DNA of 64,000 bases. Source: Haplodiscus bocki (taxonomy: Eukaryota). The notes under the pieces are model-generated. The model saw only the letters and a list, made by a program, of their open reading frames with translations. It had not been told where the DNA came from and made no database searches. This document shows, piece after piece, positions 1 to 64,000 of this stretch (the stretch's first letter is position 1; each line of letters opens with the position of its first letter). The stretch lies in the NCBI GenBank assembly GCA_965655095.1, contig OZ296651.1, positions 45,012,001 through 45,076,000 on the forward strand, written 5' to 3'. The translations under genes and the position numbers were made by a program.

Positions 1-1250
1 TTTTGAAAACAATTCAGAAACATCAGCCGATTAACCGGTTTTATCGATGATGTGGTCGAAGCACCGGAAACTAAAAACAGTTCGGCAGAAACAACTTTCC
101 GACTAATGATTTTAAAGGAGTTAATGTTAGGGTCAAGACCAACTGCTCCAAACAGACAAAGTAAATCATTGAAGTTAGGAAGTTAGGCCTAAGACAACAT
201 GAAGGCGGCTGAACTTAGTTTCAGGATGGACTGAACAAACTATCAAAACAAACTTTGGTTAATCCAGAAGTGGAGAGAAAATTATTTGCCTTAAAGGTAG
301 AAAGGAGGTAGAATTACCGGGAGACTACAAAGGTGCTTTCGAAAAAAATCACTGATAAAAGCATATTTTGTTCCTTGGTGTTGAAAACTTCTGCGCGTAG
401 ATGTCCCACAGCAAGCCATTAAATCTCCTCCTTCCGGTGACACTCGATTGACCAACGTGATTACTTATAGTGGAAATTCCTGTTGGACATGGTTGACAGG
501 GTCTAGAAAAAATCATGAGAACAAGTACGTGATGCATGGAACTCCAGTAATAACTCAGAGAATTGAAATCAACGTACCAAAAGCAACCGGAAAGAAAATA
601 CAGCAAACCTGTGCAAGAAATTCTGAATGATTTTTTCCGGGAAACTAATTTTACGTTGGTGCCTGGATACACTGTTAACATAGGTTTTCGGCAAGCCGGA
701 CATACCCCTAGTGATTCATAAGTTCAATATAGGGCGAGCAGCAGAAATGTGAAGAAAAAACAAAACTAGAAACTTTTAGTTCTTCAACGCTCAATCAATT
801 TCTTTGACATAACGGAAGAAACCAAAACCGATGAAGGAAATTCACAAACGTCAGGGAAATCGCGTCATTCTTCAGAAGTGAGATTAAAACAACGCACGCC
901 CAGATTAAACACCGGAACAAGAACTGTAGATTGAGCAGTTCAGACACGTAATTAGTACCTGAAAGCGAAGTTGATTGTTAAAATCAATTTTACTGAAATT
1001 GCAAACAAAGTAACAAAGATTTTGCGGCTAAATAAAAATGCAAAAAAAAACCAAATGCAAGGAAACCAACTTTGAATTACTCCACGGACAGAAACCGTGA
1101 ACTAAACTCATCATATTAAACGCAAACAGTGAGTTTCACTTCTTTGATCGTTGTAAAGCAAATTCAGTTCACGCAAAAATAGTTCCCGATTTTTTTCAGC
1201 TTGAAGGAGCCAGGAGAGATGAAGGAATGTCAATATGTGCCATGAAACGA
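1..1250 (+). mobile_element. Decayed Ty3/Gypsy LTR-retrotransposon pol fragment (integrase region), with stops and frameshifts
   Basis: Manual translation gives integrase-like segments in the expected order: KPVQEILNDF(fs)SGKL at 605-646 (first Asp region), INFFDITEETKTDEGNS at ~794-844 (second Asp, cf. PxxIxSDxG), TPRLNTGTRTVD*AVQTRN*YLKAKL from 896 (cf. xPxxNGxVERxxxTLK), FELLHGQKP* at 1071-1100 (cf. TPFELxxGRxP). Motif comparison from memory; no LTR seen. Confidence 0.68.
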
Positions 1251-1369
1251 CGAGGTTCCAGCTGCTGTACCTCAACCAATTTTTCAAAATGAAAATGGAC
1301 AACATTAGTTAGTGACACCGAACACTCTCCGGACTGTTACGAAAAGAGAAAAGATGAGACACCGTCGAA

Positions 1370-2935
1370 ATGGACGTAATCTACGTAACCATAGACTTAT
1401 CGTCCTTCATCAAGGTCTCAGTCCAAAATTTTTACCTTCTGTAGAAAAACACGGTCCAGCAAACAGTTTTTTCAGTTTTCGCATCAAAGAGTTGATTTTC
1501 CAAAATTTCCAGAAAGAGCTCTTTCTTTTGATTTCGTCCATTTTCATACCCATTTTCTTCCTCCACAAAAAGATAGATTTCTTTCATCAGAATCTGAATC
1601 AAACAATATCAATTCGTGCCAATCCGTTTGAATAAAAACTTGTATCAGATACCTGACAGTACGAATGTTCCACTCTTTTTGCGTTCCATCCAGGTTTCAG
1701 TTGGAAACTTTACTGTTGAGGAGGGTTTGGTTGAAAACTCAAGTCGGATCATTTCCTCAAAATCCAGCTAGTCCAAAGCAACCAGGCCCAAAAAATGTTA
1801 GTAGCTTTGATTCAACACGCTGTTCAAACTTGTTTACAGCCGCAGTTACAAGTTCTAGGGTCTCTGAAAACCAAATAACAATTCTAGAACTTTCGAGGTT
1901 AAAATTCATTCATTTTAAACTTTTCATCAAACTCTTGATGGTTCTACTGTTCCAAAAGTTGGTTTGAATTTTGATTGATCTTGATCTTCTTCTGCGTAAC
2001 TGCAGACTTGATTTCTTCCATCGAATTTCCAGTGGAATGCTTTCAACTTGCGTCAATCTGATCCATTGAAGATATATTGAGTTTGTTTTTTCCATCTGGA
2101 ACCTAACAGTATGAAAATTCCTGAAAGTTTTTCGCATTTATGAGCTTTTTGCAATTTCAAAGTAATCTTTCTCCGTAAAATATCCCCCAAAAAGGTCTAA
2201 ATTGACAACTAACACTCTGAAAACAACCCACAATAAAATTTTGTTGATTTGATCCAAGCAACAAACTCTTCATAGTCCAAAGTGTTCAGAAAGAATTATT
2301 ATCGATTTTTATATTAATAAATCAACGGAAAAGATCAATCTCTGATAAACCGTTCAATTGAAAGACGTCAAAAATTTTCTGTGCGAACAAATCCTGACAG
2401 AAAAACTCAATAAAAAACGCGGAACAAAGATTTTTGGCGATGATCAAAGTCATCTTCCTCTGTAAATATAAGCCTGATGTCTTCCATCAACGCAACAGTC
2501 GAAAATTATACACTTGAAGAGTAGATATTGCTTGATTGTTCGTTTATGTTGATCTTTGCATCAAGTTCCTAATAGGCCGAAACGTCCAAAACAGGCGCTT
2601 TTTTGTTCATATGAAAATTCAAACTCATTTTCCATTATACCAACAAGTTTGTTTTGTTCCATCAACTTGTAAAAGGAAAGCGTTACACCAGTTGAAAATC
2701 ATTTGATTCAGATATCCTCTTTTTCATCTTTGCGTCAAAACCCTGCTAGTACCATCTTTCAGGAGAGTGTCAAAGAAAGTTATTCATCTCAATCTTAACA
2801 CTGCTTTCTATCCGCAACTGCAGGCTATTATTTTCAGTAGGTTCCCAGGCGACAACGTAACACTAGTTGAACACTCGTTTTAGATAAAAATCTTTTATTT
2901 TGATCTTTGCATCAAGTCCCTGATGCTCCAAAGTA
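1370..2935 (+). repeat. Outlying, highly diverged patch of the ~175-bp satellite (~9 monomers)
   Basis: Monomer head motif recurs: ctacgtaaccatagacttatcgtccttcatcaaggtctc (1381), ctgcgtaactgcagacttgatttcttccatc (1992), ctgtaaatataagcctgatgtcttccatcaacg...tacacttgaagag (2460), 2633, tccgcaactgcaggct...caggcgacaac (2811). The last three are ~175 bp apart and resemble family-1 types A, B, C. Confidence 0.8.
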
Positions 2936-2944
2936 ACCCAAAAT

Positions 2945-3600
2945 TTAGTGTCAAACAACCAAACCACACCCTACTGAAACTCAATTTCCTTCTCAAAACC
3001 CACAATTTCGACAACAACGTCATTTTTTTGACTGAAATTGAAGAAATACATGTTATTACCATTGAATTTCCGGAATGGGGTTGATGTAGTGAAAAAATCA
3101 GGAAATGGTTGTTAAGTTCGGTGAAAACGAGCGGCAATACACAGTAGAAGGGTGTTTGCTTGTTCAACAACAAAATTCAGTCCATAAAAAAGAAACCGCT
3201 GGACACCCTGAACAAGTGGGTAAGTGCATCTATATTTTACACTAACCCCCGAGTCAAATGAAAACCTTTTTCCATGTTCAGCATTGATCCCCTGGTCAAG
3301 TAGAAACAATTATCCACATTCAACTCTGAGCAAAAAATACATTTTGCTATTCTTCTGAATTCAAAGTTTTCCATTTTTTCAAAAAGTTTCCGTATACTAA
3401 ATGATGGTATTTTGTAGTCATTGTAATTGTTGTTATGAAAGAAATGAACATCACAGAATAAACGATCAACACTTTTGCAGAAGAATATAATATCAAAAAA
3501 CTGATGAAAAAAAATTGATTTTCGTTCACTTCTCTCAGATTTCTCAAACGCTAAGTAAACACCGAAGAAAGGTTTTAATGACATTGTACAATTTGGTGCT
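2945..3600 (+). pseudogene. Possible remnants of a Polinton protein-primed DNA polymerase B (pPolB)
   Basis: Scattered fragments only: PFSM at ~3266-3277 (cf. motif A SxLYPxxM) followed by DG(fs)FCSHCNCCYE at 3403-3439 (cf. DGxCxxxNTVxE insert of Polinton pPolBs). Heavily eroded. Confidence 0.3.
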
Positions 3601-5467
3601 ACAGATGTTTTTAGTTTTACTATTTGTAGATGTAACTGAACAAAAACTGAGTACTACTGTAATATTGTACAACCTAATTTCACTGGGTACAAACTAACAC
3701 TCTCGGGTTTCCCCTGTGAAGGCACTTCAAAAGGTTTTGTTCACATTCGCAGGTTTACCATATTTTCCGTTCATGATGGGCTACATCTCTGAACTTGAAC
3801 CGATGCAAATTGAGTGTCTGCTAGTGAGAGAGGGGTAGGCTGACTAAGCCTTATAGCCGACAAAAGTGGTCGAAACACCATGAAATGAAGAACACTAGCA
3901 CCAAGCAAACGAAATTTGATCAAAACACCTCTGAAAATCTTTCAATGATTTTGACTGCAAATTTAAGTGTTTGACAAATTCAAACTGTAACAAATTGAAT
4001 TGAAAAACAAATGATTGACATGTATACTTTTTTAAATTCAATATGGTAGAAAAACGGAACTGCATAAAATTTGAAGTAAAGATGAAACTGACATACGTAT
4101 TCCTGTTGTTAACACTAATTCCATCTGAGACACTAAAACTAAATTTGAACTCTCAAATTGAACCAGAAAACAAAAACATTTATAGAACAATTTTATAAAT
4201 GAGATAAAATATTTGGAAAAGAATGAATACTTTAAAATGCTTTATATTTACTTTGTAATAAAGATCCTCTATTTTCATTGAAAATTCAGCTTCGCAAACC
4301 GAACATTTAGTCGCCTTCCGAATACTGCGACTCTATATTTTAAAGTGGGAGTCAAATTTTATAAAAATAAACACAAATAACAATAATTTAACGAAGAAAT
4401 GAATATCAAAAAATGGGAAGTGTTAGATTCAACAGATTAACGGAATCGAATTGACATAATTATGTTTAGCCCAGAACTCAGTTTTAGCCTCATTTCTAGC
4501 GGCGATGCGCTTTGAGGAGGCACTAATATCGAGAGAAAACTTCACGAAAACTTCTATTACACCATTCATTGCTAGACCCGGCGTTGAATTTTTAGCTGAA
4601 ATTAAAAATGAGTACGTGGAAGTTGTTGACGAAGAACACGTAGATGAAGCTGTCAAAAAAACGAGTGACAAATGGATTTAGCAAAACAACTAGCATCAAT
4701 TAATGAAACTTTGAGAGGAAAAACAATACAAGTTAAACAAGTTTCCAAACTCACTCAAAAAACCAGAAGCTAAAAAGAGCGAAGAATTATTAGCAAAAGA
4801 GCACTGCTAATAAAAAGTTTATATTATAAAGGGTGATGATATTATGGAATTGTTTACTGAATATAGTTTGTTAGGAAATAAAATAGGTGGCTAGTATGAA
4901 AAATGGTTGAAAAGAACTGAAGCAAAACAATCGTAAAAACCGAAGATGAAAAAGAGCTTTTAGTTACGAAAAAAGACAAATATCAAAATACTAAGTGATC
5001 AAAAAATGGGACTTGAAATTTACTTTATATTGAACAAGTGACATTTAGATTTTTACAATGCAACGGACAATCCACCAGAATTTTTGACAATCCCAAGAAA
5101 ATAAAAACTGGAACATTAAAAAAAGAATTGAAAGATTTGATTGGGAAACTTTAAAAAGAAGAGAAACAATCAGGTTGCGGATTGTGTTTCTCCAAAGAAG
5201 AAAACAAGGCAATGAAACCAGGAAGGACTATGGAAAAAGCTGTTGAGGAATCTTTAAATTTCTTTAAGATGCAATTCACAGATTTATATTCAGAATATGG
5301 TAATTTTTCAGATAGTTCAATCAAAATCACAACACAGTTTTTTTAAAAAAGGGCGTTTTGAGAATTAGGATAATAAAAAAGAAGCATTGAAATTTTACAA
5401 AACGTTTTATGGAAGATGAAGAGCAGATTGGAAACTGTAGTATTTGATATTAAAGAAATAGACGGCG

Positions 5468-5885
5468 ATGAATTCTTTGGCTGATTTCATCAAAACAGAT
5501 GACCTGAAAAAGATATATCAATTAAAAATAACGAAAGCAAACACCTTCAATTTTTGTTTAATTCCAAAAAATACTTGAGCGATGGTATATCTGACACTAA
5601 AATTGGTGTTGAAGAAATTCGATCTCCTCAGGGTACTCATTGTGTGGTGAAAATAGAGGGAAAACTTTTTGAATCTTACTCTTGACCTCCGCCTAATTTG
5701 TTAACTAATTTATGATCAAAAGAAGTGGAAAGAGAGCTTTCTTTCAAATTACAGAAATCAAGGAAGACGAGGGCGCGATTATTCGATTCGGATTGACAGT
5801 TAATATGCAGCCTTTTGTTTTTATAAATTTCGCCGTACAAAAATTACAACAATAGACTCTGAATCAGCAGTATAACATTTAACAA
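5468..5885 (+). pseudogene. Polinton-type adenain/Ulp1-like cysteine protease pseudogene
   Basis: ATG at 5468 (MNSLADFIKT...), then after a frameshift LSDGISDTKIGVEEIRSPQGTHCVVKIEGKLFESYS*PPPNLLTN (GTH at 5632-5640; cf. GTHWV...YFDSYGxxPP), then DS*YAAFCFYKF from 5795 (cf. xSxCGxYCLYF). Motif order and spacing fit; catalytic Asp and Cys positions are altered and there are in-frame stops. Confidence 0.72.
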
Positions 5886-5899
5886 AGATTAAAATCTCG

Positions 5900-6900
5900 C
5901 ACAGTAGTTGAGGAAAATGAAAAAAGACTAACAGTAGTTGACGAAAAAATCAATAAGACGAGTGTCAAACCTAAAAGTGGTGACTTTGTGAACAGCTAGG
6001 AATTATTTCACCAATATCACTGAATCAAAAGTTTATCCGCTGAAGGGTTTGAAGGTAATGATGAAAAGGAACTCTTGCTAATCTTGTTCAGGAACTTCGA
6101 TGTTATTTAAGCAAATTCACAGAAAATCACAAAAAACTTTACAGTTTCAATTAGATTAAATATAAGAATTTTCCCTTCTGATATTTTTCGAGAAATGGCA
6201 AGCAGTTTTTCAAGCCACGGTGAATATTTGAGTCACGAAGAAATGTAGGTGATAGGCTGAGCCAGTTTAGAAGTTATTTTCAGAAAAGCATTAGATTTTT
6301 GTAAGATTATGATTGAGAGAGAAGTTTGTTCTGAAGATCGTTAAATTTTTATCAAAAGAAATAACAACAATTTATACAAAGGATTATGAAATTGAAAAAA
6401 ACAATGAAACAATGAAGATAGACAATCATATTTTTTAGATCATCTTGGTTTTGCTACTGGAAAAAATTTAACTAAAAAGTTACCAATGAAAAACGTCCAA
6501 ATAAAGAAGAGATCGTTTTGTTAACGAAATACACTTCTACCAACTTTGTATTTAATCTTCCTTTGAAACATTTTAACCCATTTTTTCAGGTTACAAGTTT
6601 ATGAATTAACTTCAGTTAACTTCGAAAGTGCGGACATTATCGAAACTTTTTTTATCATTTGTAACAATTACCATTGATTCACTTATGTTTAATTTAATTT
6701 TGATCACTGACTCACTTTCAACGAAACTAAGTTTCAGTTAAAATTTTTTGTCTCCAATTCCTGGGTTGAGAAATATGGAAAATTATCAAGTCTGATTTTA
6801 CTCAGATAATACTTTATTTGGCAATGATAAGAAAATCAAAGTTGATTTCCATGGTGAAGCTAAGACTTTCGCTTTGCAAACATTAAATTATCAAGTACTA
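5900..6900 (+). pseudogene. Polinton penton/minor capsid protein-like pseudogene
   Basis: SYFLDHLGF at ~6426-6452 (cf. xxLGF motif) and C-terminal KSDFTQIILYL(fs)GNDKKIKVDFHGEAKTFALQ at ~6788-6879 (cf. I.l.L.D.....vDFnGe...f.l). Directly downstream of the protease relic on the same strand. Start uncertain. Confidence 0.5.
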
Positions 6901-7530
6901 CCTATTTCACAAATCTATACAGAGATTAATTTCAATTGAGCTTAAATAATAATTTTTTTTCAATATTTTATCATAAAGTAAAACCTAATTTTTTTAACAA
7001 AGATGATTTCGAATACATACACTCCGAGAAATTAAAAAGATGACTTGTAACTTCCAAATACAAGAAATACAGATACTCGCATGGTTTAAACAAACGCGAA
7101 ACCAAACAAACATTGGAATTTCAAAAGTATTAACGAACGAAATCATTTTGTTTTTTAAATTCTATGCGTTCGAAAGTCGTTAAATAGGCATTTCAGAGAT
7201 TAACTTGTTTAGAAGTATACAAATCTGCTTTCAAAAACATTTACAAAAACTTTTTTTCAAAGCATTTTTTCGATCAAGAACAATAAACCTGATTAATGGC
7301 GTAGATGGGTAGAGAAGCTGATTTTGACCGAAATGGAAAAAAGTTTTTTATTTGGAAAGAAGAAATATTAGATAGAACAATGAGACCACATTTGTCAGTT
7401 GAAGGAACCCAACTTTGACAACATCAAAAACATACCTTTTGAAGAAGCAGACTCTGTACAAGGACACAGTTTAACAAACTTTTTTATGATCATTGTACTT
7501 GTTTATTTCGATTTTTTGAAAGTTGTTTAG

Positions 7531-7730
7531 NNNNNNNNNNNNNNNNNNNNNNNNNNNNNNNNNNNNNNNNNNNNNNNNNNNNNNNNNNNNNNNNNNNNNN
7601 NNNNNNNNNNNNNNNNNNNNNNNNNNNNNNNNNNNNNNNNNNNNNNNNNNNNNNNNNNNNNNNNNNNNNNNNNNNNNNNNNNNNNNNNNNNNNNNNNNNN
7701 NNNNNNNNNNNNNNNNNNNNNNNNNNNNNN
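7531..7730. other. Assembly/scaffold gap (200 N)
   Basis: Run of exactly 200 n; true size and contiguity unknown. Confidence 0.99.
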
Positions 7731-8900
7731 TTCACAGACATCACAGAAACGAAAGTTATCAGTGTTTCTCATACAATGATTTTGAGAATTAAAACATAAC
7801 TTTTTGTGTTTGTTAAAGTTTTCTCCTCGAAAAAAAAACAGTGCAACCATCACATTTTGTATTTTTTTTAATCATTAGATTGACACTCATAAAAACTGTA
7901 TTCAGATGAAAAAATTTCTTATACCTTGTTGTCTGGTCTGTTTTGAATAAATGTTCTTTTGTTTTCGAATCTCTCCTTAAACATATTCTTCCACACTCTC
8001 CATCACAGATAGAGCGGAAATCAGGTGATTTTGTGATTTATTATAAGTTTACTTGTTTAAAGCCTTGGCCGACAACCTACTAACCATCAAATTTTTTGAC
8101 TTTTTTAAGGTTGCCTTCTTCAAAGGAGCTTTATTATCTCAATCATAGAAAAGTTCTATTTAGAAACTAAGCTTTGTATTGCCTGTATATTTTGTTTCTG
8201 TACAAGGTTCATAACTCTGCATTTACTCTTTTATAAAAAGTCTAGCTTAACTTTCTTGTCTTTTTTATAAAACATACTTTGAAACAAGATTTTCTTTTCT
8301 TGTGCTTGTCTTTATTATTTTGCACAGTTCATTTCCACTGGATTCATTGACCCTTTTAGTGGCGTCATTTTTGTTGAAACTTGGATATCAAAAATTGCAA
8401 TTTTTCAAATGTTTTGATTGTTAAACCACCTTTTGCAACCTGTTTTGATTTACAAAAACTTCTCCAGGGCAATCACAGCTCATTTTGTCGAATTAATTAG
8501 CAAGCTCTGCTCCCTGGGCAGTTTATCTAATATGTTGTTTAATGTTTTTTTTAGAATACCTATAATAATTTTATCAACAAGTAACTGTTTCAATAAGATG
8601 GGTTTGCGATGAGATCTCTACGAACTATCAGAAAGTTCGTTTATTATTGGTCGAGAAGTTTCATCCTTCAGTGGTTTTTTCCTTCCACTTTTTAGTTTTT
8701 TTGCCACTTACACTAATTATGGAATTTTTTCTCTGCTGCTTTTTAATCCATAATCTATCATTTCTAGTAAATCTAAAAGCCAAGATTTGTCATTAAATAT
8801 TTGACAACAGTTTTATTTGTACCGTAAAGTTTTCTGTCACAACTGGAACATAGTTATTTGGTAATACCGCGAATTAGACTTTGTTTTACCCTTTGAAATA
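7731..8900 (-). pseudogene. Unidentified decayed coding sequence on the minus strand with CxxC-type fragments
   Basis: Composition flips to T-rich after the gap. Minus strand reads KCDGC(fs)..GENFNKHKK and FCDVCE near 7731-7860, and Lys-rich fragments near 8600-8760. No family assignment possible. Confidence 0.25.
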
Positions 8901-9319
8901 ATTCTTTGTTTGATGTGGGTGAACAGTGATAAAAGTTGCTATTTGAGCTTGTGCCTATTAGAGAACAAAGGTGAAGGTTCCTACTTGCTAACTAGTAATT
9001 AGTAGCGCAAAAATATTTGTCAAACAAGCAACCATAGCCTATTGAACCTAAGCCTCCATTACAAAACCAGCAGAACTGACGAAACATTCAACCATATGGA
9101 TAAATTTGAGGAAATACATGTTTATATCATTATAATCAAGGTTTGGGATAGATTTTTTGAATTAACAAGGAAATTTGTGTAAAGAAAAAGATCCAAAGGA
9201 ACAAATGATGGAAAAGTTGAATTTGCGGTGAAGATGAAAGCGTTAATTGCCGCGAAAATGATGGGAAAAACACAGTAGAATGGGGCTTAGTTGTCTGACA
9301 TTTTTATTCAGGCTACTTC

Positions 9320-12300
9320 GGAACATTACATGTGGTAATGCTTTCAGAAAATTTCAATTTTCAATTTCTCGCTCCTCCTGATCTTCAAGTTTCTTTTATT
9401 CCATCTACAACTCTATCGATAGCTTTGATTTTTTGGTGAAGAACTCAAATGAAAAACTGTTAGTGTTGTTCCCTCCATCACAATCCTGAAAGTTGGAAAA
9501 TTACAAAAAACGTCCATTTGTTGACCATTCTCGAAAATACAATTGATTTTTTTCCGTGATTTGAGACTTGCTGTCTCTCATCAAGGTCCTAATCGGAAGT
9601 TTTTTTTGCGGAGGAGGTTCCAAAAAAGAAGCTTAAACTCTGATCATTGCCTCAAAATCCTGAAGGTCCAAAAATTCCAAAAACTGTTGTTGATTTTGAT
9701 TTCACTCTGTTTTAAAATTTATTTCTTTTGTAATTATGGGCTGGATCTCTCCCTACAGAGTCTGAATCGACAACTTGTTTGTGAAATGGGCAATTGGATT
9801 GCAAAATGTCAATAATTTTCCCATGAACCATGAAATTGGCGGAAACAGTTTTTCACTCATTACCCAAAATCAGTTTCACTAGTAATCAGAGGCTTGATGT
9901 GATATTCCAAGATCCCTAGTTTTACATTTGAAGAGCATTCGATCTGGAAAGATCACTTTTTTACCTGTTCATCAATTGTCAGACAGACCCAAAATTTGAA
10001 AAATTACTATAATTTTGGAATGTTCAGATTTTCAAAACTCAACTATATCCGTGAATACAGGTTTGATTTCATCAATTAGTGTCTACTTTAAAAGATTTAC
10101 TTTCGAAGAGGAGCCTTTGATTGAAAAAACAAATGTCTAAAATAGCGTCAAACTTCTGATTTTCTCAATTTCCCGAAGGTGCTTTTGAAAAACAATCATC
10201 TCGACTTCGAAAATCTTCTCTTTTTCCTAACTACAGTCTTCATTTCTTCATTAGAGTGTCGAGCGACATTTTTACACTTGCAGAACAATCGCATTCAAAA
10301 ATAAATAAATTGACTTTTGCGACAGAACTTGCTCGTCCGAACGTTCTAGGTGCTGTAACTTTTGATTCAGTTCGTTTTCCAAAGTCTTTTTCTCTTAATT
10401 TCCTGTTTGACTATTTCGATCCATTTCTCCATCAAATGCTTTCATTTTTTGGTACACCCCTTCTCTCAAAAAATATCATTTCAATTCTTTCCATCAGACT
10501 CTAGACAGTACGAAGGGAAAAATTTTGTGTATAATCCTGATTTTCTTGGCAATGCAAATCGCTTTTCTTCTTTACTAGACACTTGATGTCTTTCATCAAG
10601 GCCCTAATCGGGAGTTTTTTTGTGGCGGACGCCTCTAATATTAATCCAATTTGTGATCATTGCGTCAAAGTTCCGATTGTCCAAACATTCCAAAAACTGC
10701 TATTCAATTTGACTTCTGTCCGTTTTCAGACCCATTTTCGTAGTAGGGGCTTGATTCTTTGCCTTAAAGTCTAAGTGGACAGCCTTTTCTCGGGTGAACA
10801 AATTGATTGCAATTTAACTCAATCATTTTCTTTGAATCACGACGCGACAGTAAGAAGTTTTCAAAAAGCTTTTTTTTGTTCTGATTTCGCCTCAAGTTTT
10901 GAAAATCAAACATGCCGGTAAATAGAGGCTTGATATGTTCTATCAATGTCTCGAACAACAACCTTACCGTTAATTAGCATTCGTTTTGGAAACTTTGTGT
11001 TTTGTTTTCTCTCTCAATTTCCTGACGGTCCCAATTTCCTAGCAAATGCTAACCTATTCGATTATTTTTGAATTGCAAACACTTTTTGTCCCGAGAATGC
11101 TGGTTTGGCTTCTCCAATTGAGGTCCTCATCGAAAGCATTTTCTTGAGAAAAAAGTTTTGATTAAAAATCGTTTCTCATCTCTGCGCCAAATTCCTGAAA
11201 TTCCGAGCGTCCAAAAAAAACCTCAAAAAAATGTCATCTCAGTTTTGAAACTCAATTTCATCCGTAACTCAGTTTTTTATCCTTTCATCAGGGTGTCAGG
11301 AGATAGATTTACACCAGGAGAAAACTCGACATGCAACACAATCATTTTCACCTTTGCATCCAATCCTGATGGTCCCAAAGCTCCAAGTGCTATAAATTTT
11401 TATTCATTTCGAATTTCAAACTGTGTCTTCGTCGTAACTGCAAGTTCTATTTCTTTCTTTAATTTCTCCGTCAAAAACATTCAGTTCTCGGAAAACCAAT
11501 TTTCGGGAAATTTGTCTTTTTTGTTTTTTTCATCAGAGTTAGAGTCTTGCAAGATTGATTGTTACTAAAAAGGTGTATATTGATGATTTTTGCTGATGAA
11601 ACAATTCATTTTACTCGGAAAGTACAGCCTTGACATCTTCCATCAAGGTGCGCATCGAATGGTTTTGTTTGTGGATGAGTGATCTAAAGAAGAATCCGTT
11701 CTGTGATCACTGCGATGAAACCTTGATGGTTCAAAAATTTCCGAAAACTGCAAAGAAGTTCAATTATTTCACTTCAAAATTTGTTTCTATTGGTAATTAC
11801 CAGCCTACTGGCTTCCTTTCTGCCAATAGATTGTCAACTGAGAAGTTTACACTTGCAGAAAAAACAATATCAAAAACAATTAGTTGGACATTTCCATCAG
11901 AATTCTGCTGGTCCCAACGTTCTCGGTGCTGTAAGATCTGATTCTTTACCTTTTCCAAACACTCTTCTTCGTAATTTCAGGATTGATTCCTCCCATCCAA
12001 TAGTCCATCAAAAGCTTTCGATTAATGCTAAACCTTTTCACTGACAAAATATCAATTCAATTCCTTCCATCAGAATCCAAAACGGTACGAAGTGGAGAAA
12101 CCATGTTTAAAAAGCTGTTTTTCCTTAATGAAAGAAATCATTTTACTCCGAAAAAAGAGACTTGATGTCTTCCAAGAACGTCCATTTCCAAATTCTCCTC
12201 TTTGTGGACGAAAATTGCAAAAAAAGGTTGAGTCTGCAATCACTGCGTTGAAACTGTGGTGGCTCAAGAATTTCGAAAATTGCAAATATTATTCAATGCG

Positions 12301-15110
12301 AATGCTTCATCTTGACTCCGAAAGTCTTTTTTATTCTCAATTATAGACCTATAGGCTTTACTCCCTTCATTAGGGTGTCAGTCGACAACTCCACATTTTC
12401 GAAATAAAAATAAAGCTCTCTGACTTTTGCTTTAGAAGCCTGCAGGTTCCTACGTTCCAGGTGCAATTGTTTAAGATTCCTTCTGTTCTTTGAACGCATT
12501 TTCCTTCGTAACTCTAGATTTGATTCGTTTTATCAATTTCTCAATCAAAAGCTTTCATTTTTTCCTAAACCACATAACTCGAAACTAAACAAATACATTC
12601 TTTCCATCAGAGTCCATATAGTACGAATGTTACGAACAAGGTTTACAAATTTGAGTTATCTCAATTTTACACCTAGTGTTTCTTTCCTAACTAGAAACTT
12701 GATGTCTTTCATCAACGTCCTACTGGAAAATCCTACTTTGTGCAGGAGAATTCTAGTAGAAATCTTCATTTTGATATTTGCGTCATTATCAAGAGGGTCC
12801 AGGTTTTCCAAAAATTGCTAATAAATTTCTAATTCTCTGCTTTGTCAAAGTTTCATCTTTTGTAACTGCATGCCGGATCTCTCCCGTCAGAATCTCAATC
12901 GATATCTTTTTAGGAGTAAAAAGTTCGATTCCAAATCTATCGACTATTATTCTGTGAATCTTGAAGTTGACGGTACGACAGCTCGGGATACTGTTTATAA
13001 TTCGAATTTGTATAACTAAAACCAACTTTTCTCATAACAAAAGGCTTGATGTGTTCCATCACGGTTTCAATCGACACGCAGAAAGTTGAAGAGCATTCAT
13101 TTTAAAAAAAATCATTTTTTACCCCTGTTTCAACATTTTTACGTTCCCAAAGTTCGAAAAGAAGCACCCACATTAGAAAAATATCGACTTCCGAACTAGC
13201 AGCTGATTTATATTTGAAGTGCCCTTGAACAAAATCATTTATATTGATCCCTCCGTCGAAGTTTTGACGCTCCCAAGGTTGGAGAAATGGCTTTTACTTT
13301 GCATCAAATTCTTTTTTGAGACTCAATTTCGTCGAAAATACCGGTTTTTTTCTTCAACTAAAGTGTTTATTGAAAGCAAATAATTGAAGGAAAGAGTTTG
13401 ACCTAAAATCAATTATTTTTCTCGATGTCCAAATGAATGTTTTCTTAGGTGTTCAGAAGGTACCCTCAATTTGGACTCATCTCGATTTCAAAACTTATTT
13501 CATTGCGCGACTACAGTTTTTATTTCATTCAAAACTGTGGCGGGCTACAGCTTTAAATTTTTTGAACATTCAAACGAAAAAGCAATCACCTTGATCTTAG
13601 CGTCAACATTGGGCTGTTCCCAATGTTCCAGGTGCCATTGCCATTGATTTCTCCCGACTTTGAATCTTTTTTTTTCTCCGTAATTTCTGATTTGATTCAT
13701 TCTAACAGTTTCTTAGAATCTCGATTTCGAAACTTTTTCAATCCGTGACTACTGGTTAGTTTTTTTCTACAAGTTGCATGGCGACAACTTAACACTTGTA
13801 CAAGACTCGATTTTCAAAAAAGGCATTCATTTTGATCATTGCATCTAAAACGTGCTGGTCCCAACGTTATAGTTGCTACTACTAAAGGTTCATCTCGTTT
13901 TTGGAACTACTTTTTCTCCGAAAATTAGAATTGGATTCCTTCCATCATTTTGTCAATCGAAATCTCTCAGTTTCTCCAAAACAACTTTCATGAAAAAAGG
14001 TATAAAACATCTATCAGAATACGAATATTACAAAATTTACAAATACTATTTTCAAGGTTGATTTTTCTCGATTTTGGAGTTTTTTCCGTAAATAATGGCG
14101 TGATGTCTTCCATCAAGGCCCTAATCGAAAATTAGTTTTCTGTAGAGAAGGATTTCAATAAAATTGTGTACTGTGATCATAGCTTCAAAATCGTAGGGGT
14201 CCAGATTTTCCAAAACACTGCTACGAATTTTGACTCTTCTGCATTTCCTTACTCGTGTCTTCCGTAGCTACAGTGTAGACCTCTCTGTTCAGTGCCTCCT
14301 TCGACAACTTTTTTGGGGGTAAACAATTCGATTTCAATTTTATCGTTTTCTGATTTATGAATCGCGAAGTTGACGGTGTGAGGGTTTCAGAAACTGATGT
14401 TTTTTTTATTTTGTCTCGAACACTCAAATCAAATTTCGCCATGACAAGGGGCTTGATGTGTTCTAACGAGGTCTCAATCGGCACTTCTATACTTAGAGCT
14501 CATTCGTTTTCAAAACAAAAGTTTTTATCCCTCCCTCAAATTTCTGATGGTCCCAACTTTTTGATAAAAGCAATTACCTTATATTAGTTTCGACTTCCAA
14601 ACCAAGTTTAGTCCGTATTTGCCGGTTCGATTCCTCCATTTAAGTTCCTGATAGGAAGCAAGACTTTGAGGGAGAAGGAATTGATCGAAGAAAAAGTTTT
14701 CATTTGCGACAAAATCTTGATAGACCCAAGTGTACAAAAAATGCCTCTAAAACGGATTCATCTCGATTCCTAAACTCATTTCAATCCGTGACTAACGGTT
14801 TGTTTCTTGATTTACAGTTTCAGGTGACAGCCTTACACTGAAGAAGACTCGATTTAAAATTCATTTGATCTGAACATCAAAATAGTGCTGAGCATGTAAA
14901 TTGAGCTAGTTCTAATGTTTCAATTGCTGATACTAATCATTCATCTCATTTTCTCAAAATCTCTCTTCTCCGGAGCTTCAAGTTTAATTTAATCCATCAA
15001 TTTTTCAGAAAACTGACATTTTTGTTTCTTTTTCAGAATAGTTTCAGTACGAAGGTTACAAAAATCGTTTTCAGTAGTGATTATTCTCGATAACCCCTAT
15101 GCTTTTCCTC
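9320..15110 (+). repeat. Family 1, old layer: diverged 6-mer (A-B-C-D-E-F, ~1.02-1.05 kb) with local rearrangements
   Basis: Type E heads (..agacttgatgtcttccatcaaggccctaatc) at ~9555, 10572, 11620, 12150, 12688, 14085, 15113; type A heads at ~9885, 10921, 13041, 14445. Copies alignable by type but strongly diverged. Confidence 0.8.
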
Positions 15111-17150
15111 TGTGTCTAGAGACTTGATGTCTCTTTTCAAGGCACTAATCGAAAGTTTTTCTCCACCGGAGGAACATCCCCTAAAAATCTGAAGCTGTGA
15201 TCGTTGTTTCAAAACTATGGTGATCCCAACATTCTAAAACTTTGTAAACTCTTCGACTTCTTCCTTTTTCAAACTCATCTTTTTCGTAGCTGAAGGCTAG
15301 ATCAATCAAATTGAAGTCTCCATCGACTGCATTTTTCAGATTAAATAATTCGATTGTAATGAAGTTGCTTAATTTTTCCGGAATCCTGATAATCACGGTA
15401 GGAAAACTCCAGAAACTGCCGCCTTTTTAATTCTTATCCCTAAGTGAAAAACCAATCTCCCAGAGAATAAAAGCTCGCCGTGTTCCATGAAGGTCTCAAC
15501 CCGCAGTTTAACACTTGAAGAGCATTCGTTTCAAAAAATTTTTCAACACGATGCCTCCATCAAGTTTCAGAAGAACCCAAGATTTGAGAAGTGGCTTTAC
15601 TTCAAAGAACTTTCTAATTTTCAACTCGTTTTTGTCCATGAAAACCCGTTTGGTTTCCTCATCTAAAGTCTTCAACGAAAGCAGTAACTTCGGAGGAAAA
15701 GTTTCGCTGAAAATCATTTTCCACTTATCGATAAATCAGAAAAATGATTTTTCCCGGGTGTTGAAGAAGGTGCCCTCAAACTAATCTCATCTCGATTCCA
15801 AAACTCAATTCAATGCGCGACTACAGGCTTTATTCCTTTCAATACAGTGGCAGGCGACAGCTTTACATTTTTTGAACAATCAAAGGAAGAGTCATTCACT
15901 TTGACCCTAGCATCAAGATTGGGCTGGTCCCAACGTTCTAAATGCCAGTACCTTTGAATCCTCCTGACGTTGAAGCTATTTTTTCTCGGTAATTTTTGAT
16001 TTGGATCATTCCAACATTTTCTCATTCGAAATCTTCCAATCTCCTCAACACCATTTTTACGGAATACTTTTTGTTCTTTACTTCCAACAGAATGCGGACA
16101 CTACGAAGCTTACGTAAATTGTTCATTTTGTTGGTTTTTCTTGATTAAAAAACAATGATTTCATCCGCGACTTTTTCTTTCAATGTCGTAATCGGCGTTT
16201 TGTTTCTGTGGAGAAGCACTCCATTGAAAAGTTTTTTTTGTAGTAATTGCGGCGAATTAAAGAGTTCACAATTTCCAGAAACTGCTAATAATTCGAAATT
16301 CTCTTTTTTCAAATTTTTTTTTCGTAGCTACGGGCTAGACTGCTCCCACAAGAGCCCAAATTGACATTTTTTTGGGGTGACGATTGGCTTTCGACTTTTA
16401 CGATTATTTTTCTATGAATCATTAAGTTGATGATATGAGAGTTTCACTAACTGCTTTCTTTTTCATTTTGTCTCAAAAAACAGATCAACTTTCCCCGTAA
16501 TGAGAGGTTTGATGTGTTCCCTCAAAATCTCAATCAACAATTGTACACTTGAAGAGCTTTCGTTTGTAAAACACATTAACTGTTCGATCCCTCTACTAAA
16601 ATTCTGAAGGTCCAAGGTTCGAGAACGGTGCCGGTTTGAATCTCCCGTTAAAAGTCTTCATCGGAAGCATAACATTAAGGGACGAGGGTGTGACCAAAAA
16701 ACTGTTCCTTCTTTTTTGGGCACAATGTGTGATTTTCCAGAGTGTCCTGAAGGTGCCCTTGAAAATGATTTATATCGATTTGAAAAATCTTCTAGATCCG
16801 TGACAACAGGTTCATTTCTTTCAAATTATTGTCTGGTGGCTCCATAACTTTAGTTGAACACTCGACACTGGAGTTACTCAGTTTCTTTTGCGGCAAAATC
16901 CTGCTAGTCTCAGCGTTCCAGGTGCTATTACTTAGGATTCTACTCAATTGTCGAAATTACTGTTCAGTGTATCCTCAGGTTTTATTTAGTCTATCAATTT
17001 CTCCATCGAAAGTGTTCATTTCCCGGAAGACTTTTTGATTGAAGAGATATCAATTTTTTCTTCCTCCAGAATCCTGCCAGTACGAACAATACAACAATGG
17101 CTTTTTGAAACTGAAAGCTTTTGATAACATTTTTTAATTCTCTCCAAAAC
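15111..17150 (+). repeat. Family 1: single intact 12-mer (two differentiated 6-mers, 2,034 bp)
   Basis: E1 (tagagacttg 15117), F, A, B, C, D, shortened E2 (~16165), F2, A1 (~16500), B1, C1, D1, next E1 (tagaagcttg 17151). Confidence 0.75.
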
Positions 17151-20100
17151 TAGAAGCTTGATCTCTAACTTCAAGGTCCTAATCGAAATTTTTTTCTGTC
17201 GAGCTTGAATCCAATGAAAAACGTGATTGTGATCGTTGCGTAAAAGTTATGATGATCCGAAATTTACAAAACAGGATTAAATAGTTGAATCTTTGCCTCT
17301 TTCAACTCACGTTTTCCGTGGCCACGGGCAGGACCTCTCACATGAGAGTCTCATTCGACAGTTCTTAATTCTGATTTTGCCTCAAAAATGAAAATCAACT
17401 GTTCCCGTAAAAAGAAGCTGGCTCTGTTCCATCAAGGTCTCAAACAGCAGTTTTACGGTTGAAGAGAATTTGATCCAAAAAATCATTTACATTGATCCCT
17501 CAGTGAATATTCCGACGGTCCCAGGGTTCGAGGAAAGTCTTTTACTTTCAATCAAAATCTTTTTTGAAACTCAATTTTGTCAAAAATGCCGGTTTGGTTT
17601 CTTCAACTAAAGTCTTTATCGAAAGTAATAAAATAGGAAAAGGGGTTTTTTGAGAATCCTTTTTTTTATGTCAAAGCCCCGATTCTCCCGTGTGGTCAGA
17701 AAAAGCCCTCAAATTTGAATCCTCTCGAATTCAAAAATCACTTCAATGTGCGACTACAGGCTTTAATTCTTTCAATACGGTGGCAGGCGACAGCTTTGTG
17801 ATTTTTAAACACCCAAAGAAAAAGTAATTCTTTCTGATCCTAAAATCAAAATCGTGCTGGTCACAATGATCCGAGTGTCAATGGCAATGATTCCTCCCGG
17901 CTTCGAAACTATCCTACCGTAATTTCTGGTTTGATTCGTTCCAACAACTTCTCAATGGGAATGTTCCAATCTACTCAAAACCAATTTTTTATTTTTTCTA
18001 TTGTCTATTACTTCCAACAGAATCCAAACACTACAGATGTTGCAAAACTTCTTGAAATCGTTAATTTTTGAATAAAACCAGACATTACAATGGTTACAAA
18101 ATTTGTTTACCTCGTTGATTTTCAAAAAAAACTCATTTTCTTACAATTTTTTCCGCCGGGTTCGTACTTAGAACTTTTAATATTTGTGGAGGAGCATTCC
18201 AATGAAACGTTTCAAAGTGAGTGTCCAGATTTTCCAAAAACGTCAAAAAGTTTTAACTTCCCTGCTTTTTCAAAAGCTTTTTTTCGCAGCTAAGAGCTAG
18301 GTCGGTCCCACAAAGTTCCAAATCGACAGTTTTTTGGGAAGGGACGATTGGGTTTCAACTTTTACCATTGCTTCTCTAGGAGCCATGAAGTTGAAAATAC
18401 GGGGGTTCCAGTAACTGCTTTCTTCCTGTTTTGTTTCGAAAACCACATGCAACTTTCGCCGTAATGACAAGTTTGATCTGTTCCTTCAAGTTCTCAACCG
18501 ACAGTTTTACACTTGAAGAGAATCCAATTTTAAAAAAATTGATTATTTTGAACCCTCTACTAAAACTTCGCAAGTCCGACGTTCGATAACAAGCTTTTCT
18601 TTCCCCAGAATCCTGACAGTACGAAGAATACAAAAAAACGCTTTTTGAAACTGATAATTCTTTATTTTATTTTTTACTTTTTTCCGTAACTAGATGTTTG
18701 GTGTCTACCGTCAAGGTCTTAATCTAGAGTTTTTTTTCCGTTGAGCAGGAATATTTTGAAAAACGTTATTGTGGTGGTTGCTTAAAAATTATGGTGATCC
18801 CAAAATTATGAAACGTGCTAAAATTTTCGAAGCTTTCCCTTTTTCGAACTCATGTTTTTCGTACCTACGGGCGGGATCTCTCACAGCAGAGTCTCATTCG
18901 ACAGATTTTCAGAGGAAAATTTTGAATTGCAAACTCTTTGCTTTTTTTTCTGAATCACGACACTCACAGTACGATTTTTCTAGAAAGTTCTCTTAACTCT
19001 GATTTGATTTTGGCTCAAAAAAAGAAATCAATTTTCCCTCAAAAAGAAGCTAGCTCCATTCCATCAAGGTTCCAAACAGCAGTTTTACGCTTGAGGAAGA
19101 CTTGATTGAAAAAATCGCTTACAATGATCCGTCAAGGATGTTTCCGACGGTTCCAAAACTCCATGAAGGGCTTTTACTTCGAGTCAAATTTTTTTGGAAA
19201 CTCATTTTGGTCAAAAATGCCAGTTTGGTTTCTTCAACTGAAGTCTTTATCAAGAGCATTGAATTGAAGGAAAGGGGTTCTTCGTGAATCCTATATCTTT
19301 TTTAATGTCAAAGTCCCGATTTTCCCGTACGTTCAGAAAGTGCCCTCAAACTTGAATCATCTCCTTTCCAAAATTCATTTCAATGCGCCACTACAGGCTC
19401 CATTCTTTTCAATATCGTGGCAGGCGACAGCGTTACGATTTTTGGGTCACTGAACAAAAAAGTCATTGATTTTGATCCTAAAATCAGAATCGTGCTGATC
19501 ACAATGATCCGAGTGCCATTACCAATCATTCCTACCTACTTCGAAATTATCTTTCCCTGTAATTCCTGGTTTGATTAATTCCAACAATTTCTCAATGGGA
19601 ACCTTTCAATCTATGCAAAACCAATTTTTTTAAAATTTTTCGAATGTCTATTACTTTCACCAGAATCCAGACACTACAAAAATGCAAAACTTGTTTAAAA
19701 TGTTGATTTTCGAAAAAAAACACATTTTCATGCAGTTTTTTCCGTCGAAGTTGTACTTAGTACTTTTAATATTTGTGGAGAAGCATTCCCATGAAACGTT
19801 TCAATGTGATATTTGCGTCAATATCAAGAGTGTCCTGATTTTTCAAAAACTTCAAAATCTTTCAACTTCCCTGCTTTTTCAAAAACTTTTTATCGTAGCT
19901 AAGGGCTGGGTCGATACCACAAAACTCCAAAACGACAGCAATTTGTGATTGAACGATTGGGTTTTCACCTGTACGAATCTTTTTCTACGAATCCTGAAGT
20001 TGACCAAACGAGGGTTCCAGTAAGTGCTTTTTTTGTTTGAGTTCAAAAACCAAAGTCAACTTTCCTCACAATGATAAATTTGATGTGTTCATTCAAGATC

Positions 20101-23100
20101 CCAATAGACAATTTTACACTTGAAGAGCTTCAAATTCCTAAAAAATCGACTCTTCGGAAAACTCTTCTGAAACTTAGGAAGTTGAACTTGAGAAAACAAG
20201 CTTTGTTTCTCCAGAATCCTGACGGTACGAAGAATACAAAAATGCTTTTTCGAAACAGAAAAATCGTGATAGTACTTTTACCTTTTTCTAAAACTAGAAG
20301 CTTGATGTTTACCTTCAAGGTCCTAATCTAGAGCTTCTTCTGAGGAGCAGGATTCCATTGAAAAACGTTATTGTGAGAGTTGCTTAAAAATTATGGTGAT
20401 CCCAAAATTATGAAACATGCTAAATTTTTCGAAGCTTTGCATTTTTCGAACTCAAATTTTACGTACCTACGGGCGGGATCTCTCACAGCAGTGTCTAATT
20501 CGACAGTTTTTTCAGAGGAAAATTTTAAATTGCAAACTCTTTGCTTTTTTTTCTGAATCACCACACTCACGGTACGATTTTTCTAGAAAGTTCTCTTAAT
20601 TCTGATTTGATTTTGGCTCAAAAAAAGAAATCAATTTTCCCACAAAAAGAAGCTAGCTCCATTCCATCAAGGTTCCAAACAGCAGTTTTACGCTTGAGGA
20701 AGATTTGATTTTAAAAATCGTTTACAATGATCCGTCAAGGAGGTTTCGAACGGTTCCAAAACTCCATGAAGGGCTTTTACTTCGAGTCAAAATTTTTTGG
20801 AAACTCATTTTGGTCAAAAATGCCGGTTTGGTTTCTTCAACTAAAGTCTTTATCAAGAGCATTGAATTGAAGGAAAGGGGTTGTTCGCGAATCCTATATC
20901 TTTTTCTATGTCAAAGTCCCGATTTTCCCGTACGTTCAGAAAGTGCCCTCAAACTTGAATCATCTCGTTTCCAAAATTCATTTCAATGCGCGACTACAGG
21001 CTCTATTCTTTTCAATATCGTGGCAGGCGACAGCGTTACATTTTTTGGGTCACTCAAAGAAAAAGTCATTGATTTTGATCCTAAAATCGAAATCGTGCTG
21101 ATCACAATGATCCGAGTGCCATTACCAATCATTCCTACCTACTTCGAAATTATCTTTCCCCGTAACTCCGTAACTCTTGGTTTGATTAATTCCAACAATT
21201 TCTCAATGGGATTCTTTCAATCTAAGCAAAACCATTTTTTTATAGTTTTTCGAATGTCTATTACTTTCACCAGAATCCAGACACTACAAAAATGCAAAAC
21301 TGTTTAAAATGTTGATTTTCGAAAATAAAACACATTTTCATGCAGTTTTTGCCGTCGAGGTCGTACTTAGTACTTTTAATATTTGTGGATGAGCATTCAG
21401 ATGAAACTTTTTAATGTGATATTTGCGTCAAAATAAGGAGTGTCCTGATTTTTCAAAAACTTCAAAATCTTTCAACTTCCCTGCTTTTTCAGAAACTTTT
21501 TATCGTAGCTAAGGGCTGGGTCGATACCACAAAATTCCAAAACGACAGCATTTTGGGATGGAACGATTGGGTTTTAACCTGTACAAATCTTTTTCTACGA
21601 ATCCTGAAGTTGACGATACGAGGGTTCCAGTAAGTGCTTTTTTTGTTTGAGATCAAAAACCAAAGTCAACTTTCCTCACAATGATAAATTTGATGTGTTC
21701 ATTCAAGATCTCAATCGACAATTTTACACTTGAAGAGCTTCCAACTCCTAAAAAATCGACTCCTTGGAAAACTCTTCTGGAACTTTGGAAGTCGAACTTG
21801 AGAAAACAAGCTTTCTTTCACCAGAGTCCTGACGGTACGAAGAATACAAAAATGCTTTTTCGAAACTGAAAAATCGTGATGGTACTTTTACCTTTTTCTG
21901 TAACTAGAAGCTTGACGTTTACCTTCAAGGTCCTAATATAGAGCTTCTTCTGAGGAGCAGGATTCCATTGAAAAACGTTATTGTGATAGTTGCTTAAAAA
22001 TTATGGTGATCCCAAAATTATGAAACATGATAAATTTTTCGAAGCTTTGCCTTTTTCGGACTCATGTTTTTCGTCCCAACGGGCGGGATCTCTCACAGCA
22101 GAGTCTCATTCAACAGTTTTTAAAGAGGAAAATTTTAAATTGCAAAGTTTTTGCTTTTTTTTCTGAATCACGACACTCACAGTACGATTTTTCTAGAAAG
22201 TTCTCTTAACTCTGATTTGATTTTGGCTCAAAAAAAGAAATCAATTTTCCCTTAAAAAGAAGCTAGCTCCATTCCATCAAGGTTCCAAACAGCAGTTTTA
22301 CGCTTGAGGAAGACTTGATTGAAAAAATCGTTTACAATGATCCGTCAAGGATGTTTCCGACGGTTCCAAATCTCCATGAAGGGCTTTTACTTCGAGTCAA
22401 ATTTTTTTGGAAACTCATTTTGGTCAAAAATGCCGGTTTGGTTTCTTCAACTAAAGTCTTTATCGAGAGCATCGAATTGAAGGAAATGGGTTCTTCGTGA
22501 ATCCTATATCTTTTTCTATGTCAAAGTCCCGATTTTCCCGTACGTTCAGAAAGTGCCCTCAAACTTGAATCATCTCGTTTCCAAAATTCATTTCAATGCG
22601 CGACTACAGGCTCTATTTTTTCAATATCGTGGCAGGCGACAGCGTTACGATTTTTGGGTCACTGAACAAAAAAGTCATTGATTTTGATCCTAAAATCGAA
22701 ATCGTGCTGATCACAATGATCCGAGTGCCATTACCAATCATTCCTACCTACTTCGAAATTATGTTTCCCCGTAACTCCTGGTTTGATTAATTCCAACAAT
22801 TTCTCAATGAGAACCTTCCAATCTATGCAAAACCATTTTTTTAAAGTTTTTCGAATGTCTATTACTTTCACCAGAATCCAGACACTACAAAAATGCAAAA
22901 CTTGTTTAAAATGTTGATTTTCGAAAAAAAACACATTTTCATGCAGTTTTTGCCGTCGAGGTCGTACTTAGTACTTTTAATATTTGTGGATGAGCATTCC
23001 TATGAAACTTCCAATGTGATATTTGCGTCAACATCAGGAGTGTCCTGATTTTTCAAAAACTTCAAAATCTTTCAACTTCCCTGCTTTTTCAAAAACTTTT

Positions 23101-26100
23101 TATCGTAGCTAAGGGCTGGGTCGATACCACAAAATTCCAAAACGACAGCATTTTGGGATGGAACGATTGGGTTTTAACCTGTTCAAATCTTTTTCTACGA
23201 ATCCTGAAGTTGACGATACGAGGGTTCCAGTAACTGCTTTTTTTGTTTGAGTTCAAAAACCAAAGTCAACTTTCCTCACAATGATAAATTTGATGTGTTC
23301 ATTCAAGATCTCAATCGACAATTTTACACTTGAAGAGGTTCCAACTCCTAAAAAATCGACTTTTTGGAAAACTCTTCTGGAACTTTGGAAGTCGAACTTG
23401 AGAAAACAAGCTTTCTTTCTCCAGAATCCTGACGGTACGAAGAATACAAAAATGCTTTTTCCAAACTGAAAAATCGTGATGGTACTTTTACCTTTTTCTG
23501 TAACTGGAATCTTGATGCTTACCTTCAAGGTCCTAATCTAGATCTTCTTCTGAGGAGCAGGATTCCATTGAAAAACGTTATTGTGATAGTTGCTTAAAAA
23601 TTAAGGTGATCCCAAAATTATGAAACATGCTAAATTTTTCGAAGTTTTGCCTTTTTCGAACTCATGTTTTTCGTACCTACGGGCGGGACCTCTCACAGCA
23701 GAGTCTCATTCGACAGTTTTTCCAGAGGAAAATTTCAAATTGCAAAGTTTTTGCTTTTTTTTCTGAATCACGACACTCACAGTACGATTTTTCTAGAAAG
23801 TTCTCTTAACTCTGATTTGATTTTGGCTCAAAAAAAGAAATCAATTTTCCCTTAAAAAGAAGCTAGCTCCATTCCATCAAGGTTCCAAACAGCAGTTTTA
23901 CGCTTGAGGAAGACTTGATTGAAAAAATCGTTTACAATGATCCGTCAAGGATGTTTCCGACGGTTCCAAATCTCCATGAAGGGCTTTTACTTCGAGTCAA
24001 ATTTTTTTGGAAACTCATTTTGGTCAAAAATGCCGGTTTGGTTTCTTCAACTAAAGTCTTTATCGAGAGCATCGAATTGAAGGAAATGGGTTCTTCGTGA
24101 ATCCTATATCTTTTTCTATGTCAAAGTCCCGATTTTCCCGTACGTTCAGAAAGTGCCCTCAAACTTGAATCATCTCGTTTCCAAAATTCATTTCAATGCG
24201 CGACTACAGGCTCTATTTTTTCAATATCGTGGCAGGCGACAGCGTTACGATTTTTGGGTCACTGAACAAAAAAGTCATTGATTTTGATCCTAAAATCGAA
24301 ATCGTGCTGATCACAATGATCCGAATGCCATTACCAATCATTCCTACCTACTTCGAAATTATGTTTCCCCGTAACTCCTGGTTTGATTAATTCCAACAAT
24401 TTCTCAATGAGAACCTTCCAATCTATGCAAAACCATTTTTTTAAAGTTTTTCGAATGTCTATTACTTTCACCAGAATCCAGACACTACAAAAATGCAAAA
24501 CTTGTTTAAAATGTTGATTTTCGAAAAAAAAACACATTTTCATGCAGTTTTTGCCGTCGAGGTCGTACTTAGTACTTTTAATATTTGTGGATGAGCATTC
24601 CTATGAAACATCCAATGTGATATTTGCGTCAACATCAGGAGTGTCCTGATTTTTCAAAAACTTCAAAATCTTTCAACTTCCCTGCTTTTTCAAAAACTTT
24701 TTATCGTAGCTAAGGGCTGGGTCGATACCACAAAATTCCAAAACGACAGCATTTTGGGATGGAACGATTGGGTTTTAACCTGTTCAAATCTTTTTCTACG
24801 AATCCTGAAGTTGACGATACGAGGGTTCCAGTAACTGCTTTTTTTGTTTGAGTTCAAAAACCAAAGTCAACTTTCCTCACAATGATAAATTTGATGTGTT
24901 CATTCAAGATCTCAATCGACAATTTTACACTTGAAGAGGTTCCAACTCCTAAAAAATCGACTTTTTGGAAAACTCTTCTGGAACTTTGGAAGTCGAACTT
25001 GAGAAAACAAGCTTTCTTTCTCCAGAATCTTGACGGTACGAAGAATACAAAAATGCTTTTTCCAAACTGAAAAATCGTGATGGTACTTTTACCTTTTTCT
25101 GTAATTAAAAGCTTGACGTTTACCTTCAAACTCCTAATCTACAGCTTCTTCTGAGGAGCAGGATTCCATTGGAAAACGTTATCGTGATAGTTGCCTAAAA
25201 ATTATGGTGATGCCAAAATTATGAAACATGCTAAATTTTTCGAAGCTTTTCCTCTTTCAAACTCACGTTTTTCATACCTAGAGGCGGGATCTTTCACTTC
25301 AGAATCTCATTCGACAGTTTATTCAGAGGAAAAATATAAATTGCAAACTTTTTGCTTTTTTCTGAATCACGACACTCACAGTACGATTTTTCTAGAAAGT
25401 TCTCTTAGCCCTGATTTTGGCTCAAAAAAGGAAATCAACTTTTCCCTTAAAAAAACTGGCTCTGTTCCATCAAAGTTCCAAGCAGCAGTTTTACGCTTTG
25501 AAGAAGATTTGATTCAAAAAATCTTTTACAATGATCCATCAATGAAGTTTCCGACGGTCCCAGGATTCGAGGAAAGGCTTTTACTTTGACTGAAATTCTT
25601 TTTTGAAACTCATTTTTGTCGAAAGAGCTGGTTTGATGTCTTCAACTAAGGCCTTTATCCAGAGCAATAAATAAATGGAAAGGGTTTGTTTGAGGATCCT
25701 ATATTCTTATCTATGTCAAAGTCCCGATTTTCCCGTATGTTCAGAACGTGCCCTCAAACTTGCATCATCTCAATTTCAAAATTCATTTCAAAGCGCGACT
25801 ACCGGCTCTATTTCTCTCAATACCCTGGCACGAGACAGCGTTACATTTTTTAAACACTCAACGAAAAAGTCATTGATTTTCATCCAAAAATCGAAATCGT
25901 GCTGGTCACAATGATCCGAGTGCCATTACCAATCATTCCTACCTACTTCGAAATTATCTTTCCCCGTAACTCCGTAACTCTTGGTTTGATTAATTCCAAC
26001 AATTTCTCAATGGAAACTTTCCAATCTATGCAAAACCAATTTTTTATAGTTTTTCGAATGTCTATTACTTTCACCAGAATCCAGACACTACAAAGAATGC

Positions 26101-29100
26101 AAAACTTGTTTAAAATGTTGTTTTTCAAAAAAAAACACATTTTCATGCAGTTTTTTCCGTCGAGGTCGTACTTAGTACTTCTAATATTTGTGGAGGAACA
26201 TTCCAATGAAACGTTTCAATGTGATATTTGCGTCAAAATCAAGAGTGTCCTGATTTTTCAAAAACTTCAAAATCTTTCAATCTCCCTGCATTTTCAAAAA
26301 CTTTTTATCGCAGCTAAGGGCTGGGTCGATCACACAAAATTCCAAAACGACAGCAATTTGGGATGGAACCATTGGGTTTTAACCTGTACGAATCTTTTTC
26401 TACGAATCCTGAAGTTGACGATACGAGGGTTCCAGTGAGTGCTTTTTTTTGAGTTCAAAAACCAAAGTCAACTTTCCTCACAATGATAAATTTGATGTGT
26501 TCATTCAAGATCTCAATCGACAATTTTACACTTGAAGAGCTTCCAACTCCTAAAAAGTCGACTCTTTGGAAAACTCTTCTGGAACTTTGGAAGTCGAACT
26601 TGAGAAAACAAGCTTTCTTTCTCCAGAATCCTGACGGTACGAAGAATACAAAAATGCTTTTTCGAAACAGAAAAATCGTGATGGTACTTTTACCTTTTTC
26701 TGTAACTGGAAGCTTGATGCTTACCTTCAAGGTCCTAATCTAGATCTTCTTCTGAGGAGCAGGATTCCATTGAAAAACGTTATTGTGATAGTTGCTTAAA
26801 AATTAAGGTGATCCCAAAATTATGAAACATGCTAAATTTTTCGAAGTTTTGCCTTTTTCGAACTCATGTTTTTCGTACCTACGGGCGGGACCTCTCACAG
26901 CAGAGTCTCATTCGACAGTTTTTCCAGAGGAAAATTTCAAATTGCAAAGTTTTTGCTTTTTTTTCTGAATCACGACACTCACAGTACGATTTTTCTAGAA
27001 AGTTCTCTTAACTCTGATTTGATTTTGGCTCAAAAAAAGAAATCAATTTTCCCTCAAAAAGAAGCTGGCTCCATTCCATCAAGGTTCCAAACAGCAGTTT
27101 TACGCTTGAGGAAGATTTGATTGAAAAAATGGTTTACAATGATCCGTCAAGGAGGTTTCCGACGGTTCCAAAACTCCATGAAGGGCTTTAACTTCGAGTC
27201 AAAACTTTTTTGGAAAATCATTTTGGTCAAAAATGCCGGTTTGGTTTCTTCAACTAAAGTCTTTATTGAGAGCATTGAATTGAAGGAAAGGGGTTGTTCG
27301 CGAATCCTATATCTTTTTCTATGTCAAAGTCCCGATTTTCCCGTACGTTCATAAAGAGCCCTCAAACTTGAATCATCTCGTTTCCAAAATTCATTTCAAT
27401 GCGCGACTACAGGCTCTATTCTTTTCAATATCGTGGCAAGCGACAGTGTTACAATTTTTGGGTCACTCAACGAAAAAGTCATTGATTTTGATCCTAAAAT
27501 CAAAATCGTGCTGATCACAATGATCCGAGTGCCATTACCAATCATTCCTACCTACTTCAAAATTATCTTTCCCCGTAACTCCGTAACTCTTGGTTTGATT
27601 AATTCCAACAATTTCTCAATGGGAACCTTCCAATCTATGCAAAACCATTTTTTTATAGTTTTTCGAATGTCTATTACTTTCACCAGAATCCAGACACTAC
27701 AAAGAATGCAAAACTTGTTTAAAATGTTGTTTTTCAAAAAAAAACACATTTTCATGCAGTTTTTTCCGTCGAGGTCGTACTTAGTACTTCTAATATTTGT
27801 GGAGGAGCATTCCAATGAAACGTTTCAATGTGATATTTGCGTCAAAATCAAGAGTGTCCTGATTTTTCAAAAACTTCAAAATTTTTCAATTTCCCTGCAT
27901 TTTCAAAAACTTTTTATCGCAGCTAAGGGCTGGGTCGATCACACAAAATTCCAAAACGACAGCAATTTGGGATGGAACGATTGGGTTTTAACCTGTACGA
28001 ATCTTTTTCTACGAATCCTGAAGTTGACGATACGAGGGTTCCAGTGAGTGCTTTTTTTGTTTGAGTTCAAAAACCAAAGTCAACTTTCCTCACAATGATA
28101 AATTTGATGTGTAAATTCAAGATCTCAATCGACAATTTTACACTTGAAGAGCTTCCAACTCCTAAAAAATCGACTCTTTGGGAAACTCTTCTGGAACTCT
28201 GGAAGTCGAACTTGAGAAAACAAGCTTTCTTTCTCCAGAATCCTGACGGTACGAAGAATACAAAAATGCTTTTTCGAAACTGAAAAATCGTGATGGTACT
28301 TTTACCTTTTTCTGTAACTAGAAACTTGATGTTTACCTTCAAGGTCCTAATCTAGAGCTTCTTCTGAGGAGCAGGATTCCATTGGAAAACGTTATTGTGA
28401 TAGTTGCTTAAAAATTATGGTGATCCCAAAATTATGAAACATGCTAAATTTTTCGAAGCTTTGCCTTTTTCGAACTCATGTTTTTCGTACTTAGAGGCGG
28501 GACCTTTCACATCAGAGTCTCATTCGACAGTTTATTGAGAGGAAAAATACAAATTGCAAACTTTTTGCTTTTTTCTGAATCACGACACTCACAGTACGAT
28601 TTTTCTAGAAAGTTCTCTTAACCCTTATTTTGGCTCAAAAAAGGAAATCAACTTTTCCCTTAAAAGAACTGGCTCTGTTCCATCAAAGTTCCAAGCAGCA
28701 GTTTTACGCTTTGAAGAAGATTTGATTCAAAAAATCTTTTACAATGATCCATCAATGAAGTTTCCGACGGTCCCAGGATTCGAGGAAAGGCTTTTACTTT
28801 GACTGAAATTCTTTTTTGAAACTCATTTTTGCCGAAAGAGCTGGTTTGATGTCTTCAACTAAGGCCTTTATCTAGAGCAATAAATAAATGGAAAGGGTTT
28901 GTCTGAGGATCCTATATTCTTATCTATGTCAAATTCCCGATTTTCCCGCATGTTCAGAACGTGCCCTCAAACTTGCATCATCTCAATTTCAAAATTCATT
29001 TCAAAGCGCGACTACCGGCTCTATTTCTCTCAATACCCTGGTTCGAGACAGCGTTACATTTTTTAAACACTCAACGAAAAAGTCATTGATTTTCATCCAA

Positions 29101-32100
29101 AAATCGAAATCGTGCTGGTCACAATGATCCGAGTGCCATTACCAATCATTCCTACCTACTTCGAAAATATCTTTCCCCGTAACTCCGTAACTCTTGGTTT
29201 GATTAATTCCAACAATTTCTCAATGGGAACCTTACAAACTATGCAAAACCATTTTTTTATAGTTTTTCGAATGTCTATTACTTTCACCAGAATCCAGACA
29301 CTACAAAGAATGCAAAACTTGTTTAAAATGTTGTTTTTCAAAAAAAAACACCTTTTCATGCAGTTTTTTCCGTCGAGGTCGTACTTAGTACTTCTAATAT
29401 TTGTGGAGGAGCATTCCAATGAAACGTTTCAATGTGATATTTGCGTCAAAATCAAGAGTGTCCTGATTTTTCAAAAACTTCAAAATCTTTCAATTTCCCT
29501 GCATTTTCAAAAACTTTTTATCGCAGCTAAGGGCTGGGTCGATCACACAAAATTCCAAAACGACAGCAATTTGGGATGGAACCATTGGGTTTTAACCTGT
29601 ACGAATCTTTTTCTACGAATCCTGAAGTTGACGATACGAGGGTTCCAGTGAGTGCTTTTTTTTGAGTTCAAAAACCAAAGTCAACTTTCCTCACAATGAT
29701 AAATTTGATGTGTTCATTCAAGATCTCAATCGAAAATTTTACACTTGAAGAGCTTCCAACTCCTAAAAAAATCGACTCTTTGGAAAACTCTTCTGAAACT
29801 TGGGAAGTCGAACTTGAAAAAACAAGCTTTCTTTCTCCAGAATCCTGACGGTACGAAGAATACAAAAATGCTTTTTCCAAACTGAAAAATCGTGATGGTA
29901 CTTTTACCTTTTTCTGTAACTAAAAGCTTGATGTTTACCTTCAAGCTCCTAATCTAGAGCTTCTTCTGAGGAGCAGGATTCCATTGGAAAACGTTATTGT
30001 GATAGTTGCTTAAAAATTATGGTGATCCCAAAATTATGAAACATGCTAAATTTTTCGAAGCTTTTCCTCTTTCAAACTCACGTTTTTCATACCTAGAGGC
30101 GGGATCTTTCACATCAGAGTCTCATTCGACAGTTTATTCAGAGGAAAAAAAAATTGCAAACTTTTTGCTTTTTTCTGAATCACGACACTCACAGTACGGT
30201 TTTTCTAGAAAGTTCTCTTAACCCTGATTTTGGCTCAAAAAAGGAAATCAACTTTTCCCTTTAAAAAAACTGGCTCTGTTCCATCAAAGTTCCAAGCAGC
30301 AGTTTTACGCTTTGAAGAAGATTTGATTCAAAAAATCTTTTACAATGATCCATCAATGAAGTTTCCGACGGTCCCAGGATTCGAGGAAAGGCTTTTACTT
30401 TGACTGAAATTCTTTTTTGAAACTCATTTTTGTCGAAAGAGCTGGTTTGATGTCTTCAACTAAGGCCTTTATCCAGAGCAATAATTAAAAGGAAAGGGTT
30501 TGTTTGAGGATCCTATATTTTTATCTATGTCAAATTCCCGTTTTTTCCGTATGTTCAGAACGTGCCCTCAAACTTGAATCATCTCAATTTCAAAATTCAT
30601 TTCAAAGCGCGACTACCGGCTCTATTTCTCTCAATACCCTGGCACGAGACAGCGTTACATTTTTTAAACACTCAACGAAAAATTCATTGATTTTCATCCA
30701 AAAATCCAAATCGTGCTGGTCACAATGATCCGAGTGCCATTACCAATCATTCCTACCTACTTCGAAATTATCTTTCCCCGTAACTCCGTAACTCTTGGTT
30801 TGATTAATTCCAACAATTTCTCAATGGAAACTTTCCAATCTATGCAAAACCAATTTTTTATAGTTTTTCGAATGTCTATTACTTTCACCAGAATCCAGAC
30901 ACTACAAAGAATGCAAAACTTGTTTAAAATGTTGTTTTTCAAAAAAAAACACATTTTCATGCAGTTTTTTCCGTCGAGGTCGTACTTAGTACTTCTAATA
31001 TTTGTGGAGGAACATTCCAATGAAACGTTTCAATGTGATATTTGCGTCAAAATCAAGAGTGTCCTGATTTTCAAAAAACTTCAAAAACTTTCAACTTCCC
31101 TGCTTTTTAAAAAACATTTTAGCGTAGCTAAGTTCTAGGTCGCTCCCACAAAGTTCCAAATTGACAAATTTTGGGAAACGAACGATTTGGTTTCACTTTT
31201 TAAGCTATCTTTTTCTACGAATCATGAAGTTGACGATATAAAGGTTCCAGTAACTGCTCTCTTTTTGTTTTGTTTCAGAAACCAAATTCCAGTTTCCCCG
31301 TAATGAGAAGTTTGATGTGTCCATTCAAGTTCTCAGTCGACAGTTTTACACTTGAAAAGATTCCAATTCTGAAAAAATCGACTCCTTTGAAAACTCTACT
31401 GAAACCTCGGAAGTCCAACTTTCGAAAACAAGTTCTCTTTCTCCAGAATCCTGACAAAACGAAGAATACAAATTGTGTTTTTTGAAACTGAAAATTCTTG
31501 ATAATATTTTTCACTTTTTTCCGTAACTAGAAACTTGACGTCTACCTTCAAGGTCCTAATCTAAAGTTTTTCTCTGGAGCAGGGTTCCAATGAAAATCGT
31601 TATTGTGATGGTTGCGTAAAAATTTTGATTATCCCAAAGTTATAAAACATACTAAAATATTCGGACCTTTCCCTTTTTCAAACTAATTTTCCTCGTAACT
31701 ACGGGCGGGATCTCTCACATCAGAGTCTCTTTCGACAGTTTTTTCGGAAGAAAAAATTAAATTGCAAAATTTTGCTTTTTTATCTGAAACACGACACTCA
31801 CAGTACGATATTTCTAGAAAGTTCTCTTAACTCTGAATTTGGCTCAAAAAAAGAAATCAACTTCTTCCTTAAAAAGAAGCTGGCTCTGTTCCAACATTGT
31901 TCCAAACAGCAGTTTTACGCTTGAAGAGGATTTGATCAAAAAAATCAAATAAAAGGATCCGTCAATGAAGTTTCCGACGGTCCCAGGAATCGAGGAATGG
32001 CTTTTATTTTGAGTCAAAATCTTTTTTGGAACTCATTTCTGACAAAAAATTGGTTTGGTGTCTTAAACTAAAGTTTTTATCCAGAGCAATAAATTAAAGG

Positions 32101-35100
32101 AAAGGGGTTGTTTGAGAATCCTATATTTTTGTCTTTTTCAAAGTCCTCATTCTCCCGCATGTTCAGACGGTGCCCTCACATTTGAATCATCTCGATTTCA
32201 AAATTCAATTCATTGCGCAACTACAGGCTTTTTTTTCAATACGGTGGCAGGCAACAGCCTTACATTTTTTGAAAACTCAACCAAAAAGTCATTCAGTTTG
32301 ATCCTAAAATCAAAAGTTTGCTGGTCACAAGGATCCGAGTGCCATTACCAATTATTCCTCCCAGTTTCGGAACTATTTTTGGTCGTATTATCTAGTTTGA
32401 AAAATTCCAACACGTTCTCAATGGGACTTTTCCAATCTACTCAAAAACACTTTTTTATAATTTTCCTAATGTCTATTACTTATATCAGAAACCAGACATT
32501 ACAATGGTTACAAAATTTGTTTACCTCGTTGATTCTCAAAAAAAAACTCATTTTCTTGCAATTTTTGCCGTCGAGGTTGTACTTAGAAATTTTATTAGTT
32601 GTGGACGAGCATTCCACTGAAACGTTTTAAAGTGATATTTGCGTCAAAATCAAGAGTGTCCAGATTTTCCAAAAACTTCAACAACTTTTCATTTGCCGGC
32701 TTTTTTAAACACCTTTTTTTCGCAGTTAAGTGCTAGGTCGCTCCCACAAAATTCCAAATCGGCAGTTTTTTGGGAGGTAATGATTGGGTCTCAACTTTTA
32801 CAATTAGTTTTCCAGGAATCTTGAAGTTGACGATATGAGGGTTCCAGTAACTGCTCTCTTTTTGTTTTGTTTCAAAAACCCAAACCAACTCTACCCATAA
32901 TGAGAAGCTGGATCTGTTCGATCAAGTTCTCAATCGGCAGTTTTACACTTGAAGAGCTTCCTTTTCTGAAAAAAATCAACTATTTTGATCCCTCTACTAA
33001 AATTTCGGGAGTCCGACGTTCGAAAAGAAGCTTTTGATTCTTCAGAACCATGACAGTTCGAAGAATACAAAAACTGCTTTTTGAAACTGAAAACTTTTTT
33101 CCGTAACTAGAATCTTGATGTCTACCATCAGGGTCCTAATTTAAAGTTTTACTGTGGAGCAGGATTCCAACGAAATTCGTTATTGTGATGGTTGCGTAAA
33201 AATTTCGATTATCCCAAATTTATAAAACATACTAAATTATTCGGACTTTTCCCTTTTTCAAACTAATTTTCCTCGTAACTGCGGGCGGGATCTCTCACAT
33301 CAGAGTCTCTTTCGACAATTTTTTCGGAAGAAAAAATTAAATTGCAAACTTTTTGCTCTTTTATCTGAAACACGACACTCACAGTACGATATTTCTAGAA
33401 AGTTCTCTTAACCCTGAATTTGGCTCAAAAAAAGAAATCAACTTTTCCCTTAAAAAGAAGCTGGCTCTGTTCCAACAATGTTCCAAACAGCAGTTTTACG
33501 CTTGAAGAGGATTTGATCAAAAAAATCAAATACAAGGATCCGTCAATGAAGTTTCCGACGGTCCCAGGAATCGAGGAATGGCTTTTATATTGAGTCAAAA
33601 TCTTTTTTGGAACTCATTTCTGACAAAAAATTGGTTTGGTGTCTTAAACTAAAGTTTTTATCCAGAGCAATAAATTAAAGGAAAGGGGTTGTTTGAGAAT
33701 CCTATATTTTTGTCTTTTTCAAAGTCCTCATTCTCCCGCATGTTCAGAAGGTGCCCTCACATTTGAATCATCTCGATTTCAAAATTCAATTCATTGCGCA
33801 ACTACAGGCTTTTTTTCAATACGGTGGCAGGCAACAGCCTTACATTTTTTGAAAACTCAACCAAAAAGTCATTCATTTTGATCCTAAAATCAAAAGTTTG
33901 CTGGTCACAAGGATCCGAGTGCCATTACCAATTATTCCTCCCAGTTTCGGAACTATTTTTGGTCGTATTATCTGGTTTGAAAAATTCCAACACGTTCTCA
34001 ATGGGACTTTTCCAATTTACTCAAAAACACTTTTTTAAAATTTTCCTAATGTCTATTACTTATATCAGAAACCAGACATTACAATGGTTACAAACTTTGT
34101 TTACCTCGTTGATTTTCAAAAAAAACTCATTTTCTTGCAATTTTTGCCATCGAGGTTGTACTTAGAACTTTTATTATTTGTGGACGAGCATTCCACTGAA
34201 ACGTTTTAAAGTGATATTTGCGTCAAAATCAAGTGTGTCCAGATTTTCCAAAAACTTCAACAACTTTTAATTTCCCGGCTTTTTTAAACACATTTTTTTC
34301 GCAGTTAAGTGCTAGGTCGCTCCCACAAAATTCCAAATCGGCAGTTTTTCGTGAGGTAATGATTGGGTCTCAACTTTTACAATTAGTTTTCCCGGAATCT
34401 TGAAGTTGACGATATGAGGGTTCCAGTAACTGCTCTCTTTTTGTTTTGTTTCAAAAACCCAAACCAACTCTACCCATAATGAGAAGCTGGATCTGTTCGA
34501 TCAAGTTCTCAATCGGCAGTTTTACACTTGAAGAGCTTCCTTTTCTGAAAAAATCAACTATTTTGATCCCTCTACTAAAATTTCGGGAGTCCGACGTTCG
34601 AAAAGAAGCTTTTGATTCTTCAGAACCATGACAGTTCGAAGAATACAAAAACTGCTTTTTGAAACTGAAAACTTTTTTCCGTAACTAGAATCTTGATGTC
34701 TACCATCAGGGTCCTAATTTAAAGTTTTACTGTGGAGCAGGATTCCAATGAAAATCATTATTGTGATGGTTGCGTAAAAATTTTGATTATCCCAAAATTA
34801 CAAAACATACTAAAATATTCGGACCTTTCCCTTTTTCAAACTAATTTTCCTCGTAACTACGGGCGGGATCTCTCACATCAGAGTCTCTTCCGACATTTTT
34901 TTCGGAAGAAAAAACTAAATTGCAAACTTTTTGCTTTTTTATCTGAAACACGACATTCACAGTACGAGATTTCTAGAAAGTTCTCTTAACTATGACTTTG
35001 GCTCAAAAAAGGAAATCAGCTTTTCCCTTAAAAAGAAGCTGCCTCTGTTCCAACAATGTTCCAAACAGCAGTTTTACGCTTGAAGAGGATTTGATCGAAA

Positions 35101-36480
35101 AAATCAATTACAAGAATCCGTCAATGAAGTTTCCGACGGTCCCACGAATGGAGGAATGGCTTTTATTTTGAGTCAAAATCTTTTTTGAAACTCATTTCTG
35201 ACAAAAAATTGGTTTGGTGTCCTAAACTAAAGTCTTTATCCAGAGCAATAAATTAAAGGAAAGCGGTTGTTTGAGAATCCTATATTTTTGTCTTTTTCAA
35301 AGTCCCCATTCTCCCGTATGTTCAGAAGGTGCCCTCACATTTGAATCATCTCGATTTCAAAAATCAATTCATTGCGCGACTACAGGCTTTTTTTTCAATA
35401 CGGTGGCAGGTAACAGCCTTACATTTTTTGAAAACTCAACCAAAAAGTCATTCATTTTGATCCTAAAATCAAAAGTTTGCTGGTCACAAGGATCCGAGTG
35501 CCATTACCAATTATTCCTCCCAGTTTCGGAACTATTTTTGGTCGTATTATCTGGTTTGAAAATTTCCAAGACGTTCTCAATGGGACTTTTCCAATCTACT
35601 CAATAACACCTTTTTATAATTTTCCTAATGTCTATTACTTATATCAGAAACCAGACATTACAATGGTTACAAAATTTGTTTACCTCGTTGATTTTCAAAA
35701 AAAAACTCATTTTCTTGCAATTTTTGCCGTCGAGGTTGTTTTTAGAACTTTTATTAGTTGTGGACGAGCATTCGAATGAAACGTTTTCAAGTGATATTTG
35801 CGTCAAAATCAAGAGTTTCAAGATTTTCCAAAAACTTCAACAACTTTTAATTTCCCGGCTTTTTTAAACACCTTTTTTTCGCAGTTAAGTGCTAGGTCGC
35901 TCCCACAAAATTCCAAATCGGCAGTTTTTTGGGAGGTAATGATTGGGTCTCAACTTTTACAATTAGTTTTCCAGGAATCTTGAAGTTGACGATATGAGGG
36001 TTCCAGTAACTGCTCTCTTTTTGTTTTGTTTCAAAACCCAAACCAACTCTACCCATAATGAGAAGTTCGATCTGTTCGATCAAGTTCTCAATCGGCAGTT
36101 TTACACTTGAAGAGCTTCCTTTTCTGAAAAAAATCAACTATTTTGATCCCTCTACTAAAATTTAGGGAGTCCGACGTTCGAAAAGAAGCTTTTGATTCTT
36201 CAGAACCCTGACAGTTCGAAGAATACAAAAACTGCTTTTTGAAACTGAAAACTTTTTTCCGTAACTAGAATCTTGATGTCTACCATCAGGGTCCTAATCT
36301 AAAGTTTTACTGTGGAGCAGGATTCCAATGAAAATCATTATTGTGATGGTTGCGTAAAAATTTTGATTATCCCGTAATTACAAAACATTCTAAAATATTC
36401 GGACCTTTCCCTTTTTCAAACTAATTTTCCTCGTAACAACAGGCGGGATCTCTCACATCAGGGTCTCTGTCGACAATTTT
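17151..36480 (+). repeat. Family 1: 9-mer HOR, 12 units plus a partial (unit 1.60-1.61 kb centrally, 1.58 kb in the last three, 1.54 kb in the first)
   Basis: Equivalent E1 positions at ~17151, 18691, 20295, 21905, 23505, 25105, 26707, 28319, 29921, 31528, 33108, 34686, 36266. The ORF track shows the same period (20071, 21681, 23281, 24882, 26483, 28095). Confidence 0.95.
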
Positions 36481-38275
36481 TTTGGATAGATTCCAATTCT
36501 TTAAAAATCGACTCTTTTGAAAACTCTACTGAAACTTCGGAAGTCCAAGTTTCGAAAACAAGCTCTCTTTCTCCAGAATCCTGACAAAACGAAGAATACA
36601 AATATTGTCTTTTGAAACTGAAAATTCTTGATAAAAGTTTTCACTTTTTTCCGTAACTAGAAACTTGATGTCTACCTTCAAGGTCCTAATCTAAAGTTTT
36701 TCTGTGGAGCAGGATTCCATTGAAAATAGTTATTGTGATGGTTGCGTAAAATTTATGATGATCCCAAGAATATGAAACAAGCTAAAATATTCGAACCTTT
36801 CCTTCTCTCAAACTCATTTTCGTCGTAACTACGAGCTCAAATAGTCGAATGGGAGTCTCAATTGGCAGCTTTTTTTAAATAAACACTTCGATTGCAAACT
36901 TTTTGTTAGTTTTTTTCCGAACCATGACATTGACAGTACGTATTTTCCAAAAAAATTCTCAATTTTGTTTTTGTCTCAAAAATCATAATTAAATCTCCCC
37001 GTAAAAAAAGAGACTAGCTGTGTTCTATCAGGGTATCAAACAGCAGTTTTACACTTAAAGAATTTCTGACTGAATAAAACAATTACATTGGCACCTCCGT
37101 CAAATTTCCGACAGTCCCAACGTTTGAGAAATGGCTTTTACTTTGAATCAAAGTCTACACTCAAACTCGTTTTTGTCCGTAAAAACCAGTTTGGCTTCCT
37201 CAACTAAAGTCTTTAACCACAGGATTGAAAGAAAACAAAAAGATTTTTTGAAAATCTTTGATTTTTTAATGTCAAAAAGTCCCAATTTCCCGCGAAGTGA
37301 CAAAATGACCTCAAATCTGACACTTCTACGTTTCAGAACTCATTTGTAACCGTGACTCCAGGCTTCAATTCTTTCATTACGATGACAGACGACAATTTTC
37401 CAGTTGAGGAACGCTAGATCCAAAAACTCGTTCACTTTGTTGATCTTTGCATCAAAATTGTGTTGATCCAAATTATTCAGGTGCAATTACTAATACTCTT
37501 TTTCAGCTTTGAAACTATCTCCTCACCGTAGCTTCGGGTTCGCTTCAATCCATCACTTTTCAAGAAAAATTTTCTTCATTTTCTTCAAAACATTTTTGCT
37601 GAAAAAAACAGGTTTAGCCCTTCCATCAGAAGCCGGACACTACGAACGTTACAAAAATTGTTTAATACGTTTATTCTTCTCGGTTAAAAAATTCTTTTTT
37701 GTCCGCAACTTATGGCTTTATATCTTCCATTTTCTTAACTGTGGAGGAAGATTCCAATCAAAAGCTTTACTGTGATCAGTGCGTCGAGAGTATGATGATC
37801 CAAAAATTCCAGAACACTTCAAAAGGTTCGACTCTTTTCGTTTTCAAACTCGTCTCTTTCGTAGCTTCGAGCCGGGTCTCTCAAATTAGAGTCTCAAATG
37901 ACAATTTTTTCAAAGTAAACAATTCGATTGCAAACGTTTTGCCTATTTTTTTCTGAATCACGACACTGAATGTACGAATTCTCAAAAAACTTCTCTCAAT
38001 GTTGATTTTGCGTCAAAAATGTGATTTAGATGTAATTAGAACCTGGCTGTGTTCCATCAATGTCTCAAACAGCAGTTTGACACTTAAAGAGCGTTTGATT
38101 TAAGAAAATCATTTACAATGATGTCTCCGTCAAATGTTTTATGGTCTCAAGATTCGAGAATGGTATTTTAGTTTATGTCATAGTCTACTTTCAAACTCAT
38201 TTTTGTCCCTAAATACTTTTTTGATTTCCTCAACCAAAGCCTTTATCGAAAGCATTAATTTGGAGAAAAGTTGCA
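36481..38275 (+). repeat. Family 1: diverged right-hand tail (~10 monomers)
   Basis: E 36655, F 36825, A 37000, B 37180, C 37350, D 37527, E ~37700, F 37860, A 38030, truncated B 38208; clearly more diverged than the 9-mer units. Confidence 0.8.
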
Positions 38276-41200
38276 TATCGATACTCAAACTCACTTTCCA
38301 TCTTATCTAAAAGTTTGATTTTTTTCATCTGAGTTCCAACCTGACATTTTACACTTGGAGAAGGTGGTTTCCAGATTATCACTTAACTTCAAAAATGCGC
38401 TAAAGTCTTCGTGACTGCATTTACGGATGTGGGTCTTTGTTTTGTTTCTCATCCCGTTCCAACCAATGTTCCTCCGTAATCGGAAGAGTGGTTTCATCCA
38501 TGAAGATCGGAATCCCGAAATTTACACTTGCAAAATGAATTTAGTTGCAAAACGTTTGCCTCTCCAGATTCTTTTGTCAATCTCCTGACAGATTCGTCGT
38601 TCCAGGGAGGGCTGTTAAATTTGAAGCATCTCCTTTTTTAAACGACGTTTTTGCGTTGTATGCGGACTTACTTTTCTCCATCAATTTCATAATTGACGCT
38701 TCCATAATCGTAGAAAAATTTGAATTAGTGATTTCAGTCACTTCTTCCTCGCATGAAAATCTTGAGAAACCAAACAGACTAGGAGTTCAGACCTTTTTTG
38801 ATTTCTTTCGATACTCAAAGTAATGTGCCTTCGTAACCACAAGTCACATTTCTAATATCAAGGAATCATTTCCAAGAAACACAACTGTAGATTGAAGTTG
38901 ATCCCATGAAAACTTAAATCATGAGACTAGCAACAAAATTTTGTCAGACCGGCTGTTCAAGAATGTGCTTTTAGTTTCTTTTAATTCTCAAATCTCAATT
39001 TCCAAACTGTGTTTTCTCCCTAAATACAGGCATGATTTCTTCTACTGAGGTCTCAGAAAACATTTTTACGGAATCAGAAGAAGCTTCGAGTGAGAAATCA
39101 GTTACTTTGATCCTTTTATCGAAAGACTACCGATCCAACTGTTCCAAAAAGCACTCTTTTTACAGTGTCACTACGATATACAAATCATAAACCTCCATAA
39201 GTACAGGTTTGATTCCGTCGTTGGCGGTCTCAATCAGAAGTAATATTCTCGTGGATGCGAGTTTGATTGAAATGCTTTTTAACTTTTTGTCAAAATGCTG
39301 AGAGTGAAAAAAGTATAGAAGGTGCTTTTAAAATTGACTCGTCTCAGTTTTTGAACATACTTTTATCGTCAACAATGGGTGCCGCCATTCCGTCAAGATA
39401 TCATCAGAAAGCTTCTTTTTTGAGTCCAACATTGTGACGGTGAAAAAATGACTTTTAACTTTGCGATAAAATGCTGACTTTATGAAACTGCAAAATTTGT
39501 AAACAAGTTTGTATTACCAGGATCTTTATGATCAACCGTCGGTGTAACTACACACTTGTTTCCTTCATCAGGGACTAAATCACAAAATTGACAATTGTGT
39601 GGGAAGTTTCGATTCCAAACTCTTTCTTTTGATTTTTTCATCAGAACCTTGGGGAAATTTTTCCAGCCAGTCCTGTTCTTTTTGTTTCACGTCGATACCC
39701 GAACTCTTTTTCCTTCATGTTTATAAGTTTGACTCGATTCATCTGATTTCCAAACTAAAATTTTACACTTGAAGAAGGTAGTTTCCCTGATAATCTGATA
39801 ACTTCAACCAAGTCCCAAAGTTTTCGTAACCGGTAAGTCCAGAATTGAGCGATAAAGTTTGCATTTCATTGCGTTCAAACCAATGCCCCGCCGTAACCAG
39901 AAGATTGGTTTCCTCCATAAAAGCTTTGCTCTTGATTATTGAAGCTCCAAAGAGAAATTGGTCGGAAAAATTGCTTCTCCAGATCCATGCGTCAAACTCC
40001 TGATAGAGACGTTGTTCCAGGAACTGCAGTTATTTTTGAACCATCACGTCTCTCAAACCATGTTTTCGCGTTATCAGTGGGCTGGAATTTTCTCCATCAT
40101 TTTCACAATGAATTTTTTATATATTAACTAGAATTTCCACCTAGTGAATCCAATCGCTTCTTCCTCGCATCAAAATTGTGAGAGACCAAAAACTCTAGGA
40201 ACTGCCATCTTTATCGACTCTTTTCGCCACTCAAGCTAGTGTGCCTCCGTAAGTACAGGTCTGGTTTCTAATAGCAAGGAATCATTTCCAAGAAACAAAA
40301 CTGTAGATTGAAGTCGATCCCAAAAAAAATCTTGAGTCTAGCATCAAAATTTTGTCAGACTGACTTTTCAAGAATCTGCTTTTGATTTTGATTTATTTTC
40401 AAGTCTCAATTTACAAACTGTGTTCTATCCCTAACTACAGGAATGATGTCTTTCACTAAGGTCTCAAGAAATATTTTCAAGGTATCAAAGGGAGCCTCGA
40501 GTGAGAAATCAGTATTTTTGCTCCATTTATCGAAAGACTAGTAATCCGACTGTTCGATAAAGCATTTTTTTTAAAGTGTGACTACGATACACATATCATG
40601 ACCCTCCATAAGTACAAGTTTGATTTCCTCGTTGGCGTTCTCAATCAGATGTATTACTCTCGTGGATGCGAGTTTGATTGAAATGTTTTTTAACTTTTTG
40701 TCAAAATGCTGAGAGTGAAAAAACTTTAGAAGGTGCTATTAAACTTGACTCGTCTCATTTTTTGAACACACTTTTATCCTCAACAATGGGTGCCACCATT
40801 CCGTCCACATATCATCGCAAAGCTTCTATTTTGAGTCCAACAATGTGATGGTGAAAAAATGACTTTTTTGTTTGCGATAAAATGCTGACTTTATGAAACT
40901 GAAAAAATTGTAAACAAGTTTGTATTACCAGAACCTTTAAAATCAACCGTCACTGTAACTACACGTTTTTTTGCTTCATCAGGGACTCAATCAAAAAGCA
41001 ATAATTGTGAGGGAAAATTCGATTCGAATCTCTTTGTTTTGATTTTTTCATCAGATCCTTGGGGATATTTTTCCAGCCAGTCCTGTTCTTTTTGTTTCAC
41101 GTCGATACCCGAACTCTTTTTCCTTCATGTTTATAAGTTTGACTCGCTTCATCTGATTTCCAAACTCAAACTTTACACTTGAAGAAGGTAGTTTCCCTGA

Positions 41201-41700
41201 TAATCTTAAATCTTCAAAAAAGATCCAAAATTTTCGTAACCGGTAAGTCCAGAATTGAGTAAAAGGTTTCGTTTTTCATTGCGTTCAAACCAATGCTCCG
41301 CCGTAACCAGAAGATTGGTTTCCTCCATAAAAGCTTTGCTCTTGAATATTGAAGCTCCAAAGAGAAATTGGTCGGAAAAATTGCTTCTCCAGATCCATGC
41401 GTCAAACTCCTGATAGAGACGTTGTTCCAGGAACTGCAGTTATTTTTGAACCATCACGTCTCTCAAATCATGTTTTCGCGTTAACAGCGGGCTGGATTTT
41501 CTCCATCATTTTCATAATTGAATTTTCCATATAAGTACAATAAGTTCGAATTAGTGAATCCAATCACTTCTTCCTCCCATCAAAAATGTGAGAGACCCAA
41601 ACCTCTAGGAACTGCGATCTTTATTGATTCTTTTCGCTACTCAAGCTAGTGTGCCTCCGTAACTACCGGTCTGATTTCTAACATCATGCAATCAATTCCA
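38276..41700 (+). repeat. Family 2: 8-mer HOR (a-h, ~1,410-1,418 bp), ~2.4 units
   Basis: Type b heads at ~38472, 39890, 41300; ORFs 39939 and 41349 are near-identical and 1,410 bp apart; eight monomer heads per period. Confidence 0.9.
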
Positions 41701-44700
41701 AGCAACACAGCTCTAGATTTAAATTGATCCCAAAAATTTGAAACCATGAGGCTACCAGCAACATTATGTCAGACCGATTGTTCCAAAATGTGCTATTGGT
41801 TTTGATTCAAATCAAATCCCTTTTCCGAAACTGTTTCTTCTGCGTAAATGCAAGTTTGATCCTTTCCACTAAGAACTCCAGAAACAATTTTACGCAATCA
41901 AAGGAAACAGAGAGTCAGAAATCAGTTAATGTGATCCTTGTATCGAAATACTAGTAATCGGGCTGTTACAAAAAGTACTATCTTTAGAGATTCACGTCGA
42001 TACACAAATCAAACTCCTTCATACCTACAAATTTGATTCAGTCTGTGGTGGTCTCAATAGAAAGCGTTAATCTCAAGGACGAGAACTTGGTGGAATAGGT
42101 GTTTTTCATCTTGTTGTGAAAATGCTGACAGTGAAAAATTTCTAGAAGATTTTACTAAGTTGATTCGCTTAGGTTTTGGAACACAGTTTTATCTACAACA
42201 GCAGATGCCATTTTTTCCGTCAAGACATCATCGGAAAAAATCTACTTTGAGGACAACAATTCGATGGAAAGATTTATAGTTTTTCTCTTTGCGTCAAAAT
42301 GCAGACAATATGAAAATCCCAAAATTGTAACAAGTTTAAATTATCTGCTTCTACGAGCACAACCATCACTCTAACAAAAGTCTCGACTTCTGCTGTCAGG
42401 ATGTCAATCAAAAAAACAAAACTTGTAAGGGAGGTTTCGAATTAAATTTGGTTTTCTGATTCTTTCATCAAAATAATGAGGCCATGATAGCCCGACATTC
42501 CTATTTTCTTTGCTTCCTGTCGATACTCAAATTCTTTTTCCTTCTAATCTCAAATTTTTTTTTTCCTAAGCATCTAAGAGCACAACCATCAGTTTAACAA
42601 TAGGCTCCACTTCTGCCGTCAGGGTCGGAATAAAAAAAACAACACCTGTAAGAGAAGTTACGAATTAAAAATCTTCGTTCAGATTCATTCATCAAAGTTT
42701 TGAGGCCACGATTTCGCGACATTCCTGTTTTTTTTTGCTTCCTGTCGACACTCAAATTCTTTCTCTTTCATATCTAAAAGTCTTTTTTCTTTCATCCGAG
42801 TGCCAACCCAACATTTTATACTTGAAGAAAATTGTTCCTCTGATATTCGATTAACGTCACCTATGCCTCAAACCTTCGTTACCGAAAGTTCCAGAAGTGG
42901 GTCCTTAATTTGGTTTTCCTTGAGTACAAATTTAAGGTCCTCCATAATCAGAAGTTTGATTTGTTCCATCAATGTCTGAATCCTGAATATTACAATTGCT
43001 ATAAAAATTGGTTGCATAAAGAGTTGCTTATCCAGATCCTTGCCTCAAACTCCTGATACATTCGTTGTTCCAGGAAGTGCTGTTTTTTTTAAACGTCTTG
43101 AGTTTCCAAACATGTTTTCGCGTTATCTGCAAGTTTATTTTCCCCCATCAATTTAAAAAATGAAATTTCCACATTTTTGCAAGAAGTTTCAAGTTGTGGA
43201 ACCAACTTCTTCTGCCTGGCATTAAAATCTTGTGAGACCAAGAAATTCAGGAAGTGCGAACTTTTTTGCTTCTTTCACCACTGAAACTGTGGTGCCTCCG
43301 TAACTACAGTTATGACTTCTAATATCATCGAGTCAATTCCAAGTGACACACTTGTAGGTTCAATTTGATCCCACAAAAACTAAAATCGGGAGAATGGATT
43401 CAAAATTTCGTCAGACCGATTGTTCCATAATGTGCTTTTGGTAATGATTTATCTCAAATCTCTTGTTCCAAACTGTGTTTCCTCCCTAACTACAGGCATG
43501 ATTTCTTGCATTAAGCTCTCGCAAAACATTTTAACGGAATCAAAGAAACATAGAGTGGGAAATTAGTTTTTTGATCCCTGAATCAAAATAATAAAAATCG
43601 GATTGTTCCCAAAAGTTCTCTTTTTACAGATTCACAACGACACGCATTTCGTACTCCTTCCTAACTGCGGGGTAAATTTCGTCGCCGGCGGTCTCGATCA
43701 GAATTGTTACTCTCGAAGACGAGAGCTTGATTGAGTAATTGTTTTTTATCTCTTTGTCAAAATGCTGAGAGTGAAAAGGTTCTAGAAATTGCTACTAAAT
43801 TTGATTCGTTTTTGATTTGGAACACAATTTTATCGGTAGCAGCGGATGCTGTTTTTTCCGTCGAGATGTCATCGGAAAATATCTACTTTGAGGACAAAAA
43901 TTCCTTGGAAAGAAAGCTAGCTTTTTTATTTGCGCCAAAATGCTGAGGACATGAAAGTGCAAAAACTGCAACAAATTTGTACTGTCTGGATCTTCAAACT
44001 CAACCATCACTGTAACTACAAATTCGTTTTCTTCCGTCAAGGACTCGATCAAAAACTCAACATTTGTAGGGGAGGTTTTGATTTGAAACTGTTCGCTGTG
44101 TTTATTGGTTCGAAATATTGAGGCCCAAAGTTCCAGACAGTCCAATTTTTTTTTCATGTCGATGCTCGAACGCATTTTCCTTCATATCAATCAGTTTGAT
44201 TTCTTTCTTCTGAATTCCAACCTGCCGTTTTACACTTGAAGAAAGTAGTTTGCTAAAAGTCAATCAACTCCAAAAATGCCCTAATGTCTCCGTAACCAAA
44301 ATTCTGGATGTGGGTTTTTCTCTTATTTTTATTGCATTGGAACCAATGTTCCTCCGTAATCAGAAGATTGATATCTTCCATCAGGGCCTGACTCCTGAAA
44401 TTTACACTTGCAAAAAGAAACTGGTTGCAAAAAGATGCTTTACCAGATCATTGCGTCAAATTCTTGATACATCCGTTGTTCCAGGAACTGCTGTGGATTT
44501 TGACCAATCTCGATCTTCCAACTATGTTTTTTGTGTTATCCAATAGTTTAGTTTTTTCCATCACCTTCAAAAGGGCCTTTCTATATTTGTGGAAGAAGTT
44601 TCAACTACTGGATCTAATCGCTTCTTCCTTGCATCTTAATCTTGAGAAACCAAAAATTCTAGGAACTGCGATCTTTATTGATTCATTTCGCAACTTAATT

Positions 44701-47700
44701 TATTAGGCCACCCTAACTACTGGTCTGATTTCTAACATCAAGGAATCCAATCCAATTAACAAACCTGAAGAATGAATTTCATCCCAAAAAGTTTTATATC
44801 GTGAGGCTAATATCAAATTTTTGTCGGACCGATTGTTCCAAAAAATGCTATTGGTTTCGATTTAAAATCAATTCTCTACGTCCAAACCGTTATCTCTCCC
44901 TATTTGCAGGTAAGATTCCATCCACGAAGCTTTTGAGAATCATTTGCACGGAATCAAAGCAAACATAGGGTGAGACATCGGATAATTTGATCCTTGCATC
45001 GAAACACTAGTAATCAGACTGTTACAATTAGTACTATCTTTACAGATCCACGTCGATACACATATGAAACTCCTCCATACCTACAATTTTGATTCAATCT
45101 GTGGTGGTCTCAATAGAAAGCGTTAATCTCAAGGACGAGAACTTGGTGGAATAGGTGTTTTTCATCTTGTTGTCAAAATGATGACAGTGAAAAAATTCTA
45201 GAAGATTTTACTAAGTTTGATTCGCTTAGGTTTTGGAACACAGTTTTATCTGCAACAGCAGATGCCACTTTTTCCGTCAAGACATCATTGGAAAAAATCT
45301 ACTTTGAGGACAACAATTCGATGGAAAGATTTAAAGTTTTTCTCTTTGCGTCAAAATGCAGACAATATGAAAATCCAAAAGTTGTAACAAGTTTAAATTA
45401 TCTGCATCTAAAAGCACAACCATCACTTTAACAAAAGTCTGGACTTCTGCTGTCAGGATCTCAATCAAAAGAACAAAACTTGCAAGGGAGGTTTCGAATT
45501 AAATTTGTTTGTTCTGATTCTTTCATCAAAATAATGAGGCCATGATATCCCGACATTCCTGTGTTTTTTTGCTTCCTGTCGATACTAAATGTCTTTTTCT
45601 TTCATTTCTTAAAGTCACTTTTCTTTCATCCGAGTGCCAACCCATTATTTTACATTTGAAGAAAGTTGTTCCTCTGATATTTCATTAACGTCAGCTATGC
45701 CTCAAATCTTGGTAACCAAAAGTTTCAGAAGTGGTTTCTTAATTTGGTTTTCCTTGCGTTCAAATTAAAGGTCCTCCGTAATCAGAAGATTGAGTTGTTC
45801 CATCAATGTCTGAATCCTGAAAATTGCACTTGCTAAATAATTTGTTTGCAAAAAAAGTTGCTTATCCAGATCTTTGCCTCAAACTCCTGGCATATCCGTT
45901 GTTCCGGGAAGTGCTCTTTTTTTAAACATCTTGAGTTTCCAAACATGATTTTCGCGTTATATGCAGGTTTACTTTTCCCCATCAATCGCAAAAATGGAAT
46001 TTTGATTTTTGTGGAGGAAGTTTCAAGTAGTGGAACCAATCCCTTCTGCCTGGCATTGAAATCTTATGAGACCAAATATTCCAAGAAGTTCGAACTTTTT
46101 TACTTCTTTTACCACTGAACCTGAAATGCCTCCGTTACTACAACTCTAATTTTTAATATCAAGGAATCAATTCTCAGTAACACATCTGTGGATTGAAATT
46201 GATCCCAAAAGATCTAAAATCAGGAGACTAGCTTCCGAATTTTGTCAGACCGATTGTTCCAGAAGATGCTTTTGGTTTTGATTCATCTCAAATCTCTTGT
46301 TCCAAACTGTGTTCCCTCCCTAACTACAGGCATGATTTCTTCCATTAAGCTCTTGCAAAACACTTTAACGGAATCAAAGAAACATAGAGTGGGAAATGAG
46401 TTTTTTGATCCTTGAATCAAAATAATAAAAATCGGATTGTTCCCAAAAGTTCTCTTTTTACAGATTGAAAACGACACGCATTTCGTAATCCTCCCTAACT
46501 GCAGTGTCAAATTGTCGCCGGCGGTCTTGATCAGAATTGTTACTCTCGAAGACGAGAGCTTGATTGAGTAATTGTTTTTTACCTTGTTGTCAAAACGCTG
46601 AGAGTGAAAATGTTCTAGAAGGTGCTACTAACATTGATTCGTTTGAGTTTTGGAACACAGTTTTATCGGCAGCAGCTGATGCCATTTTTTCCGTCAAGAC
46701 GTCATCGGCTCGGAAGTTCAACCCATAAAATTTTAAATCGTGAGGCTAATATCAAATTTTTGTCGGACCGATTGTTCCAAAAAATGCTATTGGTTTCGAT
46801 TTAAAATCAATTCTCTACGTCCAAACCGTTTTCTCTCCCTATTTGCAGGTATGATTCCATCCACGAAGGTTTTGATAATCATTTTTACGGAATCAAAGCA
46901 AACACAGGGTGAGACATCGGTTAGTTTGATCCTTGCATCGAAACACTAGTAATCAGACTGTTACAATTAGTACTATCTTTACAGAATCACGTCGATACAC
47001 ATATCAAACTCCTCCCTAACTACAAAATTGATTCAGTCAGTGGTGCTCTCAATCAAAAGCGTTAATCTCAAGGAGGAGAACTTGATGGAATAGGTGTTTT
47101 ATATCTTGTTGTCAAAATGCTGAGAGTGACAAAATTCTAGAAGATAAAATTGATTCATTTAAGTTCTGGAACACAGTTTCATCGGTAACAGCAGATGCCA
47201 TTTTTTCCGTCAAGACATCGTCGGAAAAGCTCTACTTTGAGGCCAACAATTTGGTGGAAAGATTTATAGTTTTTCTCTTTGCGTCAAAATGCAGACAATA
47301 TGAAAATCCCAAAATTGTAACAAGTTTAAATTATCTGCTTCTACGAGCACAACCATCACTCTAACAAAAGTCTCGACTTCTGCTGTCAGGATGTCAATCA
47401 AAAAAACAAAACTTGTAAGGGAGGTTTCGAATTAAATTTGGTTTTCTGATTCTTTCATCAAAATAATGAGGCCATGATAGCCCGACATTCCTGTTTTTTT
47501 TGCTTCCTGTCGATACTAAAAGTCTTTTTCTTTCATATCTAAAAGTCACTTTTCTTTCATCCGAGTGCCAACCCAACATTTTATATTTGAAGAAAGTTGT
47601 TCCTCTGATATTTCATTAACGTCAGCTATGCCTCAAATCTTGATAACCGAAAGTTTCAGAAGTGGTTTCTTAATTTGGTTTTCCTTGCTTTCAAACTTAA

Positions 47701-50700
47701 GGTACTCAATAATCAGAAGATTGAGTTGTTCCATCAATGTCTGAATCCTGATTATTACACTTGCTAAATAAATTGTTTGCAAAAAATGTTGCTTATCCCG
47801 ATCCTTGCCTCAAACTCCTGATATATCCGTTGTTACGGGCAGTGCTGTTTTTTTAAACATCTTGAGTTTCCAAACATGACTTTCGCGTTATTTGCAGGTT
47901 TACTTTTCCGCGTCAATCGCAAAAATAGATTTTTGTTTTTTGTCGAAGATGTTTCAAGTAGTGGAACCAATCCCTTCTGCCTGGCATTGAAATCTTATGA
48001 GACCAAATATTCCAAGAAGTGCGAACTTTTTTACTTCTTTTACCACTCAACCTGAAGTGCCTCCGTAACTACAGCTCTAATTTTTAATATCAAGGAATCA
48101 ATTCTCAGTAACACATCTGTAGATTGAAATTGATCTCAAAAGAACTAAAATCAGGAGACTAGCTTCCGAATTTTGTCAGACCGATTGTTCTAGAAGATGC
48201 TCTTGGTTTTGATTCATCTCAAATCTCTTGTTCCAAACTGTGTTCCCTCCCTAACTACAGGCATGATTTCTTGCATTAAGCTCTCTCAAAACACCTTAAC
48301 GGAATCAAAGAAACATAGAGTGGGAAATGAGTTTTTTGATGCTTGAATCAATATAATAATAATGGGATTTTTCCCAAAAGTTCTCTTTTTACAGATTGAA
48401 AACGACACGCATTTCGTAATCCTCCCTAACTGCAGTGTCAAACTGTCGCCGGCGGTCTCAATCAGAAGTGTTACTCTTGAAGACGAAAGCTTGATTGAGT
48501 AATTGTTTTTTATCTTGTTGTCAAACGCTGAGAGTGAAAATGTTCTAGAAGGTGCTACTAACTTTGATTCGTTTGAGTTTTGGAACACAGTTTTATCGCC
48601 AGCAGCTGATGCCATTTTTTCCGTCAAGACGTCATCGGCTCGGAAGTTCATCCCATAAGGTTTTAAATCGTGAGGCTAATATCAACTTTTTGTCGGACCG
48701 ATTGTTCCAAAAAATGCTATTGGTTTCGATTTAAAATCAATTCTCTGCGTCCAAACCGTTTTCTCTCCCTGATTGCAGGTATGATTCCATCCACGAAGGT
48801 TTTGAGAATCAATTGTATGGATTCAAAGCAAACACAGGGTGAGACATCGGTTAGTTTGATCCTTGCATCGAAACACTAGTAATCAGACTGTTACAATTAG
48901 TACTATCTTTACAGAATCACGTCGATACACATATCAAACTCCTCCCTACCTACAAAATTGATTCAGTCAGTGGTGCTCTCAATCAAAAGCGTTAATCTCA
49001 AGGAGGAGAACTTGATGGAATAGGTGTTTTATATCTTGTTGTCAAAATGCTGAGAGTGACAAAATTCTAGAAGATAAAATTGATTCGTTTAAGTTCTGGA
49101 ACACAGTTTCATCGGTAACAGCAGATGCCATTTTTTCCGTCAAGACATCGTCGGAAAAGCTCTACTTTGAGGCCAACAATTTGGTGGAAAGAAAAATTGT
49201 TTTTTTTCTTTGCGCCAAAATGCAGACTGTATGAATGTCCCAAACATGTTACAAGTTTGTATTATCTGCAACTACGAGCACAACCATCAGTGCAACAACA
49301 GGCTCAATTCGGTGGAAAGAAAGTTACCTTTTTTCTTTGCGCCAAAATGCTGACAACATGAAAGTGCAAAAATTGAAAAGAGTTTGTACTGTCTGAATCT
49401 TCAAACTCAACCATCACTGTAACTACAAGCTCGTTTTGTTCCATCAGGGACTCAAACAAAATCTTGACAATTGTAGGGGAGGTTTCGATTTGAAAGTGTT
49501 CGCTGTGAATACTGGTTCAAAACTTTGAGGCCAAAAGTTCCAGACAGTCCTATTTTTTCTAATGTCGATGCTCGAACGCATTTTCCTTCATATAAATCAG
49601 TTTGACTTCTTTCATTTGAATTTCAGCCTACCGTTTTACACTTGGTGGAAGGTAGTTTGCTGAAAATCAATCAATTTCAAACTTGTCCTAAAGTTTCCGT
49701 AAACAAAATTGCAGATGTGGGTCTTTCTCTCGTTCTTTATTGCTTTGAATCCAATGTTCCTCCAGATTCGGTAGATTGACATCGTCCATCAAGGTCAGAC
49801 TCCTGAAAAACAGATGTGCAAAAAGAAACTGGTTTCAAAAATATGTTTTACCAGATCATTGCGTCAAACTCTTGATACATCCGTTGTTCCAGGAACTGCT
49901 GTTGATTTTGACCAAACTCGATCTTCAAACTATGTTTTTTGTGTTATCCGCCAGTTTAGTTTTCTTAATCACCTTCGAAAAAGTCCTTTCCATATTTGTG
50001 GAAAAGTTTCAACTACTGGATCCAATCGTTTCTTCCCTGCAACTTAATTTTGCGAAACCAAAAGCTATAAAAAATGCATCTTTATTGATTCCTTTGGCTA
50101 CTCAATTTAATGAGCCTCCTTAACTACATATCTGATTTCCAACATCAAGGAATCCAATCCAAGTAACAAACCTGAAGATTGAAGTTGATCCCAATAAATA
50201 TAAAATCATGAGGCTAGTATCAGAATTTTGTCGGACCGTTTGATTCTAAATATGCTATTGGTTTTGATTCAAATCAAATCTCTACTTCCAAACTATTTTT
50301 TCTCCCTATTTGCAAGTATGATTCCTTCCACGAAGGTTTCGAGAATCATTTTTACGGAATCAAAGGAAACATAGAGTGAGAAATCAGTTAAGTTGATCCT
50401 TGCATTGGAATACTAGTATTCCGACTGTTACAATAAGTACCATCTTTACAGATTCACGTCGATGCACATATTAAACTCCTCCATAACTACAAGTTAGATT
50501 CAGTCAGTGGCGGTCTCAATCAAAAACGTTTTTCTCAAGGACGAGAATTTGATGAAAAAGGTGTTTTTTTCTTGTTGCCAAATGCTGAGAGTGAAAATGT
50601 TCTAGAAGTTGCTACTAAAATTGATTCGTTTAAGTTTCAGAACATTGTTTCATCGGCAACATCAGATGCCATTTTTTCCGTCAAGACATCGTCGGAAAAG

Positions 50701-53700
50701 TTCTACTTTGAGGCCACCAATTCGATGGAAAGAAAGTTAGTTTTTTTCATTGCGTTAAAATGCAGACAATTTGAATGTCAACAAATTGTAACATGTTTGT
50801 ATTATCTTCATCTACGAGCACAACCATCACTGTTACAATAGGCTAGACTTCTGCCGTTAGGGTCTCAATAAAAAAAACACCTGTAAGGGAGGTTTCGAAC
50901 TAAAATTCCATGTTGTAATTCTTTCATCAAATTTTTCGGGCCACGATGTCTCGACATTCCTATTTCGTTTTGTTTCCCAAGGATACTCAATTTCTTTTAC
51001 CTTCTTATCTAAAAGTTTTTTTTCTGTCAACTGGGTGCCATCCCTACATTTTACATTGGAAGAAAGTTGTTCCTCTGATATTCAATTAACGTCACCTATG
51101 CCTCAAATCTTCGTAACCGAAAGTTCCAGAAATGGGTCCTTAATTTGGTATTCCTTGAGTTCAATTTTAAAGTACTCCGTAATTAGAAGTTTGAGTTGTT
51201 CCATCAATGTCTGAATCCTGAATATTACACTTGCTAAAACAATTGTTTGCAAAACTAGTTGCTTATCCAGATCCTTGCCTCAAAATCTTGATACATCCGT
51301 TGTTCCAGGAAGTGCTGTTTTTTTAAACATCTTGAGTTTCCAAACATGTTTTCGCGCTATATGCAGGTTTACTTTTCCCCATCAGTTGAAAAAATGGAAC
51401 TTTCATACTGGTGGAAAAAATTTCAAGTAGTGGAACCAATCCCTTCTGCTTGGCATCGAAATGTTGTGAGACCAAAAATTCCAGGAAGTGCGAACTTCAT
51501 TGCTTCTTTCGCCACTCAAACTGTAGTGTCTCCGTAACTACAGCTCTAGTTTCTAATATCAAGGAATCAATTTTAAGTAACACATCTATAGATTGAAATT
51601 GATCCCGAAAGAACTAAATCTATGAGATTGGCTTCGATATTTTGTCGGACTGATTGTTCCTGAAGATGCCCTTTGTTTTGATTCATCTCAAATCTCTTGT
51701 TCCAAACTATGTTTCCTCCCTAACTACAGGCAAGATTTCTTCCACTAAGCTCTCGCGAATTACTTTAACGGAATCAAAGAAACATAGAGTGAGAAATCAG
51801 TTTTTTTGATCCTCGAGTCCAAATAAAAGTAATCGGATTGTTCCCAAAAGTTCTTATTTTACAGATTCTCAACGACACCCATTTCGTACTCCTCCCTAAC
51901 TGCAGTGTAAATTTTGTCGCCGGCGGTCTCGATCAGAATTGTTACTCTCGAAGACGAGAGCTTGATTGAGTAATTGTTTTTATCTCGTTGTCAAATGCTG
52001 AGAGTGAAAAAGTTCTAGAAGTTGCTACTAAATTTAAATCGTTTTTTTTTGGAACAGAGTTTTATCGGCAGCAGCGGATGCCTTTTTTTCCGTCAAGACG
52101 TCATCGGAGAAAATCGACTTTGAGGCCAACAATTCGATGGAAAGAAAGTTACCTTTTTTCTTTGCGCCAAAATGCTGACAACATGAAAGTGCAAAAATTG
52201 AAAAGAGTTTGTACTGTCTGGATCTTCAAACTCAAACATCACTGTAACTACAAGCTCGTTTTGTTCCATCAGGGACTCAATCAAAAAGTTAACATTTGTA
52301 GGGGACGTTTCGATTTGAAAATGTTCGGTGTGAATATTGGCTCAAAAATTTGAAGCCAAAAGTTCCAGACATTCCTATTTTTTCTCATGTCGCTGCTGGA
52401 ACGCATTTTCCCTCATATCAATCAGTTTGATTTCTCTCATTTGAATTTCAACCTACCGTTTTACACTTGGAAAAGGTGATTTGCTGAAAATCAATCAACT
52501 TCAAACTTGCCCTAAATCTCCGTAACCAAAATTGCAGATGTGGGTCTTTCTCTCGTTCTTTATTGCTTCGATACCAATGTTCCTCTATATTCGGAAGATT
52601 GACTTCTTCCATCAAGGTCAGATTCCTGAAAAATAGACGTGCAAAAAGAAACTGGTTGCGAAAAAGTTGCTTTACCAGATCATAGCGTCAAACTCCTGAT
52701 ACATCCGTTGTTCCACGAACCGCTGTTGATTTTGACCAAACTCGATCTTCCAACTATGTTTTTTGTGTTATCGGCTAGTTTAATTTTTTCTATCACCTTC
52801 AAAAATGGCCTTTCCATACTTGCGGAAGAAGTTTCAAATACTGGATCCAATCGCTTTTTCCTTGCATCATGATCTTGAGAAACCAAAATTCTAGGAATTG
52901 CGATCTTTATTGATTCCTTTCGCTACTCAATTTAATGAGCCTCCATAACTACAGGTCTGATTTCCAACATCAAGAAGAATGCAATCCAAGTACCAAACCT
53001 GAAGATTGAAGTTGATCCCAATAAATCTAAAATCGTGAGGCTAGTATCAAAACGTTGTCGGGCCGATTGTTCCAAAATATGATAATGGTTTTGATTCAAC
53101 TCGAATCTCTACTTCCAAACCGTTTTCTCCCCCTACTTGCAGGTGTAATTCCCTCCACGAAGGTTTTGAGAAACATTTTTACGGAATCAAAGGAAACATA
53201 GAGTGAGAAATCAGTTAATTTGATCCTTGCATCGAAATACCAGTAATCAGACTTTTACAATTAGTACTATCTTTACAGATTCACGTCGATACACATATCA
53301 AACTCCTCCCTACCTACAAAATTGATTCAGTCTGTGGTGCTCTCAATCAAAAGCGTTAATCTCAAGGACGAGAACCTGATGGAATAGGTGTTTTATATCT
53401 TGTTGTCAAAATGCTGAGAGTGACAAAATTCTAGAAGATAAAATTGATTCGTTTAAGTTCTGGAACACAGTTTCATCGGTAACAGCAGATGCCATTTTTT
53501 TCGTCAAGACATCGTCGGAAAAGCTCTACTTTGAGGCCAACAATTTGGTGGAAAGAAAATTAGTTTCTTTTCTTTGCGCCAAAATGCAGACTGTATGAAT
53601 GTCCCAAACATGTTACAAGTTTGTATTATCTGCAACTACGAGCACAACCATCAGTGCAACAACAGGCTCAACTTCTGTTGTCAGGGTTTCAATCAAAAAA

Positions 53701-56700
53701 TAACACCTGTAATGCAGGTTTCGATATAAAAATCTTTGTTCTGATTCTGTAACCAAATACTGAGGCCACGATTTCACGACAGTCCTATTTTCTTTGCTTC
53801 CTGTCGATACTCAAATTCTTTTTCCTTCTAATCTCAAAATTTTTTTTCCTAAGCATCTAAGAGCACAACCATCAGTTTAACAATAGGCTCCACTTCTGCC
53901 GTCAGGGTCTGAATAAAAAAACAACACCTGTAAGAGAAGTTTCGAATTAAAAATCTTCGTTCAGATTCATTCATCAAAGTTTTGAGGCCACGATTTCGCG
54001 ACTTTCCTAATTTTTTATGCTTCCTGTCGACACTCAAATTCTTTCTCTTTCATATCTAAAAGTCTTTTTTCTTTCATCCGAGTGCCAGCCCAACATTTCA
54101 CACTTGAAGAAATTTGTTCCTCTGATATTCAATTAACGTCACCTATGCCTCAAGTCATCGTAACCGAAAGTTACAGAAGTGGGTCCTTATTTTGGTTTTT
54201 CCTTGCGCTCAAACTAAAGGTCCTCCGTAATCAGAAGATTGAGTTGTTCCATCATGGTCTGAATACTGAATAATACACTTGCAGAAAGAAATTGGTTGCA
54301 AAAGATGTTGCTGATCCAGATCCTTGCCTCAAACCCCTGATCATCCGTTGTTCCAGGAAGTGATGTTTTTTAAACATCTTCAGTTTCCAATCATGTTTCC
54401 GCGTTATATGCAGGTTTCATTTTCCCCGTCAATTTCAAAAATGAGATATCAATATTTGTGGAAGAAGTTTCAAGTAGTGGAACCAATCCGTTCTGCCTGC
54501 CATCAAAATCTTGTGAGACCAAATATTCCAGGAAGTGCGAACTTAATTGCTTCTTTCACGACTCAATCTGTGGTGCCTCCGTATCTACAGCTCTGATTTC
54601 TAATATCAAGGAATCATTTGCAAGTAACACATCTGCAGATTGAAACTGACCCCAAAAAGACTAAAACCATGAGACTTGCTTCGAAATTTTGTCACACCGG
54701 TTGTTCCAGAATATGCTCTTGGTTCTGATTCATCTCAAATCTCTTGTTCCAAACTGTGTTGCCTCCCTAACTACAGGCAAGATTTCTTCCACTAAGCTCT
54801 CGCGAAACACTTTAACGGAATTAGAAAAACATAGAGTGAGAAATTAGTTTTTTTGATCCTTGAATCAAAATAATATTAATCCGATTGTTCTCAAATTTTC
54901 TCTTTTTACAGATTCACAACGACACGCATTTCATTCTCTTCCACTACTGCAGGTATGGTTTCGTCGCTGGCGGTCTCAATCAGAAGTTTTTTCTCGATGA
55001 CGAGAGCTTGATTGAGTAATTGTTTCTATTTGTTTCGAAAATGCTGAGAGTGAAAAAGTTCTGGAAGTTGCTACTAGTTTTGATTCGTTTAGGATTTGGA
55101 ACACAGTATTGTCGGCAGCAGCCGATGCCATTTTTTCCGTCAAGGCTTCATCGGAAAAAATCTACTTTGAGGCCAACAATTCGATGGAAAGAAAGCTAGC
55201 TTTTTTCTTTACGCCAAAATGCTGACGACATGAAAGTGCAAAATTTGAATCAAGTTTGTACTGTCTGGATCCTCAAACTCAACCATCACTGTAACTACAA
55301 GCTCGTTTTCTTCCATCAAGGACTCGATCAAAAATTTAACATTCGTATGGGTGGTTCCGATTTGAAGTTGTTCGCTGTGAATATTGGTTCAAAGTTTTGA
55401 GGCCAAAAGTTCCAAACAGTCCTATTTTTTCTCATGTCGATGCTCGAACGCATTTTCGTTCATATCAATCAGTTTGAGTTCTTTCATTTGAACTTCAACC
55501 TACCGTTTTACACTTTGAAAAGGTAGTTTGCTGAAAATAAATCAACTTCAAACTTGCCCTAAAGTCTCCGTAACCAAAATTGCACCTGTGGGTCTTTTTC
55601 TCGTTCTTTATTGCTTTGAAACCAATGTTCCTCTCTATTCAGAAGATTGAAATCTTCCATCAAGGTCAAATTCCTGAAAAATAGACGTGCAAAAAGAAGA
55701 AACTGGTTGCAAAAAGATGCTTTACAGATCTTTGCGTCAAGCTCCTATTACAACCGTTGTTCCAGGAACTGCTGTTGATTTTCACCAATTTTGACCTTCC
55801 AAATATGTTTTTCGTGTTATCCGCTAGTTTAGTTTTTTACATCACCTTCAAAATTGGCCTCTCCATATTTGTGGAAGACGTTTCAACTACTGGATCCAAT
55901 GGCTTCTTCCTTGCATCATAATCTTGAGAAACCAAAAACTCTAGGAATTGCGATCTTTATTGATTCTTTTCGCTACTCAGTTTAATCAGCCTCCTTAACC
56001 ACATGTTTGATTTCCAACATCAACAAATCCAATCCAAGTAGCAAACCTGAAGAATGAAGTTTATCCCAAAAAGTTTCAAATCGTGAAGCTAGTATCAAGT
56101 TTTTGTCGGACCGATTGTTCCAAAATATGTTATTGGTTTCGATTCAAATCAAATCTCTACATCCAAACCGTTGTGTCTCCCTATTTGCAGGTATGATTCC
56201 ATCCACGAAAGTTTTGAGAATCATTTTTACGGAATCAAAGCAAACGTGGGGTGAGAAATCAAAAACTTGATCCTTGCATCGAAATACTACTAATCAGACT
56301 GTTACAATTAGTACTATCTTTACAAATTCACGTCGATACACATAATAAACTCCTCCATGCCTACAATTTTGATTCAGTCTGTGGTGGTCTCAATAAAAAG
56401 CGTTAATCTCAAGGACGAGAACTTGATGGAACAGGTGTTTTTTATCTTGTTGTCAAAATGCACAGTGACAAAATTCTAGAAGAAGCTACTAAAATTGATT
56501 CATTTAAGTTTTGGAACACAATTTCATCGATAACAGCAGATGCCATTTTTTCCGTCAAGACATCGTCGGAAAAGTTCTACTTTGAGGCCAACAATTTGGT
56601 GGAAAGAAACTTAGTTTTTTTTCTTTGCGCCAAAATGCAGACTGTATGAATGTCCCAAACATGTTACAAGTTTGTATTATCTGCAACTACGATCACAACC

Positions 56701-58400
56701 ATCAGTGCAACAACAGGCTCAACTTCTGCTGTCAGGGTTTCAATCAAGAAATAACACCTGTAATGCAGGTTTCGATATAAAAATCTTTGTTCTGATTCTG
56801 TAACCAAATATTGAGGCCACGATTTCACGACAGTCCTATTTTCTTTGCTTCCTGTCGATACTCAAATTCTTTTTCCTTCTTATCTAAAAGATTTTTTTCT
56901 CTCAACTGGGTGCCAACCCAACATTTCACATTTGAAGAAGTTTGTTCCTCTGATATTCAATTAAGGTCACCTATGCCTCAAGTCATCGTAACCGAAAGTT
57001 ACAGAAGTGGGTCCTTATTTTGGTTTTTCCTTGCGCTCAAACTAAAGGTCCTCCGTAATCAGAAGATTGAGTTGTTCCATCATGGTCTGAATACTGAATA
57101 ATACACTTGCAGAAAGAAATTGGTTGCAAAAGATGTTGCTGATCCAGATCCTTGCCTCAAACCCCTGATCATCCGTTGTTCCAGGAAGTGATGTTTTTTA
57201 AACATCTTCAGTTTCCAATCATGTTTCCGCGTTATATGCAGGTTTCATTTTCCCCGTCAATTTCAAAAATGAGATATCAATATTTGTGGAAGAAGTTTCA
57301 AGTAGTGGAACCAATCCGTTCTGCCTGCCATCAAAATCTTGTGAGACCAAATATTCCAGGAAGTGCGAACTTAATTGCTTCTTTCACGACTCAATCTGTG
57401 GTGCCTCCGTATCTACAGCTCTGATTTCTAATATCAAGGAATCATTTGCAAGTAACACATCTGCAGATTGAAACTGACCCCAAAAAGACTAAAACCATGA
57501 GACTTGCTTCGAAATTTTGTCACACCGGTTGTTCCAGAATATGCTCTTGGTTCTGATTCATCTCAAATCTCTTGTTCCAAACTGTGTTGCCTCCCTAACT
57601 ACAGGCAAGATTTCTTCCACTAAGCTCTCGCGAAACACTTTAACGGAATTAGAAAAACATAGAGTGAGAAATTAGTTTTTTTGATCCTTGAATCAAAATA
57701 ATATTAATCCGATTGCTCTCAAAATTTCTCTTTTTAAAGATTCACAACGACACGCATTTCATTCTCTTCCACTACTGCAGGTACGGTTTCGTCGCTGGTG
57801 GTCTCAATCAGAAGTTTTTTCTCGATGACGAGAGCTTGATTGAGTAATTGTTTCTGTTTGTTTCGAAAATGCTGAGAGTGAAAAAGTTCTGGAAGTTGCT
57901 ACTAGTTTTGATTCGTTTAGGTTTTGGAACACAGTAATGTCGGCAGCAGCCGATGCCATTTTTTCCGTCAAGGCTTCATCGGAAAAAATCTACTTTGAGG
58001 CCAACAATTCAATGGAAAGAAAGCTAGCTTCTTTCTTTACGCCAAAATGCTGACGACATGAAAGTGCAAAATTTGAATCAAGTTTGTACTGTCTGGATCC
58101 TCAAACTCAACCATCACTGTAACTACAAGCTCGTTTTGTTCCATCAAGGACTCAATCAAAAACTTAATATTTGTAGGGGAGATTTCGATTTGAAAGTGTT
58201 CGCTGTGATTATTGGTTCAAAATTTTGAGGCCAAAAGTTCCAGACAGGTCTATTTTTTCTCATGTCGGTGCTCGAACGAATTTTCCTTCATATCAATCAG
58301 TTTGATTTCTTTCATTTGAATTTCAACCTACCGTTTTACACTTGGAAAAGGTAGTTTGCTGAAAATCAATCAACTTCAAACTTGCCCTAAAGTCTCCGTA
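41701..58400 (+). repeat. Family 2: 16-mer HOR (alternating 8-mer variants P and Q, ~2.82-2.83 kb) with structural variants
   Basis: b heads alternate P (aatcagaagattgagttgttccatc: ~42940, 45773, 47705, 51175, 54222, 57050) and Q (..agattgacatcttccatcaaggtcag: ~44351, 49760, 52582, 55631, 58458). Identical ORFs at 54324/57152 and 54458/57286 are 2,828 bp apart. Confidence 0.9.
45600..49300 (+). repeat. Family 2: 11-mer deletion variant (1,930 bp), two tandem copies
   Basis: Novel junction gtcatcggctcggaagttca at 46701 and 48631; ORFs 46622/48552 and 46740/48670 are 1,930 bp apart. Confidence 0.88.
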
Positions 58401-61400
58401 ACCTAAATTGCAGATGTGGGTCTTTCTCTCGTTCTTTATTGTTTTGAAACCAATGTTCCTCTCTGTTCGGAAGATTGACATCTTCCATCAAGGTCAGATT
58501 CCTGAAAAAAACGTGCAAAAAGAAACTGGTTGCAAAAAGATGCTTTACCAGATCATAGCGTCGAACTCCTGATACATCCGTTGTTCTACCAACTGCTGTT
58601 GTTTTTGACCAAACTCGATCTTCCAACTATGTTTTTTGTGTTATCGGCTTGTTTAGTTTTTTCTATCACCTTCAAAAATGGCCTTTCCATATTTCTGGAA
58701 GAAGTTTCAAATACTGGATCCAATAGCTTTTTCTTTGCATCATGATCTTCAGAAACAGAAATTCAAGGAATTGCGATCTTTATTGATTCCTTTTGCTCCT
58801 CCTTAACAACAGGAGGAGTTAATGAGCCTCCTTAACTACAGGTCTGATTTCCAACATCAAGAGGAATGCAATCCAAGTAACAAACCTGAAAAATGATGTT
58901 AATCCCAATAAATTTAAAATCGTGAGGCTAGTATCAAAACTTTGTCGGACCGATTGTTCCAAAGTACGATAAATGTTCTGATTCACATCGAATCTCTTCT
59001 TCCAAACCGTTTTCTCCCCCTATATGCAGGTATGATTCCTTCCACGAAGGTTTTGAGAATCATTTTTACGGAATCAAAGGAAACATAGTGTGAGAAATCA
59101 GTTAGTTTGATCCTTGCATCGAAATACCAGTAATCAGACTATTACAAAAAAACTTAGGGTCCTCCGTAATCAGAAGATTGAGTTGTTCCACCAGGGTCTG
59201 AATCTTGAATAATACACTTGAAAAAAGAAATTGGTTGCAAAAGAAGTTGCTGATCCAGATCCTTGCCTCAAACCCCTGATACATCCGTTGTTCCAGGAAG
59301 TGATGTTTTTTAAACATCTTGAGTTTCCAAGCTTGAGTTATATGCAGGTTTCATTTTCCCCGTCAATTGCAAAAATGGAATATCAATATTTGTGGAAGAA
59401 GTTTCAAGTAGTGGACCAATCCGTTCTGCCTGTCATCAAAATCTTGTGAGACCAAATATTCCAGGAAGTGCGAACTTAATTGCTTCTTTCACGACTCAAT
59501 CTGTGGTGCCTCCGTATCTACAGCTCTGATTTCGAATATCAAGGAATCGTTTCCAAGAAACACATCTTCAGATTGAAGTTTATCCCAAAAAGACTAAAAT
59601 CATGAGACTTGCTTCGAAATTTTGTCACACCGATTGTTCCAGAATATGCTCTTGGTTCTGATTCATCTCAAATCTCTTGTTCCAAACTATCTTGCCTCCC
59701 TAACTACAGGCAATATTTCTTCCACTAACCTCTCGCGAAACACTTTAACGGAATCAGAAAAACATAGAGTGAGAAATCACTTTTTTTGATCCTTGAATCA
59801 AAATAATATTAATCCGATTGTTCTCAAAATTTCTCTTTTTACAGATTCACAACGACACGCATTTCATTCTCTTCCACTACTGCAGGTACGGTTTCGTCGC
59901 TGGCGGTCTCAATCGGAAGTTTTTTGCTCGATGACGAGAGCTTGATTGAGTAATTGTTTCTGTTTGTTGTGAAAATGCTGAGAGTGAAAGTTCTGGTAGT
60001 TGTTACTAGTTTTGATTCGTTTAAATTTTGGAACACAATTTTGTCGGCAGCAGCCGATGCCATTTTTTCCGTCAAGACGTCATCGGAAAAACCTACTTTC
60101 AGGCCAACATTTCGATGGAAATAAAGCTGGCTTTTTTCTTTGCGCCAAAATGCTGACGACATGAATGTGCAAAAATTGAAACAAGTTTAAACTGTGTGGA
60201 TCTTCAAACTCAACCATCACTGTAACTACAAGCTCGTCTTCTTCCATCAAGGACTCAATCAAAAACCTAACAATTGTAGGGGATATTTCGATTTGAAAGT
60301 GTTCGCTGTGATTATTGGTTCAAAACTTTGAGGCCAAAAGTTCCAGACAGGTCTATTTTTTCTCATGTCGGTGCTCGAACGAATTTTCCTTCATATCAAT
60401 CAGTTTGATTTCTATCATTTGAATTTCAACCTAACGTTTTACACTTGGAAAAGGTAGTTTGCTGAAAATCAATCAACTTCAAACTTGCCCTGAAGTCTCC
60501 GTAACCTAAATTGCAGATGTGGGTCTTTCTCTCGTTCTTTATTGTTTTGAAACCATTGTTCCTCTCTGTTCGGAAGATTGACATCTTCCATCAAGGTCAG
60601 ATTCCTGAAAAAAAACGTGCAAAAAGAAACTGGTTGCAAAAAGATGCTTTACCAGATCATAGCGTCGAACTCCTGATACATCCGTTGTTCTACCAACTGC
60701 TGTTGTTTTTGACCAAACTCGATCTTCCAACTATGTTTTTTGTGTTATCGGCTTGTTTAGTTTTTTCTATCACCTTCAAAAATGGCCTTTCCATATTTCT
60801 GGAAGAAGTTTCAAATACTGGATCCAATAGCTTTTTCTTTGCATCATGATCTTCAGAAACAGAAATTCAAGGAATTGCGATCTTTATTGATTCCTTTTGC
60901 TCCTCCTTAACAACAGGAGGAGTTAATGAGCCTCCTTAACTACAGGTCTGATTTCCAACATCAAGAGGATTGCAATCCAAGTAACAAACCTGAAAAATGA
61001 TGTTAATCCCAATAAATTTAAAATCGTGAGGCTAGTATCAAAACTTTGTCGGACCGATTGTTCCAAAGTACGATAAAAGTTCTGATTCACATCGAATCTC
61101 TTCTTCCAAACCGTTTTCTCCCCCTATATGCAGGTATGATTCCTTCCACGAAGGTTTTGAGAATCATTTTTACGGAATCAAAGGAAACATAGTGTGAGAA
61201 ATCAGTTAGTTTGATCCTTGCATCGAAATACCAGTAATCAGACTATTACAAAAAAACTTAAGGTCCTCCGTAATCGGAAGATTGAGTTGTTCCACCAAGG
61301 TCTGAATCTTGAATAATACACTTGAAAAAAGAAATTGGTTGCAAAAGAAGTTGCTGATCCAGATCCTTGCCTCAAACCCCTGATACATCCGTTGTTCCAG

Positions 61401-64000
61401 GAAGTGATGTTTTTTAAACATCTTGAGTTTCCAAGCTTGAGTTATATGCAGGTTTCATTTTCCCCGTCAATTGCAAAAATGGAATATCAATATTTGTGGA
61501 AGAAGTTTCAAGTAGTGGACCAATCCGTTCTGCCTGCCATCAAAATCTTGTGAGACCAAATATTCCAGGAAGTGCGAACTTAATTGCTTCTTTCACGACT
61601 CAATCTGTGGTGCCTCCGTATCTACAGCTCTGATTTCTAATATCAAGGAATCGTTTCCAAGAAACACATCTTCAGATTGAAATTTATCCCAAAAAGACTA
61701 AAATCATGAGACTTGCTTCGAAATTTTGTCACACCGATTGTTCCAGAATATGCTCTTGGTTCTGATTCATCTCAAATCTCTTGTTCCAAACTATGTTGCC
61801 TCCCTAACTACAGGCAAGATTTCTTCCACTAAGCTCTCGCGAAACACTTTAATGGAATCAGAAAAACATAGAGTGAGAAATCAGTTTTTTTGATCCTTGA
61901 ATCAAAATAATATTAATCCGATTGTTCTCAAAATTTCTCTTTTTACAGATTCACAACGACACGCATTTCATTCTCTTCCACTACTGCAGGTACGGTTTCG
62001 TCGCTGGCGGTCTCAATCAGAAGTTTTTTGCTCGATGACGAGAGCTTGATTGAGTAATTGTTTCTGTTTGTTGTGAAAATGCTGAGACTGAAAGGTTCAG
62101 GAAGTTGTTACTAGTTTTGATTCGTTTAAATTTTGCAACACAATTTTGTCGGCAGCAGCCGATGCCATTTTTTCCGTCAAGACGTCATCGGAAAAATCTA
62201 CTTTCAGGCCAACAATTCGATGGAAAGAAAGCTAGCTTCTTTCTTTACGCCAAAATGCTGACGACATGAAAGTGCAAAATTTGAATCAAGTTTGTACTGT
62301 CTGGATCCTCAAACTCAACCATCACTGTAACTACAAGCTCGTTTTGTTCCATCAAGGACTCAATCAAAAACTTAATATTTGTAGGGGAGATTTCGATTTG
62401 AAAGTGTTCGCTGTGATTATTGGTTCAAAATTTTGAGGCCAAAAGTTCCAGACAGGTCTATTTTTTCTCATGTCGGTGCTCGAACGAATTTTCCTTCATA
62501 TCAATCAGTTTGATTTCTTTCATTTGAATTTCAACCTACCGTTTTACACTTGGAAAAGGTAGTTTGCTGAAAATCAATCAACTTCAAACTTGCCCTAAAG
62601 TCTCCGTAACCTAAATTGCAGATGTGGGTCTTTCTCTCGTTCTTTATTGTTTTGAAACCATTGTTCCTCTCTGTTCGGAAGATTGACATCTTCCATCAAG
62701 GTCAGATTCCTGAAAAAAAACGTGCAAAAAGAAACTGGTTGCAAAAAGATGCTTTACCAGATCATAGCGTCGAACTCCTGATACATCCGTTGTTCTACCA
62801 ACTGCTGTTGTTTTTGACCAAACTCGATCTTCCAACTATGTTTTTTGTGTTATCGGCTTGTTTAGTTTTTTCTATCACCTTCAAAAATGGCCTTTCCATA
62901 TTTCTGGAAGAAGTTTCAAATACTGGATCCAATAGCTTTTTCTTTGCATCATGATCTTCAGAAACAGAAATTCAAGGAATTGCGATCTTTATTGATTCCT
63001 TTTGCTCCTCCTTAACAACAGGAGGAGTTAATGAGCCTCCTTAACTACAGGTCTGATTTCCAACATCAAGAGGATTGCAATCCAAGTAACAAACCTGAAA
63101 AATGATGTTAATCCCAATAAATTTAAAATCGTGAGGCTAGTATCAAAACTTTGTCGGACCGATTGTTCCAAAGTACGATAAAAGTTCTGATTCACATCGA
63201 ATCTCTTCTTCCAAACCGTTTTCTCCCCCTATATGCAGGTATGATTCCTTCCACGAAGGTTTTGAGAATCATTTTTACGGAATCAAAGGAAACATAGTGT
63301 GAGAAATCAGTTAGTTTGATCCTTGCATCGAAATACCAGTAATCAGACTATTACAAAAAAACTTAAGGTCCTCCGTAATCGGAAGATTGAGTTGTTCCAC
63401 CAAGGTCTGAATCTTGAATAATACACTTGAAAAAAGAAATTGGTTGCAAAAGAAGTTGCTGATCCAGATCCTTGCCTCAAACCCCTGATACATCCGTTGT
63501 TCCAGGAAGTGATGTTTTTTAAACATCTTGAGTTTCCAAGCTTGAGTTATATGCAGGTTTCATTTTCCCCGTCAATTGCAAAAATGGAATATCAATATTT
63601 GTGGAAGAAGTTTCAAGTAGTGGACCAATCCGTTCTGCCTGCCATCAAAATCTTGTGAGACCAAATATTCCAGGAAGTGCGAACTTAATTGCTTCTTTCA
63701 CGACTCAATCTGTGGTGCCTCCGTATCTACAGCTCTGATTTCTAATATCAAGGAATCGTTTCCAAGAAACACATCTTCAGATTGAAATTTATCCCAAAAA
63801 GACTAAAATCATGAGACTTGCTTCGAAATTTTGTCACACCGATTGTTCCAGAATATGCTCTTGGTTCTGATTCATCTCAAATCTCTTGTTCCAAACTATG
63901 TTGCCTCCCTAACTACAGGCAAGATTTCTTCCACTAAGCTCTCGCGAAACACTTTAATGGAATCAGAAAAACATAGAGTGAGAAATCAGTTTTTTTGATC
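58400..64000 (+). repeat. Family 2: 12-mer HOR (2,104-2,105 bp), ~2.7 near-identical units, continuing past the window
   Basis: Junction attacaaaaaaactta at 59141, 61245, 63350; ORF triplets 59102/61206/63311 and 59231/61335/63440, the last two of each identical in translation. Confidence 0.95.

What the first reader, a model, noticed from the sequence alone, without database searches (positions are those of the whole stretch)
9320..64000. Alpha-satellite-style system: nucleosome-length (~175 bp) monomer hidden under kilobase higher-order repeats; candidate (peri)centromere
Seen: what look like unrelated 1.0, 1.4, 1.6, 1.9, 2.0, 2.1 and 2.8 kb repeats are all multimers (6, 8, 9, 11, 12, 12, 16) of one ~175-bp monomer. 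Adjacent monomers are very divergent while HOR copies are near-identical, and orientation is constant for 55 kb. Established: this monomer size plus HOR architecture with a diverged, TE-invaded edge characterises primate alpha satellite, and ~178 bp is the Arabidopsis CEN178 size. The sequence does not resemble either as far as I can recognise. Inference: an independently evolved HOR centromeric or pericentromeric satellite in a non-vertebrate, possibly undescribed.
Basis: partly seen in the sequence, partly recalled or inferred. Interest (0 to 1): 0.88.

Follow-up and report, generated by a model that had tools for sequence, protein, structure and literature searches.

The report
Hidden 175-bp satellite with higher-order repeats
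This stretch of an animal chromosome is a real non-coding satellite of very diverged ~175-bp units re-copied in blocks of 8 to 17 units, much like human centromere DNA in layout, but nothing here shows that it acts as a centromere.

Summary
A monomer model built from the window finds 334 head-to-tail copies, all on the + strand and none in shuffled sequence. Their spacing is 174.8 ± 6.2 bp and they cover 92% of 9320-64000. Neighbouring monomers are only 44-49% identical. Copies 9 or 12 monomers apart are 91% and 98% identical. There are three tiers: 175 bp, a 1.41-kb 8-mer, and a 2.83-kb 16-mer made of two diverged 8-mers. From the 16-mer come 11-, 12- and 17-mer variants. A separate 1.60-kb 9-mer lineage fills 17-36.7 kb.

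The array starts earlier than reported, at 1382. One 6.4-kb insertion with LTR-like ends (2935-9332) splits a monomer almost in register.

It is not coding: ORF lengths match a composition-matched null, there is no period 3 and no Pfam match. It is not an RNA-gene array. It has no CENP-B box.

The best reading is an ordinary satellite family shaped by unequal exchange in monomer register, probably heterochromatic. A centromere role is plausible but untested, at about 0.25-0.3.

Unchecked notes from this scan report similar hidden 8-mer and 12-mer repeats of 173-177-bp monomers on other pieces of the same genome.

Verdict: new member of a known kind, of moderate interest.

The parts
1382..2934 (+).
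   Evidence: Twelve nhmmer hits on the + strand, E down to 6.8e-25. No HOR copy is detectable.
2935..9332 (.). Foreign 6.4-kb insertion, with the assembly gap 7531-7730 inside it. It has diverged LTR-like terminal direct repeats and is probably a decayed LTR-type element.
   Evidence: The monomer model stops at position 40 at base 2934 and resumes at position 51 at base 9333. 2940-3115 aligns to 9010-9182 with a Smith-Waterman score of 53, against 20.3 ± 2.3 (maximum 28) in 200 shuffles. None of the four insert ORFs scanned has a Pfam match.
9333..17049 (+). Old 'monomeric' layer of diverged monomers with faint 3-, 6- and 12-mer periodicity
   Evidence: Identity is 0.53 at lag 3, 0.57-0.58 at lag 6 and 0.58-0.59 at lag 12, against about 0.49 at other lags. 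The best copy of any 1-kb tile is absent or 65-74% identical.
17050..36730 (+). 9-mer HOR array with units of 1.60 kb, and 1.58 kb from about 32.5 kb onward. Monomer types run A G H I B C D E F/J, in about 12 copies, with an inner ancient trimer duplication (HIB resembles CDE).
   Evidence: Spacings are 1600-1612 and 1578-1581 bp. Identity at lag 9 is 0.91 and 0.87. Type map. B-E, C-H and D-I are 57-62% identical. Tiles are 95-99.7% identical to their best copy.
36731..38918 (+). Short stretch of diverged single-type monomers between the two HOR lineages
   Evidence: All monomers here are singletons in the type map. Best tile identity is 69-73%.
38919..41745 (+). Two copies of the ancestral-type 8-mer (L M N O P Q R S), unit 1.41 kb
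   Evidence: Type map. Spacings are 1411-1413 bp. Tile identity is 82-89%.
41927..56966 (+). 16-mer (2.83 kb), types T U V W X Y Z a | b U c d h e S f. It is two diverged copies of the 8-mer. Variants of 11, 9 and 17 monomers differ from it by whole monomers.
   Evidence: Each 8-mer type L-S matches its two counterparts at 57-76% while unrelated types sit at about 45%. Spacings are 2828-2834, 1931, 3047 and 1414 bp. Type string.
56967..64000 (+). 12-mer HOR (2105 bp), types X Y Z a b U c d h e S f, which is the 16-mer minus T U V W. It is the youngest block and runs off the end of the window.
   Evidence: Identity at lag 12 is 0.98, with older signal at lags 4 and 8 of 0.56-0.57. Tiles are 98-100% identical. 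Spacings are 2104-2105 bp.

Best explanation
The window holds at least 56 kb of a non-coding satellite DNA family, from 1382 to 64000. One 6.4-kb foreign insertion interrupts it. The basic unit is a ~175-bp monomer laid head to tail in a single orientation.

The monomers are old. They are about 65% identical to their consensus and 44-49% identical to each other. Blocks of several monomers have later been re-amplified as units. One lineage is a 1.60-kb 9-mer. The other is a 1.41-kb 8-mer that doubled and diverged into a 2.83-kb 16-mer. That 16-mer then gave 11-, 12- and 17-mer variants by gain or loss of whole monomers.

Shown here: the period, the single orientation, the monomer-type strings, the three tiers, the age layers, and the absence of coding or RNA-gene signal.

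Inferred: the units arose and stay homogeneous through unequal crossing-over and gene conversion between monomers misaligned in register. The array is packed as constitutive heterochromatin with about one nucleosome per monomer. It lies in or beside a centromere. Whether it binds the centromeric histone is open.
For: Monomer family: 334 hits, all on the + strand, none in shuffles, spacing 174.8 ± 6.2 bp, 92% coverage. Autocorrelation peaks at about 175 bp with harmonics, and at the unit lengths.

HOR blocks and nested tiers. Age layering, with no insertion anywhere in 9.3-64 kb.

Non-coding:
- Stop-free run lengths match a Markov-2 null.
- Monomer lengths show no mod-3 bias.
- Column conservation has no period 3 (p = 0.10), and amino-acid conservation is equal in all six frames.
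- Dinucleotide spectra show no period-3 power.
- Pfam finds nothing above its cut-offs.
- An exhaustive search of 1.84 billion proteins gave only one chance hit, to a repetitive protein on a metagenome contig whose neighbouring genes are bacterial.

Not an RNA-gene array: Rfam at gathering and at permissive thresholds, and ARAGORN, find nothing.

Not an assembly artefact. A contig in an ENA assembly (ERZ26859043), whose name follows the metaMDBG style, is 100% identical over window 12351-36489. By the record's coordinates it extends to 44209. It is probably built from the same reads. Contigs from two samples hold pieces of the 12-mer at 99-100% identity.
Against: Nothing contradicts the satellite and HOR reading. 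The functional parts are unsupported by data. No run on record as RNA holds the sequence. No chromatin or cytological data exist here. There is no ~10-bp WW periodicity that would suggest rotational nucleosome positioning. There is no strong dyad symmetry and no conserved box common to all monomers. Blocks are small, 3-20 kb, and of mixed age, unlike a single large homogeneous centromere core. The 12-mer block does run off the window, and the ENA contig continues about 132 kb further with unknown content.
Confidence: 0.85

Rival explanations
1. The array, or the homogeneous 12-mer block running off the window, is the functional centromere core. The ~175-bp monomers carry CenH3 nucleosomes and chromosome-specific HORs mark the kinetochore site, as in primate alpha satellite.
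For: The layout matches: a nucleosome-length monomer, a single orientation, HOR blocks, and a diverged edge carrying an insertion while 9.3-64 kb has none. Identity rises to 98-100% at the right end. By the offsets given in this scan's notes, the window lies at least 41 Mb from one end of its piece and at least 56 Mb from the other. Unchecked notes report 8-mer and 12-mer HORs of 173-177-bp monomers on other pieces.
Against: There is no direct evidence. No CENP-B box is present and no box is shared by all monomers. Blocks in the window are small and of mixed age. Notes place other 'centromere-like' satellite loci 13.9 Mb before and 17.1 Mb after this window on the same piece. The genome holds very many satellite families.
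Confidence: 0.27
2. The monomer is a decayed protein-coding repeat, either a ~58-residue domain or an exon-plus-intron unit of a giant repetitive gene on the minus strand. The consensus reads as a 52-codon open frame there.
For: The minus-strand consensus has one frame open for 52 codons, and similar peptide-like strings recur in several minus-strand ORFs.
Against: The antisense frame is equally open. ORF lengths equal a Markov-2 null. Monomer lengths are 103, 104 and 72 across the mod-3 classes. Unit lengths are not multiples of 3. There is no period 3 in conservation (p = 0.10), and amino-acid identity is 0.19-0.21 in all six frames. Pfam finds nothing above its cut-offs. No true homologue appears among 1.84 billion proteins.
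Confidence: 0.02
3. The satellite is an amplified small-RNA gene or pseudogene, such as tRNA, snoRNA, 5S or SL RNA. Notes of this scan report such arrays elsewhere in this genome.
For: Precedent within the genome, from unchecked notes: U14 and tRNA-Ile arrays. The monomer length is compatible with a small gene plus spacer.
Against: There is no Rfam match at gathering thresholds over the whole window, nor at E up to 0.1 over two HOR stretches. ARAGORN finds no tRNA. The 44-49% identity between monomers is incompatible with conserved RNA genes.
Confidence: 0.03
4. The monomer originated from an internal tandem repeat or end of a mobile element, for example a Helitron or MITE. The arrays are transposon-seeded satellites. 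This concerns origin only and is compatible with the best explanation.
For: This is a common origin of ~170-bp invertebrate satellites (general knowledge). Notes report abundant Helitron-like elements and transposon-derived satellites in this genome.
Against: No transposon sequence flanks or adjoins monomers in the window. The only insertion is unrelated to the monomer. No repeat library is available to test it.
Confidence: 0.1

Closest known systems
Primate alpha satellite (171-bp monomer, chromosome-specific higher-order repeats)
   Same: Nucleosome-length monomers lie head to tail in one orientation. Diverged neighbouring monomers sit inside near-identical multi-monomer units. Unit variants differ by whole monomers. 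A younger homogeneous block lies beside older diverged 'monomeric' layers that carry an insertion. Units are nested, with a 16-mer made of two 8-mers.
   Different: Monomers here are much more diverged, at 44-49% pairwise identity against roughly 60-80% in alpha satellite (from my own knowledge). No CENP-B box is present. Blocks in the window are kilobases to tens of kilobases, not megabases. Sequence relatedness could not be tested. Centromere function is unknown.
Regular higher-order repeats in the beetle Tribolium castaneum (Vlahovic et al., PMC5737470)
   Same: It is an invertebrate. [quoted passage not shown] Monomers differ from alpha satellite. Many of the arrays are not tied to a demonstrated centromere function.
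   Different: That paper reports 4- to 6-mers with 'substantial riddling'. Here the units are 8- to 17-mers in a three-tier hierarchy over more than 55 kb, with no interruption in 9.3-64 kb.
Arabidopsis CEN178/CEN180 centromeric satellite
   Same: The monomer is ~178 bp, arrays keep one orientation, and higher-order repeats are present (from my own knowledge).
   Different: CEN178 monomers are highly similar to each other, and its HORs are defined by a few variant sites. Here the monomers are barely alignable. CenH3 binding is demonstrated there and not here.

Membership tests
Satellite DNA with regular higher-order repeat (HOR) organisation | Head-to-tail monomers of constant length in one orientation | tested here: met
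   334 of 334 model hits are on the + strand. Spacing is 174.8 ± 6.2 bp. No hit reaches E<0.01 in shuffles.
Satellite DNA with regular higher-order repeat (HOR) organisation | Neighbouring monomers diverged; monomers n positions apart near-identical | tested here: met
   Identity at lag 1 is 0.44-0.49. It is 0.91 at lag 9 and 0.98 at lag 12.
Satellite DNA with regular higher-order repeat (HOR) organisation | Unit variants differ by whole numbers of monomers | tested here: met
   Type strings for the 8-, 9-, 11-, 12-, 16- and 17-mers. Unit lengths divided by n give 175-179 bp.
Satellite DNA with regular higher-order repeat (HOR) organisation | Non-coding | tested here: met
Primate alpha satellite (sequence family) | Monomer homologous to the 171-bp alpha consensus | not testable with these tools
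   No alpha reference and no Dfam or Repbase library is available.
Primate alpha satellite (sequence family) | CENP-B box (TTCGNNNNANNCGGG core) in a subset of monomers | tested here: not met
   No exact match. The 16 one-mismatch hits are mostly one HOR position counted repeatedly.
Functional centromeric satellite | Occupied by CenH3/CENP-A nucleosomes | not testable with these tools
   This needs ChIP-seq or CUT&Tag. No such data are reachable.
Functional centromeric satellite | Family present at the primary constriction of most or all chromosomes | not tested
   Only unchecked notes of this scan point to similar arrays on other pieces. Other parts of the genome cannot be read from here.
Protein-coding tandem repeat or exon array | A preserved reading frame, period-3 conservation, protein homologues | tested here: not met
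Small-RNA gene array (tRNA, snoRNA, 5S, SL RNA) | Match to an RNA covariance model | tested here: not met
LTR retrotransposon (for the 2935-9332 insertion only) | Terminal direct repeats | tested here: met
   2940-3115 against 9010-9182 scores 53, with a null of 20.3 ± 2.3. Identity is about 62%, so the element is old.
LTR retrotransposon (for the 2935-9332 insertion only) | gag/pol coding capacity and target-site duplication | tested here: not met
   None of the four insert ORFs scanned has a Pfam match. No ORF reaches 120 aa. No duplication is recognisable by eye. An assembly gap lies inside the insertion.

The most novel reading that the evidence does not exclude
This ~175-bp family is the CenH3-bound centromeric satellite of an unidentified animal for which this scan's notes hint at spliced-leader trans-splicing. 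It would carry chromosome-specific 8-, 9-, 12- and 16-mer higher-order repeats. That would be an independent, convergent origin of the full alpha-satellite-type centromere architecture, built on monomers so diverged that standard repeat finders miss the period.
Probability: 0.25. Interest if true: 0.65.

Novelty: new member of a known kind. Interest (0 to 1): 0.4.

Why it matters
It is a clean, fully resolved example outside vertebrates of nested higher-order repeat evolution: 175 bp, then 1.41 kb, then 2.83 kb, with later whole-monomer deletions. The layers of different age lie side by side, which is useful for modelling how satellites are born and homogenised.

If CenH3 mapping showed that it is the centromere, it would add an independent case of alpha-satellite-like centromere design. 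It would give probes for karyotyping this animal.

It is also a practical warning. The period is invisible to TRF at default scoring. Public protein collections hold pseudo-proteins called on this satellite with TGA read as tryptophan.

Tried and rejected
- **TRF:** it found only one 127-bp duplication, so the period had to be shown by autocorrelation and a profile model.
- **Coding hypothesis:** tested six ways and rejected. The 204-aa + strand ORFs are a composition effect.
- **RNA-gene hypothesis:** rejected.
- **Half-monomer sub-repeat (TTTGAT..CATCAA seen twice per monomer):** not significant, since 28 of 200 column shuffles score as high. AT-rich dinucleotides do show their strongest power near 88 bp.
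- **Dyad symmetry, hairpins and CENP-B box:** nothing notable.
- **Nucleosome-type 10-bp periodicity:** absent.
- **Organism identity:** not obtained. Run names are coded, and the ENA accession and monomer motifs appear in no paper.
- **Relatives elsewhere:**
  - Word-based protein search with a 9-mer ORF found only three pseudo-proteins of this same contig.
  - A 12-mer ORF found none.
  - The exhaustive search found one spurious hit on a bacterial-type contig.
- The findings index by sequence and by relatives was blank.
- **Walking along the 187.7-kb ENA contig past the window end:** this failed. The collection's genes there were called with TGA as tryptophan, so they cannot be given by reference. 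Exact look-ups of four stop-free ORFs found nothing or stayed inside the window, and the genes called near that locus's right end all contain stops. I did not read through stops. I did not touch the N gap.
- **Read laying:** only contigs were available, so there is no copy number, strand or expression information.
Full report

Yes.

Autocorrelation of 9320-64000 shows a broad peak at lags 171-178 (0.281-0.291, against a median of 0.270 and sd 0.0034). Harmonics lie near 347-353 and 520-522. Sharp peaks lie at 1601, 2105, 2828, 1414 and 1931. The ~175-bp peak is among the highest in every 3-kb tile from 9 kb to 64 kb and is absent from 1-9 kb.

TRF at default scoring finds only one 127-bp duplication. 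The period really is hidden.

I built a profile of the monomer by iterating nhmmer from a single 176-bp seed, then rebuilt it at full length, 178 positions.
- It finds 334 copies at E<0.01, every one on the + strand.
- Three second-order Markov shuffles of the same sequence give no hit at E<0.01.
- 298 of 327 successive spacings lie in 150-200 bp, with mean 174.8 and sd 6.2.
- The hits cover 50,098 of the 54,681 bases of the finding, and no uncovered stretch there exceeds 96 bp.

**2. Anatomy**

Monomers are old. At less than 70% identity there are 76-82 distinct types. They are on average 64.6% identical to the consensus. Neighbours are 44-49% identical on model columns, against about 27% expected from composition.

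Clustering monomers at 80% identity gives a type string along the array:
- **17.05-36.7 kb:** about twelve copies of a 9-mer, A G H I B C D E F/J. Units are 1.60 kb, and 1.58 kb from about 32.5 kb onward. Identity at lag 9 is 91% and 87%. An ancient inner trimer duplication is visible: H-C, I-D and B-E are 57-62% identical.
- **38.9-41.7 kb:** two copies of an 8-mer, L M N O P Q R S, unit 1.41 kb.
- **41.9-57 kb:** a 16-mer of 2.83 kb, T U V W X Y Z a | b U c d h e S f. Its two halves are each a diverged copy of that 8-mer. Every type L to S matches its two counterparts at 57-76%, while unrelated types sit near 45%. Variants of 11, 9 and 17 monomers differ from it by whole monomers.
- **57-64 kb:** a 12-mer of 2105 bp, which is the 16-mer minus T U V W. 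It is 98-100% identical between copies and runs off the window.
- **9.3-17 kb:** only faint 3-, 6- and 12-mer signals at 53-59% remain.

The 9-mer types are unrelated (57% or less) to the 8-mer types, so two HOR lineages lie side by side.

Per 1-kb tile, identity to the best other copy is as follows:

| Window region | Identity to best other copy |
|---|---|
| up to 12 kb | none detectable |
| 12-18 kb | 65-81% |
| 19-36 kb | 95-99.7% (one tile, 31-32 kb, at 86%) |
| 37-38 kb | 69-73% |
| 39-56 kb | 82-98% |
| 57-64 kb | 98-100% |

**3. Surroundings**

Between 2935 and 9332 lies a 6.4-kb foreign segment that includes the assembly gap 7531-7730. I left the gap alone.
- The monomer model stops at position 40 on its left and resumes at position 51 on its right. 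This looks like one insertion into one monomer.
- Its ends are diverged direct repeats. 2940-3115 against 9010-9182 scores 53, with a null of 20.3 ± 2.3.
- TG...CA termini are plausible by eye.
- None of the four insert ORFs scanned matches Pfam.

I read it as an old, decayed LTR-type element.

Bases 1-1381 match neither the satellite nor anything I could name. No other insertion interrupts 9.3-64 kb.

**4. What it is not**

It is not coding:
- Stop-free run lengths on both strands match a second-order Markov null. The 200-aa + strand ORFs are a composition effect.
- Monomer lengths fall 103, 104 and 72 into the three mod-3 classes.
- Unit lengths are not multiples of three.
- Column conservation has no period 3 (p = 0.10). 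Amino-acid identity among monomers is 0.19-0.21 in all six frames.
- Dinucleotide spectra have no period-3 power.
- Pfam finds nothing above its cut-offs.
- An exhaustive search of 1.84 billion representative proteins with a 121-aa ORF gave one hit at E = 3.5e-4. It is a repetitive protein on a metagenome contig whose neighbouring genes are bacterial, a chance match.
- The minus-strand consensus does read open for 52 codons, which first made me suspect a protein repeat. Its antisense frame is equally open.

It is not an RNA-gene array. Rfam finds nothing at gathering thresholds over the whole window, nor at E up to 0.1 over two HOR stretches. ARAGORN finds no tRNA.

It has no CENP-B box and no box shared by all monomers. 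It has no notable dyad symmetry and no 10-bp WW periodicity. A tempting half-monomer sub-repeat is not significant.

CpG is not depleted, with observed over expected at 0.89.

**5. Is it an assembly artefact?**

Unlikely.

An ENA assembly (ERZ26859043) holds a contig, ctg86003_43.81x_l, of 187,711 bp, named in the metaMDBG style. It is 100% identical over window 12351-36489, and by the record's coordinates it extends to 44209. It probably derives from the same reads, so it is a second assembler rather than a second sample.

Contigs of runs from two samples of one study hold pieces of the 12-mer at 99-100% identity. They also hold many 90-95% relatives.

By the coordinate mapping, that contig continues about 132 kb beyond the window end. 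I could not read that part (see the Tried and rejected section).

**6. How it most likely works**

The pattern is the classical product of unequal crossing-over and gene conversion between monomers misaligned in register:
- whole-monomer gains and losses;
- units nested inside units;
- local homogeneity against old divergence;
- a single orientation.

The pattern is shown. The mechanism is inferred from established satellite biology.

A 175-bp period equals a nucleosome plus linker. This makes one nucleosome per monomer plausible, but only the length supports it. I commit to 'ordinary heterochromatic satellite family, possibly pericentromeric' at about 0.85 for the structural statement. I put a true CenH3-bound centromere role at about 0.25-0.3.

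For a centromere role:
- the alpha-like layout;
- the insertion-free interior;
- identity rising toward the right end;
- a position deep inside a piece of at least 98 Mb (offsets);
- unchecked notes of similar 8-mer and 12-mer HORs of 173-177-bp monomers on other pieces.

Against it:
- small blocks of mixed age;
- no binding box;
- other 'centromere-like' satellite loci noted 13.9 Mb before and 17.1 Mb after this window on the same piece;
- a genome crowded with satellite families.

**7. Comparison and novelty**

In layout this is closest to primate alpha satellite. Among invertebrates it is closest to the regular HORs reported in Tribolium castaneum (PMC5737470). That paper states that such regular HORs had not been seen in insects before it and are riddled with interruptions.

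This array is longer, cleaner and more deeply nested, and its monomers are far more diverged. Membership in the alpha or CEN178 sequence families could not be tested, because no reference library is available.

The kind of thing is known. I class it as a new member of a known kind, of moderate interest. Interest would rise if CenH3 mapping placed the centromere here.

Noticed in passing
window 1382-2934: The same ~175-bp satellite continues left of the finding's stated start, with twelve diverged monomers on the + strand. The array therefore spans at least 1382-64000.
   Followed up: yes
window 2935-9332: A 6.4-kb insertion splits one monomer almost in register. It has ~62% identical LTR-like terminal direct repeats (2940-3115 and 9010-9182) and no recognisable coding capacity. 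The assembly gap lies inside it, so its true length is unknown.
   Followed up: partly
window 1-1381: Non-satellite sequence at the left end of the window. It has no monomer hits and no Pfam match in its 110-aa ORF. Whether it is the array's true edge or another insertion is unknown.
   Followed up: partly
window 49177-49432: A local two-copy 127-bp tandem duplication (75% matches) inside the HOR region. It is the only repeat TRF reports in the whole window.
   Followed up: no
window 20129-20205 and the same position in each 9-mer unit (for example 21747-21811 and 23347-23411): Each 1.60-kb unit has one over-long monomer of about 219 bp, with about 65 bp that the monomer model does not cover. 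The 1.58-kb variant has a 45-bp fragment instead.
   Followed up: no
L001-L003 (ENA ERZ26859043 contig ctg86003, equal to window 12351-44209): The public protein collection holds pseudo-proteins (P0001-P0003) called on this satellite with TGA read as tryptophan. They are artefacts of gene calling on eukaryotic satellite DNA inside a metagenome-style assembly.
   Followed up: yes
window 9333-64000: AT-rich dinucleotides have their strongest spectral power near 88 bp, half a monomer. Each monomer therefore has two AT-rich patches, although a sequence-level half-monomer repeat is not significant.
   Followed up: partly
window 9333-64000: CpG observed over expected is 0.89, so there is no CpG depletion. 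This suggests little germline cytosine methylation at this locus.
   Followed up: no

What the first reader, a model, noticed from the sequence alone, without database searches (positions are those of the whole stretch)
15111..18700. Birth of the 1.6-kb 9-mer is preserved next to it: 6-mer -> 12-mer -> 9-mer by one ~425 bp deletion
Seen: in the intact 12-mer, A1 runs ...gtccaaggttcgagaac (16627), then B1, C1 and half of D1 before caattttttcttcctccagaatcctgccagtacg (17051). From ~18590 onward every unit joins these directly (gtccgacgttcgataac|aagcttttctttccccagaatcctgacagtacg), giving one anomalous ~220-bp A/D fusion monomer. 2,034 minus ~425 gives ~1,605, the observed period. Inference: the undeleted precursor survives immediately left of its amplified descendant.
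Basis: partly seen in the sequence, partly recalled or inferred. Interest (0 to 1): 0.72.

Follow-up and report, generated by a model that had tools for sequence, protein, structure and literature searches.

The report
Satellite repeat reshaped by one deletion
In this non-coding satellite DNA of an animal genome, a 2-kb unit of twelve 176-bp pieces lost about two and a half pieces in one event and the shortened 1.6-kb unit was then copied many times; one undeleted copy survives beside it, which is a clean but ordinary example of how such repeats evolve.

Summary
Window 9.3-64 kb is a one-way, non-coding satellite of ~176-bp monomers. This is not human: the assembly is 1.5 Gb.

In 9472-38418 the monomers form an ordered hexamer H of ~1056 bp, monomer types m1-m6. 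U0 (15025-17043) is a pair of hexamers, H1 + H2, twelve monomers in all.

Every later unit, U1 to U12 (17044-36192), equals H1 plus the first ~580 columns of H2. The stub before W1 at 36565 carries the same joint. Each unit shows one contiguous 410-413-bp gap against U0 16631-17043, and a 216-223-bp fused monomer at the joint.

Trees give six monomer clades, each with at least 99% bootstrap support. They also show two subtypes for m1-m3 only, and place U0's H2 as sister to all truncated H2 copies. Copies on other chromosomes run unbroken through the breakpoint. The long form is therefore ancestral.

Corrections:
- U0 is a 33%-diverged collateral relic, not an intact precursor.
- U0 carries its own ~50-bp deletion abutting the breakpoint, so the original loss was about 465 columns, not 425.
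- Deletion cannot be told apart from unequal exchange.

The kind of event is well known from primate alpha satellite (out-of-register deletions, hybrid monomers, layered arrays). The scan also noted a layered 1.53-kb satellite elsewhere in this genome.

The parts
1382..2893 (+). Isolated island of about 9 monomers of the same family, 6.4 kb left of the array
   Evidence: Monomer HMM hits with E down to 2.6e-19. Colinear with H columns 418-905, E 1.5e-40.
9319..15024 (+). Old, diverged hexamer copies L1-L8, several with their own deletions or rearrangements. L8 (14010-15018) and L5h (12601-13189) are H2-like; L6 (13198-13713) is H1-like.
   Evidence: nhmmer with the H profile; identities of 55-64%; trees.
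15025..17043 (+). U0, the only full 12-monomer unit: H1 (15027-16077) plus complete H2 (16080-17043)
   Evidence: It is 66-67% identical to the 1.6-kb units.
16627..17043 (+). The 417 bp absent from every 1.6-kb unit: the rest of m4', then m5' and m6'
   Evidence: Single gap. The best paralogue in the window is only 57-62% identical. The tail clusters with L1/L2/L8 and not with H1 tails.
16586..16712 (+). m4' of U0, only 126 bp long, with a private ~50-bp deletion at 16626|16627 next to the unit breakpoint
   Evidence: hmmalign columns 515-660; monomer lengths.
17044..18595 (+). U1, the oldest deleted-form unit (1552 bp). It has its own 89-bp deletion in H1 near 17364.
   Evidence: 80% identical to all later units; H columns 311|402.
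18575..18625 (+). First deletion junction: m4' stub (...GTTCGATAACAAGCTTTT) joined to the m6-end/m1 start (CTTTCCCCAGAATCC...)
18596..31435 (+). U2-U9, eight 1600-1612-bp units, 85-98.6% identical to one another, with 3.2-kb super-periods
31436..36192 (+). U10-U12, three 1578-1599-bp units. They form a second clade, 95-97% identical within it and 80-81% to U2-U9 and U1.
36193..37610 (+). U13 (internally deleted unit) plus W1. The same junction precedes W1 at about 36565. W1 is an old H1-type copy at the right edge.
37620..38418 (+). W2, an old H1-like hexamer copy (H columns 3-802) flanking the array on the right
38274..64000 (+). Second array built from the same 176-bp monomers but arranged differently (periods 1410, 1931, 2105, 2828 and 3057 bp). 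It runs past the window end.
   Evidence: Hits up to C4:45091561.

Best explanation
This is non-coding satellite DNA evolving by the usual turnover of tandem repeats.

An old, genome-wide ~176-bp monomer had already formed an ordered hexamer H (m1-m6, ~1056 bp). At this locus neighbouring hexamers diverged into two alternating subtypes, H1 and H2. That gave a ~2-kb 12-monomer unit present in at least two to three periods (L8-U0H1-U0H2-U1H1...).

In one copy, a single illegitimate recombination event joined position ~45-50 of m4' to the m6'/m1 boundary. The two sites are in different monomer registers and share at most a short T-run or an imperfect ~15-bp similarity. About 2.65 monomers were lost. 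What remained was a 9-monomer, ~1.6-kb unit with one over-long (~220 bp) fused monomer.

That unit then spread by unequal exchange in at least two waves. An early wave left U1, W1 and the two clade founders about 20% apart. Later local bursts reached up to 98.6% identity, including two-unit blocks. Old copies were pushed to both edges. U0, just outside the amplified block, kept the undeleted H2.

Shown: the single shared gap, the six monomer types, the two subtypes, the sister position of U0's H2, and the continuity of H in outgroup loci. Inferred: the order of events, the type of recombination, and amplification by unequal exchange.
For: One shared gap and junction in 13 unit boundaries.

Six monomer clades, each at least 99% UFboot, with m1-m3 split into H1 and H2 subtypes.

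Head tree:
- (U0H2,(all truncated H2)) at 100/99 and 100/100.
- L8+L5h sister at 95/92.
- H1 clade at 99/97.

Tail tree: U0's extra segment groups with old copies L1/L2/L8, apart from H1 tails at 95/94.

The extra segment is only 57-62% identical to any paralogue. Orthologous U0-unit identity is 66-73%.

H is continuous across column 579 at loci on C4:65.75 Mb and C5:79.94 Mb and in the left-flank island.

H2-type sequence occurs only in this array. Every other copy stops at query 546-547, which corresponds to 16626.

The fused monomer spans 216-223 bp at each junction.

The identity gradient runs from 66% (U0) to 80% (U1) to 85-98.6% in the centre, with 70% again at the right edge.

There are no ORFs of note, no Rfam hits, and all 308 monomers lie on one strand.
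Against: Only one undeleted H1+H2 copy exists. The '12-mer array' therefore rests on subtype alternation among 55-64%-identical old copies. L8 is a mosaic: m1, m3 and m4 are H2-like, while m2 and m6 are H1-like.

U0 is itself damaged at the breakpoint. The exact breakpoints and any microhomology cannot be read.

No H2 tail is seen at the right end of the array. This fits deletion-first but does not prove it.

Divergence may overstate age if 'dead' array edges mutate faster (PMC9549924).
Confidence: 0.8

Rival explanations
1. Same junction, different mechanism. An out-of-register unequal sister-chromatid or homologue exchange duplicated a 1.6-kb segment of the 12-mer array, rather than an intrachromatid deletion followed by amplification.
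For: The product junction is identical under both models. Later growth of the array needs unequal exchange anyway, as the 3.2-kb interleaved blocks show.
Against: A simple segmental duplication predicts that the intact H2 tail lies after the last copy. The right edge instead reads junction-W1(H1)-W2(H1-like), with no H2 tail. The tail could have been lost later, so this is weak evidence.
Confidence: 0.3
2. Reverse polarity. The 1.6-kb form is ancestral and U0 gained 417 bp by partial duplication of its own H1 tail (15645-16056) or by insertion from another copy.
For: The extra segment is paralogous to H1 columns ~620-1030, which lie 982 bp upstream.
Against: It is only 57-62% identical to every candidate donor, less than U0 is to its orthologous units. 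Its m4', m5' and m6' each sit in their own monomer clade on long branches. It groups away from H1 tails at 95/94. Hexamers on other chromosomes are continuous through the breakpoint.
Confidence: 0.04
3. There was never a 12-mer repeat. U0H1 and U0H2 are just two neighbours in a heterogeneous hexamer array. One 1.6-kb stretch of that array happened to be amplified.
For: Left copies L1-L8 are nearly equidistant (55-64%) from H1 and H2. Only one full dimer survives.
Against: The complete U0H2 is followed by an H1-type copy (U1H1). The H1-H2 pair was therefore present at least twice before truncation. L8 and L5h group with H2, and L6 and W2 with H1, with good support. Shared 12-mers in the old part lie about 2.0-2.1 kb apart.
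Confidence: 0.12
4. Assembly artefact: collapsed or mis-joined repeats create the odd long unit.
For: Satellites are error-prone in assemblies. There is an N gap at 7531-7730.
Against: U0 and its neighbours are 33-45% diverged from everything else and are therefore uniquely placeable. The N run is 7 kb away. The gap boundaries are the same in 13 independent copies.
Confidence: 0.02

Closest known systems
Structural variants of primate alpha-satellite higher-order repeats with hybrid monomers (Uralsky et al. 2019, PMC6447721; review PMC9549924)
   Same: A derived HOR arises from a longer master HOR by one out-of-register deletion that removes whole monomers plus parts of two others. This leaves a hybrid monomer at the joint, and the variant is then amplified.
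   Different: The monomer family and host are unrelated (176 bp, invertebrate-like 1.5-Gb genome). In alpha satellite the hybrid usually keeps the ~171-bp length (PMC9549924). Here the joint is out of monomer register and the fused monomer is ~220 bp. HOR copies here are far more diverged.
Layered ('expanding') satellite arrays with old copies at the edges (PMC9549924)
   Same: Identity rises from both edges (U0 66%, U1 80%, W1 ~70-76%) to the centre (up to 98.6%). The relic of the earlier state sits at the flank.
   Different: The array is only ~29 kb (family 1). There is no evidence that it is a centromere. Layers are single units rather than large blocks.
HORs built by doubling of a smaller HOR, e.g. 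alpha-satellite 12-mer or 16-mer units derived from pentamers (own knowledge, not checked here)
   Same: A hexamer doubled to a 12-mer, with the two halves diverging into subtypes.
   Different: The halves here are only 57% identical, and just one full copy survives.
1.53-kb layered macrosatellite noted elsewhere in this genome (scan note s1-376458)
   Same: Same genome, a locus-specific kb-scale tandem array with old ends and a young middle.
   Different: A different locus and unit. Whether it is built from the same 176-bp monomer was not tested.

Membership tests
Satellite DNA with higher-order repeat (HOR) organisation | Head-to-tail monomers of one length class in one orientation | tested here: met
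   308 monomer-HMM hits, all on the + strand, with modal spacing of 170-180 bp from 9319 to 64000.
Satellite DNA with higher-order repeat (HOR) organisation | Distinct monomer types in a fixed order. Copies of the multimer are more alike than monomers within it. | tested here: met
   Six clades, each at least 99% UFboot. Monomer types are 51-63% identical against 80-98.6% between 1.6-kb units.
Satellite DNA with higher-order repeat (HOR) organisation | Non-coding | tested here: met
   Only short ORFs of 91 aa or less, not conserved in frame. No Rfam family matched.
Derived HOR variant by out-of-register deletion with hybrid monomer (as defined in PMC6447721) | One contiguous run of monomers missing relative to the master HOR, with the same breakpoints in all copies | tested here: met
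   A 410-413-bp gap at U0 16631/16634-17043 in U1-U12. The same junction sequence occurs at 13 boundaries.
Derived HOR variant by out-of-register deletion with hybrid monomer (as defined in PMC6447721) | Hybrid monomer at the joint, usually of normal monomer length | tested here: inconclusive
   A fused monomer is present, but it is 216-223 bp instead of ~176 bp. The fusion is met; length conservation is not.
Derived HOR variant by out-of-register deletion with hybrid monomer (as defined in PMC6447721) | The long form is ancestral (polarity) | tested here: met
   Outgroup loci are continuous through the breakpoint. U0H2 is sister to all truncated copies. The extra segment is not close to any donor.
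Centromeric satellite | Association with the centromere or CENP-A, or a single large array per chromosome | not testable with these tools
   The monomer family occurs as many short arrays on many chromosomes. There are no chromatin or cytological data.
Primate/human alpha satellite | ~171-bp alpha monomer sequence in a primate genome | not tested
   The assembly is 1.5 Gb in 6626 contigs, so it is not human. The monomer is 176 bp. No sequence comparison with alpha satellite was run, and no membership is claimed.

The most novel reading that the evidence does not exclude
The short palindromic motif in monomer type m4 (GTTCGAnAAnAAGCTTTT, H columns ~570-579) may be a recurrent breakage or recombination hotspot that seeds new repeat periods. 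Three independent rearrangement edges lie within about 10 columns of each other: U0's private 50-bp deletion, the 1.6-kb unit junction, and the older L5h|L6 junction at ~13165. My rough scan-statistic estimate is p ~0.015 for 3 of ~8 edges.
Probability: 0.15. Interest if true: 0.45.

Novelty: new member of a known kind. Interest (0 to 1): 0.3.

Why it matters
This is a compact, fully sequenced case outside primates in which three successive states of one satellite lie side by side in 29 kb: hexamer, doubled hexamer, and a truncated 9-monomer unit. The states can be ordered by trees and by outgroup copies. That makes it a useful teaching or benchmark example for HOR-detection software, because TRF and BLAST both miss the 176-bp monomer. 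It does not reveal a new mechanism and has no evident function.

Tried and rejected
- TRF reports nothing in the array, because periods exceed 500 bp and monomers are too diverged.
- BLAST self-comparison of U0 finds only the ~1-kb shift and no 176-bp period.
- Windowed Smith-Waterman scans were first spoiled by overlapping windows. When repeated they showed only the ~1-kb and ~530-bp peaks. The 530-bp peak comes from the short L3/L4 units.
- Raw autocorrelation gave only a weak 172-176-bp signal, z ~4. The profile autocorrelation settled the question.
- Earlier scan notes for this genome suggested Helitron-like chains joined at a GACCACC core. I found 4 matches against 2.8 expected, none in family 1, so I rejected that reading here.
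- No coding reading is supported, and there is no Rfam family.
- I built a sequence-only covariance model of the monomer (R1) to map the family genome-wide. The genome search failed twice. I used DNA searches instead, which give only lower bounds.
- The spacer 2800-9500 has no terminal repeats. It holds only old dispersed repeats of 66-76% identity.
- I could not show that the dispersed ~2-kb monomer blocks are a transposon. No shared non-monomer flanks were found.
- I did not identify the organism.
- The N run at 7531-7730 was left as it is.
Full report
**What the window is.** The window is G000:C4:45012001-45076000 of a 1.5-Gb animal assembly in 6626 contigs. It is not human, and nothing here was treated as human. 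From about 9.3 kb to the window end the sequence is AT-rich (35-38% GC) and non-coding. It is highly repetitive at kilobase periods. The nearest identical 12-mers lie 1600-1612 bp apart from 18.6 to 31.4 kb and 1578-1581 bp apart from 31.4 to 36.2 kb. Further right they lie 1410, 1931, 2105, 2828 and 3057 bp apart. TRF sees none of this.

**The observation.**
- BLAST of 15000-19000 against young units shows that 15025-16626 aligns end to end with one 1.6-kb unit at 67%.
- 17044-18576 aligns with the next unit at 71-74%.
- The 417 bp between them (16627-17043) has no counterpart.
- In a multiple alignment of 14 consecutive units, every unit U1-U12 has one gap of 410-413 bp at U0 16631/16634-17043.
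It is repeated, with substitutions, at every later unit boundary, including the one before W1 at about 36565.
- The observation therefore stands. The U0 period is 2019 bp and 2019 - 413 = 1606.

**The monomer and the hexamer.**
- U0 aligns to itself at a shift of 980-1054 bp, at 57% over 1037 columns with E 2e-31. A ~1-kb unit H therefore underlies everything.
- nhmmer with an H profile tiles 9472-38418 with full or partial H copies.
- BLAST and windowed local alignment do not see a 176-bp period.
- A profile of 18 diverged H copies has sharp circular autocorrelation peaks at 177, 351, 528, 705 and 879 of 1056 columns, at z 6.1-7.1.
- The six consensus segments align at 51-63% identity.
- A monomer HMM then finds 308 monomers, all on the + strand. 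They saturate 9319-64000 and also form an island at 1382-2893.
- U0 holds 12 monomers and each 1.6-kb unit holds 9. Monomer spacing is 216-223 bp at each unit junction.

A maximum-likelihood tree of 67 monomers gives six clades, m1-m6, each with at least 99% ultrafast bootstrap. The tree needs 5 label changes where 5 is the minimum. Within m1, m2 and m3 there are two subtypes. In each, U0's second-half monomer is sister to the second-half monomers of the 1.6-kb units.

**Polarity and order of events.** Trees of whole hexamer heads (columns 1-560) give two clades.
- The H2 clade is (U0H2,(all truncated H2)) at 100/99 and 100/100. The older copies L8 and L5h are its sister group at 95/92.
- The H1 clade (99/97) contains U0H1, W2, W1, U1H1 and the young H1 copies.
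- Reading left to right, the subtypes alternate: L8(H2-like) - U0H1 - U0H2 - U1H1 - truncated H2. L6 (H1-like tail, sister to U0H1) lies further left. The 2-kb, 12-monomer period therefore existed in more than one copy.
- The tail tree puts U0's extra segment with L1/L2/L8, apart from all H1 tails (95/94).
- The extra segment's best identity to any paralogue is 57-62%. That is lower than U0's identity to its orthologous units, 66-73%. It is therefore not a recent insertion.

Copies of the hexamer on other chromosomes, and in the left-flank island, run unbroken across column 579. This supplies an outgroup for the long state. In the whole genome, H2-type sequence occurs only in this array, and every copy other than U0 stops at query position 546-547, which corresponds to 16626. 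The truncation is thus a single derived event shared by U1-U12 and the W1 junction.

- First, U0 is not intact. Column-by-column alignment shows that its m4' is 126 bp long. It has a private gap of ~50 bp starting right after GTTCGAGAA (16626|16627).
- The truncated H2 copies continue 8-12 bp further (…AACAAGCTTTT). The H2-like L5h does the same (…AAGAAGCA), and L8 has a full m4.
- The unit's true left breakpoint therefore falls inside sequence that U0 has lost. In H columns the loss ran from ~579 to ~1045, about 465 columns or 2.65 monomers. The neat arithmetic with '~425' is partly luck.
- Second, the joint can be placed only to within 10-18 bp. The m4 text (GAnAAnAAGCTTTTAC) and the m6 end (GATATCAATTTTTTCT) resemble each other. 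A T-run microhomology is possible but not demonstrable at this divergence.
- Third, the joint is out of monomer register by ~45 bp. It is therefore not a homologous exchange between aligned monomers.
- Fourth, intrachromatid deletion and out-of-register unequal exchange give the same product. The absence of an H2 tail at the right end (junction-W1-W2) leans slightly toward deletion first.

**Amplification history.**

| Comparison | Identity |
|---|---|
| U0 vs the units | 66-67% |
| U1 vs all later units | ~80% |
| Within U2-U9 | 85-98.6% |
| Within U10-U12 | 95-97% |
| Between U2-U9, U10-U12 and U1 | 80-81% |
| U13 block (internally deleted U13 plus W1, the right edge) vs the units | 69-72% |

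W1's H1 head is 74-76% identical to the H1 heads of the units. The pattern suggests an early spread followed by later local bursts, some in two-unit blocks (U5-U6 / U7-U8). Old copies lie at both edges and young ones in the middle.

**Comparison with what is known.** The monomer-by-monomer annotation of human alpha-satellite HORs describes out-of-register deletions that create hybrid monomers in derived HORs (PMC6447721). A review describes hybrid monomers, unequal crossover, and arrays layered by age from centre to periphery (PMC9549924). It notes that hybrids usually keep the monomer length. Here the fused monomer is ~45 bp too long. The finding is a new example of a known process in an unrelated satellite family. 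Another layered kb-scale satellite was already noted elsewhere in this genome (s1-376458).

**Wider context.** The array to the right (38274-64000 and beyond) is built from the same monomers in other arrangements. The monomer family is spread over many chromosomes as short arrays. Among them are ~2-kb blocks of about 12 monomers and a ~50-kb array with a ~1.22-kb period on C5.

**Verdict.** The process is ordinary satellite turnover, so interest is modest.

Noticed in passing
window 13165, 16626 and 18590 (H columns ~570-579, monomer m4 positions ~40-50): Three independent rearrangement edges fall within about 10 columns at a short palindromic motif (AAAAGCTTTT-like). They are the L5h|L6 junction, U0's private 50-bp deletion, and the 1.6-kb unit junction. 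A rough estimate gives p ~0.015. This could be a local breakage hotspot.
   Followed up: partly
window 38274-64000, continuing to at least G000:C4:45091561: A second array of the same 176-bp monomers, with different multimer arrangements and several nested periods (1410, 1931, 2105, 2828 and 3057 bp). Its 2105-bp units reach 98-99% identity at 58-64 kb.
   Followed up: partly
L013 (C1265), L014 (C4:65.75 Mb), L017 (C5:79.94 Mb), L019 (C10:35.32 Mb): Dispersed blocks of about 2 kb, each holding about 12 monomers of the same family. They are partly colinear with the hexamer and 59-63% identical to each other. I found no shared non-monomer flanks, so there is no sign of a transposon carrier.
   Followed up: partly
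G000:C5:113586650-113636628: A roughly 50-kb tandem array with a ~1.22-kb period. Each unit carries a 73-bp stretch 81% identical to a monomer of the window's second array.
   Followed up: no
window 23400-29800: The 1.6-kb array has 3.2-kb and 4.8-kb super-periods. U6 and U8 are 97.1% identical, and U5 and U7 are 96.4% identical. Neighbouring units are only ~91% identical. Two-unit blocks were therefore duplicated.
   Followed up: partly
window 11561-12568: Two successive ~500-bp 'short hexamers' (head columns ~1-250 joined to tail columns ~760-1040). They are an older internal deletion variant that was itself duplicated, and they explain the ~530-bp periodicity peak.
   Followed up: partly
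window 1382-2893 and 2894-9318: A 1.5-kb island of monomers is separated from the main array by 6.4 kb. The spacer contains old dispersed repeats (66-76% identical to copies on many chromosomes) and an N run at 7531-7730.
   Followed up: partly
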